64,000 nucleotides of DNA, taken from IMG/VR virus record IMGVR_UViG_3300045391_000045, positions 1-64,000 of that record; one strand, given 5' to 3'. Source of the stretch: a virus. Positions 1 through 64,000 of the stretch are shown in pieces (position 1 is the first letter of the stretch; each line of letters opens with the position of its first letter). The notes beneath the pieces were generated by a model. The model worked only from the letters and a program-made list of their open reading frames with translations, did not search any database and was not told the origin of the DNA. The position numbers and the translations under genes are program-made.

Positions 1-4
1 ATAC

Positions 5-445
5 GTGCAGCAGGTTCCACACGGTGGGCAGAAGGTTCTATTTGGGTCTTCTCAAATTGTGAAGTTGACCTCAAGCAATACAGATGCAAAGCAGATTAAG
101 GGTATGGTTCAGCAGGGTGATAGGCTAGTGGAAAAGCCTATTGGTCGTAGAGTTGACCTAATTGTTGAAAAGAACAAGTTGGGTCCTCAGCATCGTCGTT
201 GTGCATACGATATGTATTACGATGGTCCCCAGGTCGGTGTAGACCTTGCTGGTGAGGTATTTGACCTTGCCGTTGATTTTGGTATCGTAAACAAGTCAGG
301 CGCATGGTTCAATTACAATGACAAGACTGTTTATACACAGGGTCGTCCAGCCTTCCTTGAGGAGATTAAGCGAGATGATGAATTGTACTCACAGTTGAAG
401 AAGGAGGTCAACATCGCCCTGAATGGTGGTGTGATTGACGAGTGA
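5..445 (+). CDS. RecA/UvsX-family recombinase, C-terminal fragment (5' end cut by window edge)
   Basis: ORF track; C-terminal motif GIVNKSGAWFNYNDKTVYTQGRPAFLEE resembles the RecA C-terminal domain. Confidence 0.55.
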   Translation: MQQVPHGGQKVLFGSSQIVKLTSSNTDAKQIKGMVQQGDRLVEKPIGRRVDLIVEKNKLGPQHRRCAYDMYYDGPQVGVDLAGEVFDLAVDFGIVNKSGAWFNYNDKTVYTQGRPAFLEEIKRDDELYSQLKKEVNIALNGGVIDE

Positions 446-633
446 AATTCGGAGACTTTGTTGCTCAAAGTCAAGAGGCTGACAAGCCAGAAGGAATGCC
501 TGTAGAAGGCGGATTCAGTTGCCAGACTTGCTATGAGCAGGTTGACGTTGCGGAGTATTTCCGCATTGAGAAAATTTTGAAGTGGAAGTGTTCGGAGGGA
601 CACATTTCCTATGTTGAGGAATTTGTTCTCTGA
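442..633 (+). CDS. hypothetical small Cys-containing protein
   Basis: ORF start overlaps upstream stop (ATGA), co-directional operon context. Confidence 0.4.
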   Translation: MKFGDFVAQSQEADKPEGMPVEGGFSCQTCYEQVDVAEYFRIEKILKWKCSEGHISYVEEFVL

Positions 634-745
634 GATTGTAGAGAACGTAAGTCTATTTCTCGGCGGTATGCTTTTGGGGGTGGCTTTGGGAATCATTGCC
701 ACCCTCATTGGCGTTACGGCTTATATGAATAAGGATAAAAATTAA

Positions 746-973
746 ATGTGGTGGTCATGGATTTTGACCGCTGTCGGTGTGACAGGTCTGTATTTTGCAG
801 GCAAGAACAATAAGATTGGTTGGGCCATCGGCATCTTTGCTCAGACCTTGTGGACAGCCTACGCTCTGACGACAGAGCAGTATGGATTCCTGGTCTCAGC
901 TTTTGCCTACGGCTGGGTTTATGTGAAGAACTACCTTGCATGGAGGAAAATTGAGCGAAGCGGAAGAGATTAA
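746..973 (+). CDS. small membrane protein (2 TM)
   Basis: hydrophobic 75 aa ORF, RBS-like AAGGATAAAAAT upstream. Confidence 0.4.
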   Translation: MWWSWILTAVGVTGLYFAGKNNKIGWAIGIFAQTLWTAYALTTEQYGFLVSAFAYGWVYVKNYLAWRKIERSGRD

Positions 974-1259
974 GCGAGACGGTGCCACGCCAGTTAAGAA
1001 TTCTGGGCGGGGTATGCACAAGGGTGATGCAATTCTTGAGCCGTTTCTGGTAGACTATAAGGAATACAGCAAGTCCTTTGGCGTGACTCAGGAGATGTGG
1101 GCAAAGATTTCTACAGATTCCATTAAGAATGGACGTAGGCAGCCTGCACTAAAGTTGGTCATCGGTAAGGAAGGCGAGGTTCGTACCCGTCTTTGGGTTA
1201 TCGGTGACAAGATGTTCCATGAGATGCTAGAGGCATGGAAGGAAAAGTATGACGTGTGA
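936..1259 (+). CDS. hypothetical protein
   Basis: 107 aa ORF in operon; true start may be the internal ATG near 1014. Confidence 0.4.
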   Translation: MHGGKLSEAEEIKRDGATPVKNSGRGMHKGDAILEPFLVDYKEYSKSFGVTQEMWAKISTDSIKNGRRQPALKLVIGKEGEVRTRLWVIGDKMFHEMLEAWKEKYDV

Positions 1260-1452
1260 ATATGAAGATGGCTGCTGTGACACATGCGACGGAAAGGGAA
1301 CATCGAATGATGCCCAAACGAGTGGCAAGTGTTGGGATTGCAGAGGGACAGGTCACGTTCATGTAATCGTGGAGGTCAGAGGAGTAATTACAGCAGACCA
1401 AATCAATCGTGAGATTGGTAGAATGATTCAACAGAGTTCGAGGTTTAGGTGA
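1249..1452 (+). CDS. DnaJ-type CxxCxGxG zinc-finger protein
   Basis: repeated CxxC-GxG motifs (CDTCDGKG, CWDCRGTG). Confidence 0.5.
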   Translation: MTCEYEDGCCDTCDGKGTSNDAQTSGKCWDCRGTGHVHVIVEVRGVITADQINREIGRMIQQSSRFR

Positions 1453-1778
1453 CAGACGAGAATCCACTAGAGACTGTCTCTGTTCTAACAGAGTTCAATG
1501 ATTTGACTGAGTTCATGCAGGACGAGCAACTAGACCGTGCTCTTGAACTTGCCATCAAATGTATCGCGCAACCAGATATTGCTGCGGTAAAGGCTCCACG
1601 ACTAATTGTTGAGCTTCAGGCAATTTCGTTCAAGTTCGCTGTGAAGGCTGTTGAGTACGCGACCATTAAGAAGGACCGGGCGGGTACAGATAACAACCAT
1701 CGCAAGAACGTTTATTACTCAACCAAGGAAGCACTAGACCGCTTGGTAGATGCATTGAAGTATGCCGCTAGGGCATAA
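1449..1778 (+). CDS. hypothetical protein
   Basis: 109 aa ORF, overlapping start/stop coupling. Confidence 0.45.
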   Translation: MTDENPLETVSVLTEFNDLTEFMQDEQLDRALELAIKCIAQPDIAAVKAPRLIVELQAISFKFAVKAVEYATIKKDRAGTDNNHRKNVYYSTKEALDRLVDALKYAARA

Positions 1779-1839
1779 ACTAGTCAACCAAGATTTCATG
1801 TGTTACAATGGTTACATAATAAACAATGATTGGAATTAA

Positions 1840-2622
1840 ATGAAGCGAGAGATTATTCAGGGTCTCAAGTTTCGTAAGCAGCCCGAGGGTTTCGATGCTA
1901 ATGAGCTTTCCGAAATCCTTGAGGCTGCTTATCTGAAGCAGCGACGCCCTAACAAGCATACACAGAAGAAGACATTTTCACCTAGCACTATCGGATATGG
2001 GCATGGCACATGCCCACGATATTGGTTCCTTGCCTTTACGGGCGGGATGTTTATTGACCAGGTAGATGCTCTAGGAATTGCCAACATGTCCAATGGTACT
2101 CAGGCTCACGAACGTATTGAGAAGTTGTTTGATGACTCTGGGATTCGCCTAGGAAATGAGATTGAAATTACGATGGACAGCCCGCCTATTCGCGGGTTTG
2201 CTGACGTAGAAATCAATTGGAAGGGTGAAGAGGTAATTGGTGAAATCAAGACAACACGTCAGGAATCGTTCCTTGTACGTCAGTCTACGATGAAGCCTAC
2301 AGCCAATCACCTATTCCAAATTCTCATTTATATGAAGGCTAGGAATCGAAAGATGGGCTTTCTGTTGTATGAGAATAAGAATTCACAGGAATTCCTCATT
2401 CTTCCTATTGAGATGAATGAACAGAACGAGAAGATTGTCAATAATGCACTTGAGTGGATGAGAGAGACATACAAGGCATATACAGAAGGCAATGTTCCAA
2501 ACAGACCACTACAGAAGCGCAGCAAGATTTGTAAGGGCTGCCCATTCTATGATTGGTGCTGGAGTGACGATTCTCCTGAGGGAAAGATTGATATTCCTGT
2601 AATGGAGGTTCCAAAGATTTGA
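1840..2622 (+). CDS. PD-(D/E)xK nuclease, Cas4/RecB-like exonuclease
   Basis: D...EIK nuclease motifs (GFADVE, GEIKTT), QxxxY motif, C-terminal Cys cluster CKGCPFYDWC typical of Cas4-like Fe-S nucleases. Confidence 0.7.
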   Translation: MKREIIQGLKFRKQPEGFDANELSEILEAAYLKQRRPNKHTQKKTFSPSTIGYGHGTCPRYWFLAFTGGMFIDQVDALGIANMSNGTQAHERIEKLFDDSGIRLGNEIEITMDSPPIRGFADVEINWKGEEVIGEIKTTRQESFLVRQSTMKPTANHLFQILIYMKARNRKMGFLLYENKNSQEFLILPIEMNEQNEKIVNNALEWMRETYKAYTEGNVPNRPLQKRSKICKGCPFYDWCWSDDSPEGKIDIPVMEVPKI

Positions 2623-2900
2623 TTACGTGTGCATACGCTGAGTGTGGTCGTTTGTTTGAGGCAAAGACGCATAATCAGCGTTATTGTTCAGACGAATGTT
2701 GCCGAAAGGCGACCAACGCTCGTTTGATGGAGCAATACTACGAAAAGAAGGCTCGTAGACAGGGCCACATTCGTGTATGCAAGAATGCTGACTGTAATAC
2801 AAGACTGTCCAGATACAATGACAGTAATGAATGTCAGCGTTGTGCTTCGGCCAAGGAAACTGAGCGCCGTAAGCAGTTGCTTAATCTAGTAGGAATTTAA
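2619..2900 (+). CDS. Cys-rich zinc-finger protein
   Basis: multiple CxxC pairs, basic. Confidence 0.45.
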   Translation: MITCAYAECGRLFEAKTHNQRYCSDECCRKATNARLMEQYYEKKARRQGHIRVCKNADCNTRLSRYNDSNECQRCASAKETERRKQLLNLVGI

Positions 2901-3487
2901 TGTCACTTGTAGACCTAAAGAAAACTAAGGCGAGTAGGGTCATGGGCATTGACTGCTCGACTCACTCGCTTGCTTTTACCATCTTCTTCAATAGACGTCC
3001 CATCAAGTGGGGCAAGATTAATTTCGAAGGCGCTGACGTTTTTGACAGGCTGGAGGATGCAGCAAATAAGCTGCGGGCAGTCAAGGACGAGTTTGATGTT
3101 GACTACATCGCTTTTGAGAGTGCCATCTTGGCTAGGACCAAGAACGCAGACGTGACAATCAAGTTGGCTATGGTGTATGGTGCTTGTATCGCAGAGCTTA
3201 TGCGTAAGGGTGTCAAGGTCGTAACAGTCAAGCCCTTGACATGGCAGTCGTACATCGGTAATCCTAACTTCAAGCCAGCAGAGAAGCTAGCTCTGAAGAA
3301 GGAGTTCCCAGACAAGTCAGCTTCGTGGTACTCTACAAAAATCAGAGAGCTTCGAAAGCAGAAGACGATGGACTACTTCAATAAGAAGTGGCCGCACATG
3401 GAGCTAACAGATAATGATGTTGGTGACAGCGCGGGAATTGCCTATTACGCCTACTACAGTCTAACGACTCGTGGTAAGGTGGACTAA
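2900..3487 (+). CDS. RuvC-like Holliday junction resolvase
   Basis: GIDCS, DYIAFES and DSAGIA motifs matching the RuvC catalytic D/E/D triad layout. Confidence 0.7.
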   Translation: MSLVDLKKTKASRVMGIDCSTHSLAFTIFFNRRPIKWGKINFEGADVFDRLEDAANKLRAVKDEFDVDYIAFESAILARTKNADVTIKLAMVYGACIAELMRKGVKVVTVKPLTWQSYIGNPNFKPAEKLALKKEFPDKSASWYSTKIRELRKQKTMDYFNKKWPHMELTDNDVGDSAGIAYYAYYSLTTRGKVD

Positions 3488-3731
3488 GGCGCAGGGCTTC
3501 GGCCCAAGCTTAGGAGGAGAAATGTCAGAATACATGGATTGTGATGCATGTGATTGGGTTGACATTGGGGTAGGAATGCAAATGGTTCGTCCTGACCATT
3601 TCTGCCGGGTTAAGAGTCATCGAATCGATGCTTATGCATACTATGATGAACTACGTGGTCAAGAACTTGTTGATGCAGTTGAGGAAAATTGGCCACCATT
3701 TTGGGACCCTGAGGCGGTGAGTGTAGATTGA
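3471..3731 (+). CDS. hypothetical protein
   Basis: 86 aa ORF preceded by hairpin-AAGCTT-AGGAGG. Confidence 0.45.
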   Translation: MVRWTKAQGFGPSLGGEMSEYMDCDACDWVDIGVGMQMVRPDHFCRVKSHRIDAYAYYDELRGQELVDAVEENWPPFWDPEAVSVD

Positions 3732-4216
3732 AGGTAGGAATTACTGGACATAGACCAGAGCGTCTTGAGGACCATGAAGATGCTGTTAAAGAGCTTATAT
3801 CAGAAGCACTTCAGCAATTGAATGCCACCCGTCTTTATCAGGGAATGGCTGCTGGTGTTGACCTTTGGTCTGCTAAAGAAGCATGGAAGCTAAAGATTCC
3901 TTATGCTGCCGTGAAGCCTTGGGCTGGACATAAGCCAAGAGTAGCAGACCGTATTGAGTATGCTAAGGTTCTTAAGCACGCTACCGCAATTATTGATGTT
4001 GACCCATCAATCGAATACCCAGGAGCTTGGGTATACAACAAGCGAAATGAATTTATTGTTGATGAGGTGGGCACGATGATTGCCGTTTGGGATGGAAAGC
4101 CATACGGAGGTACATACAACTGCATCGAATACGCGTGGAAGAAGGCAATCCCAGTTTTGAGGATTGACCCTGAAGAAAGGGTTATTGAATATGTCAGCGA
4201 AGAAGTACCTTTCTAA
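3728..4216 (+). CDS. SLOG/DUF1273-DUF2493-like protein (VGITGHRP motif)
   Basis: N-terminal KVGITGHRP motif typical of YpsA/SLOG-type phage proteins. Confidence 0.4.
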   Translation: MKVGITGHRPERLEDHEDAVKELISEALQQLNATRLYQGMAAGVDLWSAKEAWKLKIPYAAVKPWAGHKPRVADRIEYAKVLKHATAIIDVDPSIEYPGAWVYNKRNEFIVDEVGTMIAVWDGKPYGGTYNCIEYAWKKAIPVLRIDPEERVIEYVSEEVPF

Positions 4217-4276
4217 GGCTTGGCTTTATAGGCAATTTGTAGTCTTGAAAAGAGATGCTGATGCAATCGCAGAGGA

Positions 4277-4981
4277 ATGCGGGGTAAATCGAAGAACGAT
4301 TTATCGAAAACTAGAAGATTTTGGAATCGTAAAGAAAAGATGATTGACAGATACAAGTATACAATCTTTAGCGTAGATGATTCTAGAGCGCACTATATTG
4401 AAAAGATGCGCCCTGTGCTTTCAAGTTTTATGGATGAAGTAGAAACATATTGTGTTGATGGCAGAATTCCAGAAGAGCTAAAGAAAGCACAAGAAAAGCA
4501 TCCATATGAAGTGAAATATGATGCGAAGGTTGGACAGCTAGGAATCTGGTACACTGTGCTCAATGCGCTGGAGAATGCGCCAATCCTGACTCTAGAAGAT
4601 GATGCGCTGCTGCATGAAAACTTCCCAGATAGGTTCGGATGGAATATCAGAGAGTGGCAGCACGATACCGACTTCTTCTCTTTGTTCCTTCCACGAGATA
4701 GTGACCATCTTTATGACGAAAATAGAGATAGGATAGGCCACTACACTTGTCGAACGTATCAGAGATACGGCGGGGTATCTATGTATTACACAAAGCAGGG
4801 TGCTGAAAAGATTAAGGCTTTGCTTGAAAGAGATGGAATTACAGGACAGTACGATGATACATTGTACGCATACTCTAAGGCTGGTGAGCTTAACGGTTAT
4901 TGCTCAATCCCATCACTACCTGACCTAGTTTATATCACAGGTCTAGAAGACAGTATCGTTCAGGAGACGGAATACGCATGA
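4277..4981 (+). CDS. putative glycosyltransferase (GT25-like), start uncertain (possibly 4338)
   Basis: ORF track; weak resemblance to LPS glycosyltransferase family; adjacent to GT2-like gene. Confidence 0.4.
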   Translation: MRGKSKNDLSKTRRFWNRKEKMIDRYKYTIFSVDDSRAHYIEKMRPVLSSFMDEVETYCVDGRIPEELKKAQEKHPYEVKYDAKVGQLGIWYTVLNALENAPILTLEDDALLHENFPDRFGWNIREWQHDTDFFSLFLPRDSDHLYDENRDRIGHYTCRTYQRYGGVSMYYTKQGAEKIKALLERDGITGQYDDTLYAYSKAGELNGYCSIPSLPDLVYITGLEDSIVQETEYA

Positions 4982-5634
4982 GAATTTTGGTTATTGTGCC
5001 TACTCGCGGTAGGCCAGACAATATCGTTCGACTCGACAGGGCGATGCTTGACACACAGGTTGATGTTGAGGTAATGTACTGTGTTGACGAGGACGACCCA
5101 AGTCTTGCAGATTATGTGAGAACTGGAATCCCGCTGGTTATTGGAACACGAAAGAGGCTTGTTGGAACACTGAATGATGTTGCCAAAAGATTTGCTGACG
5201 ATTATGATATCATCGGTTTCCTTGGTGACGATGTTGTTCCTCGTACAATGAGGTGGGACAATGCTATCCGTGACAACTTCAAGCCAAATATGGTAGCCTA
5301 TGGAAATGATGGCCACCAGCGCGAGGGACTTCCAACCGGGGTGTTCCTTGACGCACGAATCGTAAGTGTGCTAGGGTACATGGTAGTTCCAACGCTGATT
5401 CACCTCTTCGCAGATAATTATTGGAAGACTCTTGGTGAAGCACTTGGTACGCTTACATACTTGCCAGATATTGACTTGGAGCACATGCATCCGTATGCTG
5501 GTAAGGCAGACCACGACCAAACTTATGCCGAAGCAAATTCAGGTCCCGTATGGGAACATGATGAAAAGGCATTCAGGTGGTACGTGGAAAACGAACTAGC
5601 ATTTGATGTGGAGATTCTAAGTCTAAATGAGTAA
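4978..5634 (+). CDS. glycosyltransferase family 2-like
   Basis: N-terminal RILVIVPTRGRPDN motif typical of GT-A fold glycosyltransferases; DDD acidic motif. Confidence 0.55.
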   Translation: MRILVIVPTRGRPDNIVRLDRAMLDTQVDVEVMYCVDEDDPSLADYVRTGIPLVIGTRKRLVGTLNDVAKRFADDYDIIGFLGDDVVPRTMRWDNAIRDNFKPNMVAYGNDGHQREGLPTGVFLDARIVSVLGYMVVPTLIHLFADNYWKTLGEALGTLTYLPDIDLEHMHPYAGKADHDQTYAEANSGPVWEHDEKAFRWYVENELAFDVEILSLNE

Positions 5635-6079
5635 TGTAGTTTATACTGGTGGAACATTTGATTTGTTCCATGAAGGTCACGTTGAATTGCTCCGGTCCTG
5701 CAAGAGAATTGCGGGGCCGGATGGTCTTGTCGTGGTATCACTGAACACTGATGAGTTCATTAAGCGATTCAAGATTAATCCTCCGGTTCAGACGTACCGA
5801 GAGCGTGAGGTGGTGTTGACTTCCTGCCGATACGTTGATATGGTAGTGCCGAACGTTGGAGAAGAAAATTCAAAGTTGACTATCGAGAAGTTCATGATTG
5901 ATAACAAGCGTGGCGTAGATATTGTTGCGATTGGCTCTGATTGGGCCGGACGTGACTACTATGGCCAAATGGGATTCACCAAGGCTTGGCTTGATAGTCT
6001 AGATATCACGCTTATCTATGTTGATAGGCGTACTGGAATGTCAACTACAAAGATTAAGGATAAGTTGAGAAATGGCTGA
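5627..6079 (+). CDS. cytidylyltransferase (glycerol-3-phosphate cytidylyltransferase-like)
   Basis: GGTFDLFHEGH (HxGH nucleotidyltransferase motif). Confidence 0.65.
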   Translation: MSNVVYTGGTFDLFHEGHVELLRSCKRIAGPDGLVVVSLNTDEFIKRFKINPPVQTYREREVVLTSCRYVDMVVPNVGEENSKLTIEKFMIDNKRGVDIVAIGSDWAGRDYYGQMGFTKAWLDSLDITLIYVDRRTGMSTTKIKDKLRNG

Positions 6080-6266
6080 TGGACAGCACTACTCCGCCTG
6101 GCCCGATGATGGTATGTATCGTGGAGTGAAGATTCCAGCACGTATCAAGGCTAATTGGAATAACGTTTCCGGCCGGTGGTGGAAGCAGGGTGTAGATGAT
6201 ACACTTGATGCTGTAGCAGAGACAGAGGTATCAGATATGCCTCAGTTTGGAAGGTTTTTCGGATGA
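6072..6266 (+). CDS. hypothetical protein
   Basis: 64 aa ORF, start overlaps upstream stop. Confidence 0.4.
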   Translation: MADGQHYSAWPDDGMYRGVKIPARIKANWNNVSGRWWKQGVDDTLDAVAETEVSDMPQFGRFFG

Positions 6267-6751
6267 AAGAACTTGTATTTGTTGATACTGAAACTACGGG
6301 CCTTGATGCATCGTCTGATTACCTAGTTGAGCTTTCATACGCTCGACTTGATGGCGATATCAAGACGCTGTATTTTGGTGTCAAGGAGGTTCCTGATTTC
6401 ATTGACAACCTCACGAAGTTTTACGAGCGGGGTGTCGATAAGATGCCAGAGGCGACAATGGATGAAATCAGAGAATTCCTGAATGTAATGGAAGGCAACA
6501 CAATGGTTGCTGCTAATCCTGCATTCGATAAGGCGTTTCTTGAAGCAGAGGCTCTTTGGAGCGCTCACTACAGGATGCTTGACATTGAGTCATACGCTAT
6601 GGCAAGGTTGGGTCTTGATGAGGTTCCTTCCATGTTCCAGATTGTAAAGGAACTTGAGAAGCGAGGCTATGTCTTGACACAGCCCGACCACTCGTCATAC
6701 AATGACGTAAAGGCCCTTCGAGAGGCATACAAGATTTTGAGGTATATGTAA
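6263..6751 (+). CDS. DEDD-family 3'-5' exonuclease
   Basis: FVDTETTGLD motif (Exo I) plus YNDVKAL (Exo III-like). Confidence 0.65.
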   Translation: MKELVFVDTETTGLDASSDYLVELSYARLDGDIKTLYFGVKEVPDFIDNLTKFYERGVDKMPEATMDEIREFLNVMEGNTMVAANPAFDKAFLEAEALWSAHYRMLDIESYAMARLGLDEVPSMFQIVKELEKRGYVLTQPDHSSYNDVKALREAYKILRYM

Positions 6752-7315
6752 ATGCAAATTGTCGGTTTGAGCGGTTACGCAAGAGTCGGCAAGGATACGG
6801 CAGCCGAGGCTCTTTCGAGCCTCGGCTTTGTCCGTATTTCCTTCGCTGATAAGTTGCGAGACTTCCTGTATGAATTCAATCCAATTATCGATGTTGAATA
6901 CGAAATTGGCGGGGGTGCTGGAGTAAGGCTCCGTAGCATCATTGATTCATATGGATGGGATGGGTATAAGGAAACAATCTATTACAATGAGATTAGAAGG
7001 AATCTTCAGGTTCTTGGAACAGAATGCGGTCGAAAGATTGTTAGCGACAACATTTGGGTAGATGCTTTGCTAGATGGTCTAAGTGATGGCAAGTACGTCA
7101 TTGCAGATGTTAGATTCCCAAATGAGGCTAATGGCATTCGTGACCGTGGTGGTAAGATTTACCGCATTGAACGTGATGGAATTGGCGCATTTAATGACCA
7201 TCCATCAGAGGTGTCACTTGACCATTATGAATTCGACGGGTTTATCCATAACGATGGAACCCCAGCAGAATTTAAGCATAGTGTAAGGAGAAAGATTCTT
7301 GAGGGTAGGATTTGA
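6752..7315 (+). CDS. deoxynucleoside monophosphate kinase
   Basis: GLSGYARVGKDT P-loop typical of phage dNMP kinases. Confidence 0.65.
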   Translation: MQIVGLSGYARVGKDTAAEALSSLGFVRISFADKLRDFLYEFNPIIDVEYEIGGGAGVRLRSIIDSYGWDGYKETIYYNEIRRNLQVLGTECGRKIVSDNIWVDALLDGLSDGKYVIADVRFPNEANGIRDRGGKIYRIERDGIGAFNDHPSEVSLDHYEFDGFIHNDGTPAEFKHSVRRKILEGRI

Positions 7316-7868
7316 TATCGATGGCGTAATGTACGATTTCGCTGAATCGCTTCGCCAATACATGAGGTACTTTGGTTATGACAAGAAGTATAAGATGTGT
7401 GAGGGTGAAGTCAGCGAATGGTACTTTTACCGTCATTGGGGCATGACAGACAGTGAGTTCGTAAACCACTGTCACAAGGGTGTGGACGCAGGGTTCGTCT
7501 TTGCCCACGGAGGCACCCGTGACAATTCTTCTGACGCTGTGAGATTTGTGAAGGACCTAGGTCACTCGGTTCATATCATCACGGACAGAAGTTTTGGTAG
7601 CACCCCTGAACGGTCCCACTTTGCCACTAGGCAGTGGCTCTATCTGAACGACATTCCGTATGATACGATTGACTTCTCTGCTGACAAGACGTGTCGAGAG
7701 ACTGACATGTTCATTGAGGACAAGTTGGAGAACTATGATGCACTTGTAGCGGCGGGTGTAGACTGCTACCTTGTAAACAGGCCATGGAACATGGTTCCTG
7801 GAGATGACAGGAAGCGTATCAAGAGTATCCAAGAGTATGCTACAATTATTGGAAATCTTAGTGTTTGA
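7299..7868 (+). CDS. HAD-family 5'(3')-deoxyribonucleotidase
   Basis: N-terminal GFDIDGV (DxDxV HAD motif I). Confidence 0.6.
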   Translation: MRVGFDIDGVMYDFAESLRQYMRYFGYDKKYKMCEGEVSEWYFYRHWGMTDSEFVNHCHKGVDAGFVFAHGGTRDNSSDAVRFVKDLGHSVHIITDRSFGSTPERSHFATRQWLYLNDIPYDTIDFSADKTCRETDMFIEDKLENYDALVAAGVDCYLVNRPWNMVPGDDRKRIKSIQEYATIIGNLSV

Positions 7869-7911
7869 CTTTTTGGTTGACTAAGATTACAATTGTTTTA
7901 GAAAGGATAAA

Positions 7912-8088
7912 ATGCCAATTTATACATACTGGTGTCAGTGTTGCGATAACGACCAGGAGAAGATGGCGAAGATTGATGAAAGAGACAATCAGCGCTGTGA
8001 CACATGTGGCAACCGACTTGTTCGAGCCATTGATAAGCCTGGTGCAGTTTGGGCACCAACGAGCACTAGTGGAGGTTTGAGGGTATAA
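7912..8088 (+). CDS. FmdB-family zinc-ribbon protein
   Basis: 58 aa MPIYTYWCQCCDN...CDTCGNRL, classic FmdB CxxC...CxxC; RBS AAAGGATAAA. Confidence 0.5.
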   Translation: MPIYTYWCQCCDNDQEKMAKIDERDNQRCDTCGNRLVRAIDKPGAVWAPTSTSGGLRV

Positions 8089-8396
8089 TGGCACCAAGAA
8101 CAAAGCAGGCGGCCAATCCAAATTCATGGTGGGAACATGCTTATGCAACTCACCCTGATATTGAGGCCACATACGAGTACGAGCACAATGGAGATATCAT
8201 GGTGCCCGGTACGAAGTTCAAGGTAAAATACAGTAGAGGTGAATTTAAGTTCCGTTGTCTAGCGACTAATAAGCGTACTGGTAAGGTATGGATTGACTGC
8301 ATTGAGGTTGGTTCTGCTTTTCGGTCGTTCTACCCAGAAGCAATTAAGGGTGTCGTAAAGCCTAAGATTCGCAGGCGACGAACAAAGAAAGCATGA
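8088..8396 (+). CDS. hypothetical protein
   Basis: 102 aa ORF, ATG overlaps upstream stop. Confidence 0.5.
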   Translation: MAPRTKQAANPNSWWEHAYATHPDIEATYEYEHNGDIMVPGTKFKVKYSRGEFKFRCLATNKRTGKVWIDCIEVGSAFRSFYPEAIKGVVKPKIRRRRTKKA

Positions 8397-8611
8397 GAAG
8401 ATTTAATCTTGTAAGGAATGAAGACGAGTCCGGTGTCTCTGGCACCGGTACCGTCGCACAGGGAATCCAGTTTGATGATGGAACTTGTGCGATGCGATGG
8501 CTTACGGCTAAGGCTAGTGTAGCATTCTATGACTCCATTGGAGACCTAGAGGAAATTCACGGCCATGGTGGTAAGACAGTTATTGAATGGATTGATACGG
8601 TAAATGTCTAA
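8393..8611 (+). CDS. hypothetical protein
   Basis: 72 aa ORF, coupled. Confidence 0.45.
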   Translation: MRRFNLVRNEDESGVSGTGTVAQGIQFDDGTCAMRWLTAKASVAFYDSIGDLEEIHGHGGKTVIEWIDTVNV

Positions 8612-9146
8612 CGAAGTTGAATTGCTCGACAGATATGAGCAAATCAATAAGGTTGCCCAACTATACATTAAGGGCACAACGAACCCAACTACTATTGCTA
8701 AGGAGTTGGGTATTAAGCGTGCCGAAGCAGTTGACCTCATTCAGGAGTGGCGAGAAATCGCACGGGGTAATGATGACATTAAGGAACAGGCTGCCGAAGC
8801 ATTGCAGGCTGGTATTCAGCATTACTCTTTGATTGTGGAACGCTTTTGGGAAACCGTCGAACAGGCAGATACCAACCAGGATTATAAGACAAAGAATGCC
8901 GTCCTAAAGAATATCGCTGATGTTGAAGCAAAGAAGATTGATATGCTTCAAAAGGCGGGTCTTTATGACGATGCTGCAATTGGTGACGAGCTTGCTGAAA
9001 TGGAAGAGAAGCAAGCTATCCTCATTAACATTCTGAAGGAAGTTACCAGTGATTGTGAACATTGTAAGTATGAAGTTGCACGTCGCCTAGCAAAGGTGAC
9101 AGGCAAGACCGAACCAGTTACTATTCCTGGGGAGGTGACAAGCTAA
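8604..9146 (+). CDS. putative terminase small subunit (HTH DNA-binding)
   Basis: HTH-like TTIAKELGIKRAEAVDLIQEW; lies immediately upstream of terminase large subunit. Confidence 0.5.
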   Translation: MSNEVELLDRYEQINKVAQLYIKGTTNPTTIAKELGIKRAEAVDLIQEWREIARGNDDIKEQAAEALQAGIQHYSLIVERFWETVEQADTNQDYKTKNAVLKNIADVEAKKIDMLQKAGLYDDAAIGDELAEMEEKQAILINILKEVTSDCEHCKYEVARRLAKVTGKTEPVTIPGEVTS

Positions 9147-9164
9147 TTACCCTGCCACCGAAAG

Positions 9165-11000
9165 GTGGCGGGGCTATTGGCGTTTCTAATGTCATTTGAT
9201 TTTAACGACCTACTAAATATCCTGGACGGTGAAGATTTTGAAGAGCGTCCAGTGACCATTGAAGAATTTGTGCAGTCTGAGGATTACCTGGGGCTACCTC
9301 CCCTGTCCAAGTATCAGTACACCCTTATCAAAGCATCCACGCAGATTTACAAGCGTGAGACGTTGCATAACCTGTACGGGTTTGAGGAGGGTGAGAAGCG
9401 TTGGGCGCAGACCTGTAACGAAGTCATCTTCCAGCTTGGCAAGGGAAGTGGTAAGGACTACACTTCCACCATTGCCTGTGCTTACATCGTGTACTTGCTG
9501 CTGTGTCTAAAGGACCCGGCCAAGTATTATGGCAAGCCACCAGGAGACACAATCGATATTCTGAACATCGCTATTAACGCACAGCAGGCTACGAACGTCT
9601 TCTTCAAGGGCTTCAAGAACCGCATCGAGCGTTCGCCATGGTTCACAGGAAAGTATGATATCAAGAATGGTCAGGTAACCTTTGACAAGAATGTGAACGT
9701 TTATTCAGGTCACTCCGAGCGTGAGGCTTGGGAGGGATATAACGTTCTTTATGTTGTTCTTGACGAGATTTCCGGATTTGCTCTTGAATCTACTTCAGGA
9801 AATGAGCAGGCAAAGACTGCTGAGGCTGTCTATAAGATGTATAGAGCTTCAGTTTCATCACGATTCCCAGACTTTGGTAAGCTTGTGTTGCTTTCGTTCC
9901 CACGTTTCCGCGATGACTTTATTCAGCAGCGTTACAAGGCTGTAATTGCGGAGAAGGAAACAATTATTCGCAAGCACACATTTAAGCTGGACCCTGATTT
10001 GCCTGAGGGTACTGAAGGAAATGAGTTCTCAATTGAGTGGGAAGAGGACAACATTATCTCATACAAGACACCTAGAGTCTATGCACTCAAGCGTCCTACA
10101 TGGGAGGTTAATCCAACAAAGTCTATTGATGATTTCACTCGTGATTTCTTTGATGACCCGATTGATAGTTTGTCCAGATTCGCATGTATGCCGCCTGACG
10201 CTATCGACGCGTTCTTCAAGGACAGGCAGAAGATTGAGAAGGCTTTTTCTGCACAGGACACGCTAAATCCAGACAACACGTTCCGCCCCAACTTTATTCC
10301 GAACCCTGAGAAAAGGTACTATGTCCACGTAGACCTTGCTCGTGTTCACGACCATGCGGCAGTTGCTCTTGCTCACGTAGAAAAGTGGGAGCAGCGTAAT
10401 ATTGGTGGTAAGATGACGGAACCGGCACCGGTGGTCATTGTTGACCAGGTTCGTTTCTGGACACCATCCAAGACGAAGAACGTAGATTTTACTGACATTC
10501 GAGAATATATCCTGAGTCTCAAGAGACGTGGGTTCAATATCCGTCTCGTTACATTTGACCGCTGGGAGTCTCACGACACCATGCAGTATCTTAACGAGCG
10601 CGGGTTGAAGTCAGAAAGGCTATCTGTGGCAAAGAAGCACTATGACGACTTTGCTATGGTTATTGCTGAAGAAAGAGTGGTTGGTCCAGTAAATGAACTT
10701 CTAATTGAAGAGCTTTTGCAGCTTCGTATTATGAAGAATGACAAGGTTGACCACCCTCGTAAGGGTTCTAAGGACCTTGCTGACGCGGTTTGTGGAGCAA
10801 TCTTCAACGCTATCGCATATACTCCAAAGGAGGAGAATGAGGTAGTTGAGGTAAAGACTCTTGAATCTGTGAGACAGGAAGTTAGAAGAAACACTATCGA
10901 TGAGTATGAGCAAATGAAGAGTGATGGTGTGATTCGTGCCCCGAAGCGGAAGATGCCGAAGGAGCTTGAGGAATATCTTGCCAGAATCTCTACAATCTAG
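9165..11000 (+). CDS. terL: terminase large subunit
   Basis: Walker A GKGSGKDYTS, Walker B VVLDEISGF, C-terminal RNaseH-like nuclease region; GTG start. Confidence 0.85.
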   Translation: MAGLLAFLMSFDFNDLLNILDGEDFEERPVTIEEFVQSEDYLGLPPLSKYQYTLIKASTQIYKRETLHNLYGFEEGEKRWAQTCNEVIFQLGKGSGKDYTSTIACAYIVYLLLCLKDPAKYYGKPPGDTIDILNIAINAQQATNVFFKGFKNRIERSPWFTGKYDIKNGQVTFDKNVNVYSGHSEREAWEGYNVLYVVLDEISGFALESTSGNEQAKTAEAVYKMYRASVSSRFPDFGKLVLLSFPRFRDDFIQQRYKAVIAEKETIIRKHTFKLDPDLPEGTEGNEFSIEWEEDNIISYKTPRVYALKRPTWEVNPTKSIDDFTRDFFDDPIDSLSRFACMPPDAIDAFFKDRQKIEKAFSAQDTLNPDNTFRPNFIPNPEKRYYVHVDLARVHDHAAVALAHVEKWEQRNIGGKMTEPAPVVIVDQVRFWTPSKTKNVDFTDIREYILSLKRRGFNIRLVTFDRWESHDTMQYLNERGLKSERLSVAKKHYDDFAMVIAEERVVGPVNELLIEELLQLRIMKNDKVDHPRKGSKDLADAVCGAIFNAIAYTPKEENEVVEVKTLESVRQEVRRNTIDEYEQMKSDGVIRAPKRKMPKELEEYLARISTI

Positions 11001-11003
11001 GGG

Positions 11004-11033
11004 TTGACAGGGTACAGACGGGAGGGTTAGACT
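11004..11033 (+). promoter_or_regulatory. promoter TTGACA-N18-TAGACT downstream of terminase
   Basis: GGGTTGACAGGGTACAGACGGGAGGGTTAGACT. Confidence 0.45.
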
Positions 11034-11065
11034 AGAAACTAATTAAAACAATTAGTAGCAAAGAG

Positions 11066-11305
11066 ATGAAGATTACTCTAGTTAATACTAATGAAGAATG
11101 TGCGTGCGTAGGGAAGCATATCCCAAAGCCTCACAAGCTCTATCAGGTTGACTATGACGGTGGGACAGTGTACGTTTGTCCTACTGCCTACTCCAACTTG
11201 GTAGCTCTTGAGGAAGAGTATGCAAAGTACGGCGGGCTTCCGCCCGGCTCTGTACGCAAGCACTATTCAGAGTTTACACATAACCTCTACCGCCTCTTGA
11301 CATGA
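11066..11305 (+). CDS. hypothetical protein
   Basis: 79 aa ORF downstream of promoter at 11004. Confidence 0.45.
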   Translation: MKITLVNTNEECACVGKHIPKPHKLYQVDYDGGTVYVCPTAYSNLVALEEEYAKYGGLPPGSVRKHYSEFTHNLYRLLT

Positions 11306-11355
11306 CGGCGGGTGAGGGCTTAAGCTTCTAACACATCGAACGAAGGGAAACGAAA

Positions 11356-11643
11356 GTGTCCACTGTTGAAGAGCGTTTTGAGCTTGCCAAGGGTGCTGTT
11401 GAGGCAGTCTCTCAGGTGACTAAGGACATGCACGCAATTGGTGTGTATGACGAGCCTGAGTACAAGGCTGCTGCGGTATTGCTTATCACCCTGACTCGTG
11501 CTATGGTTGTTCTTGACCCTGAGGCGACGAGGCAGTACAGTAAGGAGTCTCTTGAGGCTGCTAAGACGGACATTCTTGCGAATCGTCCTGACCTTGCAAG
11601 TCTTTTTGAGAGTTCTAACAAGGTTGCTGGTCCTTACCTCTGA
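11356..11643 (+). CDS. hypothetical protein
   Basis: 95 aa ORF. Confidence 0.45.
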   Translation: MSTVEERFELAKGAVEAVSQVTKDMHAIGVYDEPEYKAAAVLLITLTRAMVVLDPEATRQYSKESLEAAKTDILANRPDLASLFESSNKVAGPYL

Positions 11644-11741
11644 TTGCACAAATCGGCTGGTTATGGTAGACTGAAATTGCAGGTTGAGGCTAAGGCGTAT
11701 AGACTTGCTATCGAGTGAGGCCGCTCGTAACAACGGCCAAT

Positions 11742-11812
11742 GTGGATATAGTGAAGTGGTATAACGGGTGTTTTGGGAACATCTGACGTCGGTTCGATTC
11801 CGGCTATCCGCA
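11742..11812 (+). tRNA. tRNA-Pro (anticodon TGG)
   Basis: manual cloverleaf: acceptor GTGGATA/TATCCGC, anticodon stem GGTGT/ACATC, loop TTTGGGA, T-arm GTCGG-TTCGATT-CCGGC. Confidence 0.55.
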
Positions 11813-11997
11813 CGATGGGGAATGTGGAATCTCTCCAGGAGTATCAATCACCCCTATATTAATGGGGAGCGCATGAGAGGATACGAAAACGATACCTAGG
11901 GGACGCCCGGCGTAGTATTGTGTCGATTCCACAAGCTCATTCAATGTGCATTGAAGAACCTCGGTATAGGCACACCGGGCGAAAGAAGTGCCTGCTT

Positions 11998-12071
11998 CGG
12001 GATATGGCGCAGTTTGGTAGCGCGGCGCGTTTGGGGCGCGATGGACGGGGGTTCAAATCCCTCTATCCCGA
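11998..12071 (+). tRNA. tRNA-Pro (anticodon TGG), second copy
   Basis: acceptor CGGGATA/TATCCCG perfect, D-stem GCGC/GCGC, loop TTTGGGG, T-arm GGGGG-TTCAAAT-CCCTC. Confidence 0.6.
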
Positions 12072-12119
12072 CAACTGTTCAAGTCTGCAACATATATTTG
12101 AATGTGGTACAATTCTTAT

Positions 12120-12458
12120 ATGCAAACTGAAGCACAGAAGGCTGCCAAGGCAGCACATTATCAGGCAAATAAGGAAGCGTACAAAGCAAGATTTACAGCT
12201 CGTAAGCGATTGTTTTCTAGAATTGCGGTAGAGCTGAAAACGTTTAACCCGTGTATGGATTGTAAGAACTACTTCCATCCATGCGCAATGCAGTTTGACC
12301 ATCGTCCAGGAACAAATAAGCTTTTCCATGTCTCTGATTATGGAAAATTTAGTTCAGTAGTAAAGTTTCTGGAAGAGATTGATAAGTGTGACCTAGTATG
12401 TGCAAACTGTCATGCAGTTAGAACATATACTCGGCGGGTTGAAGAAGACTCTCAATAA
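12120..12458 (+). CDS. HNH endonuclease
   Basis: HNH motif FDHRPGTNKLFHV...CANCHAV. Confidence 0.6.
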   Translation: MQTEAQKAAKAAHYQANKEAYKARFTARKRLFSRIAVELKTFNPCMDCKNYFHPCAMQFDHRPGTNKLFHVSDYGKFSSVVKFLEEIDKCDLVCANCHAVRTYTRRVEEDSQ

Positions 12459-12480
12459 ATTGCCATGCGAGGAAAGAGAT

Positions 12481-13002
12481 ATGAATGACATAATGACACG
12501 CGAGGAGCTTATCCTTGCGATTGAGGCTAGAGACGGTTTAGACTGTTTCTTGTGTAAGAAGCCATTTTCTAAGGATGTAAATAGTGAATGGCATGAGGTA
12601 ACCATTGACCACTGGTACCCACAGTCTGTAGCATATGCAGAGGGATGGACCTATGAGCAGGTCAATGACCTTTCAAACCTTAGAAAGGCTCACAGACCTT
12701 GTAATACTCAAAAGAGTGACATTGTTCCTAATCCAGATGGTACGCTTCCTGAGCGTCCAAAGAAGGATAGAACAATTCGGGTCCCTCGTCCAGTGTCATG
12801 TGATACTTGCATGAATGGTAGAATTCTTCTTCTTGGAGAGCTTTGCCCAGATTGTAATTCTGGACCACAACCGGCTGCATTTCCTAAGACGCTTCAGAAG
12901 CGACCAAAGGAATGTGACCACAGTAAGTTTCACTGTTGGATGTGTGTCATCGGACACATACCACGTAAGAGCGCTATCCAAGCGATAATAATTGGAGATT
13001 AA
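12481..13002 (+). CDS. HNH endonuclease
   Basis: CFLCKK...HEVTIDHWYPQS...NLRKAHRPCN; RBS GAGGAAAGAGAT. Confidence 0.6.
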   Translation: MNDIMTREELILAIEARDGLDCFLCKKPFSKDVNSEWHEVTIDHWYPQSVAYAEGWTYEQVNDLSNLRKAHRPCNTQKSDIVPNPDGTLPERPKKDRTIRVPRPVSCDTCMNGRILLLGELCPDCNSGPQPAAFPKTLQKRPKECDHSKFHCWMCVIGHIPRKSAIQAIIIGD

Positions 13003-13361
13003 TGTCTGAGTGGGATTGGCCACTGGAGTCATTTAAGGATGAGCCTGACAAGATTGAGAAGCACTATGCTGAACGTTCGAAGTCAGGCTTTTCCACATTT
13101 GACTGGTGGAATTTTGATACATACATTGCTGGAGTTATCGGCCGGGCTGTGAGAGAATTTGCATACGGTCATGGTTACCACAGTGACTTCACCAATATGG
13201 AAGATTTTGCGGCTTTTTGCAAGACAATCTACGAACCCCTTGAGTTTTACGCAAGCAAGGAGTACGGTAGACTTAAGTTCGATGAACAGGCAGTCAAGTA
13301 TGAAGAGGCTGTTGAGGCAATGAAGAAGTTTTCCGAGCGTCTTGGCGCTTGGTGGGACTGA
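13002..13361 (+). CDS. hypothetical protein
   Basis: 119 aa ORF. Confidence 0.45.
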   Translation: MSEWDWPLESFKDEPDKIEKHYAERSKSGFSTFDWWNFDTYIAGVIGRAVREFAYGHGYHSDFTNMEDFAAFCKTIYEPLEFYASKEYGRLKFDEQAVKYEEAVEAMKKFSERLGAWWD

Positions 13362-13363
13362 CT

Positions 13364-13393
13364 TGACAACCCCAGTCGTCAAGTGGTAAGGTA
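13364..13393 (+). promoter_or_regulatory. sigma70-like promoter TTGACA-N18-TAAGGT upstream of tRNA cluster
   Basis: TTGACA at 13364, TAAGGT at 13388. Confidence 0.45.
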
Positions 13394-13464
13394 GTAACAC
13401 GTCCACAGGAACCGACGAATTTGTTCCTCGCAGTTACATCTCTGCGATAGCAAAAGATGGCAAT

Positions 13465-13536
13465 GCTCATTGGTGTAATCGGCAGCACACGGGTCTCTGG
13501 AACCTTTAGTCCGAGTTCGAATCTTGGGTGAGCAGC
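13465..13536 (+). tRNA. tRNA-Gln (anticodon CTG)
   Basis: U1-A72 acceptor TGCTCAT/GTGAGCA (typical of bacterial tRNA-Gln), loop CTCTGGA, T-arm CCGAG-TTCGAAT-CTTGG. Confidence 0.55.
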
Positions 13537-13549
13537 TTTGCAAAACATA

Positions 13550-13620
13550 TCTCAGAGCGTAGGTTGTGTCGGTCGGTCTCCAAAACCGACTCGTGAGAGT
13601 TCGAATCTCTCCTGGGGTGC
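13550..13620 (+). tRNA. tRNA-Trp (anticodon CCA), degenerate D-arm
   Basis: anticodon arm TCGGT-CTCCAAA-ACCGA matches tRNA-Trp, T-arm GAGAG-TTCGAAT-CTCTC, acceptor ATCTCAG/CTGGGGT. Confidence 0.5.
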
Positions 13621-13749
13621 TTGACTTCCAAGTCTTGGAGGTGCTAAGATGGTATATAGATTGAAGGCGCTGTTCTTCAAGTTCCGCCCGGTGGTTGACA
13701 AGCTACTGAGCAGATGGTACGTTAGAAGAACAAAGTAAGCAACAAGCTT

Positions 13750-13868
13750 TCGGGTCGGCTGGATGAGGGTTATCTAACCTAAACAATTATACAGTCAATG
13801 GTAATTCCTGGTGGATTCCAGGGAGTGTGGTGACTATAACACCTCTCCCTCGCCAATAACATATCCGA
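13750..13868 (+). ncRNA. Y RNA-like / YrlA-related repeat unit a (GGGTCGG...TTATCTAAC...ACATATCCG), precedes tRNA-Ile
   Basis: shares 5' GGGTCGG, internal GGTTATCTAAC and 3' ACATATCCG motifs with six other units; multiple hairpins; Ro60 gene nearby. Confidence 0.45.
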
Positions 13869-13874
13869 AAACAA

Positions 13875-13949
13875 TGGGGTATAGCTCGGTCTGGTTAGAG
13901 CATTCCGCTGATAACGGAACGGTCGTCGGTTCAAATCCGACTGCCCCAA
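13875..13949 (+). tRNA. tRNA-Ile (anticodon GAT)
   Basis: D-stem GCTC/GAGC, anticodon arm TTCCG-CTGATAA-CGGAA, T-arm GTCGG-TTCAAAT-CCGAC, acceptor TGGGGTA/TGCCCCA. Confidence 0.6.
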
Positions 13950-13953
13950 CTTT

Positions 13954-14089
13954 ATGGGTCGGATTCAGTAGTTTAACTTAAATCCAAACCGCGTGTCCTA
14001 GGTTCGAATCCTAGTCCCGGCTTTCTTGTCGGGGTAGCTCAGTGGCAGAGCAGTGGTCCTTAAAAAACACTATTGAAACAACATATCCA
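13954..14089 (+). ncRNA. Y RNA-like (YrlA-like) unit b with permuted tRNA-like module (T-arm + 3' acceptor, 5-nt loop, 5' acceptor + D-arm)
   Basis: 13988-14022 ACCGC-GTGTC-CTAGG-TTCGAAT-CCTAG-TCCCGGC followed at 14028 by GTCGGGG-TA-GCTC-AGTGGCA-GAGC-A-GTGGT; acceptor halves pair 7/7, GTGGT pairs ACCGC 5/5. Confidence 0.55.
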
Positions 14090-14107
14090 TTAAATAACTT
14101 AAAATTT

Positions 14108-14249
14108 GCGGGTCGGAAGAATTCAGTTATCTTTCTACCACAAACAATCAGAAAACCGCAGGTTCGACTCCTCGGAGGGATGAATGTGAGAGGTCACAGC
14201 TAGGCATGAAGCTTAGTGAATCCAGCTTCTGAATTCTATAATATATCCG
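14108..14249 (+). ncRNA. Y RNA-like repeat unit c (degenerate T-arm-like element GGTTCGACTCC)
   Basis: 5' GGGTCGG, 3' ATATATCCG, internal ACCGC-AGGTTCGACTCC. Confidence 0.35.
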
Positions 14250-14257
14250 CAAAAGCT

Positions 14258-14355
14258 TTGGGTCGGATGAAGACGTTTATCGTAAGTTCAACTCTTATCA
14301 TCCCCCCTCATGGGGATGGGGCGTGGTGCCCACTCGTTTTCTACAACATACCCAT
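14258..14355 (+). ncRNA. Y RNA-like repeat unit d, precedes tRNA-Ser
   Basis: 5' GGGTCGGATG, hairpins ATCCCC-CCTCAT-GGGGAT and GGGC-GTGGT-GCCC, 3' ACATACCC. Confidence 0.35.
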
Positions 14356-14358
14356 TAT

Positions 14359-14445
14359 GGAAGGTCAATCCGATTGGCGACGGAACTTGTCTTGAAAACA
14401 AGCGAGGTGTGAAAGCCCTTAGGAGTTCGACTCTCCTACCTTCCG
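14359..14445 (+). tRNA. tRNA-Ser (anticodon TGA)
   Basis: acceptor GGAAGGT/ACCTTCC perfect, anticodon arm CTTGT-CTTGAAA-ACAAG, long variable arm, T-arm AGGAG-TTCGACT-CTCCT. Confidence 0.6.
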
Positions 14446-14730
14446 CTTTACCCTAAGGAGTAAAATTGACTGAGACAGAGAATGTCGGTCCTACATCGTA
14501 TCAGCTAGCAATCATCCTTGCACTTCAGAGCAAGCATGTATACGCTAACACAGTTAGTTACGATGAGATTGCACGACGACGTAAGGCAAGCAAGCGAGCG
14601 CGGCTACAGCGCAGAACAAACAGAAGGCTTGACACGACACGTCGCTCGTGATAAGGTTTTATTAGATGGTCGGCAAGCAGGGAAGAGAAGGCTACAGGAG
14701 CTTGAGCAACAACACCTTCCACCATCACAT

Positions 14731-14803
14731 GCGTCGTTAGTTCAGCGGTCAGAGCACTGCCCTGTCAAGGCAGAAGTCGCGGGTTCGAATCCCGTACGGC
14801 GCG
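14731..14803 (+). tRNA. tRNA-Asp (anticodon GTC)
   Basis: acceptor GCGTCGT/ACGGCGC, anticodon arm CTGCC-CTGTCAA-GGCAG, T-arm GCGGG-TTCGAAT-CCCGT. Confidence 0.6.
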
Positions 14804-14833
14804 CTTTCGTAAAGGAATAAAGAGGGAGTTCTA

Positions 14834-15034
14834 ATGGCACGAGTTAAGAAGTTTGACCTTGTTGAGCTTGACAAGGAAGGCTGGTTCTCTGCTAAGGTAA
14901 GTGGAAAGTTCCGGGGTTTGGTCGAGAAGACTGGACGAAGCAACTACACTCTTCACCTTGGCAAGAACGATGTAACTAACTTCAAGACTAAGAAGGCTCT
15001 TGAGACTTGGCTCACCGAGAAGTGGGCATCATAA
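14834..15034 (+). CDS. hypothetical protein
   Basis: 66 aa ORF with RBS AAAGAGGGAG. Confidence 0.45.
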   Translation: MARVKKFDLVELDKEGWFSAKVSGKFRGLVEKTGRSNYTLHLGKNDVTNFKTKKALETWLTEKWAS

Positions 15035-15052
15035 TTAAATATTGATAAACGT

Positions 15053-15114
15053 TCGGGTCGGATGTAATTGCTTATCTATTATGGGAATAAAACGCGATTA
15101 CTCTAACATATCCG
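15053..15114 (+). ncRNA. Y RNA-like repeat unit e (short)
   Basis: GGGTCGGATG...TTATCTATT...ACATATCCG. Confidence 0.3.
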
Positions 15115-15139
15115 TTCTAAACTTCTAGCCCTAACAATT

Positions 15140-15263
15140 TCGGGTCGGAGTTTCTTGGTTACCTTACTATGCATGAGAAGTTGTCGGTTCGAATCCGGCC
15201 GGGTCCATTCATGGGCCTGTAGTTTAATTGGCAAAACTTACACCGAGGAACGTTTCATATCCG
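15140..15263 (+). ncRNA. Y RNA-like (YrlA-like) unit f with permuted tRNA-like module
   Basis: 15183-15207 GTCGG-TTCGAAT-CCGGC-CGGGTCC-A, loop TTCAT, then 15213 GGGCCTG-TA-GTTT-AATTGGCA-AAAC; acceptor halves pair 7/7 with wobbles; bounded by GGGTCGG and CATATCCG. Confidence 0.5.
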
Positions 15264-15306
15264 TCTTAATTGTTAGGGCTAAGCTTTTGTCTAGAAAAGG
15301 AGAGAC

Positions 15307-15493
15307 AATGCCTCGCTACGAGAAGAAGGTCAAGATTAACGCAAACCTCGTAAAGAAGTATGACGAGGAATACTACCGAGTCCTTGACGATGTGCAGATG
15401 CGTGAGCTAAAGTTCAAGGGACATGTCCGGCCGGAAGGTAAGGTTGTTGAAACCAGGACACACATCATCAGCTATTACATTGAGGTGGATTGA
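15307..15493 (+). CDS. hypothetical protein
   Basis: 62 aa, RBS AAAAGGAGAGACA. Confidence 0.45.
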
Positions 15494-15494
15494 T

Positions 15495-15860
15495 ATGCTT
15501 AACTGGCTTGGCCAGGACGTAAAGGTAGGCTCTGTGGTTTTTCGCGGGGCTCGGCAAGGTAACTCTTCCAGTCACAAGATTGGTGTGGTAGAGTCTCTTA
15601 ACGAGAAGACGCGAAAGGCACGGGTGGCCTGGAAGTACGAGCTTGGTGTAGAGTGGATTCGTCCAGTCCAAGGACAGTCTTACTACCTTGAGTGCCCACA
15701 CAAGTTGAGTGAACGTGCAAAGGGGAGTCCTGACGTTGGTCCGCTTGTAGTTGTGCCCCATGGTCTGCTAACCTCAGCAGAGAACATGATTAAGGGTGCA
15801 GAGATGGCTAAGGCACAGAATGTACCATCACATGAGGTTGACAACTTCATTCAGATTTGA
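15495..15860 (+). CDS. hypothetical protein
   Basis: 121 aa, ATG overlaps upstream stop (TGATATG). Confidence 0.45.
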   Translation: MLNWLGQDVKVGSVVFRGARQGNSSSHKIGVVESLNEKTRKARVAWKYELGVEWIRPVQGQSYYLECPHKLSERAKGSPDVGPLVVVPHGLLTSAENMIKGAEMAKAQNVPSHEVDNFIQI

Positions 15861-15933
15861 TAATTTCATAGCCGGTAATACCGGCAAGCTTCCATAAACA
15901 ATATGCCCAAAATGGGCCGAAAGGATTAGAAAA

Positions 15934-17550
15934 ATGTCTAATGCACTTGGTAAGTTTGCTGCTTCTCAGAAGCAGGAGCGCGTTGCTACGCCTCAGACAA
16001 AGCGTACCCCTGGTCGTACGGATGAGGTCAAGAACAACGCGGGCGGGTTTGTGTTCAAGGTAGACGACAAGTCTCGTCTTGAGCGCTTCCTGGTGTTGGG
16101 TACTGACAAGGGTACCTATTACGTTGGTGAGCAGAAGTTGACGGCTCAGAACATTTCCTTCCTGAAGGAGATGGTCCGTAAGGATGAGCGTCTGGTCGTG
16201 GACACTGCTGTTGACGTCTCTGTAAACGCTCGTGCGCTTAAGAATTCTCCTGCGCTGTTCGCTATGGCTCTGGTCATGACGGAGGGCAAGGACAAGGCTT
16301 ACGCTCGTGAGGCCGTACAGAAGGTTGCTCGTACGTCTACCCACCTTTTCGAGTACGCACAGTACATCGATGACCTGGGTGGTTGGGGTCGAGCAAAGCG
16401 TCGTTCTGTCGCTGAGTGGTACGAGAACAAGTCTATCGATGCGCTTGCGTATCAGGCTGTGAAGTACCGTCAGAGGAACGGTTGGACGCACCGTGACCTT
16501 TTCCGTCTTGCTCACCCTCAGGGTGTAGACCAGGGTGTTGGTAACTTCATCCTTGGCAAGGACGTTGAGGCTGAGGTGGAAATTCTTAAGGGCTTCGCTG
16601 CAATGCAGTCTGCGACTTCGGTCAAGGATGTTATTCGCACGCTGGAGACTTTCAAGAACCTTCCTTGGGAGACCATCCCTACTCAGTTCCTCAAGGATGT
16701 GAAGGTCTGGAAGACTCTGTTCTACAACGGTCAGCTTCGTGGCCAGGCTCTCATTCGCAACATTACTCGACTCGCTCGAATTGGTGCGTTTGATGACATG
16801 GTTTTCGCAACTGACTACGCGAACGCAATTGCTAACCAGGAAATGATTCAGAAGACTCGTCTTCACCCAATCAACTTCCTGAATGCGGTTGTTGTTCACG
16901 AGAGTGGACAGATTGACCGTAACGGTTACAGCATGTGGAGTGCCGGACGTAAGAAGGATTGGAAGTCTAACGGAAAGATTGTGGATGCTCTCAATGAGGG
17001 ATTCCACATGGCATTCAAGACTGTCGAGCCTTCTGGCAAGAGGACTCTGGTTGCGACTGACGTGTCTGGCTCAATGAGTCAGGCTGCCATCGGACTTGAC
17101 CTCTCTTGTGCTCAGGTTTCTGCGGCTGTTGCTATGACGGTTGCGCGTTCCGAGCCTTACAGTGACATTGTTGGCTTCTCTAGCAGCATTGTTGACTTGG
17201 GCATTACCGCTAAGAGTTCTTTTGCCGACGCAATGCGTAAGGTGAGTAACAGGAACTTTGGTGGTACGGATGCGGCTGCTGCAATTAAGTACGCTAACCA
17301 GAAGGGAATTCAGGTTGACACCTTCGTAGTTATCACTGATAACGAGACGTGGGGCGGAAGCCAGAAGCCTTTCCAGGCACTTAAGCAGTACCGTCAGAAG
17401 ACCGGAATTGATGCGCGTCTTGCGGTTCTCGGTGTGGCGTCTACGGACTTCACCATCGCTGACCCTACGGACCGTGGAATGATGGACTTCGTTGGTTTCG
17501 ATGCAAATGCGCCTAAGGCCCTCGCGGACTTCAGCGCTGGTCGTATCTGA
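15934..17550 (+). CDS. rsr: Ro60-like ribonucleoprotein (TROVE domain + C-terminal vWA/MIDAS)
   Basis: 538 aa; TROVE-like N-terminal region; MIDAS motif VATDVSGSM...TD; RBS AAAGGATTAGAAAAATG. Confidence 0.8.
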   Translation: MSNALGKFAASQKQERVATPQTKRTPGRTDEVKNNAGGFVFKVDDKSRLERFLVLGTDKGTYYVGEQKLTAQNISFLKEMVRKDERLVVDTAVDVSVNARALKNSPALFAMALVMTEGKDKAYAREAVQKVARTSTHLFEYAQYIDDLGGWGRAKRRSVAEWYENKSIDALAYQAVKYRQRNGWTHRDLFRLAHPQGVDQGVGNFILGKDVEAEVEILKGFAAMQSATSVKDVIRTLETFKNLPWETIPTQFLKDVKVWKTLFYNGQLRGQALIRNITRLARIGAFDDMVFATDYANAIANQEMIQKTRLHPINFLNAVVVHESGQIDRNGYSMWSAGRKKDWKSNGKIVDALNEGFHMAFKTVEPSGKRTLVATDVSGSMSQAAIGLDLSCAQVSAAVAMTVARSEPYSDIVGFSSSIVDLGITAKSSFADAMRKVSNRNFGGTDAAAAIKYANQKGIQVDTFVVITDNETWGGSQKPFQALKQYRQKTGIDARLAVLGVASTDFTIADPTDRGMMDFVGFDANAPKALADFSAGRI

Positions 17551-17602
17551 AACACTGCCCCCTCTTCGGAGGGGGCAAGCTTGTTAAAGGAGAACAGTTT
17601 GA

Positions 17603-18550
17603 ATGTTCATGTATAATGATGCGTATGTAACATACGAGCAAAGAGTAAATCACGAATATAAGGATGTTTATGCTGATGCATTTTCGCCACCATATCAGAT
17701 GCTTGGTAGCGCTAGCATTGTCCACATCCTGAACGTTCGTAGTCTGGATGTTGAAGTTACAGTGACCGCTGAGACTGGCTACGGTTTTTCTCAGGCTGTC
17801 GTAATGTCGTGCCTAGCTGCTGCCGTCAAAAATATTGACGATGGCTACCTTTACACTCTGGTCCGCAAGAGGATTGAGAATCAGATGGGGTTCGAGCTTG
17901 ACGATTTTATTCCGGCCGGGGTTGCTAATCCAACCGACGTAGACCATTCTATTGATGGAACACATTGGAGATTCAACGTAATTGCAAGTCTGAATCACAA
18001 GTATGTTCGGAGACCAAAGTTCGAGCTTATCAAGAATGAGCATCAGTTCGGAATGGTCGAGATGAGGTTGAATTACTATTCTGGAGTACATCCCGGTCAC
18101 ATTAGTCTTCTGATTGAAGAGGGTGTTATCGCAGAAAGCGATTGGAATTCAGTTGAACATGCTCAGATGATGCTTTGGTATAAGGCTTATGAAGAGATGC
18201 CAATGCTTGCACCAGACCTATCCTACATGAGGTATACAGAAGGATTGCTAAACGGAAGTAAGTATCACACGGGCGGGTATTATGTTGATGCCCCCAATAA
18301 GGCACCAAACTTCTCAGGACCACTTGCCAAGCCTGCTGTTTCAGGGTATGGTAAGGATAGTAGGGTCAATGAGTTGCCGGGTGTGAAGGAAATGGTTACA
18401 CATCCGCTAAGTAAGCAAAAGATGACTCTTGAACGTGCTATCATTAGTCTTAATGACCAGCACAAGTGGACAAGGGAACAAATCGCGGATTGGCTTGAAA
18501 CCCTTGACATTGACATTACATTTAAGGTGAATACAGATGAACAAGATTGA
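17603..18550 (+). CDS. hypothetical protein adjacent to Ro60
   Basis: 315 aa ORF after hairpin-CAAGCTT-AAAGGAG; no recognisable motif. Confidence 0.5.
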   Translation: MFMYNDAYVTYEQRVNHEYKDVYADAFSPPYQMLGSASIVHILNVRSLDVEVTVTAETGYGFSQAVVMSCLAAAVKNIDDGYLYTLVRKRIENQMGFELDDFIPAGVANPTDVDHSIDGTHWRFNVIASLNHKYVRRPKFELIKNEHQFGMVEMRLNYYSGVHPGHISLLIEEGVIAESDWNSVEHAQMMLWYKAYEEMPMLAPDLSYMRYTEGLLNGSKYHTGGYYVDAPNKAPNFSGPLAKPAVSGYGKDSRVNELPGVKEMVTHPLSKQKMTLERAIISLNDQHKWTREQIADWLETLDIDITFKVNTDEQD

Positions 18551-18743
18551 TGAGAAGGCAAAGGAACTTCAGGACACCATCAACGAGATTGGCATGAGCG
18601 TGCTTACGGGTTACACTCTTGCTGATGCAATTCGTGAGGGTTCCATGGTATCAAAGCAGGAGTATGGTTGGGGCGATGGGGCTACTGCATGTGCTCTTAC
18701 TGCTGCTGTGATTGGTGCCAAGTCTCGTGGCTACGTCGATTGA
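18537..18743 (+). CDS. hypothetical protein
   Basis: 68 aa. Confidence 0.4.
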   Translation: MNKIDEKAKELQDTINEIGMSVLTGYTLADAIREGSMVSKQEYGWGDGATACALTAAVIGAKSRGYVD

Positions 18744-18767
18744 CATTGCCCGAACTAAGTGTTAAGA
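18739..18767 (+). promoter_or_regulatory. promoter TTGACA-N17-TAAGAT
   Basis: exact -35 and 17-nt spacer ahead of tRNA pair. Confidence 0.5.
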
Positions 18768-18835
18768 TGTAATAAGTCAGGTAGCAGTGGTTACTGCTCA
18801 TAAGGAAGCGACGGTTGCTCGCCCGCCTGATTTAT

Positions 18836-18908
18836 GGTCCCGTAGCTCAGTGGATAGAGCAACGGCTTGCGGAGCCGTGTGTCGGAGGTTCGAATCCTCT
18901 CGGGACTA
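18836..18908 (+). tRNA. tRNA-Arg (anticodon read as GCG; unusual)
   Basis: acceptor GGTCCCG/CGGGACT, D-stem GCTC/GAGC, anticodon arm ACGGC-TTGCGGA-GCCGT, T-arm GGAGG-TTCGAAT-CCTCT. Confidence 0.5.
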
Positions 18909-18912
18909 CTTT

Positions 18913-18990
18913 GCCCCAGTATCGCCACTGGCTTCTAACCAGTCGTTAACAGCGTAATGGAGTATGCAGGTTCGAATCCTGTCTGGGGTA
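18913..18990 (+). tRNA. atypical tRNA-like gene (anticodon TCT, Arg) with 5-nt D region and 22-nt variable arm
   Basis: acceptor GCCCCAG/CTGGGGT, anticodon arm ACTGG-CTTCTAA-CCAGT, T-arm GCAGG-TTCGAAT-CCTGT; no D-arm can be folded. Confidence 0.4.
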
Positions 18991-19162
18991 CGTGAGTCGT
19001 AGAGAACTAATTGTGATGTATGATGGTCTGAGCAATGAGGAAGAAGATGCTCTATTTGAAGCCATCGAAAACGTAATTTGTCCCGACATTGAGGAGGAAG
19101 ACCATTCCGAATCGTGTCGGCTTTTCTGTATGTCAATCAAAACAGTAGAAGAAAGTAATTAA

Positions 19163-19327
19163 ATGGATTGGTTGAGAAAAGATGAGAGGGTAGAAGTCAT
19201 CGCAGGAGAATACGACGGTAAGCGAGGGAAGGTTACCAAAGTAATCTCAAATGACAGATATCTAGTCTCACTTAACGGAGGTTTTACAGTTGAACTTCCG
19301 CGTAGGTCATTGAAGCGACTGGACTAA
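19163..19327 (+). CDS. small KOW/SH3-like protein (paralog family)
   Basis: 54 aa MDWLRKDERVEVIAGEYDGKRGKVTKV; KOW-like GxxGKVxxV. Confidence 0.4.
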   Translation: MDWLRKDERVEVIAGEYDGKRGKVTKVISNDRYLVSLNGGFTVELPRRSLKRLD

Positions 19328-19370
19328 GAATAATATGGATGGTAGGATACTCCTAAGAAGGTTTAGGAGG

Positions 19371-19937
19371 ATGAAAATGCCTAAGAGAAAGTTTTTCTAT
19401 GATACCGAGTTTCACGAAGATGGTAAAACTATTGATTTGATTTCAATTGCTATGGTTCGTGGAGACGGTAAGGAATATTATGCTGTATCATCTGATGCGG
19501 ATTACAAGCGGGTTTTTGAGAACAGTTGGTTGATGAATCATGTTATGAATACAATCGACCATGTTGTTGTTGAAGACCATCACGGTGGCGGATATACAAT
19601 TATCCCAAAGGGTCCTTTCGTAAGAACCAGAGAACAAATCCGTGATGAAATCCTTGAATTCGTAATGGAAAGTCAGGATGAATTTAACGACCCTCATGGT
19701 GAGGCAAAGGCTGAGTTGTGGGCATGGTATGCTGACTATGACCACGTAGCACTTTGTCAACTGTTTGGTAAGATGATTGACCTTCCAACAGGTTTCCCTA
19801 TGTTTACTAGAGATTTGAGGCAGCATTGGGAGTATAAGGGATATCCTGAGCTTCCAAGACAAGACGATGGTGAACACAACGCACTTGACGATGCACGTCA
19901 CAACCTGGTAATGTATAACTACATGGAAGGTCTGTGA
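19371..19937 (+). CDS. DEDDh 3'-5' exonuclease (RNase T / oligoribonuclease-like)
   Basis: FFYDTEF (Exo I), HNALDDARHN (Exo III with His); RBS AGGAGG. Confidence 0.6.
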   Translation: MKMPKRKFFYDTEFHEDGKTIDLISIAMVRGDGKEYYAVSSDADYKRVFENSWLMNHVMNTIDHVVVEDHHGGGYTIIPKGPFVRTREQIRDEILEFVMESQDEFNDPHGEAKAELWAWYADYDHVALCQLFGKMIDLPTGFPMFTRDLRQHWEYKGYPELPRQDDGEHNALDDARHNLVMYNYMEGL

Positions 19938-19942
19938 GAAGC

Positions 19943-20101
19943 ATGGAAGAGTATACTCTGACTTTGCAGTTGACTGTGAAGATTGAGGCACCAGACGCAG
20001 GTGACGCATTGGACGTAGCACTCGACACTTTTGGCAAGGGTTGCGCTGGTGGCGTGGATGTGGTAGAGTATGAGGTGTTGAAGATTGCTGAACCTAAGTG
20101 A
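19943..20101 (+). CDS. hypothetical small protein
   Basis: 52 aa ORF, coupled to upstream gene. Confidence 0.3.
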   Translation: MEEYTLTLQLTVKIEAPDAGDALDVALDTFGKGCAGGVDVVEYEVLKIAEPK

Positions 20102-20288
20102 ACTTGAAAAGGCCGGGGTTACGGTCAAGAAGTTCTGTGGCCTAGATATGAATGATATGGGTTGCACAGGAGAGGCAGTTGGTGATATCATCGCAGAGAT
20201 GGAAGACGGAGTACAGATTCCAATTCCTGTATGCCAGCAACACCTTGACGTAATTCAGTCACAATATGATGTTGAAAGTCTAGGTTGA
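20085..20288 (+). CDS. hypothetical protein
   Basis: 67 aa. Confidence 0.4.
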   Translation: MLNLSELEKAGVTVKKFCGLDMNDMGCTGEAVGDIIAEMEDGVQIPIPVCQQHLDVIQSQYDVESLG

Positions 20289-20313
20289 CACACACACGGA
20301 CTCTTGCTATGAT
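20285..20313 (+). promoter_or_regulatory. promoter TTGACA-N17-TATGAT
   Basis: precedes tRNA-Ala. Confidence 0.5.
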
Positions 20314-20325
20314 AGAAGAGTCAAT

Positions 20326-20398
20326 GGGGGCTTAGCTCATCTGGTAGAGCATCTGCCTTGCAAGCAGAAGGTGACCGGTTCAAGTCCGGTAGTCTCCA
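20326..20398 (+). tRNA. tRNA-Ala (anticodon TGC)
   Basis: acceptor GGGGGCT/AGTCTCC, D GCTC/GAGC, loop CTTGCAA, T-arm ACCGG-TTCAAGT-CCGGT. Confidence 0.6.
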
Positions 20399-20660
20399 CT
20401 GGTCATATTTGACCTACAAGGAGGTATGCACTATGTTGTATACACTACTAGTAATCTTGGTAATCGTCATTATCTTGATGCTGATTTTCTAAGGAGGTTA
20501 GCATGAGAGGTAGCGACGTAGTATGGACCATCGCAGGAGTTCTTATCTGTATTGCTCTCATCGTATGGCTTGCAGATAACGTAAGCTTCTGATAGAGTAA
20601 AGCTCACGAACCTAGGTCGCCTCTGATGCAAGCTGCCTATCAAGTTGTAGTGCACTGCGC

Positions 20661-20690
20661 TTGACACCCCAGTCCTGGGTCGGGTAATAT
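20661..20690 (+). promoter_or_regulatory. promoter TTGACA-N18-TAATAT
   Basis: precedes tRNA-Lys. Confidence 0.45.
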
Positions 20691-20698
20691 GGACACAT

Positions 20699-20771
20699 GC
20701 TCCGGTAGCTCAGTTGGCAGAGCAGGCGGCTCTTAACCGTCGTGTCGGGAGTTCAAGTCTCCCTCGGAGTA
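20699..20771 (+). tRNA. tRNA-Lys (anticodon CTT)
   Basis: acceptor GCTCCGG/TCGGAGT, loop CTCTTAA, T-arm GGGAG-TTCAAGT-CTCCC. Confidence 0.6.
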
Positions 20772-20796
20772 CGTAATATTGTAAAGTAAATTAAAT

Positions 20797-20825
20797 CCCC
20801 GTTAGAATAATCTGGCGGGGATTTC
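20797..20825 (+). terminator. hairpin ATCCCCG-N14-CGGGGAT + TTCC after tRNA-Lys
   Basis: 7-bp GC stem; near-identical hairpin recurs at 43686 after tRNA-Gly. Confidence 0.4.
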
Positions 20826-20850
20826 CTATTAAACAAACAAGGAGAAAACA

Positions 20851-21654
20851 ATGTTCGGTCGTCGTAAGGCTGCTTTCGTTCCCGATACCACCAAGCGTGT
20901 TCTTAAGACTGTCAAGGTTGTTAAGCGAGACCCTTCTACGGCTGCTGCGCCTGTTGACCTGATTAAGAAGGTTGGTGTTTCTTTCGAAAAGAAGGTTGAG
21001 TCTGCTGTTAATCTGAACAAGAATGTCAGTGGCCCTTCTCGCGGTGTTGTCTGGAATGTTATCGGTCTGCTTGATGAGTCGTACTCTATGGCTCCGTTCT
21101 TCAGTGATGGCACTGTTCAGGAGATTGTTGACCGTGTGCTTGCTTGGTCTGCCTCGGTTGATGCTGATGGCCTGGTGCCTTTCGGCGGATTTGCTGACAG
21201 CCACGTTTGGCACGGTGACGTTGACCTGACTAACGTTAATAACGTCGTTGCTACAAACGGCTGGTCGCCTTGGGGTGGTACCAACCTTGCTGACTCTCTT
21301 CAGGCTATCCTTGACATGGTTCGGGACATGGGAGATGCTTGGCAGGAGAACCCCATCCTTCTGTTCATTGTGACAGACGGTATGCCGTTCAATCGGGACC
21401 TTGTAAAGCAGCTTATTCAGGAACTTTCTCAGTACCCTGTCTTTATCAAGATTCTGCGGGTTGGCAATGACCCTGGTGCTAAGGCTTTCGTTGAGGACCT
21501 TGACAACATGGTTGGTGGTCGTCTGGTGGATAATGTTGAGGCTCCGGATGATGGTCTCCGTAAGGGAATGTCTGACGACAAGTTCAATGCAGCGATGATT
21601 CACGACATGGACAAGTATGTCAACGATGCAACTGCGGTTGGCCTGCTTAGTTGA
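20851..21654 (+). CDS. vWA (von Willebrand factor A) domain protein
   Basis: MIDAS-like DESYSM, TNLADSL and FIVTDG motifs. Confidence 0.6.
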   Translation: MFGRRKAAFVPDTTKRVLKTVKVVKRDPSTAAAPVDLIKKVGVSFEKKVESAVNLNKNVSGPSRGVVWNVIGLLDESYSMAPFFSDGTVQEIVDRVLAWSASVDADGLVPFGGFADSHVWHGDVDLTNVNNVVATNGWSPWGGTNLADSLQAILDMVRDMGDAWQENPILLFIVTDGMPFNRDLVKQLIQELSQYPVFIKILRVGNDPGAKAFVEDLDNMVGGRLVDNVEAPDDGLRKGMSDDKFNAAMIHDMDKYVNDATAVGLLS

Positions 21655-21679
21655 CAAGCCCTTGCTAGTCATGTAAGAT
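21651..21679 (+). promoter_or_regulatory. promoter TTGACA-N17-TAAGAT
   Basis: precedes three-tRNA cluster. Confidence 0.5.
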
Positions 21680-21707
21680 ATAAGAACAAGGCGTCGAAAG
21701 ACGCTAT

Positions 21708-21781
21708 GGCGGTATAGCTCAGTTGGTTAGAGCGTTCCCCTCATAAGGGAAAGGCCACTGGTTCGAGTCCAGTTGCCGCTA
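21708..21781 (+). tRNA. tRNA-Met (anticodon CAT), elongator-like
   Basis: acceptor GGCGGTA/TGCCGCT, anticodon arm TTCCC-CTCATAA-GGGAA, T-arm ACTGG-TTCGAGT-CCAGT. Confidence 0.6.
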
Positions 21782-21782
21782 C

Positions 21783-21855
21783 TGCGCGGTAGTGAAGGTA
21801 GGTATCACGCGGGGCTCATAATCCCGAATCAGGAGTTCAAATCTCCTCTGCGCCA
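21783..21855 (+). tRNA. tRNA with CAT anticodon and unpaired 1-72 (initiator-like or Ile2)
   Basis: acceptor TGCGCGG/CTGCGCC with 1-72 mismatch, anticodon stem CGGGG/TCCCG (three G-C pairs), loop CTCATAA, T-arm AGGAG-TTCAAAT-CTCCT. Confidence 0.5.
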
Positions 21856-21856
21856 C

Positions 21857-21932
21857 GGTCCTTTAGCTGAGATGGATTAGCGCGTGTCTGAAGAACACGA
21901 GAGGTATTAGGGTTCGATTCCCACAGGGACCA
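21857..21932 (+). tRNA. tRNA-Phe (anticodon GAA)
   Basis: acceptor GGTCCTT/AGGGACC, anticodon arm CGTGT-CTGAAGA-ACACG, weak 3-bp T-stem. Confidence 0.5.
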
Positions 21933-21933
21933 C

Positions 21934-22083
21934 ATGGTTAATATCAAGAAGAAGCCATTGTATAAGGCTCAGTCCAAGATGGAAGCTGATTCTTGGATTG
22001 ACAGCACCGGCAAGCGTATGTATCCTGGTCAAAAGCTAATCGTTCACCGGCAGGGTGACGAGTGGCACGTCTATAAGGGGTAA
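21934..22083 (+). CDS. small KOW/SH3-like protein starting 2 nt after tRNA-Phe 3' end
   Basis: 49 aa ...GKRMYPGQKLIVHRQGDEWHVYKG; junction ACCACATGG. Confidence 0.4.
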   Translation: MVNIKKKPLYKAQSKMEADSWIDSTGKRMYPGQKLIVHRQGDEWHVYKG

Positions 22084-22085
22084 AA

Positions 22086-22238
22086 ATGGCACTATTTAAG
22101 AAGGATTCTAAGCCTGCAAAGACAGGCGATGATTCTACACCGGAAGAGAAGGCAGAGCAAGCCTTGAAGTTCCACACTGCATCTGCTAGGTTTGGTAAGG
22201 TCGGAAAGAGAGACAAGACATGGGAGCAGAGCAAGTAA
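22086..22238 (+). CDS. hypothetical small protein
   Basis: 50 aa ORF. Confidence 0.35.
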   Translation: MALFKKDSKPAKTGDDSTPEEKAEQALKFHTASARFGKVGKRDKTWEQSK

Positions 22239-22411
22239 CAGTCTACGATGAAACAATCGCTCGAATGGCAGTCCGGTTGGGCTTGACAGTCGAAGAGGTT
22301 GATGCCATCATGGATATGTATACAGAAGAGTCCAAGCAAGTTCACATTGAGCGAGGCCACTTTAGGCCAAAGCCAAGGGTTGCATCAACTAACCGCACTG
22401 TGCTAGACTAA
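22220..22411 (+). CDS. hypothetical protein
   Basis: 63 aa. Confidence 0.4.
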   Translation: MGAEQVTVYDETIARMAVRLGLTVEEVDAIMDMYTEESKQVHIERGHFRPKPRVASTNRTVLD

Positions 22412-22421
22412 GGAGAACAAA

Positions 22422-22610
22422 ATGGGATGCTGGGATATCGAGCCTAAGACTGAAGAGGAAATTCAGGAACAGGCAAAGAAGATGCTCAATCACCCACTTT
22501 ACATCAAGTTTTTCAAGATTCCACAGGACGAAAGTTTTCAGGAAATCTCTGAAAAGATGATGGAAAATCCATCAACACGAGTTGATTATCTCAGATTGAT
22601 GGGAAAGTAA
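22422..22610 (+). CDS. hypothetical protein
   Basis: 62 aa, RBS AAGGAGAACAAAATG. Confidence 0.45.
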   Translation: MGCWDIEPKTEEEIQEQAKKMLNHPLYIKFFKIPQDESFQEISEKMMENPSTRVDYLRLMGK

Positions 22611-22632
22611 GTAAGACGCCCGAAAGGGCAAT

Positions 22633-22718
22633 GGATGTGTAACACGTAATTGGTAGCGTCGCGGCCTGTAAAGCCGTTGTCCGAAAGGGCTCTGGGGGTT
22701 CAAGTCCCTCCGCATCCA
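22633..22718 (+). tRNA. tRNA-Tyr (anticodon GTA)
   Basis: acceptor GGATGTG/CGCATCC, loop CTGTAAA, long variable arm, T-arm GGGGG-TTCAAGT-CCCTC. Confidence 0.6.
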
Positions 22719-22720
22719 CT

Positions 22721-22792
22721 GTGTCGGTAGCTTAATGGTAGAGCGTTGCGTTGTGGTCGCAATGGTTGCGGGTTCAAATCCCGTCCGACACC
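22721..22792 (+). tRNA. tRNA-His (anticodon GTG)
   Basis: acceptor GTGTCGG/CCGACAC perfect, discriminator C, loop TTGTGGT. Confidence 0.6.
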
Positions 22793-22794
22793 CC

Positions 22795-22866
22795 GGTCCT
22801 TTGTTGCGAGTGGCTAGCAATCGGTCTGCAAAACCGAATACGTGGGTTCGAATCCCACAAGGGCCT
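22795..22866 (+). tRNA. tRNA-Cys (anticodon GCA)
   Basis: acceptor GGTCCTT/AAGGGCC, anticodon arm TCGGT-CTGCAAA-ACCGA, T-arm GTGGG-TTCGAAT-CCCAC. Confidence 0.55.
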
Positions 22867-23230
22867 CTATACATTCTCCGCCTGAATGTAGAAGGTAACC
22901 GCAAGTGTAAAACGCCTTGAAAGCGTGCCTGTGAAAGCGGAACGGGACTCCTCTAGCAGGGAGATTGAAACCATAGGGAATAGCCCGTATAGACCTATGG
23001 CACCACGGACTACGATGTGCTAGCATTGGTGGTGGTTCCGGAGAAGAGGCTAGTCACCTCCAACTGGGTATTATGGTAAGATGAGTTTCGGATGTTGGCT
23101 CTTGAAATACTAAGCATTCAGCGGGTAATGTGAGTTAGGCGGGGGAGCCTGCAAACCTCACAGAATGGCCAGGACTGATACATCCTCCCGTGAAACGTAT
23201 TCAGAGCGTAAGCTGCTACTTACGCATCAT

Positions 23231-23306
23231 TCCCCTATAGCATAATCGGCAGTGCACCGGACTGTTAATCCGCAAAGTTCTGGTTCGAATCCAGATGGGG
23301 GAGCCA
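23231..23306 (+). tRNA. tRNA-Asn (anticodon GTT), CCA encoded
   Basis: acceptor TCCCCTA/TGGGGGA, D GCAT/GTGC, loop CTGTTAA, T-arm TCTGG-TTCGAAT-CCAGA, followed by GCCA. Confidence 0.55.
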
Positions 23307-23557
23307 CACGCACAGAATTGGGAAAAGAACGGATTTGGAAACCACGCAATAACCATGGTAAAGGTGGTGAAAGATGAAGGGGAGATACTGAAGAGCGGTG
23401 CGCCAAGACTATTATCTTGGTAAGGCACCCGCGTGGGACCAAGCTTAGTGGCATCGGTCGAGTGCCCATCTAGAACAATTCGTTTATCCTGGTATACGCG
23501 CTTTCGCGGCGGATTGTTTGAAGATAAAGGGGTCACGCCCATTCGGCCTTTTTTAAT

Positions 23558-23630
23558 GCCTCCGTAGTGAAATGGACAATCACGCTAGTCTTCGGAACTA
23601 GAATTACGGGTTCGAATCCTGTCGGGGGTA
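23558..23630 (+). tRNA. tRNA-Arg (anticodon TCG)
   Basis: acceptor GCCTCCG/CGGGGGT, D GTGA/TCAC, anticodon arm CTAGT-CTTCGGA-ACTAG, T-arm ACGGG-TTCGAAT-CCTGT. Confidence 0.6.
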
Positions 23631-23807
23631 CATGGCAAAGGAAGCAAAGGTAGGCTCCATCGTTTTGATTCTTACAGGAGAGGGCGAAGGAGATACTGCA
23701 ACCGTAGATAGAGTTGACAGAAGTGGCAATATTCGGGCCAAGATGAATAGAGGTCCGAAGTCTGGCCAGTCTGTCTTGTCTCGAAAGGGAAATTACAGGG
23801 TGATTTC

Positions 23808-23981
23808 ATGATTAAGAAGAATGATAAGGTACGCATCTTATACGGAAACCGGGCGGGTGTAATGGCCAAGGTGCTCCGTGTGTATGACACCAATAACATC
23901 AAGGCTAGGGTAATTACTGACGGACCCTTCAAGGGCGAAATCCTTGAGGTAGTCAGAGAAGGTCACTACGCCAAGGCTTGA
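23808..23981 (+). CDS. small KOW/SH3-like protein (paralog family)
   Basis: 57 aa MIKKNDKVRILYGNRAGVMAKVLRV. Confidence 0.45.
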   Translation: MIKKNDKVRILYGNRAGVMAKVLRVYDTNNIKARVITDGPFKGEILEVVREGHYAKA

Positions 23982-24006
23982 CAGTACGAAGCACAGACTG
24001 TAAGGT
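23978..24006 (+). promoter_or_regulatory. promoter TTGACA-N17-TAAGGT
   Basis: overlaps end of KOW gene, precedes tRNA-Arg. Confidence 0.45.
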
Positions 24007-24014
24007 CTGTGTAT

Positions 24015-24086
24015 GCCCTTGAAGTTCAAAGGATGAACAACTCCCTCCTAAGGAGCAGGCTGCTGGTTCGAATCCAGTCAGGGGCA
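24015..24086 (+). tRNA. tRNA-Arg (anticodon CCT)
   Basis: acceptor GCCCTTG/CAGGGGC, D GTTC/GAAC, loop CTCCTAA, T-arm GCTGG-TTCGAAT-CCAGT. Confidence 0.6.
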
Positions 24087-24191
24087 CAAGAAAAAATATA
24101 CAAGGCACAGGGGTTTGGCCCGTCCCCGAATCATGAGCCTTGGGTTCTCGTCCATAGAGAATTTAAGTCAACGGGCCTGCCAAGGAGTGAT

Positions 24192-24386
24192 ATGGCTAAG
24201 ACAAGGAAAATGATTGGCGTCTACTTCGGCAATGATAAGAAAAAGAACTGGATTGGTTCTGCTCATAACAAAGCCATGGTAGAGTTGCTTATTGAAGCAC
24301 ATATGGGCGCTACTGGAAGAAAGCGCAATGAGTACAAAACGTTCAACTATACTGATGACCCTGAAAAATTGGGGCCACCAGACTAA
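24192..24386 (+). CDS. hypothetical protein
   Basis: 64 aa; RBS CAAGGAGTGATATG; the longer track ORF 24009-24386 overlaps tRNA-Arg. Confidence 0.45.
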   Translation: MAKTRKMIGVYFGNDKKKNWIGSAHNKAMVELLIEAHMGATGRKRNEYKTFNYTDDPEKLGPPD

Positions 24387-24665
24387 GGGGTAGCTTGGTT
24401 TCGACTTTGCTGGACGGGATATAAACGCAACCCTTCTTGGTCAAAGAAGTAAAACGGGCCAACCAAATAAATGCAAACTCTATGAATGCATCTGCTTTCG
24501 CTCTAGCAGCGTAAAAGCCGGGTTTGTCGGGAACCTAGGAACAGAATCCCGACTAGTACAAAATGTGTAGATAATGTGTAAGACCCTTCAGTGTGATTGA
24601 CAATGGTTGTAGAACGGTTATATGCTAGATAGTAAAGGACGCGGGTTCGACTCCCGCCTACTCCA
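24387..24665 (+). ncRNA. ssrA: tmRNA (ssrA), tag ANSMNASAFALAA
   Basis: 5' GGGGTAGCTTGGTTTCGAC...GGACGGGAT like tmRNA 5' end; in-frame tag GCA AAC TCT ATG AAT GCA TCT GCT TTC GCT CTA GCA GCG TAA (24473-24514); 3' T-arm GCGGG-TTCGACT-CCCGC + acceptor CTACTCC pairing GGGGTAG. Confidence 0.8.
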
Positions 24666-24676
24666 CACAGAAAGAT

Positions 24677-24856
24677 ATGGTAATGAGAGTAACAAATCTC
24701 TACATCTATGGTACTGTCGAGTACCTGCGTAGGCTTGAGGAAGACTACGTGTTCATGGGTAGACAAGTGAGACTTGAAGATGATAGGCTCATCGTGTTCG
24801 CGCTTCCCAGGAAGAAGCGAAAGAAGTCTCCCAGTAAGCAGCGCCGTAGGCGTTGA
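24677..24856 (+). CDS. hypothetical basic small protein
   Basis: 59 aa ORF with Lys/Arg-rich tail. Confidence 0.3.
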   Translation: MVMRVTNLYIYGTVEYLRRLEEDYVFMGRQVRLEDDRLIVFALPRKKRKKSPSKQRRRR

Positions 24857-25447
24857 CAGACAGGGTTGGAACCTGTTAAGGTATAAGTAGAAGGTCAGGC
24901 AGTCGGACAAGGCTTAGGCGAGTGAGAGTAGTTCAAGCGGTGGTAACTTAAATGCCCACTTAATGATGCTCAACAAATCGGTGGGATGCGAGTGGACTAG
25001 TCCTGACCTTTTAAGCTTCAATCTGTGGATAACGAAAGGGGTCCGGCGTTCTGTGAACTGGCAGTCGGGTAGCCTGGCATGATACAATAAACCTCTAGCG
25101 GGGTTAGTCACCCAAGAGTAAAGTTCATTGAGGGTGAGCAGATTGAAAACTAGGTTGCGAGAGGGACAACGGGTGTGCTAAGGTTAGGTACCGAATCAAG
25201 GCACCAAGGTAGATAAGGGGAGAACAGCAAAGGGTCTCCGTGTATCGCAACCAAGCTTTGCAGCAAGCAGGCCAAACGCTATAGACAGGGATACAAGGTT
25301 CTGAAAAGATAACGCCCATTTGGCAGGGTAGAAAGTTATCACCTGATGCTATCCACGCTGCAACTATGGAGATGACCGGAAACTTCTCCATAAGCTTCCT
25401 TCGTACAAAGCTGTAGGAATAAAAACAAACACGAAGGGTATTAAAAT

Positions 25448-26332
25448 ATGTGGTACATTGGTTTCGCCAGTCTCTTTATTCTCGTCGGTCTGGTCGCTTT
25501 CGTAGTCGGTTTCATGACTAAGAATGACCCGAGCGTTCGAAAGGGGGCCTATGGTGTAACTGCCGCAATGGTTCTTCTGCTTGTGGTTGTCACTGCGTTT
25601 AATTCTGTGACTAAGGTTGATGCTCGTAACGTCGGTATTCAGACTGCTTTTGGTCGGTACCAGGGACAGCTTGACAATGGTCTTCAGATTATCGCACCTT
25701 GGTCTGAGCACGAGGATTTCTCGACGCAGATTCAGTACCTTGACCTTGATGGCGACAAGTGGGCTGATGGCGCTCCGGTCACGTTTTCTGGTGGTGGTCG
25801 TGGTGTTGTTTACGCTACTCCGCGTTGGTACATCAACAAGGAGGATGCTGGTCAGCTCTGGAAGAAGTACAAGACTCTTGACAACGTGAGTGACCGTCTT
25901 GTAAGGTCTTCTGTGAAGGACTCGTTCCGAGCCGTCATGACGGAGTACACCCCGAATGACGCTCGTACCAACGTTCGTGAGATTACTCAGAAGGTCGAAG
26001 ATGACCTTGCCCGTACGCTTGGTGATGATGGTATTAAGATTGACTCCATCAGCATCCGTGATATTCAGCTTGACGACCGTACTCAGGCTTCTCTCGACAA
26101 GATTGTTCAGGCGAACAACGACATTGAGCGAGCCAAGGCGGAGCAGCAGCGTGCTAAGATTGACGCTGAGACGCTGAAGATTAAGCAGAAGGGCGGTAAC
26201 CTTACCGAGGGTGGTCTTACTGACAAGTGTCTCACGGTGATGGACAAGTGGGACGTCAAGAAGAATGGTAACCTTCCTGCGGGATTCTCCTGCAATGGTG
26301 TGGGTACTCCGTTCACTGTCACCAACAAGTGA
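25448..26332 (+). CDS. SPFH/band-7 (stomatin/prohibitin-like) membrane protein
   Basis: N-terminal TM then SPFH-like core, C-terminal coiled coil. Confidence 0.65.
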   Translation: MWYIGFASLFILVGLVAFVVGFMTKNDPSVRKGAYGVTAAMVLLLVVVTAFNSVTKVDARNVGIQTAFGRYQGQLDNGLQIIAPWSEHEDFSTQIQYLDLDGDKWADGAPVTFSGGGRGVVYATPRWYINKEDAGQLWKKYKTLDNVSDRLVRSSVKDSFRAVMTEYTPNDARTNVREITQKVEDDLARTLGDDGIKIDSISIRDIQLDDRTQASLDKIVQANNDIERAKAEQQRAKIDAETLKIKQKGGNLTEGGLTDKCLTVMDKWDVKKNGNLPAGFSCNGVGTPFTVTNK

Positions 26333-26388
26333 CAATCGCGGCCCTTCGGGGCCGCAAGCTTACCTGACAATTTACCTAAGGAGTTGAA

Positions 26389-26691
26389 ATGGCTACCGGC
26401 AAGGAGCGCGGCTACAAGGATTGGAAGCTCTCCAAGGAATTCAAGCGCAGTGCTCGAAACTACACTGAGACCGATGTTATGCCCGCTCGTAAGGTTCGAC
26501 CCAAGAACGCCAAGAAGTGGTGCAAGAAGAAGATTGGTCGTGAGCACAAGTTTGAGAAGACCGGAATGACTTTCTTCTGGGCGGGTTACTTTCCTTGGCA
26601 GATTCGTGACGAATGGCGCACTAGCTACAAGTGTACTGACTGTGGTGCTACCAAGACCGAAAGCGTTTTTCGAGACGTTCCGGTTGACTGA
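26389..26691 (+). CDS. hypothetical protein with C-terminal zinc ribbon
   Basis: 100 aa; hairpin-CAAGCTT upstream; CTDCG. Confidence 0.5.
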   Translation: MATGKERGYKDWKLSKEFKRSARNYTETDVMPARKVRPKNAKKWCKKKIGREHKFEKTGMTFFWAGYFPWQIRDEWRTSYKCTDCGATKTESVFRDVPVD

Positions 26692-26725
26692 TTGGACACT
26701 CAATCTCTCACTGGTATAATGGAGA

Positions 26726-27172
26726 ATGAATCCATCAAGTTGGGAGGAAATTATGAGCGATACATTCCTAGAACAAATGGGATTTAAGTTCATTGCCGAC
26801 CTTTTGACGGAAATCCGAAATGGCCAGTTGAGATTGGAGGAAATCATGGCAGACCTACAGACAGAAGTTGCAGAGCTTCGTGATGCAGTTTCAGGCGTAT
26901 CAGCACGTGTTGATGCACTCGTTGGACCACTTACGGATGCCGTACGAGAGGCACAGGATGCTCTAGCAGCAGAGCGTGAGGCAGCGGCTAATCTAGCAGC
27001 AGCAGAAGACGCTGAGGACGTTGAGCAGAATCGTCAGCTAGATGAGGCTAAGGCAGCTACAGACGCAGCCCTAGCAAACGCTCAGCAGGCATCAGATGAA
27101 ATTAGTGCGGAAACAGACCGTCTAAATTCAATTGCACAGCCAACCACAACTCCAGAAGAGCCACAGGCTTGA
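26726..27172 (+). CDS. coiled-coil protein
   Basis: Ala/Glu-rich heptad-like region. Confidence 0.45.
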   Translation: MNPSSWEEIMSDTFLEQMGFKFIADLLTEIRNGQLRLEEIMADLQTEVAELRDAVSGVSARVDALVGPLTDAVREAQDALAAEREAAANLAAAEDAEDVEQNRQLDEAKAATDAALANAQQASDEISAETDRLNSIAQPTTTPEEPQA

Positions 27173-27195
27173 TAATTAAATAACTTTCAGAACCC

Positions 27196-27226
27196 CGCTT
27201 CGGCGGGGTTTCTGTTTTTGGAGGAT
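27196..27226 (+). terminator. rho-independent terminator
   Basis: AACCCCGC-TTCG-GCGGGGTT then TCTGTTTTT. Confidence 0.7.
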
Positions 27227-27228
27227 AA

Positions 27229-27411
27229 ATGAGAAAGTTCTACGCTATTGGATATGATGAAGCATCAGCACTAAAGGCATGTGTGAATGGCTGGTACACA
27301 AACCAACCTTTCTGGCCTGAGTATGATACACTCCTTCCATATCTTGAGCAAGCAAAGAAGATTGTTCCTGAGATTCCATTGAGGATTTACACAATCAAGG
27401 TTGGTGGATAG
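27229..27411 (+). CDS. hypothetical protein
   Basis: 60 aa, RBS GGAGGATAAATG. Confidence 0.45.
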   Translation: MRKFYAIGYDEASALKACVNGWYTNQPFWPEYDTLLPYLEQAKKIVPEIPLRIYTIKVGG

Positions 27412-27673
27412 AATGTCAAAGAGCCGGAAGAAGTTTCTTTGCCTGGACTGTGGAGTTGATACGGGCCGGATTGGCGAACACTACATGCTCATTGATGAGA
27501 CGTGGCACTTGACAGGGCTTCGCAAGTATGGAATGCTCTGTATTGAGCACGTAGAGAAGCGCATCGGTCGTGAGCTTACGGCCAGTGACTTCAACGACTC
27601 GTACCTGAACAACGCTCGTACAGGTATCGTAAGCCAAAGACTTGCAGAGCGTATGGGTCTTATGGTAAGGTAG
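27401..27673 (+). CDS. zinc-finger protein
   Basis: CLDCG...C..H. Confidence 0.45.
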   Translation: MVDRMSKSRKKFLCLDCGVDTGRIGEHYMLIDETWHLTGLRKYGMLCIEHVEKRIGRELTASDFNDSYLNNARTGIVSQRLAERMGLMVR

Positions 27674-27695
27674 ATTTATCGCCCTTCGGGGCAAT

Positions 27696-27778
27696 GCACA
27701 TATGGCGGAATGGCAGACGCGCTAGCTTGAGGTGCTAGTCTCAGAAATGGGGTGGGAGTTCGACTCTCCCTATGTGCA
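27696..27778 (+). tRNA. tRNA-Leu (anticodon GAG)
   Basis: acceptor GCACATA/TATGTGC perfect, anticodon arm CTAGC-TTGAGGT-GCTAG, long variable arm, T-arm GGGAG-TTCGACT-CTCCC. Confidence 0.6.
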
Positions 27779-27784
27779 CGTCCT

Positions 27785-27934
27785 TGTAGCTTAAAAGGAA
27801 GAGCGCCGTAAAAACGGAGACGGGTCATAATAGGAAAGGTTGCGGATGCACCGAATGGCTCTAGTAGGGTCTGTAGGGAAGCGCGTTTTCCAAGCCTATT
27901 TACAGTGGTGTGAGTTCGAATCTCACCAGGGACA
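27785..27934 (+). ncRNA. interrupted tRNA-like gene: tRNA 5' half and 3' half separated by ~95-nt insertion
   Basis: 5' GTCCTTG-TA-GCTT-AAAAGGAA-GAGC pairs with 3' ...GTGAG-TTCGAAT-CTCAC-CAGGGAC-A; no anticodon arm can be folded between them. Confidence 0.4.
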
Positions 27935-27935
27935 C

Positions 27936-28109
27936 ATGGCTTATCTAAGAGTAGGTGCACAGGTTACAATTTGTGAGAACTTCAATAAGAAGGGTCGAAA
28001 TTGGAAGAACGTAACTGGCTATATTCTTATGATGACTCGCAAGGAAGTGACAGTGCAAACAGAGTATGGTCAAATTATCGTACCTAGGAAAAAGGTGGTG
28101 GCTAATTGA
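27936..28109 (+). CDS. small KOW/SH3-like protein starting 2 nt after tRNA-like 3' end
   Basis: 57 aa MAYLRVGAQVTICENF...; junction CAGGGACACATGG. Confidence 0.4.
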   Translation: MAYLRVGAQVTICENFNKKGRNWKNVTGYILMMTRKEVTVQTEYGQIIVPRKKVVAN

Positions 28110-28381
28110 GCTACATTGTCTGGCGCGACCTTCTTGATATGGATGAGAATGACCCACTTTTCGAGCGGGTTAGCGGTCTTGATGACATTATCACTCAGAA
28201 ATACCAGCAGGGTTGGGTAGAAGATGAATTCGGAATTGGCTGGACCATTGAACAGGCTGAGGAATACATGAAGGAAAAGGGTTATCCATGTATCTTTCCA
28301 GAGCCTAGTTGCTACAATACTCTACTTATCCTGGCATACATGATTAAGAATGGAGAAATTGACCTCAATGGGAATCTTTAA
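28106..28381 (+). CDS. hypothetical protein
   Basis: 91 aa. Confidence 0.45.
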   Translation: MSYIVWRDLLDMDENDPLFERVSGLDDIITQKYQQGWVEDEFGIGWTIEQAEEYMKEKGYPCIFPEPSCYNTLLILAYMIKNGEIDLNGNL

Positions 28382-28538
28382 TCGAGACGGATTCAAGAAC
28401 GGTCAGAAGGTTTATATCCCTAAGATGGCTCAGTATGGTACCGTAAAGATGAAGCGTGGTGGTCTCATCAAGGTTAAGCCGTACAAGAGTAGTGATGAAA
28501 TTTGGGTTCACCCTCATGAGATTGAGGATGGACGCTGA
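28350..28538 (+). CDS. small KOW/SH3-like protein (paralog family)
   Basis: GQKVYIPKMAQYGTVKMKRGGLIKV. Confidence 0.45.
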   Translation: MEKLTSMGIFNRDGFKNGQKVYIPKMAQYGTVKMKRGGLIKVKPYKSSDEIWVHPHEIEDGR

Positions 28539-28552
28539 GCCCGAAAGGGCAT

Positions 28553-28642
28553 GGAAGTGTGGCTGAGTCCGGTTTAAGGCGCTTCACTGCTAATGAAGTG
28601 GTTTCGTAAAGAGGCCCGCAGGTTCGAATCCTGTCACTTCCG
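28553..28642 (+). tRNA. tRNA-Ser (anticodon GCT)
   Basis: acceptor GGAAGTG/CACTTCC perfect, anticodon arm TTCAC-TGCTAAT-GAAGT, long variable arm, T-arm GCAGG-TTCGAAT-CCTGT. Confidence 0.6.
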
Positions 28643-28656
28643 CTGGAGTTGATAAC

Positions 28657-28815
28657 ATGAAACTCTTCAAGAGAAAGTTTCCTTTTAAGAAAAAGGATTG
28701 TCCACACATGCATGTTCGTAATATCTACGGTGATGAAATCATTGCTGCTGGATGGCGTAGAAGTCAGTGTATGGACTGTAGTACATTCTTTAAGAGCCTA
28801 AACGGAAAGGCATAG
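28657..28815 (+). CDS. small zinc-ribbon protein
   Basis: 52 aa CPHMH...CMDC. Confidence 0.35.
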   Translation: MKLFKRKFPFKKKDCPHMHVRNIYGDEIIAAGWRRSQCMDCSTFFKSLNGKA

Positions 28816-28817
28816 AA

Positions 28818-29885
28818 ATGGTACACGTTTCGAAGATTTTCTCGCTCGATGCGTTGCAGAAGGATATCGATGCGGGATTGGTACGTTCACAGGTAAATGA
28901 GGATGGGACGCTCCGCATTTACAATTACACCGAAGAGGTTCAGTACAAGCGAATGTGGAATGACGTTACGCTGAATTGTCGTGGCCTTATTCTCGACAAT
29001 TACATGCACGTTGTTGCTCGTCCATGGAAGAAGTTCTTCAATTTCGGTGAGCGTCCTCTTCTATTCAGCACTGACACTCCGGTTGAGGTGACTGACAAGA
29101 AGGATGGTTCATTGGGTATTCTTTATCGTCACCCAATGACCGGGGATTACCGAATTGCAACTCGTGGCTCTTTCTTGTCTGACCAGGCTATTCACGCTAC
29201 AAAGGTCTGGGACAACAAGTACAGCCACATCGCACAGCCTTGGGATGGAGTTACATTCCTGTTTGAGATTGTGTACCCTGACAATCGCATTGTGCTGGAT
29301 TACGGTGAGCTTGATGACCTAATCTTGCTGGGTGCCGTTCACAATCAGTATGGATGGTACTACGGTCCGAACGAGGCTGCTGGGATGCTCAACTGGACTG
29401 GTCCTGTCACTGAGGTCTTTGAGTACCGGACCACGAACGACTGCTTCAAGGTGCACCGTTCAAATGCTGAGGGTCTGGTAATTCGGGCCGGTAGCGAGAT
29501 GGTCAAGTTGAAGCAGGAGGACTACGTGGCTTTGCACAAGCTAGTCACAGGTCTGAACGAGCGTGCTGTATGGGAGCGCTTGAAGGCAGGCGAGACACGT
29601 GATAGTATCTGTGCATCGCTTCCCGATGAGTTCCACGGATTTGTTGACAAGGTTGCGGATGAGCTAGAGACAAAGTTCAACGAGATTTACCACAGTTCCC
29701 ACGTGGATTACTGTAAGGTGTTGAACATAATGCCTGGCAAATCAAGCATGAGTAAGGCAGACTGGCGTAAGATGTTCGCATCGCACGCTGTTAAGATGCC
29801 TAACTACGACTTGATTTTCAACTACCTTGACAACCGTCCGGTACAGGAGTCTATTTGGAAAATGATTCGTCCTAAGGGCGAGTAA
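28818..29885 (+). CDS. ATP-dependent RNA ligase, Rnl1-like
   Basis: nucleotidyltransferase motif I VTDKKDGSLG (KxDG), 355 aa. Confidence 0.65.
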   Translation: MVHVSKIFSLDALQKDIDAGLVRSQVNEDGTLRIYNYTEEVQYKRMWNDVTLNCRGLILDNYMHVVARPWKKFFNFGERPLLFSTDTPVEVTDKKDGSLGILYRHPMTGDYRIATRGSFLSDQAIHATKVWDNKYSHIAQPWDGVTFLFEIVYPDNRIVLDYGELDDLILLGAVHNQYGWYYGPNEAAGMLNWTGPVTEVFEYRTTNDCFKVHRSNAEGLVIRAGSEMVKLKQEDYVALHKLVTGLNERAVWERLKAGETRDSICASLPDEFHGFVDKVADELETKFNEIYHSSHVDYCKVLNIMPGKSSMSKADWRKMFASHAVKMPNYDLIFNYLDNRPVQESIWKMIRPKGE

Positions 29886-29924
29886 TTTTTCGGCGGGGTT
29901 CGCCCCGCCAAGCTTGGAGGAGAA

Positions 29925-30203
29925 ATGAAAAATCTGGATTATGAAAAAGTCATTGATGGATATAACGACCTTCGTGAAACATGCCTTGTAATTGCTAAGC
30001 TTAACGATGAGCTGATGGGTCCTGACAGATGGCTGAAGTTTGCCATCCAAGACTCGGATATCACGTTGATGTTTACAGAGCGAGGCATCGTGTGCTATGG
30101 TAGTGCTTACACGACACAGACGATGGACAACGAACACTTCAGTTTCATGATTCCGTTTGAATATCTAGAGGAGTTTGAGGCAAATGCTAGAACTGGTGAT
30201 TAA
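29925..30203 (+). CDS. hypothetical protein
   Basis: hairpin-CAAGCTT-GGAGGAGAAATG upstream. Confidence 0.5.
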   Translation: MKNLDYEKVIDGYNDLRETCLVIAKLNDELMGPDRWLKFAIQDSDITLMFTERGIVCYGSAYTTQTMDNEHFSFMIPFEYLEEFEANARTGD

Positions 30204-30603
30204 CCGGGGGATTCCTGGTAGTGGAAAGTCAACATATGCTCGTGAGTGGGTATTGAAGCCAGGAACCAGACGTGCTAGGGTTAATCGTGATGACATTCGA
30301 ATGCAGCTCTATGGAGTTGAATTCGGTGTCCCGATTGAGGAGACTGTAGTAACGGCGGTTGAAGACCAGATGATTAACACCTTGCTTTCTGAGGGTGTCT
30401 CAGTCATCATTGATGACTGTAACATCAGTCAGCGATACATCAACAGGTTTACAAAGATGGGCGAGAAGCATGGCGCAGAGGTGAGAGTTAATCTCATCAA
30501 CGTTGACCTTGCGACTGCTCTGGACCGGAATAGCAAGCGTGACCGTTTCGTTCCAACCCATGTAATTCAGGATATGTATAAGAGACTTCAGGAGTCGCTG
30601 TAA
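30175..30603 (+). CDS. polynucleotide 5'-kinase (P-loop, T4 Pnk kinase-domain-like)
   Basis: Walker A GIPGSGKST, RxxxR; adjacent to RNA ligase. Confidence 0.6.
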   Translation: MRQMLELVINRGIPGSGKSTYAREWVLKPGTRRARVNRDDIRMQLYGVEFGVPIEETVVTAVEDQMINTLLSEGVSVIIDDCNISQRYINRFTKMGEKHGAEVRVNLINVDLATALDRNSKRDRFVPTHVIQDMYKRLQESL

Positions 30604-30797
30604 TGTTTCTAGGAATTCTGGGCGGACTGCTAGTGACCTGGTTTCTCGCCGGGTTTTTCCTTGCAGGTGCTTGGGCCGGTATAGGAGGAGATAGATGGTA
30701 TGACAGACTGTTTGGATGGTCTGTCAGCATTGTTTGTTTCCTTCTATGGTATTGGATTGTAGGCACCCACATCAATTGGGGAGGTTTGATTAAGTGA
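30603..30797 (+). CDS. membrane protein
   Basis: two hydrophobic segments. Confidence 0.4.
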   Translation: MFLGILGGLLVTWFLAGFFLAGAWAGIGGDRWYDRLFGWSVSIVCFLLWYWIVGTHINWGGLIK

Positions 30798-31015
30798 ACA
30801 TTCCTGAGGCGGATTACTTTGATAACATTGAGGTAATGCCGCATGAAGAAGACTTCACTATGTGGAAGGTTGTTGGTGTCAGGGTTGACATTGACAATAT
30901 CAAGATGACCACTCTTAAGGAGTACATCGCTAACAAGCCTCTTGCGGAAGCGTTCGTAAGATGGTACACTGATAAGTATTGGTCGGACATGCTCGATGGT
31001 GCACAAGACTGTTGA
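30794..31015 (+). CDS. hypothetical protein
   Basis: 73 aa. Confidence 0.45.
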   Translation: MNIPEADYFDNIEVMPHEEDFTMWKVVGVRVDIDNIKMTTLKEYIANKPLAEAFVRWYTDKYWSDMLDGAQDC

Positions 31016-31039
31016 GCAACTGCGGCTTCGGCCGCAAGC

Positions 31040-31068
31040 TTGACAACCACATCGGTTGTCTGTTAAGA
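31040..31068 (+). promoter_or_regulatory. promoter AAGCTTGACA-N17-TTAAGAT
   Basis: hairpin GCGGCTTCGGCCGC then AAGCTTGACA; precedes tRNA-Leu. Confidence 0.5.
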
Positions 31069-31085
31069 TAGAATACATAACGCAA

Positions 31086-31170
31086 GCGGGTGTGGCGGAA
31101 CTAGGCAGACGCGATAGGTTTAGGTCCTATTGTCCTTGTGGCGTGCAGGTTCGATTCCTGTCACCCGTAC
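31086..31170 (+). tRNA. tRNA-Leu (anticodon TAG)
   Basis: acceptor GCGGGTG/CACCCGT, anticodon arm ATAGG-TTTAGGT-CCTAT, long variable arm, T-arm GCAGG-TTCGATT-CCTGT. Confidence 0.6.
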
Positions 31171-31201
31171 TTCAATCGTTGATACGAGGGAGTTAAATAT
31201 A

Positions 31202-31375
31202 ATGCAGTTTAAGCGTGGAGATAAGGTTATGACTGGTGATGGCCATGAGGGTAAGGTCATTGCTACAGACGCACGTCGTGGCCTGGTTGCTGTGAAGGTC
31301 GAGAAGCCTGGTACAGTTGGTCGTAACAAGGGTGACGAGATTAGTTATCGAGAGTCCGAGTTGCGAAAGCGCTAA
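31202..31375 (+). CDS. small KOW/SH3-like protein
   Basis: KRGDKVMTGDGHEGKVIAT. Confidence 0.45.
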   Translation: MQFKRGDKVMTGDGHEGKVIATDARRGLVAVKVEKPGTVGRNKGDEISYRESELRKR

Positions 31376-31415
31376 AAAACAGGTGGGGTTCGCCCCACCA
31401 AGCTTAGGAGGTAAA

Positions 31416-31616
31416 ATGGCTAGGAAGGTCAAAAACGGTACTCCCGTAAGAGTGCATGACCCAAGAAACTTGAACGCCTCTTATAGGAACCAGCTTGGAA
31501 TTATCAAGGATAGCACGAAACTAATTGGCGGGGTTTGGTCATATAAGGTCAAGCTAAACAGTGGTCGTGAAGCCTGGTTTGATGAGGGAGAGCTAAGAGT
31601 TCTAAAGAATACATGA
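31416..31616 (+). CDS. small KOW/SH3-like protein
   Basis: hairpin-CAAGCTT-AGGAGG upstream. Confidence 0.45.
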   Translation: MARKVKNGTPVRVHDPRNLNASYRNQLGIIKDSTKLIGGVWSYKVKLNSGREAWFDEGELRVLKNT

Positions 31617-31801
31617 AACTACCACATTACATTAGTAGATTGTCATGGCACCAGGGAGACCGGGTTATCGTGGCAGTTGGACAGTTCAAGGGCAAGCATG
31701 GTACAGTAACCATGAGAGCTGAAAAGGGAAACTATCTAGTCCTTCTCGATGGAGAGAAGCGACCAAGGAAGTTCCTCAAGGGAGCACTTGACCCAGAGTA
31801 G
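31613..31801 (+). CDS. small KOW/SH3-like protein
   Basis: GDRVIVAVGQFKGKHGTV. Confidence 0.45.
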   Translation: MKLPHYISRLSWHQGDRVIVAVGQFKGKHGTVTMRAEKGNYLVLLDGEKRPRKFLKGALDPE

Positions 31802-31815
31802 AAAGATGGTATAAG

Positions 31816-31980
31816 ATGCCTAGAGAAGATTTGGCAGCCCCAGGGATGCCACCTAAGGCACTACATCCTGTAGACTGTGAAAAGGGTGGAAAGCATAGGC
31901 CAACCACCAGAGAAATGAAGCAGGAAAACGGACAACACTTGAAGTACAATTACTGTACTAAGTGTCGTAAGATTCCGTGA
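31816..31980 (+). CDS. hypothetical small Cys-containing protein
   Basis: 54 aa. Confidence 0.3.
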   Translation: MPREDLAAPGMPPKALHPVDCEKGGKHRPTTREMKQENGQHLKYNYCTKCRKIP

Positions 31981-32005
31981 AATACCGCCCCGTAAGGGGC
32001 ATCAA

Positions 32006-32077
32006 GCCGGTGTAGCTCAGTGGGAGAGCGTCTGCCTTACAAGCAGAGGGTCGGGAGTTCAATTCTCTTCGCCGGTA
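32006..32077 (+). tRNA. tRNA-Val (anticodon TAC)
   Basis: acceptor GCCGGTG/CGCCGGT, D GCTC/GAGC, loop CTTACAA, T-arm GGGAG-TTCAATT-CTCTT. Confidence 0.55.
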
Positions 32078-32194
32078 CGTTCAGAGGAATGACAGCGCTG
32101 GATTTCCTCAGCTTTGAAATTCTGGATGCATACAGAACGATAGGTGAATCGCAGAGGACGATTGGGGGCTGCGTTAAAAAACATCCCAAGGCTT

Positions 32195-32268
32195 GGCCGC
32201 GTAGCCCAATGGCAGGAGGCGACTCTCTCAAAAAGAGTACAGTGTGGGTTCGAATCCCACCGTGGCTA
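32195..32268 (+). tRNA. tRNA with CAA anticodon (Leu by codon) and short variable arm
   Basis: acceptor GGCCGCG/CGTGGCT, anticodon arm ACTCT-CTCAAAA-AGAGT perfect, T-arm GTGGG-TTCGAAT-CCCAC. Confidence 0.5.
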
Positions 32269-32294
32269 CTTCCCGAAACAAAAAGGAGAAAATA

Positions 32295-32507
32295 ATGCAG
32301 TTTACCCAGGTTGATGAAGACGCTTACAATGTTCTCGTGAATCTTAACACGATTTCTCGAATCGGTGAAGCGTTCGATGCTCTTGTTGCTTCTGGCAATG
32401 CTGACGAGCGGGATGAGGCTCTTCGTAACTCCTTCAATGGTGCTTATGCGAAGTTGTCTGAGCCTGAGACTGATGTGGTTGACGAGTCCGATTCCGGACT
32501 TGAGTGA
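32295..32507 (+). CDS. hypothetical acidic protein
   Basis: RBS AAAAGGAGAAAATAATG. Confidence 0.5.
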   Translation: MQFTQVDEDAYNVLVNLNTISRIGEAFDALVASGNADERDEALRNSFNGAYAKLSEPETDVVDESDSGLE

Positions 32508-32508
32508 C

Positions 32509-32540
32509 CGTGCGGCCCTTCGGGGCCGCTAGCTTTTTGA
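32509..32540 (+). terminator. rho-independent terminator
   Basis: GCGGCCC-TTCG-GGGCCGC then TAGCTTTTT. Confidence 0.65.
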
Positions 32541-32554
32541 GAGAGGGTAGGATA

Positions 32555-32782
32555 ATGTCCAAATGGATTCAGCCTGGTAACAGGATTATGGACAAGGCGT
32601 ATTTGCGCCATGGTCGCGTGACATACACAGGTGAGCAGCTTGTACTTGCATTGCTGCTACACACGAAGGGTAAGACCCGAAGAGGTCAGAATGAGCTAGA
32701 GCAGGTTGCTAAGATGCTTGATGACCCTAATATTAATAGAAATCGAAAGAGAACACCCCGTAGGAAGCCTAAGGCAGCCTGA
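32555..32782 (+). CDS. hypothetical basic protein
   Basis: RBS GAGAGGGTAGGATAATG. Confidence 0.45.
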   Translation: MSKWIQPGNRIMDKAYLRHGRVTYTGEQLVLALLLHTKGKTRRGQNELEQVAKMLDDPNINRNRKRTPRRKPKAA

Positions 32783-32810
32783 CGGGGTTTTCCCGTTTAA
32801 GGAGATAAAC

Positions 32811-33164
32811 GTGGCACAAATCATTATCAATCGCTCTGAATCCCGTTGTGGTAGTTGTGGACAAGGAGCTTTCATGGAAGAAACGGGACATTATACAATT
32901 GCAGGATACAAGAACAATGGCCTACCTGGTTGCGGTGAGGCTTGGGATGGTGTAAGCTCTGACTATCTCAACATCCCCGCGATGCTTGCGGCTGGTAGTG
33001 AAGGCTACTGGTTCGCTGAGAATTTGCGTGGGCTTCCTGTTTATGATGCAGCACATGCAGAGCCGATTGGAGTTTATGGTGGCCCGTCAAGAAAGAATGC
33101 GGAAGTGTCAGCGTTGCGGCGTCAGGCGGATATCTCCGTTTCTCAAGACAACGACGTGCGGTAA
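32811..33164 (+). CDS. hypothetical protein (GTG start)
   Basis: RBS AAGGAGATAAAC then GTG. Confidence 0.4.
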   Translation: MAQIIINRSESRCGSCGQGAFMEETGHYTIAGYKNNGLPGCGEAWDGVSSDYLNIPAMLAAGSEGYWFAENLRGLPVYDAAHAEPIGVYGGPSRKNAEVSALRRQADISVSQDNDVR

Positions 33165-33184
33165 CTGTCAAGCACTAGAAATTA

Positions 33185-33367
33185 TTGAAGGGATTCGTAA
33201 TGGCGGATTGGTACAAGGACCACAATGTGAGTCCGGACGCAGTGAGTGAAGAAGAGTATCGTGATTGGCTTGCTGTGAACGTGGGGGTTGAAGAGGCAGA
33301 CCGTTTCTGGTATGGTATTGACGATGCAGAGTTCCTAGGGGATGATGATTATGGCCGGGCTTCCTAA
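33185..33367 (+). CDS. hypothetical acidic protein
   Basis: 60 aa. Confidence 0.4.
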   Translation: MKGFVMADWYKDHNVSPDAVSEEEYRDWLAVNVGVEEADRFWYGIDDAEFLGDDDYGRAS

Positions 33368-33584
33368 GAAGATGTACTATGTGCTTATCAAGCCTGGTGG
33401 TAAGCCTCTAAGATATGGTAGAAAGGGTGGTGGCTCATACACCCTTGAGAATAACGCTCGTGGTCAGTATGAACACTTGAAGTCTCAGGGTTGCAAGGTT
33501 GAGCTTTACACTACCGAAGTTGAGTGGAACATGCTAGAGTCCAATGTAAACGAACCAATTGAAGGGCAGGAGCCTCTATGGTAA
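33342..33584 (+). CDS. hypothetical protein
   Basis: 80 aa. Confidence 0.4.
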   Translation: MMIMAGLPKKMYYVLIKPGGKPLRYGRKGGGSYTLENNARGQYEHLKSQGCKVELYTTEVEWNMLESNVNEPIEGQEPLW

Positions 33585-34054
33585 CGTATGTCAAGGGTGA
33601 TGCAACTAAGCCTCAGGGTGATGGCAGGAAGATTATCGCCCATGTTTGTAATGACGAAGGTGGTTGGGGCGCGGGATTTGTCCTTGCTGTGGACAAGTTG
33701 TCTTCGCAGCCACGAATCAGTTATCGAATGGCTTATGACCACTGGACTAAGGAAGAGGGGTTGACTTTCATCCCACTTGGATGGACTCAGCTTGATTATG
33801 TTGGCAATAACATTTACGTTGCCAATATGGTTGCTCAGCATCGTACAATCCGTAGTGTTGAGAAGCCAATTTGTTACAAGAGCCTTGAGGTATGCCTGGA
33901 AAAGGTTGCTAAGAGTGCAATTGCTCTTGATGCTACAGTACACATGCCTCGCATCGGATGTGGACTTGCAGGTGGCGACTGGAATGTGGTAGAGTCAATC
34001 ATCAACCGAACCCTAACGCTGAGGGATGTTCATGTCACAGTCTACGACCTTTGA
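33578..34054 (+). CDS. macro domain (ADP-ribose binding/processing) protein
   Basis: IIAHVCNDEGGWGAGFVLAV and GCGLAGGDW resemble macro domain Gly-rich ADP-ribose pocket motifs. Confidence 0.6.
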   Translation: MVTYVKGDATKPQGDGRKIIAHVCNDEGGWGAGFVLAVDKLSSQPRISYRMAYDHWTKEEGLTFIPLGWTQLDYVGNNIYVANMVAQHRTIRSVEKPICYKSLEVCLEKVAKSAIALDATVHMPRIGCGLAGGDWNVVESIINRTLTLRDVHVTVYDL

Positions 34055-34265
34055 GCAGATTCCATTGTTTGACGTTGACGAAATTCCATGGGGATATTGC
34101 TATGACTGCTATCTCAAGGTGGAATTTGACATCAACCACAGACTTCCATGGTGTTCAAATTGCAGCAAGGAAGTTCATTCATATGATTGGACAACGACTG
34201 CAAAGTTCAAGCCAATTCGTATCTCACCATCACAAGTGTTGAAGTCTAACACTGTACCCTGGTAA
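34026..34265 (+). CDS. zinc-binding protein
   Basis: CYDCY...CSNCS. Confidence 0.45.
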   Translation: MFMSQSTTFEQIPLFDVDEIPWGYCYDCYLKVEFDINHRLPWCSNCSKEVHSYDWTTTAKFKPIRISPSQVLKSNTVPW

Positions 34266-34330
34266 TCAGGGCGGGGTTCATAAAGAGCCCCGCAAGCTTC
34301 ATTGGTTCGAAAACAAAGGAGATATAACCA

Positions 34331-36256
34331 ATGCGACCTAATGCAAATGTGGCTGAACGCAAGGGTGACCTTGGTGGCCAGAAGATTGCAATGACGTTCG
34401 ACCAGAATAGTCTTGCACATCTTATGTCGGTTATGACTGACCTGTATTCTGACCCTGAGCTTGCGGTAATTCGTGAGTACAGCACAAATGCGTGGGATTC
34501 CCACAAGGCTGCTGGGGTTACTCGTCCTATTGAGGTTACGCTCCCTAATGGTCTTTCTCCTTACTTCAAGGTCAAGGATTACGGCCTTGGTATGGATATT
34601 GACGACATTGAGAATATCTATTCTCAGTATGGTGCGTCAACGAAGCGTGACACTGATGACCAGGTTGGTATGCTTGGTCTTGGTTGTAAGTCTGCGCTGT
34701 CTTATACTTCCCAATTCACGCTTATTGCTGTGAAGGATGGAATGAAGTATAATGTAGCTATTAGCCGTACAGAGAATGGCTCCGGAGTCATGGAGGTTGT
34801 TCTTGCAACCGAGACTGACGAAGAGAATGGCGTTGAAATTGTCATTCCGGCTAAGCGTGGTAACAACTTTGCACACAAGGCAAATGAATTCTACCAGTTC
34901 TGGGAGAAGGGCAGTGTGCTTATTGATGGTGAAGAGCCTAAGTACATTTCTGGCCGGGAGGTCAAGAATGGAATTATGATGGTCTCTGACCTTTCCAAGG
35001 ATTATCTTATCATGGGTAACGTCGGTTATCCTCTTGATGAGCGTCACCAGATTGGTGAGCGCAATTACTATTCCCGCTATGGCGTAGTGGCGCGGGTTGA
35101 CATTGGAGACGTGAACTTTACGCCTTCTCGTGAATCCCTGCATTACACTAAGCGTACTGAGGACACAATCAATCGAATTCGGACTGAATTCAAGGCGGGT
35201 CTCGATGGTATTGTTGAGCGAGACGTTACGGCATGTGCAACTCAGGAAGAGGCTCTTACGACTTACCTTGAGTGGTACAATCTTCTTGGTGGTGGTTACA
35301 GCCGTTACAAGTTCCCTGAGGTTGAGTACCGGGGTAAGAAGGTTCCGATGAACATTCAGCACCCGTTCCTCTCCTACAAGGTGAACCACACGCGGTATGC
35401 AGTTGATTCACACAACTGGATTGATATTAAGACTGCTCGTGATACCCCCATCATTTATGGGTTCGCTGGTGAAAAGATTAGCGGCCATCAGCGTGAGAAG
35501 ATGCGTACTTGGCGCACGCTCAATGGATTCACTTCTAGCAACATCCTGATTTGTGATGAACTGCCGGATGTTCTTGAAGAGGATTGGATTCCTGAGAGCA
35601 AGGTATATTCTTGGGAGGATGTTAAGACTGCTAAGGTTCCGGGACAGAAGTCTGGTCGTCCTGCTGCTGTTTACGATGTTTACCTTCCTGGTTCTACTCG
35701 TATCAAGCAGGTAAAGGCTGACGAATTCCCTGACGACGTTGAGATTGCCCTTGTGGCTCCGCGAGATGTTCCTAATTTCCGGACCGTTAAGGCTTTCCTT
35801 GAGGAGAAGACGGATGTTATGATTGTTCGACTTCAGCAGTACCGATGGGAAAAGTTCCGCAGGACATATCCTGACGCTAAGGACCTTACGTCATTCTTCA
35901 AGGAGATGTACGAGAGCGCAGTAAAGGGCCTTACCGATGAGGACAAGTTCAACCTTGGCCTTGACTATCGTGTCCGCAATCTGCTACAGTCTCTTAATGA
36001 GACGGAGATTGAAGACCCGGAACTTGTAAAGGCTATCATTGCTGCAAAGCAGGTCAAGCCTAGTGATACTCTCAAGCGATATGAGGAAATGAAGGAAACC
36101 TATGGTACCTTTAACTTCGCTCGATATGGTCAGGCTGAAATTGACCGGGTTAACCCGCTTGAGCAGTACGTTCTTCTGAAGTACCATTACTACGACATGG
36201 ATGTTACGCACGCTACGGTTTATATCAATGCAGCGTACCACGCTTTCGTAAAGTGA
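34331..36256 (+). CDS. GHKL-family ATPase, Hsp90/HtpG-like
   Basis: N-box VIREYSTNAWDS, G1 box VKDYGLGMD, G2 box GMLGLGCKSALSY; 641 aa. Confidence 0.6.
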   Translation: MRPNANVAERKGDLGGQKIAMTFDQNSLAHLMSVMTDLYSDPELAVIREYSTNAWDSHKAAGVTRPIEVTLPNGLSPYFKVKDYGLGMDIDDIENIYSQYGASTKRDTDDQVGMLGLGCKSALSYTSQFTLIAVKDGMKYNVAISRTENGSGVMEVVLATETDEENGVEIVIPAKRGNNFAHKANEFYQFWEKGSVLIDGEEPKYISGREVKNGIMMVSDLSKDYLIMGNVGYPLDERHQIGERNYYSRYGVVARVDIGDVNFTPSRESLHYTKRTEDTINRIRTEFKAGLDGIVERDVTACATQEEALTTYLEWYNLLGGGYSRYKFPEVEYRGKKVPMNIQHPFLSYKVNHTRYAVDSHNWIDIKTARDTPIIYGFAGEKISGHQREKMRTWRTLNGFTSSNILICDELPDVLEEDWIPESKVYSWEDVKTAKVPGQKSGRPAAVYDVYLPGSTRIKQVKADEFPDDVEIALVAPRDVPNFRTVKAFLEEKTDVMIVRLQQYRWEKFRRTYPDAKDLTSFFKEMYESAVKGLTDEDKFNLGLDYRVRNLLQSLNETEIEDPELVKAIIAAKQVKPSDTLKRYEEMKETYGTFNFARYGQAEIDRVNPLEQYVLLKYHYYDMDVTHATVYINAAYHAFVK

Positions 36257-36316
36257 TTGGTCGGCCCCGAAAGGGGCCAAGCTCCGGAAATGTCTAATAT
36301 TAGGAGATAAAACAAA

Positions 36317-37324
36317 ATGAAGTATAATCTCGTTCAGGTTGAAGATGGCGGAGAGGCAAACCTTACCGTTGTCCACGATGGAGAGATGTATGTGGCCACT
36401 GACACTCACCCTAATTTCGAGCGAATTGTCGCGGGTGTTGTCGCCGGAGATGAAAGTGTAGTTGAACTGTTTGATGTTCAGAAGACTGCACAGAAGCGAT
36501 TCGACAGGCTTTCCGAGCGTGTCACTGTTTCAAATGGTAAGGTCTACCTTGATGGTGAAGAGGTTGACAATGCACTTACCCAGCAGGTTATCAACTTTGT
36601 GAATAACGGAGTTGAGGACTTTAAGCCTCTCGTTGCTTTCTTCGAGAAGGTTGAGACTAACCCGAATTCTCACAGCCGAGTTCAGCTTTACGCTTGGCTT
36701 CGTGACCGTAACATTACCCTTACTGAGGATGGAAACTTCATCGCTTACAAGGGTGTGAAGGTCGAGAATGGCGAGTATTTCAGCATTTCCACTGGAAAGG
36801 CAATTTCCAATGGTGTTGAGTACAATGGTGCAATTCCTAACCCGCTCGGTGCGATTGTTGAGATGCCTCGCTCTGAGGTTCAGCACGACCCTAGCGTTGG
36901 GTGCCACACCGGTCTCCATGCTGGTACGTGGAATTACGCCAGTGGTTTTGCGCGGGGTGCGGTTCTGACCGTAGAGATTAATCCGCGTGACGTTGTTTCC
37001 GTTCCTACGGACTGTGATGCGCAGAAGTTGCGTGTCTGTCGCTACGTGGTTAAGGACGTGACTGAGACTGAGCTTGACACTCCGGTCTACAGCACTTACC
37101 CTGACCTTGATGGTTACGAGGATGAGGAGTACGACGACTACGGCTACGATTATGACGAGCCGGATGTTGACACAGACGAGCCTGTTGAGGTAGAGTCTGA
37201 GGACAAGGAAGGAACCGAGTCCACCGGTGTTGTAACTGCGGATGTTTCTAGCGCAATTACGTGGCGTCCTGTGGAGTCCACTTGGGCTCCGGAAGACCCC
37301 GATGCACCTTGGAACCGAGTCTAA
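36317..37324 (+). CDS. hypothetical protein with acidic Tyr/Asp/Glu-rich tail
   Basis: 335 aa. Confidence 0.55.
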   Translation: MKYNLVQVEDGGEANLTVVHDGEMYVATDTHPNFERIVAGVVAGDESVVELFDVQKTAQKRFDRLSERVTVSNGKVYLDGEEVDNALTQQVINFVNNGVEDFKPLVAFFEKVETNPNSHSRVQLYAWLRDRNITLTEDGNFIAYKGVKVENGEYFSISTGKAISNGVEYNGAIPNPLGAIVEMPRSEVQHDPSVGCHTGLHAGTWNYASGFARGAVLTVEINPRDVVSVPTDCDAQKLRVCRYVVKDVTETELDTPVYSTYPDLDGYEDEEYDDYGYDYDEPDVDTDEPVEVESEDKEGTESTGVVTADVSSAITWRPVESTWAPEDPDAPWNRV

Positions 37325-37331
37325 TCGGTTC

Positions 37332-37352
37332 GCCCCTTCGGGGGCAAGCTTA
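37332..37352 (+). promoter_or_regulatory. conserved intergenic element: GC hairpin + CAAGCTT (representative copy)
   Basis: GCCCCTTCGGGGGC then AAGCTT, 13 nt before AAGGAGG RBS. Confidence 0.5.
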
Positions 37353-37365
37353 CTAAGGAGGAACA

Positions 37366-37524
37366 ATGACGGTAGCGGAATTGATTGCGAAGTTGCAGAC
37401 GTATCAGAACCAGGATGCTATGGTTAAGGTCTTGGTTGACGACGGATGTGGTTGTTGTTCGAGTGGGGGAACTTACGAGGACATTGATGTTGATGTAGTT
37501 GATGGAGAAATCCGAATCTCGTGA
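37366..37524 (+). CDS. hypothetical small protein
   Basis: 52 aa, strong RBS TAAGGAGGAACAATG. Confidence 0.45.
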   Translation: MTVAELIAKLQTYQNQDAMVKVLVDDGCGCCSSGGTYEDIDVDVVDGEIRIS

Positions 37525-37571
37525 TACACTAGCCTCTCCGGAGGCAAGCTTCCTAACGAAAGGAGATATTA

Positions 37572-38348
37572 ATGTCCAAGATTATGATTCTGGGCGACGT
37601 TCACGGTGAGACAAAGTGGCTGGTGAACATGATTAACAAGGCCAGTCGAATGGGCGTCAAGAAGATTCTCCAGGTTGGAGATTTCGGAATCTGGACTCAT
37701 GAGGCTGAGGGACACCGGTTCCTTGACCGCGCAAATGAGGAGCTTCGTAAGCATGGCATTAAGCTCTATTTCGTTGGCGGCAATCATGAGAACTGGGACC
37801 ACCTGAATTGGCACGAGAAGAATGGTGCTAAGGACTGGAATGGTCACACATTTATTCGGTCTCACATTCTTTACACTGGTCGGGTGAATCGCTGGACCTG
37901 GGGTGAGAAGGGTGAGGAGAAGGTCTTTCAGGCTGTTGGTGGTGCCTTTTCAATTGACCGGCGTCGGCGGGTTGTTGGAAAGACTCTCTGGCTTGATGAG
38001 GAGATTCCTGACCGGGTTGTTTATGGTCTGGAGAAGGCTGGTCGGAAGTGTGATTACCTTTTCACGCATGATGGTCCTAGCTGTCTTCCATTCGCAAATC
38101 TGAAGCCTGATATCGACTCTGATATGCACCGGCAGAAGATGGACCGAATTGGGCGGGCTACTCGGCCTAATCTTTGGTTCCACGGTCACTATCACAAGTG
38201 GATGGAGTACAGCTTTATGCACCAGGAGGGTTATTCCTTCGTGTATGGGCTTGACCGGGACTATCAGTTCTACTCTTACGCCATTCTTGATACTGCATCT
38301 GGTGACGTTGAGACTGCAACTGGTAAGATTATCGAGCACGGAAACTGA
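37572..38348 (+). CDS. calcineurin-like metallophosphoesterase (Ser/Thr phosphatase-like or 2',3'-phosphoesterase)
   Basis: GDVHG, GDFG, GNHE motifs. Confidence 0.65.
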   Translation: MSKIMILGDVHGETKWLVNMINKASRMGVKKILQVGDFGIWTHEAEGHRFLDRANEELRKHGIKLYFVGGNHENWDHLNWHEKNGAKDWNGHTFIRSHILYTGRVNRWTWGEKGEEKVFQAVGGAFSIDRRRRVVGKTLWLDEEIPDRVVYGLEKAGRKCDYLFTHDGPSCLPFANLKPDIDSDMHRQKMDRIGRATRPNLWFHGHYHKWMEYSFMHQEGYSFVYGLDRDYQFYSYAILDTASGDVETATGKIIEHGN

Positions 38349-38434
38349 GATTTGCCATTTGAATAGTTATCCAATACAATGAAATGTATGGAGGTTAGTC
38401 CTCCGATAGATTTTTGAGGAGGTGTACTATTCAA

Positions 38435-38869
38435 ATGGCAAATGAAGAGAAGAACGAGTCACGCATTCTTTCAGCCGATGAGCGCGCTGCTGCTCTGAAG
38501 GAGTCTGACGCTAAGGCTGCAAAGGCAGACTACAAGCCTGTTACGGCTGTTGACGCTGTTGAGCCACACGGCCCACACGGTGTTGAGGAGGCTGCCGCTA
38601 AGCGTGCGAAGGACGCTGGTGTGACTGACCCTGCATTCGTTAATTACGCAGAGGCTCTAGAAAACTACCAGGCTCGTCCAGACGTTGAGCCACTAGACGA
38701 GCGTCGCGCTCGTGAGGGTGGACGTGATTTCCAGGCTGCATCTTTCCGCCGTGAAATTGGTGGAACGGACAACTCTGGAGTTACGACTTCTGAGGATGTA
38801 TCAACCGATTCAGGTGATGACAAGACAGCTAACAAGACTGCTGCTGTCCGTAAGCCTGCTGGTAAGTAA
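38435..38869 (+). CDS. hypothetical Ala/Glu-rich protein
   Basis: RBS GAGGAGGTG. Confidence 0.5.
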   Translation: MANEEKNESRILSADERAAALKESDAKAAKADYKPVTAVDAVEPHGPHGVEEAAAKRAKDAGVTDPAFVNYAEALENYQARPDVEPLDERRAREGGRDFQAASFRREIGGTDNSGVTTSEDVSTDSGDDKTANKTAAVRKPAGK

Positions 38870-38889
38870 GGTTTATTCTTTGTGGCGAA

Positions 38890-38927
38890 ACCCGGTGTTG
38901 ACAAAGCACCGGGTTTTTGCTTATACT
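38890..38927 (+). terminator. terminator hairpin AACCCGGTG...CACCGGGTTTTT overlapping a TTGACA-N18-TATACT promoter
   Basis: stem 9 bp + T5; TTGACA sits in the loop. Confidence 0.55.
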
Positions 38928-38938
38928 ATAACAACAAC

Positions 38939-39011
38939 GATTCCTTAGCTCAGTTGGTAGAGCAGCGGACTTTTAATCCGAAGCGCGTCAGTTCGAGTCT
39001 GACAGGAATCA
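38939..39011 (+). tRNA. tRNA-Lys (anticodon TTT)
   Basis: acceptor GATTCCT/AGGAATC perfect, D GCTC/GAGC, loop CTTTTAA, T-arm GTCAG-TTCGAGT-CTGAC. Confidence 0.6.
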
Positions 39012-39014
39012 CTA

Positions 39015-39044
39015 TTGACACTCAGTTGTCAATCATGTTAAGAT
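39015..39044 (+). promoter_or_regulatory. promoter TTGACA-N18-TAAGAT
   Basis: palindromic TTGACACTCAGTTGTCAA. Confidence 0.45.
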
Positions 39045-39081
39045 GTTTGTATAATGCAACTTAAGCGAAAGGTAAGGACTA

Positions 39082-39315
39082 ATGCCTAATCTCGATTACA
39101 AGGCAGCGCACCGATTTGTGCGGGAGCAGCGTCGGAATGGAAATGACGTTCGTTGGGAAGGCTGGGATATGGTATTCTGGAAGCCTACTCGACATGGATT
39201 CACCAGCATTAACGGAGCGTTCAAGAACGGCCGTTGGGGTGTTGAGTCTCGAATTTCCGTCAATTCTGACGGGGTGTGGATGGTCCCGAATAAGAATGTC
39301 AAGTCTACTCGATGA
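39082..39315 (+). CDS. hypothetical protein
   Basis: 77 aa. Confidence 0.4.
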   Translation: MPNLDYKAAHRFVREQRRNGNDVRWEGWDMVFWKPTRHGFTSINGAFKNGRWGVESRISVNSDGVWMVPNKNVKSTR

Positions 39316-39604
39316 ACTAGGACTAGACCCCGAAGATTTCCAGTGGCAAGACTTGGCTCTGTGCTCCAATATGCCAACATCTTTCTTCTATGATTCGTAT
39401 GAGTCAGACCAAGAAACGGCAAAGGCAACAGACCAAGTCTGCCTTCATTGTCCAGTAATAAAGCAATGCTTTTTTGCCGGGTCAGATGGAGAACACGGAG
39501 TTTGGGGTGGGGTTTACTGGAATGGTGCAGGTAAGCCCGATAAGAACAGAAATGCACATAAAACTGAACAGGTTTGGGTTGAAATCAGGAGCAAGGTCGA
39601 ATGA
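39296..39604 (+). CDS. whiB: WhiB-like [4Fe-4S] transcription factor
   Basis: four Cys (C..C..HC..C) plus GVWGG turn and basic tail. Confidence 0.6.
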   Translation: MSSLLDELGLDPEDFQWQDLALCSNMPTSFFYDSYESDQETAKATDQVCLHCPVIKQCFFAGSDGEHGVWGGVYWNGAGKPDKNRNAHKTEQVWVEIRSKVE

Positions 39605-39861
39605 GTCTATATACGAATAACGTACAGAAAATCTTTAAGACCATGAAGGCTCCGTATCCAAATTTCGTCGTGGATATTGTAGAATATCATGACTACCTTG
39701 CACTGAGAGTTTACAAGGATAATATCGAATCGTTCAGCGACAATCATAAGATTGCACTCGCTGAATATCTCTATCAACTTAGAGATGCAATTAGGTCCGA
39801 ATGTAAATGCCACATTGAAGGAGTCGAAAATGCACCACCGTCTAGAGGAAGACCGCAATAG
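39601..39861 (+). CDS. hypothetical protein
   Basis: 86 aa. Confidence 0.45.
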   Translation: MSLYTNNVQKIFKTMKAPYPNFVVDIVEYHDYLALRVYKDNIESFSDNHKIALAEYLYQLRDAIRSECKCHIEGVENAPPSRGRPQ

Positions 39862-40027
39862 TTATCCTCTTATTTACATCATTGAAGAGCGAGTGTGGGG
39901 GTTTCTCGTCCAAGAGAATGCCTACTTTTCCGAAGTGAAGTATAGCATTGGCGGTATTGAATATAATACTTGTCTGGAGAATGATGAATTCTTTATTCCA
40001 GACCAGATTGGATATGAGAAGGGTTAA
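39830..40027 (+). CDS. hypothetical protein
   Basis: RBS GAAGGAGTCGAAAATG. Confidence 0.4.
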   Translation: MHHRLEEDRNSYPLIYIIEERVWGFLVQENAYFSEVKYSIGGIEYNTCLENDEFFIPDQIGYEKG

Positions 40028-40266
40028 TGAGCCAAGCGGAATGCAGTTCATGCGGGAAGCAGCACAATGACCTGAGAGCATATAAGTCGAAGTTGCTACT
40101 AGGTACAACTTTTCTTATGTGTCCACATTGCCGAGCCGGAAAGATGGAGCCGAGATTTGCCATCATTCTTGCTGGCAGGGCTCAGGGTGTTGATTCCGTA
40201 GTTGAGTATGTCAAGAATAGACGCTATTGCGGCAATGAGATTCTTGCCAAGGAATTGATGGTTTAA
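40027..40266 (+). CDS. zinc-ribbon protein
   Basis: CSSCG...CPHC. Confidence 0.45.
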   Translation: MSQAECSSCGKQHNDLRAYKSKLLLGTTFLMCPHCRAGKMEPRFAIILAGRAQGVDSVVEYVKNRRYCGNEILAKELMV

Positions 40267-40297
40267 CAACTAAAAACGGGCGGGTTTAGACCCGCTA

Positions 40298-40370
40298 CCC
40301 CTGGTTAGCTAATAGGTAAAGCAGCCGATTTATAGTCGGATATATATGGGTTCGAATCCCGTACCGGGGA
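40298..40370 (+). tRNA. tRNA with TAT anticodon (Ile AUA reader?)
   Basis: acceptor CCCTGGT/ACCGGGG, anticodon arm GCCGA-TTTATAG-TCGGA, T-arm ATGGG-TTCGAAT-CCCGT. Confidence 0.45.
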
Positions 40371-40373
40371 CTT

Positions 40374-40402
40374 TTGACATTTAAGTATACGGAAGTTATA
40401 CT
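40374..40402 (+). promoter_or_regulatory. promoter TTGACA-N17-TATACT
   Basis: directly after tRNA. Confidence 0.45.
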
Positions 40403-40837
40403 TTGATTATGTCCAGACTAGTGAACCTAGCTAAGGCTGTGTCAGAAAAGCCTACAGAGGCAATCGAGTACATCATTTCGATGGCAGTGTTCTTTGTAGG
40501 AATCTGGTTCCTAAGTCCTTTCTATAAGCCGTCTACGTCAGTTCAGTCACAGATTTGGGAAAGTACCCACATTCCTCAATATACTGGTGCTGTTCAGGCA
40601 TTTCTAGCCGCGCTTCTATTCATTGCACTGGTCAGAAAGAATTGGGTGAGGAGGCAAGCGGTCCGTCGGCAGACAACGTTTGCCATTTTTGTTCTTTACC
40701 TGTTTTATGGATTCTCTTCTACAATCATCCTTGGGATGGGGAGGGTTTCTTGGGTATCCACATTCGCAATTGCGCTAATCTCAGGTGTGGTGAACCTAAG
40801 GTTGAAGTGGGAGGAGGGTAATCATGCCGGAAATTAG
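40403..40837 (+). CDS. membrane protein (4 TM)
   Basis: hydrophobic profile. Confidence 0.5.
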   Translation: MIMSRLVNLAKAVSEKPTEAIEYIISMAVFFVGIWFLSPFYKPSTSVQSQIWESTHIPQYTGAVQAFLAALLFIALVRKNWVRRQAVRRQTTFAIFVLYLFYGFSSTIILGMGRVSWVSTFAIALISGVVNLRLKWEEGNHAGN

Positions 40838-41123
40838 CCAGGCGTGGCTTGCCCTTATCGGGGCTGTTCTTGGTGGTTCAGGACTTAAGATTATCGAATA
40901 TTGGCTAAACCGCTCGAAAGTGAGGGAAGATGCTGCTACGCAAATGCGTACTGAGCTTAGAGATGAAATCAAGTCTCTTCGTGAGGAATTGCGTACAGTT
41001 GAAGACGAACTAGACAAGTGGCGTGGCAAGTATTATGAACTAATGGATGAGTTCATGAAGGCCAAGGGCGACCTTGCAGAAGCCTTGCGTAAAGCACAAA
41101 GCAAGCCTAGTGAAGACTCTTGA
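40824..41123 (+). CDS. membrane-anchored coiled-coil protein
   Basis: N-terminal TM + charged coiled coil. Confidence 0.45.
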   Translation: MPEISQAWLALIGAVLGGSGLKIIEYWLNRSKVREDAATQMRTELRDEIKSLREELRTVEDELDKWRGKYYELMDEFMKAKGDLAEALRKAQSKPSEDS

Positions 41124-41206
41124 CCTAAGCTGCGAGCGAGCGGAGCGCTATATCTCCGCATTTTCTTTCTAAACGATTATGTAGTAGAATAGTTACTGAT
41201 AAGGAG

Positions 41207-41497
41207 GTGCTAATTTTGGCATTTTACCAGGTAACATCATTCTATTATGATGAGACGACAGGAAACATTTTCATCCAGCTTGCAAAGGATGTAGACGTTT
41301 CATATACCCACCTACCAGAGGAGCAGCCACAGGACATTTTTGAAGCTCAGATTTTCCTAGATGGCGGAACAACCCTAGTTGGAAAGTATCGTCCATCAAG
41401 TGAAGATGGTACAGTTACAGGTGGTCACTACGGTCGTCAGGCGGGTGCATCACCAGACTCAGCAGTCGTTGCCCCACTTGAAGACGCTCCAGAGTGA
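41207..41497 (+). CDS. hypothetical protein
   Basis: 96 aa. Confidence 0.45.
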   Translation: MLILAFYQVTSFYYDETTGNIFIQLAKDVDVSYTHLPEEQPQDIFEAQIFLDGGTTLVGKYRPSSEDGTVTGGHYGRQAGASPDSAVVAPLEDAPE

Positions 41498-41499
41498 GC

Positions 41500-41529
41500 T
41501 TGACAGACTCCTTGAAGGTCTGATAAGGT
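41500..41529 (+). promoter_or_regulatory. promoter TTGACA-N18-TAAGGT
   Basis: precedes tRNA-Glu. Confidence 0.45.
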
Positions 41530-41571
41530 ATTAAGTACAAGGTAAGGCAACCGCCAAAGAGTTGCCAACAT

Positions 41572-41647
41572 GCTCCGGTGGTCTAGTTCGGTCTAGGATA
41601 CTGCACTCTCAATGCAGAGGTCACGGGTTCAAATCCCGTTCGGAGTA
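41572..41647 (+). tRNA. tRNA-Glu (anticodon CTC)
   Basis: Glu-type D region GTCTAG-TTCGGTC-TAGGAT, anticodon arm CTGCA-CTCTCAA-TGCAG, T-arm ACGGG-TTCAAAT-CCCGT. Confidence 0.55.
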
Positions 41648-41654
41648 CAAGCAT

Positions 41655-41682
41655 TGACAATCTAGTGTACTAGCGCTAGTAT
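41655..41682 (+). promoter_or_regulatory. promoter TTGACA-N16-TAGTAT
   Basis: -35 exact, 16-nt spacer. Confidence 0.35.
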
Positions 41683-41808
41683 ATAAAGAGAATCACGAAG
41701 TTGTCAGTGAATAGGTTGAGTAGCTACCATTACGAACGCTCAATAACCGCAGCGGATTTTCGGCCTTCAAATCCCGAGTTTACCGCTATAGAAAAGAAAC
41801 CGGGACAT

Positions 41809-41883
41809 GCCCCGTTAGTCTAGCGGCCTAGGATTCCGGATTTTCACTCCGCGAGAACATCGGTTCGAATCCGATACGGGGTA
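41809..41883 (+). tRNA. tRNA-Glu (anticodon TTC)
   Basis: acceptor GCCCCGT/ACGGGGT, D region GTCTAGCGGCCTAGGAT, loop TTTTCAC, T-arm ATCGG-TTCGAAT-CCGAT. Confidence 0.55.
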
Positions 41884-41884
41884 C

Positions 41885-42079
41885 ATGGGACAAAAGGGAA
41901 AGACACCAAAGTATCACAGAGGTCAGAGAGTATATTCAAAGACCTGGGGGTGCAATGCTACGGTAGTTGCATCTGATAACACCAGGTCTTTCCAAACTGT
42001 TTTTTACATCATCAGACTTGATGGTGCTAAGCAAGACAGTTACAATATTCCGGAGCACCTACTTGCTCCACCAAGATAA
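41885..42079 (+). CDS. small KOW/SH3-like protein starting 2 nt after tRNA-Glu 3' end
   Basis: junction ACGGGGTACATGG. Confidence 0.45.
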   Translation: MGQKGKTPKYHRGQRVYSKTWGCNATVVASDNTRSFQTVFYIIRLDGAKQDSYNIPEHLLAPPR

Positions 42080-42101
42080 AAACTATGGGCTTCGGCCCTA
42101 T

Positions 42102-42175
42102 TCCGGTGTAGTCCAATGGTAGGACACCACTTTGCCAAAGTGGTAGCGCGAGTTCGATTCTCGTCACCGGGACCA
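42102..42175 (+). tRNA. tRNA-Gly (anticodon GCC), CCA encoded
   Basis: acceptor TCCGGTG/CACCGGG, D GTCC/GGAC, anticodon arm CCACT-TTGCCAA-AGTGG perfect, T-arm GCGAG-TTCGATT-CTCGT, then ACCA. Confidence 0.6.
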
Positions 42176-42179
42176 TGAA

Positions 42180-42218
42180 CAGGCACACCAGGTAATGCTG
42201 CACTGCCTGTCTCTTTTT
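42180..42218 (+). terminator. rho-independent terminator
   Basis: ACAGGCA...TGCCTGT then CTCTTTTT. Confidence 0.6.
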
Positions 42219-42245
42219 GTCCGATTAACATAGTTAGGATTACAA

Positions 42246-42764
42246 ATGATTCAGCCTGGTATTCGTGTTCGAGTCCGTGACAACTACGCTGGCGGACTTG
42301 ACAACGTAGTGGGTCGTACTGGTAAGGTTCTTCGTGTCAGTCAGGATGGTCTTTACCTGCTTGACATTAAGGGTCGTCGTAAGGCTTCTTGGGGTGACTA
42401 CACCTATGACCGTGAGGTTATTGTCAACGAGTCTGAAATTGAGACTGTAGACTTTGACCTGAAGGATGCCAAGGGTCGTAAGATTGAGCTTGGCGATGAG
42501 GTTGCCTATGGTCCTCTCGGTGGTGGTGTTATCATTGGAACGGTCGTTGACATTGACGAGCGTGAGGGTCGGTATGGTCGAAAGACTGTGAAGTTCCGTC
42601 TTGAAACTAAGACGAAGGAGTTTTACACTGATGGTGGTGACCGTACGATTAGTGGTGCTAACGTTACTAGCTATCGCTGGTATGAGCACTCTGGTCGTTG
42701 TGTTGTCATCAGTAAGAATCCGATTAATGACAACGTATTTACAATTAAGGTTCCTACTTTCTGA
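42246..42764 (+). CDS. tandem KOW/SH3-like repeat protein
   Basis: two repeats of the small-protein family. Confidence 0.5.
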   Translation: MIQPGIRVRVRDNYAGGLDNVVGRTGKVLRVSQDGLYLLDIKGRRKASWGDYTYDREVIVNESEIETVDFDLKDAKGRKIELGDEVAYGPLGGGVIIGTVVDIDEREGRYGRKTVKFRLETKTKEFYTDGGDRTISGANVTSYRWYEHSGRCVVISKNPINDNVFTIKVPTF

Positions 42765-42955
42765 TGGCTAAGAAGAAGCCGAAGCCAATTGGCTCAGGCA
42801 ATTACACTGTTTGTAGAAAGTGCAGAGGCACTGGTCAGACATTCGATATCAAGAAGGCAAACAATCCAAAGGGTCAAGCGATTCTGTGGATTCCCTGCCC
42901 TGATTGTAAGGATGGTACCGGCCAGTCTAGAGGTTGGGTTGACGCAGAGCGTTGA
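42764..42955 (+). CDS. zinc-ribbon protein
   Basis: CRKCRGTG...CPDC. Confidence 0.45.
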   Translation: MAKKKPKPIGSGNYTVCRKCRGTGQTFDIKKANNPKGQAILWIPCPDCKDGTGQSRGWVDAER

Positions 42956-42988
42956 CATGTGTTAAGATAGATACATCGGGTCGGACGG

Positions 42989-43017
42989 TTGACAAATAAT
43001 CCGACCTAACATACACT
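42989..43017 (+). promoter_or_regulatory. promoter TTGACA-N17-TACACT
   Basis: within GGGTCGGACGG...TCCGAC hairpin region. Confidence 0.4.
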
Positions 43018-43023
43018 TAGAGT

Positions 43024-43473
43024 ATGAAAACGTGCTCTAAGTGTAAGCTTGAAAAGCCTCTTGAGGATTTTCCAAAGAAGGGTTTCGTAAAGGGTAAGCA
43101 AGTTTATCGTTCGGACTGTAAAGATTGTAAGTCCGAATTGGATAAGAAGGTTTATGCCAATACAGACCTAGAAAGACGAAGAATTCTACAGGCCGAAGCC
43201 ACTAAGCGAAGGCTTGCTAATAACAGGAAATTGGTGTATGACTACCTGAAGAACCATCCATGTGTAGATTGTGGACAGGACAACATCATTGTGCTAGAGT
43301 TTGACCACGTAAGAGGTGAGAAGACGCAAAGCATTTCAACAATGGTTGCTAGACATAGACCAGAGTCAGAAATCCTAGAGGAAATTGAGAAGTGCGATGT
43401 TCGATGTGCAAATTGCCATCGTATCGTAACGGCTCAACGTGGTGGTTGGAATGTACTTGACCACCTAGACTGA
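43024..43473 (+). CDS. HNH endonuclease
   Basis: N-terminal Cys cluster, EFDHV...N...CANCH. Confidence 0.6.
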   Translation: MKTCSKCKLEKPLEDFPKKGFVKGKQVYRSDCKDCKSELDKKVYANTDLERRRILQAEATKRRLANNRKLVYDYLKNHPCVDCGQDNIIVLEFDHVRGEKTQSISTMVARHRPESEILEEIEKCDVRCANCHRIVTAQRGGWNVLDHLD

Positions 43474-43493
43474 ATGTGTTAAACTTGAATATA

Positions 43494-43595
43494 TCGGGTC
43501 GATTGGATAGGGTTATCTAACAATCAATTGGTGATGAGCCTTCGGGCAACCCTGCGGCGGGTATAGCCGCATCTCCCTTCCTCAACATATCCGAT
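43494..43595 (+). ncRNA. Y RNA-like repeat unit g (GGGTCG...GGGTTATCTAACAATCAATTGG...ACATATCCG), precedes tRNA-Gly
   Basis: same terminal motifs as units a-f; internal UUAUCU-AA-UCAAUUG resembles the loop of vertebrate Y RNAs. Confidence 0.4.
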
Positions 43596-43602
43596 GTATT
43601 TG

Positions 43603-43674
43603 CGGGTGTAACTCAATTGGCAGAGTGCTAGCCTTCCAAGCTAGATGTTGCCGGTTCGACCCCGGTCACCCGCT
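43603..43674 (+). tRNA. tRNA-Gly (anticodon TCC)
   Basis: acceptor GCGGGTG/CACCCGC perfect, anticodon arm CTAGC-CTTCCAA-GCTAG perfect, T-arm GCCGG-TTCGACC-CCGGT. Confidence 0.6.
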
Positions 43675-43682
43675 CGAAACAA

Positions 43683-43716
43683 ATGCCCCGCTGGTAAATA
43701 ACTGGCGGGGATTTGT
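43683..43716 (+). terminator. hairpin CCCCG-N14-CGGGGATTTG (copy of 20797 element) after tRNA-Gly
   Basis: GCCCCGCTGGTAAATAACTGGCGGGGATTTGTTGTTTC. Confidence 0.45.
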
Positions 43717-43739
43717 TGTTTCTATGGTAAGATGGAGTC

Positions 43740-43937
43740 ATGGAAGAAATCGTATCCTACAGTTTTGCTGTAGACATTTACAAGAATGAGTCTGGAACGT
43801 ACACTTATGGTGTGTTCCAAGAGATTGAATCTGATGAAGAGGACGAACTACAGTTGCTTGAGTCTGGTGAGACTGATACACTAGCTGAAGCGGCAGAGGT
43901 TGCGGGCCGAAGCATCAAGACACTGTTCACTGTTTGA
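43740..43937 (+). CDS. hypothetical acidic protein
   Basis: 65 aa. Confidence 0.4.
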   Translation: MEEIVSYSFAVDIYKNESGTYTYGVFQEIESDEEDELQLLESGETDTLAEAAEVAGRSIKTLFTV

Positions 43938-43957
43938 CTATGGCCCGAAAGGGTCAA

Positions 43958-44029
43958 TCCCCCTTAGTGTAATTGGCAGCACAACGGATTTTGGTTCCGT
44001 TAGTTCGAGTTCGAGTCTCGCCGGGGGAG
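43958..44029 (+). tRNA. tRNA-Gln (anticodon TTG)
   Basis: U1-A72 acceptor TCCCCCT/CGGGGGA, D GTGT/GCAC, anticodon arm ACGGA-TTTTGGT-TCCGT. Confidence 0.5.
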
Positions 44030-44050
44030 CTTCCATCGTAAAAAGGAGAA

Positions 44051-44290
44051 ATGATGGTTATTGCAGCAACTGTTATTTGGATTGTCGGATTTCTCTTCCT
44101 CCTGATTTTCGGAGGTGTGGTGATTGTTGATTCAGAGATTCATCATGAAGAGCCTTTCGAACAGTATTATGAGTCATGGGGTGGAGTCAGATTCTACTCC
44201 GTTGTATTCCTTGCGCTGCTCATTGCAACGTCTGTCTGGCCTATCACTCTGCTCACTATCTACATCGTAGCTCTTATTAGGAAGTGGTAA
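44051..44290 (+). CDS. membrane protein
   Basis: hydrophobic 79 aa. Confidence 0.45.
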   Translation: MMVIAATVIWIVGFLFLLIFGGVVIVDSEIHHEEPFEQYYESWGGVRFYSVVFLALLIATSVWPITLLTIYIVALIRKW

Positions 44291-44291
44291 G

Positions 44292-44507
44292 ATGATTTTC
44301 CTGTGGATTTATTTGGCCGGGTTGACTGTCTGCATCATTGGTGGTACGGTTACAGCACTGTACGAGAAGCGCAAGTTCGGTGAAGACAAGGTATCAGCTA
44401 CCGCATGGGGTTCTATCGTCCTGTATTCTTTTTGGTGGCCATTCATCATGCTTCTCAATCTTATCTGCCTCCCCTTCGACATTCTTGAGAAGAGGCGGGG
44501 TCAGTAA
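44292..44507 (+). CDS. membrane protein
   Basis: hydrophobic 71 aa. Confidence 0.45.
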   Translation: MIFLWIYLAGLTVCIIGGTVTALYEKRKFGEDKVSATAWGSIVLYSFWWPFIMLLNLICLPFDILEKRRGQ

Positions 44508-44554
44508 GATATCGGGGGTTCGCCCCCAAGCTTCCATTACAAAAGGAGAAGATA

Positions 44555-45010
44555 ATGGATATTCTGTTCTGGATTTGGGTAGTACCGGCCGGATTCTTCA
44601 CTACAATTTTCCTGCTGGTTGCACTATTCGCTTCGTTGATTAACATTCAGACAGGCGCTGTTCTTGGCGGATTGGCAATTGGAATCTTTGGTCCGCCTGT
44701 TGCTGTCGCTCTTGGTGCTCTCTGGCCTGTTACTTGGCCTCTGTTTTCACTTCTTGGTAAGCTGGATGAAAAGCGAACCGAAAAGCGCAATCAGGAATAT
44801 GAGAAGCAGCTTGCTAAGGGAAAGAACTATGGCAAGTTGATGAAGATTACCGAGAGCTATCCTCACCTTCCCGATGAGTACCTTGGTGCTATCGTAAAGG
44901 TCATTCAGTGGCATGAGCCTGGCAAGCACAATGCTTACGTTGAGTTTATTGACCAGAAGATTCGCCCTGGTCGATTCTATTGGCGACACTCCATGATGGA
45001 GGAAGTCTGA
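44555..45010 (+). CDS. membrane protein with soluble C-terminal domain
   Basis: hairpin-CAAGCTT-AAAAGGAG upstream. Confidence 0.5.
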   Translation: MDILFWIWVVPAGFFTTIFLLVALFASLINIQTGAVLGGLAIGIFGPPVAVALGALWPVTWPLFSLLGKLDEKRTEKRNQEYEKQLAKGKNYGKLMKITESYPHLPDEYLGAIVKVIQWHEPGKHNAYVEFIDQKIRPGRFYWRHSMMEEV

Positions 45011-45053
45011 TAGAATGGGACTTCGGTCCCAAGCTTCCCGAAAGGAGATTGTT

Positions 45054-45353
45054 ATGGGATGGGTGTTGGTCGTTGCTATCCTGGCTGCGCTATGGTACCG
45101 TAGCAATTACAAGGGTGCCATGAAGATGTACGAGCATGAGCGTGAACTGAGTAAGCTTGCTAGTGGCGAAAACTACCGTCGTCTGGTAAGGTTCACTCAT
45201 AACAACAGGAAGTACGAGGCTCGTATTCGTAGGTGGGATGTTCCTGAGTCAGACGAGAATGTTGCTGAACTTTGGTGCGTTGAAGGTTCCAATCCTGACG
45301 GATGGACACAGTTCTTTCTTTGGGATAAGGATGAACTGAAGTTCGTTGATTGA
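45054..45353 (+). CDS. hypothetical protein (N-terminal TM)
   Basis: RBS AAAGGAGATTGTTATG. Confidence 0.45.
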   Translation: MGWVLVVAILAALWYRSNYKGAMKMYEHERELSKLASGENYRRLVRFTHNNRKYEARIRRWDVPESDENVAELWCVEGSNPDGWTQFFLWDKDELKFVD

Positions 45354-45403
45354 GAATCCGCCCGGTTTCGTAAACGGGCAAGCTTTAGTAATAAGGAGGA
45401 AGT

Positions 45404-45652
45404 ATGACCGCTTGGATTATGGGAATCTATTTCGTTGGTTTCGGCCTCTGTTTCCTGTTTCTGCTTGTTATGGCGGGAGTTGGCAATAGTCCTGGCCTTG
45501 GCAGTTCACTTGGTTCTGAGGTAGTAACGTTCGTAATGCTCGGTTCCTTTCTGTGGCCTGTGCTTCTTGTAATTTCAATTATGGCTGGTGGCTGGTATGC
45601 CGTCAGGCGACTGCTTGGAAAGGAAAAGAATGGACTTCGTAACACTGCATGA
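45404..45652 (+). CDS. membrane protein
   Basis: RBS AAGGAGGAAGTATG. Confidence 0.45.
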   Translation: MTAWIMGIYFVGFGLCFLFLLVMAGVGNSPGLGSSLGSEVVTFVMLGSFLWPVLLVISIMAGGWYAVRRLLGKEKNGLRNTA

Positions 45653-46244
45653 AATGATTCCTCGGGCAACCGGAGATAAACTTCATGTGATGGAAATGAA
45701 GCCATATCCTAACATTACCCTCGCTATGCCGGGAAGGCATCAGAATGATACCGACCCTGTTGGCGGGGATTTTGTTGTTATGGTAGATGATGTAAATATG
45801 GGTTGGGTAAAGCATCAGTTTACTCATGGCGACCTTTGGGATGACCTTGAGAGCAAGTTGATTGCCGACCCTATGAGTGCTAAGATGCTCATGCGTGATT
45901 ACGCGATGGTCGTTCGTGGTGCTGCGCCTGAAGACACAGCATGGGACTTTGAGAACGGTTTGGTTCCTGAGGACCTAGATGAGCCTTGGGACAATACGCT
46001 GTTGCCTCAAACGTTTCTGTACGCCGTTCAGTGCCTAGCTGTGGCTGAGCATCGACGCTACTGGAAGCACGAACGAGACGGAGGCGGAAGGTACTTGCCA
46101 GCACGCTTCTCCATGGGTATCATAGAAGGCAGATGGAAGGCAGAAGACGCCAAGGCTTATCAGTATCGTGGTCGTCAAGGGCTTGAGAATCTGATTAAGG
46201 AGAAGGGCCGTCCGACTTCTCTGAAGAAGTTTGCTGAACAGTAA
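45630..46244 (+). CDS. hypothetical protein
   Basis: 204 aa. Confidence 0.5.
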   Translation: MDFVTLHEMIPRATGDKLHVMEMKPYPNITLAMPGRHQNDTDPVGGDFVVMVDDVNMGWVKHQFTHGDLWDDLESKLIADPMSAKMLMRDYAMVVRGAAPEDTAWDFENGLVPEDLDEPWDNTLLPQTFLYAVQCLAVAEHRRYWKHERDGGGRYLPARFSMGIIEGRWKAEDAKAYQYRGRQGLENLIKEKGRPTSLKKFAEQ

Positions 46245-46290
46245 ATTTCGTGGGGTTTCGTAAAGAAGCCCCAAGCTGTATACTAGACAC

Positions 46291-46560
46291 ATGGATGAAA
46301 TTTGTGAGGAACTAGCGCACTGGTTTCTAGTGCATGATTACAAGTGGAAGTTTGATTACGGCCATGGCAATCCCGATGAAAAGGATATTGCAGCAGTAAT
46401 CAAAAAGGCAATGCAACTGCTTAGTGTTGAAGAAACAGATACCAGACTTGAGGTTGGTAGGCTAATCTTCATGAAGAATGCTGAGCTTGGTCTAGTAGAC
46501 ATTTATGTTCACGCTGGGACTATTGAGGAGAATTCACTAAATGAGGACAGCAACGTTTGA
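46291..46560 (+). CDS. hypothetical protein
   Basis: 89 aa. Confidence 0.45.
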   Translation: MDEICEELAHWFLVHDYKWKFDYGHGNPDEKDIAAVIKKAMQLLSVEETDTRLEVGRLIFMKNAELGLVDIYVHAGTIEENSLNEDSNV

Positions 46561-46963
46561 CTACACTGAGATGGCCGTAGTTGACAGCAGCTTTATCGAC
46601 GCTGTTTACTACAACGACAAGAGCAGTGAGCTTGCCGTTTCAATGCTGAATGGCGACACGCATTTCTATGCGGATGTGCCTGCACGCGTTTTCTACAGCA
46701 TGGTTGACGGTTCTTCCGCTGGTGCTGCCTATAACCGAGAGGTTAAGGACCAGTACACAAACATTGCGGGCGGACCTGTTCATGAGGTACAGTTTGTTGA
46801 GCACGAGGTTGGTGTAACCAAGCGCTTCAACGTAAAGGCTGTGGTAGTATTTCAGCAGTGGTTTGACGCTGAATCTGCTGCGGACGCTGCCAAGCAGATG
46901 GAGAAGTACATGGCTCCGAACTATGGCAACGTATCAATCACGGAGGTTAAGGAAGTTGGGTGA
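46541..46963 (+). CDS. hypothetical protein
   Basis: 140 aa. Confidence 0.45.
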   Translation: MRTATFDYTEMAVVDSSFIDAVYYNDKSSELAVSMLNGDTHFYADVPARVFYSMVDGSSAGAAYNREVKDQYTNIAGGPVHEVQFVEHEVGVTKRFNVKAVVVFQQWFDAESAADAAKQMEKYMAPNYGNVSITEVKEVG

Positions 46964-47267
46964 GGTTCGTAAGGTCCGTACACTAACGGAACTTCACGAA
47001 ATTATGAACGACAATGATAAGGTCGTTCTTGACTTGGCTGCACCGTCATGGTGTGTTCCTTGTCAGAGGCTTGAGCCTCATTTTAAGAAGGCTGCTGAAA
47101 AGTCGGAGGCTGCGTTCGTTCAGGTAGATATTGAGGATGCCGAACAGGATATTCTCAACACCTATCCGACACAAAGTGTTCCAACGGTTCTTCTCTTGCA
47201 GAAGGGTGAGCCAACTGCTACGCTTAAGGGACGTACTTCGGTAGCACTTCTTAAGGAGATTGGGTAA
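46956..47267 (+). CDS. thioredoxin (TTG start inferred)
   Basis: WCVPC active site ~30 aa from inferred start; GGAGG 8 nt upstream of TTG. Confidence 0.55.
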   Translation: MGEVRKVRTLTELHEIMNDNDKVVLDLAAPSWCVPCQRLEPHFKKAAEKSEAAFVQVDIEDAEQDILNTYPTQSVPTVLLLQKGEPTATLKGRTSVALLKEIG

Positions 47268-47318
47268 ATCTCGCGGGGGTTTCGTAAAGAGACCCCCAAG
47301 CTTCTCAACAAAGGAGAA

Positions 47319-47576
47319 ATGATGCTGAGCGATATTGACCTTCCTGAACTTCCTTCTGGATATCGATGGAAGTTTTATAGGAGCAAGGCAAGTGGGAGCG
47401 ATATCTTGGCTATCCAGAAGCGCTGGCTTGGTGTTTGGTATAGCGAAGAAATCTCATTCCCTAGTATTTATAAGTCATATGGTGATAGTAATGAGAAGGC
47501 TATTAAGAAGGCTGCACAGTCAGCTTTCAGACGATTCAATCAGGACTTCTCTCGATACTATGGTACTAAGCCGTAA
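47319..47576 (+). CDS. hypothetical protein
   Basis: hairpin-CAAGCTT-AAAGGAG upstream. Confidence 0.45.
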   Translation: MMLSDIDLPELPSGYRWKFYRSKASGSDILAIQKRWLGVWYSEEISFPSIYKSYGDSNEKAIKKAAQSAFRRFNQDFSRYYGTKP

Positions 47577-47595
47577 TTCTATAAAGGAGACATAG

Positions 47596-47760
47596 TGGCT
47601 AACATTGGTGGTGCTTCCCCTAAGAATCTGATTATGCGGGCAGAGTTGATGATTGATAGCCTGCCTGACTATAATGCAGACCTTAAGGCTGAAAAGGCTG
47701 AGTTGCTTCTTCGTCTTGCTGAGGCTAAGATGGAGTTCCTGAAGCAACCCGAGGAGTAAC
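47596..47760 (+). CDS. hypothetical small protein (GTG start)
   Basis: RBS ATAAAGGAGACATA then GTG. Confidence 0.35.
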
Positions 47761-47818
47761 ACAATGGGCCGAAAGGCCCAAGCTTTCCTACTAACATACA
47801 CAGAAAAGGAATAGGAAA

Positions 47819-48055
47819 ATGACTAACATTACCCCTGAGCAGGAGCAGCAGAGCCGCGATTTCGTTAAGGTTGCTGCGCTTGCAGCGGTTCACATTCAGG
47901 CAGTGAATGAGGCCGTGAAGTTGGGTGACATGGACCTTCTTCAGGGAAGCCTTGACTTCGGTAACGAGGTTTCCACCACGATTCTTTCTCAGATTCCTGA
48001 GGAGATTCGTATGGAGGTTCTGCTTGAGCTGCTTGGTTCCGCTCTGAGCATCTGA
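47819..48055 (+). CDS. hypothetical protein
   Basis: 78 aa. Confidence 0.45.
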   Translation: MTNITPEQEQQSRDFVKVAALAAVHIQAVNEAVKLGDMDLLQGSLDFGNEVSTTILSQIPEEIRMEVLLELLGSALSI

Positions 48056-48072
48056 TATTGCAGTACAATTGG

Positions 48073-48100
48073 GCTAGGGGAGAAATCCCCTAGCCTTTTT
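48073..48100 (+). terminator. rho-independent terminator
   Basis: CTAGGGG-AGAAA-TCCCCTAG then CCTTTTT. Confidence 0.65.
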
Positions 48101-48118
48101 GTATTGGAGGAAGCTTGT

Positions 48119-48343
48119 ATGTCCATTGAGAGATGGGAAAATGAAGGAGGATTTATCCAGATGACTCATTCATATTTTGACAGAATGGGTTTTGAGGAAA
48201 CACACGAAGGCAGTCAGACAGACTGTCCAACCAAGCAGTGTCGTAAGGAACGCGCCTACTACCGCAGGATTCCAGCGATGGACCCGTGGCCTGATGGTTC
48301 CGGGCCATACGGCACCGACCCATGGATGCAGGAGGGTATCTAA
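48119..48343 (+). CDS. hypothetical protein
   Basis: RBS TGGAGGAAGCTTGTATG. Confidence 0.4.
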   Translation: MSIERWENEGGFIQMTHSYFDRMGFEETHEGSQTDCPTKQCRKERAYYRRIPAMDPWPDGSGPYGTDPWMQEGI

Positions 48344-48347
48344 ACAA

Positions 48348-48842
48348 ATGCACGTCGTACCAAAATTTGAAGGTGACCACTTCTTCCTGTCTAACTTTTA
48401 CGAGGCTCCCATACGTTTTGTGATGGGTGATGAGATGGTGGTCATGGCTACTGGGGAGCACGCTTTCCAGGCTGCCAAGGGCAACGCCATCCTTGACAAG
48501 GCAGAGAAGATGAGATACGTTCTTTCTGTTGCCGATGCCCCAACACCTGCCAAGGCAAAGTACCTTGGTCGTTCAGTCAAGATAGACCTTGACTGGTGGG
48601 AACGCATCAAGGTAGACTGTATGCGCGAAATTGTATTCCAGAAGTTTTTGCAGAACCCTGAGCTGAGAGTTAAGCTCTTGAATACAGGTGATGCTATGCT
48701 TGTGGAAGGAAATACCTGGGATGATAAATTCTGGGGGCGAGTAGATGGCAAGGGCTATAATAAGCTTGGTGTCATTTTGATGGAAGTGCGCGGATACTGG
48801 TATTGGCAGACACGTAGAAACAATCCGGAGATGGGGTCATGA
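48348..48842 (+). CDS. NADAR (DUF1768, YbiA-like) domain protein
   Basis: FLSNFYEAPIRF, GEHAFQAAK, WDDKFWG motifs typical of NADAR N-glycosidase-like domain. Confidence 0.6.
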   Translation: MHVVPKFEGDHFFLSNFYEAPIRFVMGDEMVVMATGEHAFQAAKGNAILDKAEKMRYVLSVADAPTPAKAKYLGRSVKIDLDWWERIKVDCMREIVFQKFLQNPELRVKLLNTGDAMLVEGNTWDDKFWGRVDGKGYNKLGVILMEVRGYWYWQTRRNNPEMGS

Positions 48843-49000
48843 GCGATAGACAGCCCAATTTTGCCGTGCGAGATGAAGTGGTGTATCTAGGAATGCTGGG
48901 TATCGTAAAGCGAGTTCTTCCTGGCAGGGGTATAAGGTATGTCGTGGAATTCGAGCATGGTAGGCAGACAATTCCCGAAGGAAAGTTGAAGAGAGCGTGA
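48839..49000 (+). CDS. small KOW/SH3-like protein
   Basis: VRDEVVYLGMLGIVKRV. Confidence 0.4.
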   Translation: MSDRQPNFAVRDEVVYLGMLGIVKRVLPGRGIRYVVEFEHGRQTIPEGKLKRA

Positions 49001-49164
49001 GTCAAAAGTATCGTAAGGCTCAGCGTCTTATTGCGTCCCGCCGTTATTTTCGGCGGGTTCGTAATAGATGGCGCAAATACGGTTGTTCGTGCGGAAAGCA
49101 CAACATGAGAGGCGACAGATAGTCGCTAGGGTTAGGGAAATAGCCCTGAAAGGAAAATAAAATA

Positions 49165-49329
49165 ATGGAAAAGAAGCCTAAGTACAAGGTTGGACAAAGA
49201 GTGAAGTTCAATGGAGACACTGGTACCATTACGAAGGTCTGGACTACAGACAAGAATATGCCAAAGTACACTGTTGATTTCATCTTCCACACCCATGTAC
49301 TAAGGGAAGACCAGATTAGAAAGGCGTAA
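49165..49329 (+). CDS. small KOW/SH3-like protein
   Basis: KVGQRVKFNGDTGTITKV. Confidence 0.45.
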   Translation: MEKKPKYKVGQRVKFNGDTGTITKVWTTDKNMPKYTVDFIFHTHVLREDQIRKA

Positions 49330-49330
49330 A

Positions 49331-49606
49331 ATGTGTAACTGTCAGTGCCAATGCAATCAGACTAAGAAGGTTTTTGCAGTTGGCGATGTTATTCATGGAT
49401 TCTGTGGTGGACATTTCGGGCGGGATTCCTATTCGTGCAAGAAGGTGGAATACATTGGTCCTGATTACATCGTATTCCGCATCCTAAATGATTGGGGCGC
49501 TGGTGGTGTTACCATTTATTCTGGTACGCAAGAGGCGATTTATAGCGACCTGTCTGAGTATATGGAAAAGCCAGACTCCGAATACTACGAGACTTGCGAC
49601 TGCTAA
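49331..49606 (+). CDS. Cys-rich protein
   Basis: 91 aa. Confidence 0.45.
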   Translation: MCNCQCQCNQTKKVFAVGDVIHGFCGGHFGRDSYSCKKVEYIGPDYIVFRILNDWGAGGVTIYSGTQEAIYSDLSEYMEKPDSEYYETCDC

Positions 49607-49714
49607 AAATCTTGGAGGGTAGCTCTTGACAAGCTACCCTCAAGCTAGTTAAACTAGAAAAAGAATAAAACAAGTTATAGCAAAGAGAAGAATATAGAAT
49701 AGGTTAATATAATT

Positions 49715-49903
49715 ATGACTATTTCAGTTATGTTGGTTCTCGGTGCACTTGTTGCAATGTTCATCATCAAGGATGGACTTAACAAGTTCCAGGCCATTGT
49801 CCTCATTCTCTTTGGTATCTACCTTGGTGATACTGCTTTTGGTGGAAACCTGCATGAATGGACGGACAACTTTTTCCACATGATTTCTCAGATGAATTTC
49901 TGA
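49715..49903 (+). CDS. small membrane protein
   Basis: 62 aa. Confidence 0.4.
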   Translation: MTISVMLVLGALVAMFIIKDGLNKFQAIVLILFGIYLGDTAFGGNLHEWTDNFFHMISQMNF

Positions 49904-49962
49904 GGTATCGTAAAGGGGCTTTCGTAAAGAAGGCCCCTTAAGCTTCCTAAAGGAGAGGTGAT

Positions 49963-50613
49963 ATGAGAGAGTATTCAAAGACCGATAACCTTTACAAGCG
50001 TAACCCTAAGAAGAAGTCTGAGCTTATCGTCGGAGATTACACCCGGCCGGAATTCGCTCATATCGTTTCTTGGTGGGTTACCGAGAAGGTTGATGGTACT
50101 AACGTTCGTCTTTGGTTCGACAAGGACGAGAACAGTGAATATCGTGGGCGTACAGACAATGCACATTTCAGCCCGGTGCAGCATGAATTCATGAACAACC
50201 TTCGTGATTCAATTAAGGAAGATGCAGTAAGCCTTATCCATCGTTTTGGGCTTGATGAGCTGCTTATCTTTGGTGAGCTTTATGGACCGAAGATTCTTTC
50301 TGGTGGCAACTACTCTGACAGTCTGGAGTTCCGAGCGTTTGACATGATGGTTAACGATAAGGTATGGTTGCGACCTGACGCAGTTGAGGAGAACGCAGCA
50401 GACCTTGGGCTGACCATGGTTCCGAACCTTGGCATGATGACTACGGCTCAAATCTTTTTCATGGTAGCTGGCGGATTCAAGTCCACCTTTGCCAAGAACA
50501 AGGATTTCGATGCTGAGGGTGTTATTGCACAGCCTGCGGTAAACCTGTATGACCAGCGTGGAGAGCGTGTTAAGTTCAAGTTGAAGCACAACGATTTGAA
50601 GCATGTAAGTTGA
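49963..50613 (+). CDS. Rnl2-family RNA ligase (minimal adenylyltransferase domain)
   Basis: motif I TEKVDGTN (KxDG), LIFGELYG, KFKLK; 216 aa. Confidence 0.6.
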   Translation: MREYSKTDNLYKRNPKKKSELIVGDYTRPEFAHIVSWWVTEKVDGTNVRLWFDKDENSEYRGRTDNAHFSPVQHEFMNNLRDSIKEDAVSLIHRFGLDELLIFGELYGPKILSGGNYSDSLEFRAFDMMVNDKVWLRPDAVEENAADLGLTMVPNLGMMTTAQIFFMVAGGFKSTFAKNKDFDAEGVIAQPAVNLYDQRGERVKFKLKHNDLKHVS

Positions 50614-50644
50614 AGTGTGTGATATTTCATGCTATGATTAATGC

Positions 50645-51121
50645 ATGATTACATTCACAGATAAGCACTGGAATAAAATTGCGATTACCGGTCCAAATGA
50701 TTGCTGGATTTGGACCGGTTCTTGCGATTCTAGAGGATATGGACAAATTAGAGTATCTAAAAATTACGCACCAAGGGTTACAAGAGTAATGTTGGCATGG
50801 GTTGATGGAATTGAAATTCCAGACAAAAATACGTTCGTTTTGCATTCATGTGATACACCCTCATGCGTCAATCCAATGCATCTGAGATGGGGTTCTCACA
50901 AAGAGAATGTTAAGGATGCAGTAGGAAGAAAAAGATACAAGAATAATTTCAATATGCAGGGCGAGACGCATTGGCGTGCTAAGCTGGCAGAAAATGACGT
51001 TATTGAAATTCGTAATCGTCATGACAATGGAGAAAAGAAGCGGGCTCTGTCTACTGAGTATGGAGTCAGTTTTCAAACAATTAGTCATATTGTAAATAGG
51101 GTCACATGGACCCATATCTAA
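50645..51121 (+). CDS. HNH endonuclease (HNH_3/AP2-like)
   Basis: CWIWTGSCDSRGYGQI...VLHSCDTPSCVNPMHL. Confidence 0.6.
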   Translation: MITFTDKHWNKIAITGPNDCWIWTGSCDSRGYGQIRVSKNYAPRVTRVMLAWVDGIEIPDKNTFVLHSCDTPSCVNPMHLRWGSHKENVKDAVGRKRYKNNFNMQGETHWRAKLAENDVIEIRNRHDNGEKKRALSTEYGVSFQTISHIVNRVTWTHI

Positions 51122-51132
51122 GGAGAAATAAA

Positions 51133-51339
51133 ATGGCTCAGATGCCTGAAGAGATGAAGAACCTTGGTGCCCTTATCGCAGTTTCCAAGATTATTGAGGT
51201 TTTTGGTAACCTCTGTGATGCTGCGGAGAAGGCCACTCCTGAGGTTAAGGCTTTCGTAAAGCCTTTCCAAGATGAGGTTGAGAAGTCAGCAGAGGCTCTT
51301 GAGGCTCTGTTTGGCAAGGGTTTTATGGACACTAAGTGA
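51133..51339 (+). CDS. hypothetical protein
   Basis: RBS CTAAGGAGAAATAAAATG. Confidence 0.45.
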   Translation: MAQMPEEMKNLGALIAVSKIIEVFGNLCDAAEKATPEVKAFVKPFQDEVEKSAEALEALFGKGFMDTK

Positions 51340-51383
51340 AATTGGGCGGGTTGTTCGTTGACCCGCCAAGCTTTGGAGGAAAC

Positions 51384-51581
51384 ATGGCTATTTACAAGTA
51401 TGAGATTACTGTGGTAGAGTCAGAGCGTGGTTGGGGCAGAGACTCATGGACTGAAGAATTTGACACCCCAGAAAAGGCTCAGGAACGAATTAACGAAATC
51501 AATTCAAAGAACAAGCCCGGTCCTGCACCAGACTATTACATGCAGGCGTACGACGAAATCCGTGCCGTTCGTAAGGATTGA
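51384..51581 (+). CDS. hypothetical protein
   Basis: hairpin-CAAGCTT-TGGAGGAAACATG. Confidence 0.45.
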   Translation: MAIYKYEITVVESERGWGRDSWTEEFDTPEKAQERINEINSKNKPGPAPDYYMQAYDEIRAVRKD

Positions 51582-51604
51582 CACAGCCACGACTAGGAGG
51601 TAGG

Positions 51605-51748
51605 ATGGCTGCAAAGTTGCCCGGACACAAGTGGCAAGTCACTGGTTCGGATAAGAAGAAGTCTGCTTTTGTGTATACCTGTCGCAAGTGCAAGTGTGTT
51701 ACACTTAGTGGTGAGCCGCTACCGGCTCCGTATGATAAGACATGCTAG
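51605..51748 (+). CDS. small Cys protein
   Basis: RBS CTAGGAGGTAGGATG. Confidence 0.4.
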   Translation: MAAKLPGHKWQVTGSDKKKSAFVYTCRKCKCVTLSGEPLPAPYDKTC

Positions 51749-51749
51749 C

Positions 51750-51779
51750 TTGACAACCAACAAGGAAGGTTGGTAGTAT
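51750..51779 (+). promoter_or_regulatory. promoter TTGACA-N18-TAGTAT, followed 8 nt later by ATG (leaderless transcript candidate)
   Basis: TAGTAT at 51774, ATG at 51787. Confidence 0.4.
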
Positions 51780-51786
51780 CTGAGAC

Positions 51787-51966
51787 ATGAGATACGAAGT
51801 GAGACCGGAAGAAACCAAAGACGGTCGGAAGGTGATAAAGCAATGGGTTATTTGGGATAACGTCGAGAACAAGGTTTTCGCGCGGTTCAGTAATCCAGAG
51901 CAGCCTACTGACATTGTTAACAAGTATCACGCTGCGCAAATGGCAGCCGAAGCAAGAGCGGAGTAA
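51787..51966 (+). CDS. hypothetical small protein, candidate leaderless mRNA
   Basis: 59 aa, no RBS. Confidence 0.35.
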   Translation: MRYEVRPEETKDGRKVIKQWVIWDNVENKVFARFSNPEQPTDIVNKYHAAQMAAEARAE

Positions 51967-51968
51967 AC

Positions 51969-52349
51969 ATGATTGAGTATAACACCACCTGTATTGTCGG
52001 TGGAAGTGAGATGCTTTGTGACCTTAAGTATGATGTTGATAGTCCTGCTGAGGTCAGCTTTACATTCCATACCCCCGACAAGTCTCCTGAGTGGGTTTTC
52101 TCAAGGGAGCTTCTTAAGGAAGCAATGTCTGACCGTGGAATGTCTGGAGAAGGTGACGTTCTTTTCTATGACCATGGTGATGCAGTCAGTATGCTTCTAA
52201 AGTCTCCGGAGGGAACTGGACTCGCCATTTTCCAGCGGGGTGTTATCAAGGAATTCGTTGAAGAAATCTACCATGAGGTAGAAGAGGACGACGACAAGTA
52301 TTTCCTTCCAGACCAGGAACTTAAGGAATGGCTGGAAGGTTTGGTTTAA
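51969..52349 (+). CDS. SsgA-like protein (SsgB-like)
   Basis: FHTPDKSPEWVFSRELLKEA...GEGDV matches conserved FHT/WVFxRxLL/GDV pattern of SsgA-like proteins. Confidence 0.5.
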   Translation: MIEYNTTCIVGGSEMLCDLKYDVDSPAEVSFTFHTPDKSPEWVFSRELLKEAMSDRGMSGEGDVLFYDHGDAVSMLLKSPEGTGLAIFQRGVIKEFVEEIYHEVEEDDDKYFLPDQELKEWLEGLV

Positions 52350-52367
52350 TAAGCTCTTGGGGGTACA

Positions 52368-52553
52368 ATGGACTCAGGAGGCAATATGAATCTGGATTTC
52401 AGCATGAACCCTGGCTTGGAAGTATGGCTAGGAATTCTTCCACCACAATGGGATGACGATGACTTTGATGATTGGGAAGAGGAAGACATGAGGGTTCAGC
52501 AAAAGAGACGAATCATTAAGATTCGCAAGTCAGATTTCAAGAGGAGTTCGTAA
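52368..52553 (+). CDS. hypothetical protein
   Basis: 61 aa. Confidence 0.4.
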   Translation: MDSGGNMNLDFSMNPGLEVWLGILPPQWDDDDFDDWEEEDMRVQQKRRIIKIRKSDFKRSS

Positions 52554-52590
52554 AGGACTCGCCCCACGAAAGTGGGGCAAGCTTCAGGGG

Positions 52591-52620
52591 TTGACAAGGG
52601 GTCCCCCTCTCATCTAAGGT
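52591..52620 (+). promoter_or_regulatory. promoter TTGACA-N18-TAAGGT
   Basis: after hairpin GCCCCAC-GAAAGT-GGGGC-AAGCTT. Confidence 0.45.
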
Positions 52621-52831
52621 GGTTCACATGCAGGTCGGAGGAATTTACAGGTTCCAGGGTGCATCTACCACGGTTCGTGTGGTAGGCTTTGAGCGTGTCG
52701 GATGGTTTCGCCGGTACGTCAAGTTCGTAACGCTGCATAATGGTCAGGTTTGTGGTCCGACACGTGAAGTTCTCGTAAGCTACGCAAAGAACAACTGGGA
52801 ACCGGTTGACGTAGACCACTCGGTAGTGTAA
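52619..52831 (+). CDS. small KOW/SH3-like protein
   Basis: 70 aa. Confidence 0.45.
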   Translation: MVHMQVGGIYRFQGASTTVRVVGFERVGWFRRYVKFVTLHNGQVCGPTREVLVSYAKNNWEPVDVDHSVV

Positions 52832-52869
52832 GGTAGTCATCATAACGACAAGCCAAGGAGGCTAACACA

Positions 52870-53220
52870 ATGAAGGTTTCGACTCGTGTCTCTCGCAAGG
52901 GCGGTATCTCCATCAAGAAGCTGGGGCGTCAGTCTCAGTCTCACAAGGCTGGCACGGTTGTCATGCGTAAGGTTCGCTTCAACGGCTCCATCCTGGGTGA
53001 CCTGGTTGAGGAGTCTCAGAACCGCTACGTGCCTCGTGTGAAGTCTTCTGTCACCTTCACGTCCGATGGTGAGCTGAACATCGTTCAGGGTATCATGGAC
53101 TGGGGTCAGGCTCGTTACATCAAGTCTCTTGGTGGTTACTACAACATCAAGAACGGTCAGCGTGTTGAGTCTGCGGAGTACGTCTACATCGTTGGTGACA
53201 AGATTTTCTACACCAACTGA
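52870..53220 (+). CDS. hypothetical protein
   Basis: RBS CAAGGAGGCTAACACAATG. Confidence 0.5.
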   Translation: MKVSTRVSRKGGISIKKLGRQSQSHKAGTVVMRKVRFNGSILGDLVEESQNRYVPRVKSSVTFTSDGELNIVQGIMDWGQARYIKSLGGYYNIKNGQRVESAEYVYIVGDKIFYTN

Positions 53221-53279
53221 TTGACACGCACCACCCAAGTCCTGTAAGGTATGACTACCGACAACGAAGGAGAAGGAAA

Positions 53280-53855
53280 ATGGCAACTGAGCGTGAGTAC
53301 CTGGTAACCCTTGGTCTGGCCAAGGCTGGTCGTGGCCGATTTTCGGCGGAAGCTAAGGCGGCCCTGGCAAAGGCTAAGTCTGAGGGAATGACGTTCGACA
53401 TGACTGCTGCTGAGGTTGCGAAGGCAGAGCGTCAGAACAAGCCTCAGAAGGTTCGTAAGACTGTCCAGGCTGTGAAGGAGGTTCGCCCCTCTCAGGATGC
53501 CTACGACGCCAAGTCTGTGCGTTCCTGGGGTGAGCAGGTGGGTATGATTGAGCGTGGCAAGCGTGGTAAGCTTCCTACGGCTCTCATCAACGCTTACCTT
53601 GCAGCGAACAAGACTGAGAAGAAGGTGACCGTTCGTCGGTCCGTTGGTAAGATTGACAAGGTTCGTGACGTTGCAGTAGGCTTCACTTACGCTCGTCGTG
53701 GTCCGAAGGACCCTGCCTTTATCTCTGAGCCGCTGGTGGCTGTTCAGTCTTGCGGTTCCTGCTCTAAGGGTGTAGCGTACTGCAAGTGCCAGAGTGGTCC
53801 CGTCGCCCCGAAGTACCTTGGTGGTGAGGTTCTGCTTCTGACTCGTCCGGAGTAA
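53280..53855 (+). CDS. lsr2: Lsr2-like nucleoid-associated DNA-binding protein
   Basis: C-terminal SVRSWGEQVGMIERGKRGKLPTALINAYLAA resembles Lsr2 DNA-binding domain (RGR AT-hook-like). Confidence 0.55.
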   Translation: MATEREYLVTLGLAKAGRGRFSAEAKAALAKAKSEGMTFDMTAAEVAKAERQNKPQKVRKTVQAVKEVRPSQDAYDAKSVRSWGEQVGMIERGKRGKLPTALINAYLAANKTEKKVTVRRSVGKIDKVRDVAVGFTYARRGPKDPAFISEPLVAVQSCGSCSKGVAYCKCQSGPVAPKYLGGEVLLLTRPE

Positions 53856-53950
53856 AAGTTCCCCGGCTGGGGAGTTGACACAAGACTCCCCAGCCTGATA
53901 GTCTTAGTACATCAAGGCAAGACAAACAAACTCTAAGGAGAATACAGAAA

Positions 53951-54973
53951 ATGCCCGCTGGTATCGAGACCTACAAGGAAATGGCCGCGTTCGCTTCTCT
54001 CCGTCAGCCTGCCTGGCACGACCTGGGAACCGTTTTCGATAAGCCTGTCTCTACCGCTGAGATGCTTGAGCTTGCTCACATGGCCGGATGGAACCTCCGC
54101 TTTGAGGACGCTTCCGACTGGATGCCCGGATTCACTTTCGTGGATGAGACGCTTCACGTGGTCCGCGATAACCCGTTCATTCCTGGTCAGAAGGATGTTC
54201 TCGGAACTGTTGGTGGTCGGTATAACATCTTCTCGAATGAGCAGATTTTCGACTTTGCCGACACTCTGACGGATGGTCGTCGTCGGTGGGAAACGGCCGG
54301 TAGCATTAAGAACGGCCAGAAGGTTTTCGCAACGCTTGTTGCAACCGATGACCTGGTTCTTGACCCGAATGGCTCTGGTGATGTTATTCGCCGGTACATC
54401 ATGCTGGTTTCGTCTCACGACGGTTCCACCACCATGATTGTTAAGATGGTGAATACGCGAGTGGTTTGCCAGAACACGCTCAACATCGCTCTTGGCGAGA
54501 AGGGTGCAGAATTCAAGATTCGCCACACTCAGGGAATGGAAACCAAGATTCAGGATGCAAAGAAGGCTCTTGGACTTGCTACCATCTACGATGAGGTTTT
54601 TGAAAAGGAAATGCAGGCGCTCTTTGAGGCTGAGATGACTCTCACTCAGTTTGAGAAGATTGTCATGGATGTTTTCCCTGAGCCGGAAGAGGACGTTCGC
54701 GGAAGTCAGAAGAAGTGGGATGACAAGATGGACACCATTCTGAACATGTGGCAGAATTCCACTGGTTCGGTTGAGAATCTTCCGAACAACGCTTACAAGG
54801 GCCTTCAGGTCCTTACCGAGCACAACCAGTGGTTCCGTGGAATTCGTAAGGACAAGACTGGTAACCCGAACACTGAGAACTTCCTCGCTGCGGGTGGCGG
54901 TTTCGACCTTAAGACGAATGAGTTCCGGACTGACATGTTCCTTCGAATGAAGGAATTCGCTCTCTCCGCGTAA
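53951..54973 (+). CDS. conserved phage protein (DUF932-like?)
   Basis: 340 aa, RBS CTAAGGAGAATACAGAAAATG. Confidence 0.55.
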   Translation: MPAGIETYKEMAAFASLRQPAWHDLGTVFDKPVSTAEMLELAHMAGWNLRFEDASDWMPGFTFVDETLHVVRDNPFIPGQKDVLGTVGGRYNIFSNEQIFDFADTLTDGRRRWETAGSIKNGQKVFATLVATDDLVLDPNGSGDVIRRYIMLVSSHDGSTTMIVKMVNTRVVCQNTLNIALGEKGAEFKIRHTQGMETKIQDAKKALGLATIYDEVFEKEMQALFEAEMTLTQFEKIVMDVFPEPEEDVRGSQKKWDDKMDTILNMWQNSTGSVENLPNNAYKGLQVLTEHNQWFRGIRKDKTGNPNTENFLAAGGGFDLKTNEFRTDMFLRMKEFALSA

Positions 54974-54979
54974 TACCTA

Positions 54980-55005
54980 GCGGCCCCTTCGGGGGCCGCA
55001 AGCTT
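54980..55005 (+). promoter_or_regulatory. conserved intergenic element: GC hairpin + CAAGCTT (representative copy)
   Basis: GCGGCCCCTTCGGGGGCCGC-AAGCTT. Confidence 0.5.
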
Positions 55006-55026
55006 TTTCCTAGGAAGGGAAAATAA

Positions 55027-55224
55027 ATGAATGAATTCGGCTGGTCGCTTATCGGTTCTGCTGTAGTTGGTGGCGGAATTACTATGGTTGCCAACGGTCA
55101 TTTTGGTCAGCACTGGAATTTTCTGATTGTATCTGCTATAGTATTTGTTATCTACTGGCTGGTGCGTCTTGGTTTCGGTGATGATATAGACTTTGACCTT
55201 AGTGACGTTAACCCGTTTGATTAA
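55027..55224 (+). CDS. small membrane protein
   Basis: 65 aa. Confidence 0.4.
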   Translation: MNEFGWSLIGSAVVGGGITMVANGHFGQHWNFLIVSAIVFVIYWLVRLGFGDDIDFDLSDVNPFD

Positions 55225-55264
55225 GAAAGACCGGGGTTTCGGCCCCAAGCTGCAAGGAGGAAAT

Positions 55265-55603
55265 ATGGAAATGCTAAACGTATCCAAAACATTGGGTACG
55301 AAGGTGGTAGATGGTCGAGTATATTTCGACCTAGAACAATTGCTGTCCATTATGTATGATTCATGTAATGAGATGGCTGTCCTTGCTACCGAAACAAGGG
55401 ACCCTGTACTGGGGACCATGAACCTAGGCGTAGCGAACATGTGCAAGGCTCTGGACGCCGTTCTAAGCCTCAAGAAGGAGGCTCACGGTATCTGGGATGA
55501 CCCTCGCCCCTGTGGCTCGTCTAAGCCTCATACAGAGCATCTACGCTCGGTAGGAAGCAAGATGGTTCGGTGTCCTGGGGTTGCTAAGCCAGAGGAAACC
55601 TGA
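55265..55603 (+). CDS. hypothetical protein
   Basis: hairpin-CAAGCTG-CAAGGAGGAAATATG. Confidence 0.45.
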   Translation: MEMLNVSKTLGTKVVDGRVYFDLEQLLSIMYDSCNEMAVLATETRDPVLGTMNLGVANMCKALDAVLSLKKEAHGIWDDPRPCGSSKPHTEHLRSVGSKMVRCPGVAKPEET

Positions 55604-55883
55604 TAAACTAAATACATGTTCGTTAGGTGATAGGACACCTTTTCTCTCAAAGGATTCCGGTACCTCTATCAGTCTAGTCAGGCGAGAGGCTAAGTAACAA
55701 GTCGGCTGTTATGCCGGAATCCATTCACTTTGGTATATGGTAATGTAAACTACTATGAATGGAGAAGAAAGATGCCCAACGTTTTTGATTACGATGACGA
55801 GTCCAACGACGTTCGCATTGAGGCGGATTCTCCGGAGGACAGCATTTACATTCGTGATGGACTTATCGATTTCTAGGAGTTAA

Positions 55884-56144
55884 TTGATGACCGGACTTGA
55901 GAATACCAGTGATGCCGTAATTATTCAGCTTATTAGTAATCTTAAGTCCGGCATCCTTAAGGTTGCAGAAATGGGAGATGAGGCTTACAAGTCTCGTGGA
56001 CCCAAGGAAAACCCCCCGATTTCAGCAGTTGAAGTTAACATGAGTTTGATTGGCGCGTTTGAGCCTGAGTGCAAGAGGCGTGGAATTGATGTTGATGCAA
56101 TTGAGCCTGATATCCGGGAGATTAGTATTGTATGGACTTACTAA
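55884..56144 (+). CDS. hypothetical protein
   Basis: 86 aa. Confidence 0.45.
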   Translation: MMTGLENTSDAVIIQLISNLKSGILKVAEMGDEAYKSRGPKENPPISAVEVNMSLIGAFEPECKRRGIDVDAIEPDIREISIVWTY

Positions 56145-56159
56145 GAAAAGGAAAAAACA

Positions 56160-56369
56160 TTGGCAATTGTACGTATCAGCACTATTCTGAAGAATGCTCC
56201 GTCTGTTGGTATCCAGTCTTGTATCTATGGTGTCGAGTGTGAAACCATTGAGGCTAATGACCCGGCCGGAATTGTCTTTGAACTAATGGGAAGCCGAGAG
56301 AAGATTGCCAACGTTGTTGGCCGCACTGGTTCCCGCATTCTTAGTGTTGCTGAGCCTGTAGGTAAGTGA
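56160..56369 (+). CDS. hypothetical protein (TTG start)
   Basis: 69 aa. Confidence 0.35.
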   Translation: MAIVRISTILKNAPSVGIQSCIYGVECETIEANDPAGIVFELMGSREKIANVVGRTGSRILSVAEPVGK

Positions 56370-56371
56370 GA

Positions 56372-56402
56372 CTGCCCCGTCAGAAATGGCGGGGTTTTCT
56401 TG
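56372..56402 (+). terminator. rho-independent terminator
   Basis: GCCCCGTCAGAAATGGCGGGG then TTTTCTT. Confidence 0.65.
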
Positions 56403-56415
56403 TCTCACTGGTAGG

Positions 56416-56445
56416 TTGACAGACCTACCAAGCTTGCTGTAGAGT
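56416..56445 (+). promoter_or_regulatory. promoter TTGACA-N18-TAGAGT (contains CAAGCTT)
   Basis: TTGACAGACCTACCAAGCTTGCTGTAGAGT. Confidence 0.45.
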
Positions 56446-56472
56446 TCTTCTCAGAACGAAGGGAGACATAGA

Positions 56473-57153
56473 GTGTCCAAGGCAACGTATCCTCTGGGTA
56501 AGCTGATGAAGCGTGACAAGGGTGTCTGCTGGCTTTGTAGGAAGCTTGTAGACCGTGACCATGCTACGCGTGACCACGTGATTCCGTACTCGCATGGCGG
56601 ACCGAATCATGAGGCCAACCTTAAGCTTGCTCATCGTAAGTGCAACGAGAAGCGTGAGAACAAGGTCTTGATTTCTAAGGCTGAAAAGCTTACAATTCTC
56701 CTGAAGGTACAGAGCCACATGTGCTTTAGGTGTGTAAAGCCTTTGCACAGTGATGATGCAATGATTTCTCAGGACTGCCCGCGTGGCTCTCTTCGTGAAA
56801 TCAAGATTGCAATTTGTAAGTCGGGATGCGAAAAGAACTATGGCATTCCCTTCCAGCAGCGTCGGAAGTTGAATGAGGTTCGCATCGCTAAGCGAATTGA
56901 GTCGAGAAAGAATAGGATTCCAATGGAAATGGTTGTTGCTGATTCTCTTTCTGCTGACCAGCTTGAGTCTGGCGATTACGTCAGGTTTTTCGCTGAGAAT
57001 GCTCTTCGGTTCGGAATTGTCCGGGATGTAGTGGACAATGACGAATTCTTTACCATCACCCTTGAAGATGACGTTGAGGGAGATGTTGAAGAGTACGCGG
57101 TTGACCCTGAAACCGTGTTTTCTCTTCTTGTTCATGAGGCTGTTGCAGTCTAA
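56473..57153 (+). CDS. HNH endonuclease (GTG start)
   Basis: CWLCRK...DHVIPYSHGGPNHEANLKLAHRKCN. Confidence 0.6.
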   Translation: MSKATYPLGKLMKRDKGVCWLCRKLVDRDHATRDHVIPYSHGGPNHEANLKLAHRKCNEKRENKVLISKAEKLTILLKVQSHMCFRCVKPLHSDDAMISQDCPRGSLREIKIAICKSGCEKNYGIPFQQRRKLNEVRIAKRIESRKNRIPMEMVVADSLSADQLESGDYVRFFAENALRFGIVRDVVDNDEFFTITLEDDVEGDVEEYAVDPETVFSLLVHEAVAV

Positions 57154-57166
57154 TTGAACGGGCGGG

Positions 57167-57196
57167 TTGACAAAACTCGCCCAAGCTTGCTAGTCT
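57167..57196 (+). promoter_or_regulatory. promoter TTGACA-N18-TAGTCT (contains CAAGCTT)
   Basis: GGGTTGACAAAACTCGCCCAAGCTTGCTAGTCT. Confidence 0.45.
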
Positions 57197-57239
57197 TCTT
57201 ACATAAGCCCAATGAAGGGAGAATTGTAAGGAGAAGACT

Positions 57240-57626
57240 ATGCGTAAGAATTGGATTATAGGTGGCTCACTAGCCATCCTAACAGCACTAGCCGTGCTGA
57301 TGGTACTATTGCTGAGTGGCGACAGTCACCACAGTAAGTTTGACAATTACGAAAGGTATGCAAAGCAGGTAAACGTTGTTGATTGGTCAATCAGCGAAGA
57401 TACTGCTAAGCAGTTTGCTGAGGCCAATTGCGATAAGCTCGCAGTAGGCGAAATGCCAGCAATTAAGTTTAGAAGCACTGACCATGTAAAGTCTAGTGCT
57501 GCTGTTCTAGCAGCCTATTGCCCAAACTCGCTTGACAATTTTGAGGCGGGTATTATTATGAAGTATCCAGAATACAAGAGTACAGCTCTCTACCTAAACG
57601 AAAGGCTTAAGGTTGATTCTCATTGA
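57240..57626 (+). CDS. secreted/membrane-anchored protein
   Basis: N-terminal signal/TM segment. Confidence 0.45.
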   Translation: MRKNWIIGGSLAILTALAVLMVLLLSGDSHHSKFDNYERYAKQVNVVDWSISEDTAKQFAEANCDKLAVGEMPAIKFRSTDHVKSSAAVLAAYCPNSLDNFEAGIIMKYPEYKSTALYLNERLKVDSH

Positions 57627-57882
57627 GACTCTTGTCAAGGCAGTCTGTTACGGACTTGCGGCGGCTGCTGGTGTTGTGGTAGGGTTCTACCTGTTCATGT
57701 TTATGGCAACTCACGGATGGCTGGGATGAAGAAGAATAAGATAAAGGACCCTTGGGAAGAATTCTTTGAAGAACTAGTAGGTCCATTCGTAATTGGTGGT
57801 GCCCTAGCTGCTCTTGCAATCTTTGTTCTTCCTCTGATAGGAATTGGAATCGGTATTGGCTACTGGATTTGGGGATAAGAGA

Positions 57883-58098
57883 ATGACTGACTATCGTGTT
57901 ACCGAAAGTCGTCACATGACTGCTCGTGTGGTCATTGGCTGCATTACTGCTATGCTCGTTCTGGTTGCGCTGATTGGTGGCATCACGTACACTGCTCATC
58001 AGAACAACGAGAAGGCGCAGAAGTTTGGCGTAGAGTGTATGAAGCATGGCGGAGAGTGGCGAGAGCGCAACAATGGTGAAGCGTACTGCGATAACTGA
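57883..58098 (+). CDS. membrane protein
   Basis: RBS GGGGATAAGAGAATG. Confidence 0.4.
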   Translation: MTDYRVTESRHMTARVVIGCITAMLVLVALIGGITYTAHQNNEKAQKFGVECMKHGGEWRERNNGEAYCDN

Positions 58099-58162
58099 GC
58101 AGTACGAGGGGGGTTGACTCTGACCCCCAAGCTTTGGTAAGGTTGTCCCACAACGAAGGGAG

Positions 58163-58579
58163 ATGGACATGGAGTCCACGGAAGGTTACAAGCTAGCTCT
58201 GTCTAAGCACGCAAGGGAACAGCTCATTAAGAAGACTGGTACCATGGGTATCACGCGTGCTGAGCAGGCATTTGAGACCCCGGATAAGATTTATCCGAAC
58301 AAGAAGTATCAGGGTCAGTTCCGGATTGTTGGTAAGGGTCTTTGCCTTATCGGACGTCCTACTGCAAATGGTCTTTTCAGGGTCTTTACGGTTTATGAGG
58401 ATGGGGTTATGACTCCGCCGCGCCCCGACCAGCTTGGCACTCCTGAGGGAGACGCTTATGCTGAGCTTTATCGTAAGGCTCAGCAGACCGGAAAGGTTGC
58501 GCGAAACAACGAGTATTACCCTCGCGCTAAGAAGCGGCGTCAGGCTCCCCGTGACGTACGTCACACTTACATTCGATAA
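58163..58579 (+). CDS. hypothetical protein
   Basis: RBS GAAGGGAGATGGACATG. Confidence 0.5.
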   Translation: MDMESTEGYKLALSKHAREQLIKKTGTMGITRAEQAFETPDKIYPNKKYQGQFRIVGKGLCLIGRPTANGLFRVFTVYEDGVMTPPRPDQLGTPEGDAYAELYRKAQQTGKVARNNEYYPRAKKRRQAPRDVRHTYIR

Positions 58580-58657
58580 TTGAATATGTGATACCCTAGT
58601 GAAATCCGCCGCCCTCAATTCCGGGGGCGGCGCGTAATAAACTTAGGAGATTTAAAT

Positions 58658-59125
58658 ATGTATAAGAAGACTGCGGTAATCGGAACGCTTCTTGCTTCAT
58701 CTATTGTAATGGCTATTCCGGCAAATGCCGAAGCTGCTACGATTCAGGATAAGGCAGCAAGTGTAGCTAAGGCCCAAATTGGTGACCCTTACAAGTGGGG
58801 AGCCAAGGGACCGAATGCATTCGATTGCTCCGGACTTGCCTGGTACTCATTCTATAAGGCTGGAAAGAATTGGAGTTACAAGCCTACAAATAGCATGAGG
58901 AAGTATCAGACGAATGACATTACGGTAAGTCAGCGAAAGGTTGGAGACCTTATCTTCTTCCGTCGTAAGGGTTCGTCTGATTGGAGCCATGTTGGAATCT
59001 ACGTTGGTAGTGGATACATGGTTAATGCGGTAAATGGTAACACGTACAAGGGTGTTCGCAAGGGTAAGGTAGTTGATGGATACTGGAACAAGTATTACGT
59101 CGCTGACTACCGCCGCGTAAAGTAA
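58658..59125 (+). CDS. NlpC/P60-family cell-wall peptidase with signal peptide
   Basis: signal peptide, catalytic DCSGL...H...H pattern. Confidence 0.6.
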   Translation: MYKKTAVIGTLLASSIVMAIPANAEAATIQDKAASVAKAQIGDPYKWGAKGPNAFDCSGLAWYSFYKAGKNWSYKPTNSMRKYQTNDITVSQRKVGDLIFFRRKGSSDWSHVGIYVGSGYMVNAVNGNTYKGVRKGKVVDGYWNKYYVADYRRVK

Positions 59126-59198
59126 GACCTGAAAATCAGAAATACGCGGGGTGTTTTCCCTTGACACCCCGCAAGCTTGTAACACAAAAAGGAGAAGC

Positions 59199-59348
59199 AT
59201 GACTTTCACTGGTATTGTTTTCTTTGTGCTGGCATTCATCTGTGGTCTCTTCTCTATGGAGACTGAATGGCTAGCTAATGTTGCAGTGTTTTTCTTCGGT
59301 TGGTCTGTCGCGTTCATCATGCTTGGCATGGTACCCAAGAGGGGTTGA
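59199..59348 (+). CDS. small membrane protein
   Basis: RBS AAAAAGGAGAAGCATG. Confidence 0.4.
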   Translation: MTFTGIVFFVLAFICGLFSMETEWLANVAVFFFGWSVAFIMLGMVPKRG

Positions 59349-59373
59349 CACAGACCTCAGAGCAAGGTAAGTT
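59345..59373 (+). promoter_or_regulatory. promoter TTGACA-N17-TAAGTT
   Basis: GGGGTTGACACAGACCTCAGAGCAAGGTAAGTT. Confidence 0.4.
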
Positions 59374-59425
59374 AGTTCCTGTCAGAGCGGGTCACCCGCA
59401 TCGAACATAGAAGGAGAAACAACAA

Positions 59426-59737
59426 ATGCCCAAGCTCCGTGCGAAGAACGACCGTAGCGGTATCGCTGACCTTGGTGCTCACCACTCGTACAAGGCTCCG
59501 CGCATTCCCAACCCTCGCGTTTCCACTGAGGACTTCTGCGCTGACCACCACAGGCTTCAGGTGGCTCTTAGCCACAACCAGGTCACCGTGCGTCTTGCAG
59601 GAAAGGCCCTTGTTCGTCGTCAGAACACTGAGAACATCGAAAAGCTGAAGGCTGCTAAGGCGAACGTGCAGGTAACGAAGGAAATGATTTTCGAGCACAT
59701 CACGAATTGTGGTCAGTGTTCTTCGATTTCCGTCTGA
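59426..59737 (+). CDS. hypothetical protein
   Basis: RBS GAAGGAGAAACAACAAATG. Confidence 0.5.
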   Translation: MPKLRAKNDRSGIADLGAHHSYKAPRIPNPRVSTEDFCADHHRLQVALSHNQVTVRLAGKALVRRQNTENIEKLKAAKANVQVTKEMIFEHITNCGQCSSISV

Positions 59738-59785
59738 GAAACCAGGCCCGAAAGGGCCAAGCTTCCACAACAAAAGGAGATTGCA

Positions 59786-59974
59786 ATGGATGACGACGGC
59801 TTCCTCATTATCTTTTTCACCATGGTTTTTGCCGTGTTCATCATAATAATGGTAGCCTTTGCTGTCCATTCAGATGATAGTGGTGACCAGAAGCGTGAGG
59901 ATAAGCGATACGAAAAGTGTATCGACAAGGGAATGCAGTGGGTTGACGGAAACTGCATTGGTTCTGCAAAGTAA
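59786..59974 (+). CDS. small membrane protein
   Basis: hairpin-CAAGCTT-AAAAGGAG upstream. Confidence 0.4.
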   Translation: MDDDGFLIIFFTMVFAVFIIIMVAFAVHSDDSGDQKREDKRYEKCIDKGMQWVDGNCIGSAK

Positions 59975-60029
59975 TACCGGGCGGGACTTTGGTCCCGCTA
60001 AGCTTCCCATAAATCTAAGGAGAGATAAA

Positions 60030-60320
60030 ATGGGCGTTCGAAAGCAGTTCAGGAATTGGGCGTATGATGGTCGATATGGCCGTGACCCCAATCACAAGGT
60101 TTGGGGTGGATGGTCGAATCTCGTATCTGATGACCAACTCCTTCCTGGTGCTGAAATTCGAGTGGTTGATGAGACAATGTCCGTTGCATTCGAAGATGAG
60201 AATGGCGGCGGGACTTACGGAAACAATCAAGACCGTGAGAGGCTGATTCAAAGCTTTATCCGACACCTTGATTCTGGTCTGGAATTCACAGTAACCGTCA
60301 AGCGATATGAGGAGAGCTAA
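60030..60320 (+). CDS. hypothetical protein
   Basis: hairpin-TAAGCTT-CTAAGGAGAGATAAAATG. Confidence 0.5.
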   Translation: MGVRKQFRNWAYDGRYGRDPNHKVWGGWSNLVSDDQLLPGAEIRVVDETMSVAFEDENGGGTYGNNQDRERLIQSFIRHLDSGLEFTVTVKRYEES

Positions 60321-60598
60321 TGAGCATTCATGGCGGGGTTAGTCGGCAAATGACTCTTCTATCCTTTGAATGGAAGAAGAACATTGATGAATACGATGGA
60401 ACGCTTGATGAGACATGGCACCTTACCATTACGCTTGGATGGTGGGATATCACGATTGAGCGAATTCCAAATCGTAAGCACTTCAGCCTGAAGTATGGTG
60501 TCTGTGGTTTCGGATACTGGCTTAATGTTAATAGGAATTACGAGACAATTGAAAAGCACACATTCGGAGACGCAAGCGAAAGGTTGCTGAAGAAGTGA
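60320..60598 (+). CDS. hypothetical protein
   Basis: 92 aa. Confidence 0.45.
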   Translation: MSIHGGVSRQMTLLSFEWKKNIDEYDGTLDETWHLTITLGWWDITIERIPNRKHFSLKYGVCGFGYWLNVNRNYETIEKHTFGDASERLLKK

Positions 60599-60856
60599 GA
60601 TATACAAGGGTCATTGTTCACTTTACGAATGACAAGTCTGCTGAATTCAATCATGTGATTGAGCAGCAGAGTACAGATGGTGAGTATCGATTTGAAGGAC
60701 AGCATTATCATACTCGATACGCAGTAATGAAGAGGAACGTCAATTACATTGAGAGGATTAAGTAATGGGCGATGACATGCACCCTGCATCATGCCTTCTG
60801 TGGCTGATTGCAATTGGATTGGTTATCTGGCTTATCGTGGATACGGTGAAGAGCTA

Positions 60857-61036
60857 ATGACAAACGGTGAATTGATTGAGTATCTGAAGAAGTTTCCAAG
60901 GGATGCTCAAGTTGATGGACTTCTGGTTACTGAGCATGGTAAGATGTTCCCTGTGCTTGAGAGCAGCACCCTAGATTCTCAGGATGGAGAGATTTCCTGG
61001 GAGCTTTACACTGGTGAGGAATACGACTGTTCGTAA
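60857..61036 (+). CDS. hypothetical protein
   Basis: 59 aa. Confidence 0.4.
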   Translation: MTNGELIEYLKKFPRDAQVDGLLVTEHGKMFPVLESSTLDSQDGEISWELYTGEEYDCS

Positions 61037-61110
61037 TCCAAACCCGCCCGGATTTCCGGGCAAGCTTTCTTCCTATAATATAAATTGATTATGTTCAATA
61101 GGAGGATGAA

Positions 61111-61263
61111 ATGAAGATATGGATTATCAAGACTGAGTGCGCTTGTGGATGGTACTCTGGAGAAGAAATCGCTGGAGCCTACACCACTGAAGAAAAGGCA
61201 GAGGAAGCCTTGGAGGAATTCGACGGAGAGTTCTATTACATCAGTGAGTTGGAGGTAAAGTGA
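61111..61263 (+). CDS. hypothetical small protein (paralog of next ORF)
   Basis: RBS AATAGGAGGATGAAATG. Confidence 0.4.
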   Translation: MKIWIIKTECACGWYSGEEIAGAYTTEEKAEEALEEFDGEFYYISELEVK

Positions 61264-61408
61264 GAGTCTGGTTTGTAAGTGAAGGTAATTGTGATTGCTG
61301 TATGTACGTAGCTGCGGTCTTCTCTACCGAAGAGAAGGCCAATGCTTACAAGACAGATAGCAAGTATGTAGAAATTAATTGGCATATCGTAGACGAAGAG
61401 GATTAAAA

Positions 61409-61978
61409 ATGGCAACGTTTTTCACGAGTGACACGCATTTCGGTCATCAGCGAATTATCGAGCTGTGCGAGCGGCCTTTCGATTCTGTTGATGAAATGAA
61501 TGAGGCAATGATTGAGCGCTGGAATGAGACTGTAAAGCCTGAGGACATTGTTTTTCACCTTGGTGATGTGGCACTCGGTAAGATTGCTGAGTCCCTTCCA
61601 CTTATTGGTCGTCTGAATGGCAGCATTTTCCTTGTTCCTGGTAATCACGACCGCATTTTCTCTGGTGAAAAGGAGAAGCAGCGCGTTCGATTCCTGCCTG
61701 AGTACAAGAAGGTCTTTACTGGCATCATGGCTGAGAGCCTGCGTATGGTCCTAGGAGGCTCTGAGGTTATGGTGAGCCACTTCCCCTACGTTGGGGACTC
61801 CCATGGGGCAGACAGGCACGCTGACAAGCGTCCTAAGGATGAGGGTCTGCCTATCATTCACGGCCACGTGCATGATGAGTGGGCAGAAAACGGCCGGATG
61901 TTCAATGCAGGCGTGGACGTTCGAGACTTTCGGCCCGTTCATGAGGACGTGGTAGTTGACTGGCTCAAGAGCCTGTAG
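61409..61978 (+). CDS. metallophosphoesterase (YfcE/MJ0936-like)
   Basis: SDTHFGH, GDV, GNHD, GH motifs. Confidence 0.6.
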   Translation: MATFFTSDTHFGHQRIIELCERPFDSVDEMNEAMIERWNETVKPEDIVFHLGDVALGKIAESLPLIGRLNGSIFLVPGNHDRIFSGEKEKQRVRFLPEYKKVFTGIMAESLRMVLGGSEVMVSHFPYVGDSHGADRHADKRPKDEGLPIIHGHVHDEWAENGRMFNAGVDVRDFRPVHEDVVVDWLKSL

Positions 61979-62035
61979 TAGAGTGGGGGTTGTTCGAGAG
62001 GGACAGCCCCCAAGCTTCCCGGATAAGGAGATAGT

Positions 62036-62227
62036 ATGTGTGCTAAGTGTGGTATTGATGATACGAAGGTCACTAAGCTGGACTTCGTACTTGAAGTTGC
62101 TTGGATGATTGCAGCTATTTACCTGGGACTCACCACTGAGAGTTATGTGATTGCTTACATTGACGCAATCTTCTTCGTGGTACTTCTTAGCTCTGTTTGC
62201 GACAAGGCCAAGGCCGTTTTTGCATAA
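62036..62227 (+). CDS. small membrane protein
   Basis: hairpin-CAAGCTT-GGATAAGGAG upstream. Confidence 0.4.
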   Translation: MCAKCGIDDTKVTKLDFVLEVAWMIAAIYLGLTTESYVIAYIDAIFFVVLLSSVCDKAKAVFA

Positions 62228-62235
62228 TTCAATAT

Positions 62236-62253
62236 GCCCGAAAGGGCAAGCTT
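62236..62253 (+). promoter_or_regulatory. conserved intergenic element: GC hairpin + CAAGCTT (representative copy)
   Basis: GCCCGAAAGGGC-AAGCTT. Confidence 0.5.
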
Positions 62254-62276
62254 CCTCCCTAACCCTAAGGAGAATC

Positions 62277-62732
62277 ATGGACCTGTTTAACGCAGAACGT
62301 CACGCAAAGCTGCTCATGGCTGCATATGGGCTTACTGAAAAGGGTTGGCGTTTCGAATGGGACAATGCCGCCCGGCGATTTGGTCAGTGTCGCTATTCCA
62401 CAAAGACAATTTCAATGTCTCGTCAGCTCACTAAGCAGCGTTCCGAGGCTTCTGTCAGGAATACGATGCTTCACGAAATTGCTCACGCTCTTACGCCTGG
62501 TGCTGGTCACGGCCCGGTTTGGCGTGCAAAGGCTATCTCTATCGGATGCGATGGAAACCGTTGTTCTGATGACCAGGTTGAGGTAGATTACAAGTACGTT
62601 GCTAAGTGCCCCAATGGACACGTGGCAAAGAAGTACCTTCGTAAGCCTCGTGCAACTGCTAGGTCTCGTTCTTGCGGAAAGTGCAGTCCCGTTTACAATG
62701 CTAAGTACGCAATCAAGGTATACGCACTCTAG
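62277..62732 (+). CDS. SprT-like zinc metalloprotease domain protein
   Basis: HEIAHAL (HExxH) + downstream Cys zinc ribbon. Confidence 0.5.
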   Translation: MDLFNAERHAKLLMAAYGLTEKGWRFEWDNAARRFGQCRYSTKTISMSRQLTKQRSEASVRNTMLHEIAHALTPGAGHGPVWRAKAISIGCDGNRCSDDQVEVDYKYVAKCPNGHVAKKYLRKPRATARSRSCGKCSPVYNAKYAIKVYAL

Positions 62733-62807
62733 AATGGACTGGTTCCCCATTCTGTGAATAGGCGGGGGTTTTAAATAACCCCCGCCAAGCTTGTTTTAGG
62801 AGGTTAC

Positions 62808-62984
62808 ATGAAGGACACAGTTCCATTCAATATATACAAGGAACATGTCAAGATGGGTCACGAATGGAATGACCACACTGATGATTTGGAGAGATTCAAT
62901 ATCGATACGGTAAGTAAGAGAATCTATCGCTGTTCATGTGGCTGGATGGGATGGTTCAGAAGTGAAGATTTGGCTGGACGATGA
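62808..62984 (+). CDS. hypothetical small protein
   Basis: RBS TTTTAGGAGGTTACATG. Confidence 0.35.
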   Translation: MKDTVPFNIYKEHVKMGHEWNDHTDDLERFNIDTVSKRIYRCSCGWMGWFRSEDLAGR

Positions 62985-63273
62985 GCGTAATCCAAATGAT
63001 TGGGTAGAAAACCCAAAGTCTTGGTTTTGGGTTAAGAATAGCTATGATGCTATTGAATTGCTCGATGACATTCGTCGTAAGGGTAACACAGTTGACGTCA
63101 TGTCGTTTGACCATGACCTAGGGGGTAGCGATACCTCACGTCGTGTGGTACTGTGGTGCTGTGAGCAAGAGTGGTGGCCCAATGAGTGTCGAGTCCACTC
63201 TGCGAACCCTGTAGGATATGAGTGGTTGTCTGGTATGATTAACCGATACGCACCCGAAGGGACGTTGAAGTGA
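62938..63273 (+). CDS. hypothetical protein
   Basis: 111 aa. Confidence 0.4.
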   Translation: MAGWDGSEVKIWLDDERNPNDWVENPKSWFWVKNSYDAIELLDDIRRKGNTVDVMSFDHDLGGSDTSRRVVLWCCEQEWWPNECRVHSANPVGYEWLSGMINRYAPEGTLK

Positions 63274-63719
63274 AGGCTTACATGGTGTACCATCGTGACG
63301 CAGACTCATGGAATTCCAGCAACGAGCTTCCCAAGGCAGTGTTTCTTGACAGGGATGCGGCTGAAGGGTATGCTTCTAAGCAGCCTGGTTACGGGCTTAA
63401 TGTAGACTGGTTTGTCAAGGACGTTCCCCTGAATCCGGAGGTTAATATGAGCGAGTGGGCCGATGATGTTGTCAAGGAACTGGATGAGCAGTACAATGTT
63501 CCTGCGAATGTTGAGGGAAACATCGTAAAGAAGGTTGAAATTGACCTTCCTGGCAAGCACTACCTTGACATTACGAATCACAGCCTTTACGGTTTCATTG
63601 TCACACTGACAATTTGTGACGAGACTGGCGGGGTTATCGCTGAGAAGGAACTGCTTATTGGTGTTAAGCGGGAAGACCTTGCTAGTGATGTGGCAGGTAT
63701 TTACAATTCCTACGAATGA
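63270..63719 (+). CDS. hypothetical protein
   Basis: 149 aa. Confidence 0.5.
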   Translation: MKAYMVYHRDADSWNSSNELPKAVFLDRDAAEGYASKQPGYGLNVDWFVKDVPLNPEVNMSEWADDVVKELDEQYNVPANVEGNIVKKVEIDLPGKHYLDITNHSLYGFIVTLTICDETGGVIAEKELLIGVKREDLASDVAGIYNSYE

Positions 63720-63725
63720 GGGGTA

Positions 63726-63917
63726 ATGGGAATTAGAAAGTGGACGGACCTTACTCCATCTGAAAAGATGCAGTGGTTCGATAACTCAATACGAATGCAT
63801 GAAAACCTTCCTATCCAGAAGAAGCGCAAGATTTGGGCGCGGATTGAGAAGGAACGCAAGAAGGCTGAACAGAGAGCCAAAAGGCGTAAGCCTAAGTGGT
63901 GGCAGCGTAAGAAGTAG
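63726..63917 (+). CDS. hypothetical basic protein
   Basis: 63 aa. Confidence 0.4.
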   Translation: MGIRKWTDLTPSEKMQWFDNSIRMHENLPIQKKRKIWARIEKERKKAEQRAKRRKPKWWQRKK

Positions 63918-63931
63918 CCACATGGGAGGGG

Positions 63932-63960
63932 TTGACAGCCTCTCCCAAGCTTGCTAGACT
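63932..63960 (+). promoter_or_regulatory. promoter TTGACA-N17-TAGACT (contains CAAGCTT)
   Basis: GGGTTGACAGCCTCTCCCAAGCTTGCTAGACT. Confidence 0.45.
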
Positions 63961-64000
63961 TCACTCACAACGAAGGGAAGAGCATGAAGCCTAAGCCAAA

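Follow-up and report, generated by a model that had tools for sequence, protein, structure and literature searches.

The KOW domain is known from ribosomal protein uL24, from NusG/Spt5 and from a few other gene-expression proteins, and in both uL24 and NusG/Spt5 the KOW/SH3 module serves for docking to RNA and the ribosome. For the KOW domains of NusG, Spt5 and RfaH, the docking partners are ribosomal protein S10, Rho, RNA polymerase and nucleic acids. For viruses, a survey reporting 14 ribosomal proteins makes no mention of uL24 in its text (PMC6375957), and gene 156 of the cluster BE1 phage Riptide has been called 'ribosomal protein uL24' by HHpred (PMC12509530, 2025). Searching the literature, we came across no paper about KOW mini-proteins of phages. 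The window analysed here, a 64,000-nucleotide stretch of viral DNA, comes from a Streptomyces phage with about a dozen tiny, strongly basic single-barrel proteins. It carries a lineage-specific set of about 11 stand-alone small KOW/Tudor/SH3-like beta-barrels, 53-66 aa long and strongly basic.

A first-pass annotation had listed 13 ORFs as a KOW/SH3-like family of 14 paralogous units, counting the ORF at 42246 twice. All 13 were found at its coordinates on the plus strand, and about 11 units could be supported, which leaves out 21934, 52619 and the tandem copy of 42246; one clear member on the same strand (23632-23811) was absent from that list. Syntenic orthologues of the ORFs exist in related phages, and comparison with them showed that codon third positions carried differences about twice as often. 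All 13 small candidates had a pI of 9.5-10.3, while other conserved small ORFs (n = 47) had a median pI of 5.3, with 30% of them above 9. The starts of ORFs 27936 and 31202 are internal ATGs within longer mechanical ORFs. We regard these starts as correct, because the upstream parts of both longer ORFs overlap tRNA or tRNA-like genes and, for 31202, the Shine-Dalgarno sequence GAGGGAG precedes the start. Orthologues of ORF 28350 start at the position corresponding to 28368, and the ATG at 28350 lies upstream in the same frame.

Judged by sequence, four members are recognisable KOW-motif paralogues: ORF 19163 (19163-19327, 54 aa, pI 9.6), ORF 23632 (23632-23811, 59 aa, pI 10.3), ORF 23808 (23808-23981, 57 aa, pI 10.0), which overlaps 23632 by an ATGA, and ORF 31613 (31613-31801, 62 aa, pI 10.1), the most conserved one. 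With the Pfam KOW model (PF00467, gathering cut-off 22.3 bits), 23808 (28.3 bits) and 19163 (25.0 bits) scored above the cut-off, 23632 (16.7 bits) and 31613 (15.4 bits) matched below it, and the remaining ten candidates fell short of it. A joint profile of the four core families matched the KOW domains of Spt5 (E 2e-10), uL24 (E 2e-6) and archaeal NusG/Spt5 (E 5e-5) in the PDB. With two members above the gathering score and these profile matches, the KOW/SH3-like reading was supported. The shared motif core that had been pointed out was about 60-fold commoner in the candidates than in the window's other proteins, but its literal pattern is loose: G-x-[KR]-V-x-[IV] was matched by 3/14 candidates, GK.G.[VI] by 2/14, and both by one.

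Pairwise phmmer comparison of the candidates linked a sole pair, 19163-31613 (E 4e-7); profile-profile comparison (hhalign) was needed for the remaining links. The core four were mutually linked at 92-97% (23632-23808, 97%; 19163-31613, 95%; 23632-19163, 92%), and six further ORFs are, on the profile comparisons, remote homologues of this core. ORF 48839 (48839-49000, 53 aa, pI 10.1) and its paralogue 49165 (49165-49329, 54 aa, pI 9.9) fall in one BLAST cluster and were linked to the core at 84%. The core HMM alone gave no significant detection of non-core members, its best non-core match in the window being 49165 (E 0.049; best reversed decoy, 1.1), which also had weak Pfam matches to SH3_13, NifZ and DUF4926. 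ORF 31202 (31202-31375, 57 aa, pI 10.0) is a probable KOW-type barrel with weak Pfam YajC and Tudor_RapA matches, and it matched ORF 41885 (41885-42079, 64 aa, pI 9.9), a probable member, at 78% over 50 columns; the merged profile of the two matched 48839 at 91% and had archaeal uL24 KOW domains as its best PDB matches (E 0.1). ORF 31416 (31416-31616, 66 aa, pI 10.3), also a probable member, matched 48839/49165 at 51-59%, with a weak Pfam SH3_3 match and the Spt5 KOW among its top PDB matches (E 1.3). ORF 28350 (28368-28538, 56 aa from 28368, pI 9.8) joined the network at 42%. PDB profile searches gave nothing significant for 48839/49165, 31416 and 52619, a large-database search with an eight-family mixed alignment returned homologues only for 27936, 28350, 31416 and 48839 and none for 31202, 41885, 42246 and 52619, and a PHROGs search gave no useful family.

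The paralogy claimed for all units was supported for ten small ORFs in one profile network and unsupported for two: ORF 21934 (21934-22083, 49 aa, pI 9.8), which had no Pfam, PDB or hhalign link and is a conserved small gene of unsupported membership, and ORF 52619 (52619-52831, 70 aa, pI 9.5), a conserved small gene without Pfam, PDB or hhalign signal. ORF 27936 (27936-28109, 57 aa, pI 10.1) had no sequence link to the other candidates in the profile-profile comparison and shares a predicted fold with them. Structures were modelled for 27936 and 28350 on shallow alignments (9-10 sequences per model), and the models fit the SH3-like small beta-barrel (KOW/Tudor/chromo group), which is defined by five strands, a 3-10 turn ahead of the last of them, and superposition on known representatives. 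Structure prediction placed both of these ORFs, which had no usable sequence signal, among KOW-like SH3 barrels, in line with the KOW/SH3-like reading of the first-pass annotation; 27936 could be a convergent barrel instead of a paralogue. ORF 42246 (42246-42764, 172 aa, pI 8.6) encodes a conserved protein that is larger than the others and looks barrel-like in its N-terminal and central parts. It had been described as a tandem double copy, but its N-terminal and C-terminal halves are unrelated in sequence (hhalign probability 0.24%), and the reading as a sequence duplication was rejected. Residues 72-117 match the Tudor-like protein 4p5n (E 1.5e-4), and the N-terminal part links weakly to 19163 (hhalign, 17%).

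The candidates could also be a mixed group of accessory genes, evolving fast, that by chance share the most widespread small beta-barrel fold, have unrelated protein-protein functions (host takeover, anti-defence) and lie among tRNAs because a variable region gathers small genes and homing endonucleases. We regard this as a possibility of lesser weight. Small SH3-like proteins are indeed very common across phages of many hosts, and the missing sequence link of 27936 fits. However, in a comparison of 113 small ORF groups the candidates matched essentially only candidates, with ten ORFs profile-linked and none of the about 100 other groups, and the candidates are uniformly basic while their neighbours are not.

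We lean, without great confidence, towards a set of KOW/SH3-like docking modules that is co-expressed with the tRNAs, a function that we infer from fold, charge and context. Each mini-protein would be a free docking module for a structured RNA or for a KOW-receiving surface of the host's machinery for translation or transcription, with 23S rRNA at the uL24 site, ribosomal protein S10/NusE, Rho and RNA polymerase as candidate docking sites. Such docking would modulate or block the expression of host genes; alternatively, the mini-proteins may chaperone phage RNAs. An RNA-binding or translation role is plausible by analogy, given the basic pI, KOW biology and an RNA-centred neighbourhood that includes Ro60, two RNA ligases, a polynucleotide kinase, tmRNA and 32 tRNAs. 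The fold does not fix the function, because the SH3-like small barrel serves many unrelated functions; with 1,599 BFVD matches at E <= 10, it is among the commonest small phage protein folds. Should the mini-proteins bind the ribosome, Rho, S10 or RNA polymerase, transcription-translation coupling in Actinobacteria could be probed or blocked with them as new small tools.

The region of the tRNA island is variable and rich in small genes, and HNH endonuclease genes lie in it. The family had been thought dedicated to this island. Among small conserved genes, adjacency to a tRNA was no commoner in the candidates (6/22 versus 4/20, Fisher p = 0.72), and the share of candidates within the island did not exceed that outside it (10/42 versus 3/17, p = 0.74), so the claim is not supported; the absence of enrichment fits a mixed group of accessory genes. 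Three candidates lie outside the island, two of which (48839 and 49165) are linked members. In 5/34 cases a start codon was found at the next base after a tRNA or tRNA-like 3' end, against 0.39 expected (P = 4e-5). Four candidates abut such an end, namely 21934 (tRNA-Phe), 23632 (tRNA-Arg(tcg)), 41885 (tRNA-Glu(ttc)) and 27936; of the barrel set, at least three (23632, 27936 and 41885) begin there. Directly upstream of 27936 is a tRNA-like RNA on the plus strand (27780-27934) with a 98-nt insert replacing the anticodon arm, which scored 38.2 bits with the Rfam tRNA model (gathering score 29); its conservation extends to 3 relatives and includes 3 compensatory pairs. The tRNA-ORF junctions are kept in relatives, including the zero-base junction of 21934 with tRNA-Phe, and several tRNAs have sigma-70-like promoters just upstream.

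Closeness to tRNA genes probably reflects the mode of expression and not a tRNA-handling role. The mini-proteins would be transcribed together with the phage tRNAs, and since ORFs start right after tRNA or tRNA-like 3' ends, tRNA 3' processing would, from this geometry, yield mRNAs that are leaderless or carry a leader of 1 nt, which suggests a testable route to leaderless phage mRNAs. Leaderless mRNAs are translated well in Actinobacteria. A bolder and rather unlikely extension is a mitochondrion-like 'tRNA punctuation', in which short transcription units would begin with tRNAs or the tRNA-like RNA, excision would free leaderless mRNAs for small basic proteins, and the barrels would then dock on host ribosomes or the transcription-translation coupling machinery and favour phage gene expression. 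Supported KOW-type or SH3-like barrels make up 3/5 of the abutting ORFs. No paper on tRNA punctuation in phages was found in our literature searches, and if true, this reading would tie the expanded free KOW modules to an expression mode for which we found no phage description.

A role in tRNA handling, which the first-pass annotation had considered, would mean that the proteins bind phage tRNA or tmRNA precursors and aid in processing or modifying them or in shielding them from host anticodon nucleases. Co-transcription with tRNAs and tmRNA, the four abutting candidates, the basic charge and the RNA repair genes nearby are compatible with it, but the association with tRNA genes is no stronger than for any small gene, linked members (48839, 49165) are among the three candidates outside the island, and we know of no KOW protein that acts as a tRNA-processing factor. 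Further, when the whole genome of DekoNeimoidia, a distant relative, was scanned, the 42246 family was the sole one present, although 34 tRNA/tmRNA genes are kept there. No evidence points specifically to tRNA handling, and we consider it quite unlikely.

For comparison among relatives, IMG/VR offered four related loci, and annotated INPHARED records were used in their place. ORF 31613 was found in 30 Streptomyces phage records, each time annotated as hypothetical, 21934 is kept in 5 relatives, and no orthologue of 19163 was found among the related phages examined. Among related phages, identity between members falls to 40-50%, although the genome as such is still about 83% identical. The set turns over quickly, with members gained, lost or swapped in their slot for another KOW protein. 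This turnover between close relatives, like the HNH genes, would also suit a mixed group of accessory genes, but the slot of 31202 in Gilson and Francob holds a different KOW-motif protein, and a vacated slot filled in this way argues against such a group and hints at one common type of function. In relatives, a gene for an Lsr2-like DNA-bridging protein is found close by, and together with the SH3-like barrel, the size of 53-66 aa and a pI of about 10 it would fit non-specific double-stranded DNA binders like Sso7d/Cren7 (basic SH3-like barrels of about 7 kDa), coating or compacting phage or host DNA beside the Lsr2-like protein. We think this very unlikely, as the sequence similarity goes to the KOW domains of uL24, Spt5 and NusG, and non-specific coating needs no dozen diverged copies.

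Docking modules, as we prefer to read the set, differ from the known KOW proteins in what they lack, as each mini-protein is one barrel without the C-terminal half of uL24 and without the NGN domain of NusG/Spt5. With the uL24 KOW domain (its N-terminal barrel) they share motif, fold and basic charge, and the alignment runs from residue 1 of both; 19163 is about 45-50% identical over a motif of about 25 residues to what we take to be Streptomyces uL24. Unlike uL24, they correspond to the first third only (54-62 aa versus about 104) and occur as several diverged copies per genome, not one. That they are a true phage uL24 replacing the host protein in ribosomes is extremely improbable. Bacterial uL24 does give the best single-domain matches, JGI named several homologues 'ribosomal protein L24' (including a protein identical to 23808), and Riptide gene 156 bears the uL24 name (PMC12509530). 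But uL24 membership calls for a full-length match to the NCBIfam equivalog TIGR01079 above 53.7 bits, with the C-terminal extension included (about 104 aa), and the best score, for 19163, was 24.8 bits over positions 4-35 of 104, the whole C-terminal half being missing. This corrects the automated name, as the mini-proteins are not uL24. In NusG/Spt5 elongation factors, one or more KOW domains come after an NGN domain. TIGR00405 gave 12-20 bits in the KOW part only (cut-off 70), 54-62 aa is too short for an NGN domain, and the bacterial NusG model was absent among matches at E <= 1. Without NGN, the mini-proteins cannot themselves be elongation factors, and the most that a free KOW domain could do is to compete for the sites where KOW domains dock.

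Three further systems are comparable by description. OapB (PDB 7k9b) is a small bacterial KOW-like protein of about 98 aa that binds OLE RNA, and no sequence link between it and the set was seen. Riptide gene 156, from a related phage group, is likewise a small gene named uL24 from a KOW match, but the record annotates this one gene within a genome announcement, without a family, expansion, structure or uL24 membership test (PMC12509530). The small SH3-like phage proteins in BFVD, from phages of Streptomyces, Pseudomonas, Acinetobacter, Klebsiella and others, have the same size and fold, and were compared by these alone; the set here has four true KOW motifs and ten mutually related members, all basic. 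About ten diverged, free-standing basic KOW copies in one phage lineage would be a natural library of docking modules.

All 13 small ORFs that the first-pass annotation had listed as KOW/SH3-like paralogues, each named here by its start on the plus strand, were present in the window. The starts given for ORFs 27936 and 31202 were right, though in both cases the ATG lies inside a longer mechanical ORF, because the upstream extensions overlap a tRNA-like RNA and tRNA-Leu, respectively; the orthologues of ORF 28350 start at the position equivalent to 28368. The window (G+C 47%) has approximately 83-85% nucleotide identity to Streptomyces phages of the cluster BE2/Loccivirinae (Gilsonvirus) type, such as Francob and Gilson, and syntenic orthologues of most listed ORFs were found in the related phages Gilson, Francob, Comrade, Annadreamy and TunaTartare or in metagenomic contigs. 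For ORF 19163, no orthologue was found in any phage record searched. Third codon positions carried differences from the orthologues about twice as often, and this excess shows that the ORFs are coding and under purifying selection. They also evolve fast; ORF 23808 shared 91% identity with its Francob orthologue and 43% with its Gilson orthologue. Related annotated genomes label all of these small genes "hypothetical protein."

At least 14 paralogues with a shared motif core had been proposed, ORF 42246 being counted twice. The core is enriched, since the motif patterns were about 60 times commoner in the candidates than in the remaining window proteins, but the literal motif is loose: G-x-[KR]-V-x-[IV] was matched by 3 of the 14 and GK.G.[VI] by 2, with only ORF 31613 matching both. 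Pairwise phmmer among the candidates gave 19163 with 31613 as the sole link. For profile comparison, orthologue alignments were built for 147 ORF groups. In the first round, 18 of the 25 best matches were candidate-to-candidate, while such pairs made up 78 of all 1,820; in the second round, profiles enriched with database homologues gave a clear network. The hhalign probability was 97% for 23632 to 23808, 95% for 19163 to 31613, 92% for 19163 to 23632, 84% for this core to 48839/49165, 91% for 31202/41885 to 48839/49165, 78% for 31202 to 41885, 51-59% for 48839/49165 to 31416 and 42% for 31202/41885 to 28350. In the 113 small ORF groups compared, any link of a non-candidate spanned a few columns at most. 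One core member (23632-23811) had been absent from the original list. The observation is thus largely borne out, with about 11 members, but without ORFs 21934 and 52619, which gave no signal in any test run (Pfam, PDB and hhalign among them), and without the "tandem double copy" of 42246, whose halves are dissimilar (hhalign probability 0.24%). Residues 72-117 of 42246 match the Tudor-like protein 4p5n (E 1.5e-4) and its N-terminal part is weakly like 19163 (17%); the protein may hold two unrelated barrels. Directly after 42246 lies a 63-aa basic protein (42764-42955) with CxxC...CxxC motifs and a weak DnaJ zinc-finger match (E 1.5e-4).

The KOW/SH3 reading itself was borne out by Pfam KOW scores, PDB profile matches and the SH3-like families among the weak matches. 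Pfam KOW gave 25.0 bits for 19163 and 28.3 bits for 23808 (gathering score 22.3) and was below threshold for 23632 and 31613. The joint profile of these four core families matched 170 PDB sequences at E < 1, and E was 2e-10 against Spt5 KOW domains, 2e-6 against bacterial uL24 (alignment from residue 1 in both) and 5e-5 against archaeal NusG/Spt5. Weak matches outside the core were all to SH3-like families (YajC, Tudor_RapA, SH3_3, SH3_13, NifZ, DUF4926, archaeal uL24, eS4 and the MscS beta domain). Structure prediction was confined to 27936 and 28350, the pair least supported by sequence among the members that had usable homologues, and both were predicted to be KOW-like SH3 barrels. A true uL24 was rejected, as the equivalog model scored 24.8 bits, below its 53.7-bit cut-off, and the match covered no more than positions 4-35 of 104; Spt5 and UpxY were rejected as well. 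All three models match the KOW part only, which means that each protein is a single free-standing KOW-type barrel. JGI automatically names several homologues "ribosomal protein L24," which overstates the case, and so does the uL24 label of a BE1 phage gene (PMC12509530); the text of a survey reporting 14 ribosomal proteins in viruses does not mention uL24 (PMC6375957).

The core profile was searched against 5.8 billion proteins and found 57 clusters, all of 46-65 aa; wherever long contigs or a source name were on record, the cluster belonged to BE-type Streptomyces phages of approximately 115-131 kb. When 1.84 billion representatives were scanned in full with HMMER, 332 matches reached E <= 0.001, mostly long multi-KOW proteins and about 20 small ones. 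ORF 31613 was found in 30 phage records, all Streptomyces. The more distant relative DekoNeimoidia has kept 34 tRNA/tmRNA genes, and of the candidate families only that of 42246 was found in it. The slot after tRNA-Leu(tag), held by 31202 in the window, is occupied in Gilson and Francob by a different 56-aa basic protein (16970-17140 in locus L001, 15027-15197 in locus L006) with a textbook KOW motif, MGYTRVRKGDNVFVQKGPDKGKKLKV..., so one KOW mini-protein has taken the place of another, non-orthologous one. The KOW mini-proteins are a lineage-specific set under active reshuffling.

The set had also been described as dedicated to the tRNA island, but we found no enrichment beside tRNAs (p = 0.72) or within the island (p = 0.74), and a tRNA-dedicated function is not supported. 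The 13 small candidates, which include 23632 but not the 172-aa 42246, all had a pI of 9.5-10.3, against a median of 5.3 for 47 other conserved small ORFs (30% above 9). Their neighbours are RNA-centred, including Ro60, two RNA ligases, polynucleotide kinase and tmRNA, and the Ro60 orthologue (15934-17550; TROVE E 3e-37, Ro60 vWA E 5e-56) lies just upstream of the island. Basic pI, KOW identity and this neighbourhood together favour binding to RNA or to the ribosome/RNA polymerase machinery, a mechanism that we infer. Small SH3-like proteins are very common across phages (1,599 BFVD matches), so a mixed set with differing functions is a serious rival to such common binding.

All 31 tRNA genes of the window, and its single tmRNA gene, are on the plus strand. 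Sigma-70-like promoters whose -35 box is a perfect TTGACA precede tRNA-Arg, Ala, Lys, Met and Leu by 10-70 nt (18740-18768, 20285-20313, 20661-20690, 21651-21679 and 31040-31069), which suggests many short transcription units opening with a tRNA; such sites numbered 35 in total vs 22.7 +/- 5.4 in shuffles. Of the 27 tRNAs whose spacer exceeds 30 nt, 13 had a G+C-rich hairpin ahead that stops 2-5 nt short of the tRNA 5' end (in the 30 nt ahead of the tRNAs, for example at 21708, 22633, 24015, 27696, 28553, 32006, 40299, 42102 and 43958). These hairpins are tight, lack a T-run and in many cases carry a GAAA or TTCG loop; such stability was reached by only 9% of background 30-mers. They may protect the upstream mRNA 3' end after RNase P cleavage. 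At 24384-24387, the ORF ending at 24386 has its TAA stop directly next to the start of the tmRNA gene (24387-24666), and RNase P cleavage there would leave the upstream mRNA with no 3' untranslated region.

Directly after tRNA-Leu(gag) lies the tRNA-like RNA (27780-27934; Rfam tRNA 38.2 bits), which was missed by ARAGORN. Its acceptor stem, D-arm and T-arm are present, and in place of the anticodon arm there is a structured insert of 98 nt. The RNA is conserved, with a longer insert in Gilson and 3 compensatory pairs across four sequences. Given the Ro60 gene of the phage, this RNA may serve as a Y-RNA-like partner. Against this, the Rfam YrlA model gave only 18 bits, and the ends of the phage RNA lie at the acceptor stem, unlike those of YrlA.

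At 5 of 34 tRNA or tRNA-like 3' ends, vs 0.39 expected (P = 4e-5), the very next base opens the ATG or GTG of a conserved ORF. The junctions (18991/18992, 21933/21934, 23631/23632, 27935/27936 and 41884/41885) consist of the discriminator and a C followed by the start codon, and the pattern ...A-C|[A/G]TG fits all five. The first follows an extra tRNA (18913-18990; Rfam 34.2 bits, gathering score 29), unreported by ARAGORN, that lies directly between tRNA-Arg(gcg) and the GTG of ORF 18992. Gilson, Francob, Comrade and one metagenomic contig share the junctions, which were retained even in cases of only 47-75% protein identity. Other ORFs in Annadreamy, TunaTartare and DekoNeimoidia, encoding a 62-aa SH3-looking protein and a nuclease, likewise abut tRNA-Leu and tRNA-Gln. 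The layout concerns several small genes, the KOW ones among others. Excision of the tRNAs would give mRNAs that lack a leader or have one of 1 nt, and the junctions suggest that leaderless mRNAs arise through tRNA 3' processing. Our literature search found no paper on such processing in phages; the abutting layout is like the tRNA punctuation of mitochondria.

Follow-up and report, generated by a model that had tools for sequence, protein, structure and literature searches.

What might a start codon that follows directly on the 3' end of a tRNA imply for how the gene behind it is expressed? The question arises in a cluster-BE Streptomyces phage, represented here by 64,000 nt of DNA (positions 1 to 64,000 of IMG/VR record IMGVR_UViG_3300045391_000045; "the window" below), with 31 tRNAs and one tmRNA. 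An initial annotation, made without database searches, had pointed to three small ORFs beginning at the end of a tRNA, and had proposed that tRNA processing would release them as near-leaderless mRNAs. Three such junctions do exist in the window, but the count was too low: five were found. Their components, and one gene for comparison, are as follows (window positions; + denotes the strand).

18740..18768, +, promoter-like site TTGACA-N17-TAAGAT, 5' of tRNA-Arg(gcg), the odd tRNA-like RNA, and ORF E
18836..18908, +, tRNA-Arg(gcg), first RNA in the ORF E unit
18913..18990, +, odd tRNA-like RNA; discriminator A 18990, C74 18991
18992..19162, +, ORF E (56 aa, acidic), whose GTG start adjoins C74 of the odd tRNA-like RNA
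21651..21679, +, promoter-like site TTGACA-N17-TAAGAT, 5' of tRNA-Met, tRNA-Met, tRNA-Phe, and ORF A
21708..21855, +, two tRNA-Met, head to tail, with a single C before each next RNA
21857..21932, +, tRNA-Phe(gaa); discriminator A 21932, C74 21933
21934..22083, +, ORF A, 49 aa; ATG directly after C74 of tRNA-Phe
ATG 22086, +, gene 3' of ORF A, with its own Shine-Dalgarno (SD) sequence, AAGGGG
23558..23630, +, tRNA-Arg(tcg); discriminator A 23630, C74 23631
23632..23811, +, ORF B, 59 aa; ATG directly after C74 of tRNA-Arg(tcg); overlooked initially
27696..27778, +, tRNA-Leu(gag), joined by one C to the 155-nt tRNA-like RNA
27780..27934, +, 155-nt tRNA-like RNA; A 27934 in the discriminator position, C74 27935
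27936..28109, +, ORF C (57 aa), whose ATG start adjoins the tRNA-like RNA and its C; an SH3-like beta-barrel is predicted
40374..40837, +, for comparison, promoter-driven leaderless gene, 142 aa: TTGACA-N17-TATACT, 6 nt, ATG 40409
41654..41682, +, promoter-like site TTGACA-N17-TAGTAT, 5' of tRNA-Glu(ttc) and ORF D
41809..41883, +, tRNA-Glu(ttc); discriminator A 41883, C74 41884
41885..42079, +, ORF D (64 aa), whose ATG start adjoins C74 of tRNA-Glu(ttc); an SH3/Tudor-like beta-barrel is predicted

The geometry is the same in each case: discriminator base (N73), a single C (C74), then a start codon at N73+2 (GTG at 18992; ATG at 21934, 23632, 27936, and 41885), so that a tRNA or tRNA-like RNA directly abuts the start codon at all five junctions. 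The initially given coordinates are right. Rfam puts the discriminators at 21932 (tRNA-Phe), 23630 (tRNA-Arg(tcg)), and 41883 (tRNA-Glu(ttc)); ARAGORN counts C74 as part of the tRNA, which moves its ends one base further on. The spacing itself had been put at 2 nt. Only one C separates discriminator and start codon, so that a cut after N73 would leave a leader of 1 nt, and a cut after C74 one of 0 nt. Nor does ACATGG serve as a junction motif, since both the A at N73 and the G at +4 vary in related phages, which read ATGAAG, ATGAAT, ATGAGT, and gtGC/GTG (slashes mark junctions or cuts here and below).

Chance is a poor explanation for this spacing. ATG or GTG codons opening at least 49 codons occupy 1.07% of + strand positions, and at this rate 0.36 junction hits would be expected among 34 tRNA-type ends, against the five observed (binomial P = 3e-5). 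In the relative Francob, annotated tRNA-to-CDS gaps are 0, 0, 0, then 4 and 9, then 16-28 or more, so the zero-gap class is a discrete one. Where RNAs stand back to back (Met/Met/Phe, His/Cys, and Leu/tRNA-like), the spacer is again exactly one C; the start codon at a junction thus stands where a following tRNA would have its +1 base. CA is absent after C74 in 29 of the 31 tRNA genes of the phage, and tRNA 3' maturation must therefore cut at the junction anyway.

The initial annotation had made its proposal depend on conservation of the ORFs in related phages, and they are conserved. Homologues of all five align from residue 1. For ORFs A-D, they are found in 9-25 GenBank phages per family (25 phage records for ORF A), with dN/dS across phages of 0.1-0.4 and synonymous sites near saturation; N-terminal residues are kept, and each of the four families checked has relatives with in-frame upstream stops. 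The offset between N73-C and the start is also kept while the sequence around it drifts, in Francob, Gilson, Comrade, Kenrey, and Faust/TunaTartare (50% amino acid identity). The ORF A junction is present in Faust and TunaTartare as well, and GTG replaces its ATG in Comrade; ORF B abuts a tRNA in Francob (gp129), Gilson (gp132), and Kenrey (gp135), and ORF D in Francob (gp184), Gilson (gp187), Comrade (gp180), and Kenrey (gp190). For ORF E the junctions are ggggtAC/GTGAGT in Francob and ggggtGC/GTGGAA in Gilson (annotated as gp110). Two of the families have an SD sequence or a leader of their own in relatives where they stand apart from the tRNA: ORF A is detached from the tRNA in Coruscant and Mandalore and has a leader with GAGGA, and the ORF E homologue in Comrade is detached with its own leader. 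IMG/VR searches seeded with the ORF A and ORF D proteins returned no relatives. ORF E is without annotation in Francob.

Two alternative starts were considered and rejected. Met16 of ORF A is Ile in relatives, with residues 1-15 conserved; and an 87-aa version of ORF C from 27846 (upstream GGAAAGG; JGI P0001) runs through a region where relatives have stops and 1-nt indels.

The ORFs had been described as KOW-like and always of the same protein family. Only ORF B matches KOW (PF00467), and this below threshold (16.7 bits with a cut-off of 22.3; E = 0.0065); a Pfam KOW scan of ORFs A, C, and D gave nothing, Pfam and PHROGs searches found no family for these three, and three large protein searches yielded close phage homologues only. 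Comparisons between families with hhalign (C/D, C/B, D/B, and A/C) gave probabilities of 0.2-0.6%, i.e., no detectable homology, and the acidic ORF E looks unrelated to the other four by inspection. Structure prediction gave confident beta-barrel models for ORFs C and D, from shallow alignments of 5-6 sequences, and in these models their common ground is a generic SH3-like barrel fold only. The JGI name "RNase P subunit p29" for an ORF C homologue was not confirmed: Rpp29 is one among many equally weak SH3-like matches. Since the families show no sequence relationship, the recurrence of the junction cannot be argued from shared ancestry of a tRNA-plus-ORF module, which makes the case for functional constraint stronger rather than weaker.

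Two of the five ORFs follow RNAs that are not standard tRNAs. The one at 27780-27934 had been described as an interrupted tRNA-like gene. It is a conserved tRNA-like RNA; a canonical tRNA is rejected (Rfam tRNA score of 17.2 bits against a threshold of 29; ARAGORN negative), as is an intron-containing one (ARAGORN -i negative). An acceptor stem, D and T arms, a hairpin of 4 bp with a 10-nt loop, and a long inserted arm make up its structure; the inserted arm is 80-115 nt in RNAs of this type, which occur in 155 and 191 nt forms, and compensatory changes affect both the hairpin and the base of the inserted arm. An Rfam search with the 155-nt RNA gave no family match. YrlA/Y RNA (RF02553) was rejected at the available evidence, with 18-23 bits against a gathering threshold of 69 and an alignment that takes in the tRNA-Leu T arm together with the 5' portion of the tRNA-like RNA. 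The odd RNA at 18913-18990 scores 34.2 bits with the Rfam tRNA model and is not called by ARAGORN; it has an acceptor stem, a T arm, an anticodon-like loop (CTTCTAA), and a reduced D region, and is conserved in Francob, Gilson, and Comrade. The first of these RNAs, and perhaps the second, may be non-decoding and kept mainly as processing signals for the next gene. Another role may be conceivable, for example as partner of a phage Ro-like protein.

Co-transcription of tRNA and ORF, as originally proposed, is supported in part by the sequence. Perfect TTGACA-N17-TAnnnT promoter-like sites number 42 on the + strand and none on the - strand, and three of the 42 lie just 5' of tRNAs, in units E (18740), A (21651), and D (41654). 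For ORFs B and C, the 130 nt ahead of the unit yielded no consensus promoter. A scan of four regions (A-D) showed no + strand terminator between the tRNA and its ORF, and there is no room for a promoter between the two. The phage also has promoter-made leaderless genes, with ATG 6-7 nt past a -10 box, at 40409, 43024, 51787, and 52628; Francob gp179, a homologue of the gene at 40409, is annotated at the same start.

Taken together, the junctions are probably best explained as tRNA-punctuated leaderless genes. A strong sigma-70-type promoter would give a transcript with at least one tRNA or tRNA-like RNA and a spacerless small ORF. The tRNA 3'-end endonuclease of the host, we infer, would cut phage precursors as it does host ones, at N73-C74/N75, leaving a tRNA that needs only the addition of C75-A76, and a downstream RNA that begins with AUG or GUG and carries a 5' monophosphate. 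Streptomyces ribosomes would then initiate on this RNA without a Shine-Dalgarno sequence, and later genes of each unit would use ordinary SD sites.

That phage precursors would be cut like those of the host, and the released RNAs translated, is an argument by analogy. In Streptomyces coelicolor, tRNA 3' processing has been mapped after C74 both for CCA-encoding genes (C/CA) and for CCA-less ones (e.g., GCTc/gc and CGAc/tc; Table S4, PMC4681348). The cut had initially been ascribed to tRNase Z, which is not known to be the enzyme concerned, and had been placed after the discriminator, with an mRNA starting CAUGG; with the S. coelicolor cut, the predicted mRNA starts with AUG and has no leader. 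C74 is not a peculiarity of this phage, being found in CCA-less host genes and in 93% of 1,937 phage tRNAs surveyed. In Propionibacterium acnes, CCA is cut between both Cs (PMC3848588). Leaderless translation is indeed common in the host group, as had been stated: 264 leaderless mRNAs are recorded in S. coelicolor (PMC4681348), and those of P. acnes start with AUG (68%) or GUG (29%; PMC3848588). The five junction ORFs begin with ATG (four) or GTG (one) and lack a functional SD, as actinobacterial leaderless genes do; the -10 box that such genes have about 7 nt upstream, placing transcription initiation at the start codon, is missing from the junction ORFs. One point against the mechanism is that an mRNA with a 5' monophosphate may be unstable.

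The start codons might instead be reached on the uncut precursor, by SD-independent internal initiation in the open region 3' of a compact structure. Cleavage would then be irrelevant, and zero spacing would reflect genome compaction to the limit set by the tRNA. The genome is in fact tightly packed, some ORFs in relatives lie 3-6 nt past a tRNA without an SD sequence, and low-GC phages, with hosts that may be SD-independent, show the arrangement too. This phage otherwise uses strong SDs, however, and the SD-less genes seen in it have a -10 box in the position for leaderless transcription. Compaction alone also leaves unexplained why, among the survey matches listed, starts peak at N73+2 and then fall to a trough from +3 to +11, and with no CA after C74 in 29 of the 31 genes the junction has to be cut in any event. 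Internal initiation is accordingly judged unlikely.

Another reading puts an SD sequence inside the tRNA: the purine-rich 3' strand of the acceptor stem (AGGGA, GGGGG, or GGGG) would pair with the 16S tail on the unprocessed precursor, with the corollary that tRNA folding and processing would compete with translation. The earlier statement that the ORFs have no ribosome-binding site, while mostly true, has to be qualified here. GGG(G/A) lies 3-4 nt before the start at five of five junctions, compared with eight of 29 other tRNAs (hypergeometric P ~0.005), and the predicted anti-SD duplexes are at -4.6 to -10 kcal/mol, compared with -3.7 at random positions; two of them, at -10 kcal/mol for ORF B and -7 for ORF D, fall within the range of real SDs. 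The spacing is not without parallel, the SD-led copy of ORF A in Coruscant (GAGGA-atc-ATG) being closely spaced too, like the tRNA-Phe junction in Faust (GGGAG-ccac-ATG). Still, the G-run is just 3-4 nt from the start and base-paired in a 7-bp acceptor helix, whereas typical phage genes have AGGAG or GGAG, 6-9 nt upstream in the examples seen, with a median of -8.7 kcal/mol. The ORF A junction is kept in Comrade even though the strand there is ATGGACC, and in other phages the strands are pyrimidine-rich at half of the 16 independent abutting junctions listed (e.g., tcatcccgaC/ATG, ctatcctcaC/ATG, and tcactcgctC/ATG). Free spacing, moreover, would not fix the offset at exactly N73+2. An SD within the tRNA therefore seems improbable.

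A promoter within the tRNA, with transcription from the A of ATG giving a 5'-triphosphate leaderless mRNA, is very hard to credit despite the leaderless genes that the phage does make from promoters, since positions -12 to -7 of the four ATG starts read CACAGG, TGTCGG, CACCAG, and GATACG, none of them a TAnnnT -10 box of the kind at 40409 and 43024, and no -35 lies at the proper distance. That the ORFs are unexpressed or non-functional, as chance ORFs or mis-called starts, is scarcely believable either: they are short (49-64 aa) and lack a database family and an SD, but the dN/dS of 0.1-0.4, retained N-termini, upstream stops, homologues in 9-25 phages (A-D), confident barrel models (C and D), and binomial P of 3e-5 all speak against it.

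In literature searches, the tRNA punctuation model was found for organelles only. In mitochondria, the tRNAs on either side of the mRNAs in a polycistronic transcript are excised by RNase P and RNase Z/ELAC2, leaving mRNAs with leaders of 0-3 nt. Tentatively, tRNA punctuation in the phage resembles this: the tRNA abuts the start codon, tRNA processing is predicted to set the mRNA 5' end, the predicted mRNA is leaderless and without an SD, and tRNA-like structures can serve as well as tRNAs. There are also differences. The phage operates in a bacterium, from many short units with their own promoters rather than genome-length transcripts; only five of its 34 tRNA-type genes are used in this way; the predicted cut is after C74, not N73; the 3' ends of its mRNAs are mostly not defined by tRNAs; and the phage case is a prediction from sequence.

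Plant mitochondria offer a further parallel in t-elements, non-decoding tRNA-like structures whose recognition by RNase P or RNase Z sets RNA ends. This likeness fits the tRNA-like RNAs ahead of ORFs C and E. Engineered use of tRNA-like processing signals has been described in Haloferax (PMC4946936).

The promoter-made leaderless mRNAs of actinobacteria share with the predicted phage mRNAs an AUG or GUG at the 5' end, the lack of an SD, and the same host translation machinery, but their 5' ends come from initiation (5' triphosphate), while those of the phage would come from cleavage (5' monophosphate). Leaderless mRNAs have also been ascribed to MazF, a stress toxin of Escherichia coli (Vesper et al., 2011, as cited in PMC3848588), whose downstream cleavage products have a 5' hydroxyl (PMC3848588). 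There, too, an endonuclease makes a leaderless mRNA post-transcriptionally, as predicted for the phage; the phage would, however, use a housekeeping tRNA-maturation cut, and constitutively. In the thrU-tyrU-glyT-thrT-tufB operon of E. coli, tRNAs and a protein gene share one transcript, but unlike the phage ORFs tufB has a normal SD leader and no tRNA abutting its start codon.

How widely the arrangement is distributed was addressed by a survey of tRNA-adjacent ATGs in IMG/VR, for which the figures are contigs among the matches listed rather than a census. Among these, 43 of 81 ATGs (53%) that stand immediately 3' of C74 begin an ORF at least 40 aa long; one base further on the proportion is 23 of 101, and two bases further on 13 of 71 (18-23%; P = 3e-5 and 1e-5, respectively). 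In some of the ORFs in the matches listed, a Pfam domain begins from profile position 1 at 5-16 residues past the start. At the level of sequence, this suggests that the arrangement occurs in unrelated phages too, and not only in actinobacterial ones; with unrelated phages among the matches listed apparently sharing the layout, the point may be a general one. That phages of many kinds use tRNA 3'-end maturation as punctuation to create leaderless mRNAs is a possibility that can be put forward only tentatively.

If tRNA punctuation does operate here, host tRNA maturation, rather than promoters and ribosome-binding sites, would determine where mRNAs and their translation begin within phage tRNA arrays, and bacteria and viruses would have a counterpart to the mitochondrial case. 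The expression of dozens of small ORFs wedged among phage tRNAs would be explained, protein output would be linked to tRNA processing, and the first gene after a tRNA would need no ribosome-binding site. Annotators would gain a rule for calling starts beside tRNAs, where several are now missed or mis-extended, and the junctions would be a natural test case for translation of 5'-monophosphate leaderless mRNAs in Streptomyces.

A few ORFs in relatives would be imperfectly leaderless: Kenrey gp138 and gp131 and Francob gp125 begin 3-6 nt past a tRNA end.

The phage represented by the window is of the Streptomyces cluster-BE type (family Stanwilliamsviridae), with a G+C content of ~47%. Its nearest GenBank relative is phage Francob (86.7% identity across 87% of an 8-kb query), and all except two of the ~100 related records are Streptomyces phages. 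The + strand carries every one of the 31 tRNAs and the single tmRNA that ARAGORN calls, and Rfam agrees; ARAGORN ends are one base longer, the program taking the next C for the first base of CCA. After the discriminator base (N73), 29 of the 31 tRNA genes continue with C (C74) but lack the CA, and two encode a full CCA. Five of the 34 tRNA-type ends in the window have a start codon at N73+2, separated from N73 by one C:

18913-18990, + strand: odd tRNA-like RNA; C at 18991; ORF E (56 aa), GTG at 18992
21932, + strand: N73 of tRNA-Phe (Rfam); ORF A (49 aa) from 21934
23630, + strand: N73 of tRNA-Arg(tcg) (Rfam); C; ORF B (59 aa), ATG at 23632
27780-27934, + strand: 155-nt tRNA-like RNA; ORF C (57 aa) from 27936
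41883, + strand: N73 of tRNA-Glu(ttc) (Rfam); ORF D (64 aa) from 41885

The initial annotation had three of these, at tRNA-Phe (21925-21939, ...AGGGACC-A-C-ATGGTT), the 155-nt RNA (27927-27941, ...CAGGGAC-A-C-ATGGCT) and tRNA-Glu(ttc) (41876-41890, ...ACGGGGT-A-C-ATGGGA), with coordinates that the window sequence bears out. The junction at tRNA-Arg(tcg), found by scanning every tRNA end, and that at the odd tRNA-like RNA had been overlooked. The 2-nt leader it proposed does not fit: with one C between N73 and the start codon, the leader is 1 nt if the cut follows N73 and 0 nt if it follows C.

Chance is a poor explanation. Since an ATG or GTG opening at least 49 codons occurs at 1.07% of + strand positions, 0.36 junctions would be expected among 34 ends, against five observed (binomial P(≥5) = 3e-5). 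Adjacent RNAs (Met-Met-Phe, His-Cys, Leu-tRNA-like) are likewise spaced by exactly one C, so that the five start codons hold the slot of a downstream tRNA's first base. Annotated gaps from tRNA to next CDS in Francob are 0, 0, 0, then 4, 9, and 16-28 or more; the zero-gap class is discrete. Small ORFs lacking a Shine-Dalgarno (SD) sequence also occur 3-6 nt past a tRNA end (positions 1733 and 3221 of the Kenrey locus compared, 21997 of the Francob locus; tRNA-His-CCA-gctt|ATG, tRNA-Arg(cct)-AC-gct|ATG). An ORF between tRNA-His and tRNA-Cys in Francob and Kenrey lies no more than 4-5 nt from the tRNA on either side, and the last base of Kenrey gp138/Francob gp132 directly precedes the tmRNA.

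Judged from sequence comparison, the junction ORFs are evidently real genes with real starts. Lack of conservation had been named as an outcome that would count against them, and homologues were found in relatives for all five. By tblastn, ORFs A, B, C and D are present in 25, 9, 12 and 17 phage records respectively, all cluster-BE Streptomyces phages, and almost every alignment starts at residue 1. ORF E is found in Francob (ggggtAC|GTGAGT, not annotated) and Gilson (ggggtGC|GTGGAA, gp110). Translation of the junctions in Francob, Gilson, Comrade, Kenrey, Faust, TunaTartare, Coruscant and Mandalore showed that N-terminal residues are kept, while the upstream in-frame (tRNA) sequence contains stop codons. 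Pairwise dN/dS is 0.1-0.4 for ORFs A-D, with synonymous sites close to saturation. Two other starts were rejected: Met16 of ORF A is Ile in relatives, and an 87-aa extended ORF C (JGI gene caller) meets stops and 1-nt indels in them.

The N73-C|start offset is held while the remaining sequence drifts. The tRNA-Phe|ORF A junction is present in Francob, Gilson, Kenrey and Comrade, the last with GTG instead of ATG at the same position, and also in Faust and TunaTartare, with a protein just 50% identical and a different acceptor stem (GGGAGCC-A-C|ATG). ACATGG thus does not qualify as a motif: the base after ATG varies among relatives, as does the discriminator in Gilson's odd tRNA-like RNA. Two of the families also occur detached from the tRNA. 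Coruscant and Mandalore lack tRNA-Phe, and their ORF A, with unchanged N-terminus, lies 24 nt past tRNA-Met behind the leader ...gatGAGGAatc|ATG; in Comrade, ORF E follows the odd tRNA-like RNA at a distance of ~100 nt and has its own leader. Comrade lacks ORF B, and a 19-nt leader separates tRNA-Arg(tcg) from the next gene.

The junctions might have arisen as copies of one duplicated tRNA+ORF module, and the ORFs had been assigned to a single KOW-like family. This assignment did not hold up. Pfam and PHROGs gave no significant family for ORFs A-D, the only KOW match (ORF B) was sub-threshold (16.7 bits vs 22.3), profile-profile comparisons among the four families gave probabilities <1%, and ORF E is acidic and different by appearance. 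The five junctions are thus not module copies, and this raises the likelihood that the constant offset has a functional cause. AlphaFold models of ORFs C and D (pLDDT 76 and 87) are each a small five-stranded barrel, with a generic SH3-like set of Foldseek matches (TM ~0.6-0.7, E from 0.01 upward): SPT5 KOW domains and Rpp29 for ORF C, chromo and Tudor domains for ORF D. A homologue 98% identical to ORF C (window 27936-28109) carries the JGI name "RNase P/RNase MRP subunit p29"; archaeal Rpp29 (1tsf, 6k0a_E) is among the model's matches, at scores that do not exceed those of KOW or SH3 domains.

The junction ORFs lack a usable ribosome-binding site. As the best duplex of the 20 nt upstream with the 16S rRNA tail, 110 annotated Francob genes have a median of -8.7 kcal/mol vs -3.7 at random positions, and the junction ORFs reach -4.6 to -10.0; GGG is found in the five junction tRNAs vs 8/29 others (P ~0.005, our count). 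The energies of the junction ORFs are due to G-runs in the acceptor 3' strand, however, which stop 3-4 nt short of the start codon and are paired within the 7-bp acceptor helix; in Comrade ORF A the G-run is gone (ATGGACC) and the junction retained. The earlier statement that there is no ribosome-binding site is mostly true.

The tRNA-ORF junctions are too tight to hold a promoter, and no -10 box lies at -12 to -7 of the junction starts. Perfect TTGACA-N16-18-TAnnnT promoter-like sites number 42 on the + strand of the window (e.g., 20285, 20661, 21651, 23978, 31040, 38898, 41500) and 0 on the - strand. Many are 8-30 nt ahead of a tRNA, a pattern suggestive of numerous short tRNA units with strong promoters. 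Three precede junction units:

18740, + strand: promoter-like site ahead of tRNA-Arg(gcg), odd tRNA-like RNA, ORF E
21651, + strand: promoter-like site ahead of tRNA-Met, tRNA-Met, tRNA-Phe, ORF A
41654, + strand: promoter-like site ahead of tRNA-Glu(ttc), ORF D

No consensus promoter was found near the ORF B and C units, and no + strand terminator in the scanned regions around junctions A-D. With neither promoter room, -10 box nor terminator, tRNA-ORF co-transcription, as initially proposed, is the simplest reading, with promoter-like sites ahead of the E, A and D units. The stretch from the ORF D stop codon to tRNA-Gly(gcc) contains a GGGCTTCGGCCC hairpin (42068-42101; UUCG loop, no T-run), which could be a 3'-end stabiliser or processing site.

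Leaderless initiation would already belong to this phage's expression repertoire, as several ATGs closely follow perfect -35/-10 pairs:

40409, + strand: ATG of a 142-aa gene, 6 nt past the pair
43024, + strand: ATG of a 149-aa gene, 6 nt past the pair
51787 and 52628, + strand: ATGs 7 nt past the pair

Together with the ATG at 26726, these lie 5-7 nt past a consensus -10 box, and promoter-driven leaderless mRNAs are predicted for them.

tRNA 3' ends have been mapped in Streptomyces coelicolor, where 53 of 65 tRNA genes lack CCA (Romero et al., 2014, PMC4681348). Most of its CCA-encoding tRNAs are cut "between the Cs", and CCA-less genes likewise after the first C past the discriminator (GCTc|gc, GAGc|tc, CGAc|tc, ACAc|ac; Table S4); RNase Z (SCO2547) and RNase E (SCO2599) are the named candidates. 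In P. acnes, tRNAs are also cleaved between the Cs, and leaderless mRNAs start with AUG (68%) or GUG (29%) (Lin et al., 2013, PMC3848588). Cut in the same way (N73-C74|AUG), the phage precursor would release an RNA with the start codon as its first bases, rather than the CAUGG proposed from a cut after the discriminator. Co-transcription with processing-made leaderless mRNAs is probably, if by no wide distance from even, the best reading. The initial observation is thus confirmed and extended and its interpretation partly supported, with RNA ends and translation predicted; cut site, number of cases and protein family are corrected.

The arrangement appears to recur in unrelated phages, among the matches listed. 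IMG/VR was scanned with a pattern in which a common T-loop (GGTTCGAATCC) is followed by 11 bases, a C and ATG at offset 0, +1 or +2 (at least 120 stretches per offset; not a census). Among the matches listed, the share of ARAGORN-confirmed tRNA ends whose ATG begins an ORF of 40 aa or longer is:

Offset 0 after C74: 43 of 81 (53%)
Offset +1 after C74: 23 of 101 (23%)
Offset +2 after C74: 13 of 71 (18%)

Offset 0 differs from +1 with Fisher P = 3e-5 and from +2 with P = 1e-5. Of 1,937 other tRNAs on the same 353 loci, unselected by pattern but from a sample biased to genomes with at least one case, 31 have an ATG at N73+2, and 16 of these ATGs open at least 50 codons; the long-ORF fraction is 5-24% at N73+3 to +11 and 19-41% at +14 to +25, the normal SD-led range. 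Junction contigs listed span 29-62% G+C, some with three or four junctions. Half of 16 listed junctions have pyrimidine-rich acceptor strands, which excludes SD there. Several of these IMG/VR ORFs are recognisable enzymes, whose Pfam domains (HAD_SAK_2, Hydrolase_3) align from profile position 1, no more than 5-16 residues past the ATG. Five unrelated phage contigs (L062, L023, L124, L055, L080; 29-50% G+C) have three or four C74-abutting genes each, with products including HAD phosphatase and 2OG-Fe(II) oxygenase.

Among known systems, mitochondrial tRNA punctuation comes closest; in the open-access literature this model was found in organellar papers only, with nothing on phage or bacterial tRNA-abutted leaderless genes. 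Starts were already called in GenBank (Francob gp119, gp129, gp184; Gilson gp110, gp122, gp132, gp187), so the gene calls are not new; mechanism and generality appear undescribed in that literature.

The 27780-27934 RNA, initially called an interrupted tRNA, is recognised as a tRNA by neither ARAGORN nor Rfam, and no other Rfam family matched it. It is a conserved RNA, present in nine phage or metagenome sequences as a 155-nt or a 191-nt form. The consensus fold combines an acceptor stem, where U.G becomes C-G and U-A becomes U.G, with a D arm, a hairpin of 4 bp and 10-nt loop that shows C-G to A-U covariation, a long arm (three covarying pairs in the basal helix) and a T arm. In general, the enzymes that process tRNA ends are described as reading the acceptor stem and T arm; with both retained, this RNA could be a processing signal. 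A Ro-like RNA-binding protein and an RNA ligase are encoded among the tRNAs (15934-17550 and 28818-29885), and a polynucleotide kinase is annotated in this region of relatives (Francob gp104, gp149 and gp152 are cited for the RNA-protein set); together they form an RNA repair or quality-control set. With a phage Ro-like protein, a Y-RNA-like partner role for the 27780-27934 RNA is conceivable.

The odd tRNA-like RNA (Rfam 34 bits, missed by ARAGORN) lies directly 3' of tRNA-Arg(gcg), with nearly no D arm and a 21-nt region ahead of the T arm. Its CTTCTAA loop possibly presents a UCU anticodon, and the window has no other tRNA-Arg(UCU) call; anticodon-stem pairing is apparently not kept in Gilson and Comrade. 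At tRNA-Gly(gcc), with full CCA encoded, the A of CCA starts a 6-codon ORF, ATGAACAGGCACACCAGGTAA (42172-42196), which is found in Francob and Comrade but missing from Gilson, and so is probably meaningless.
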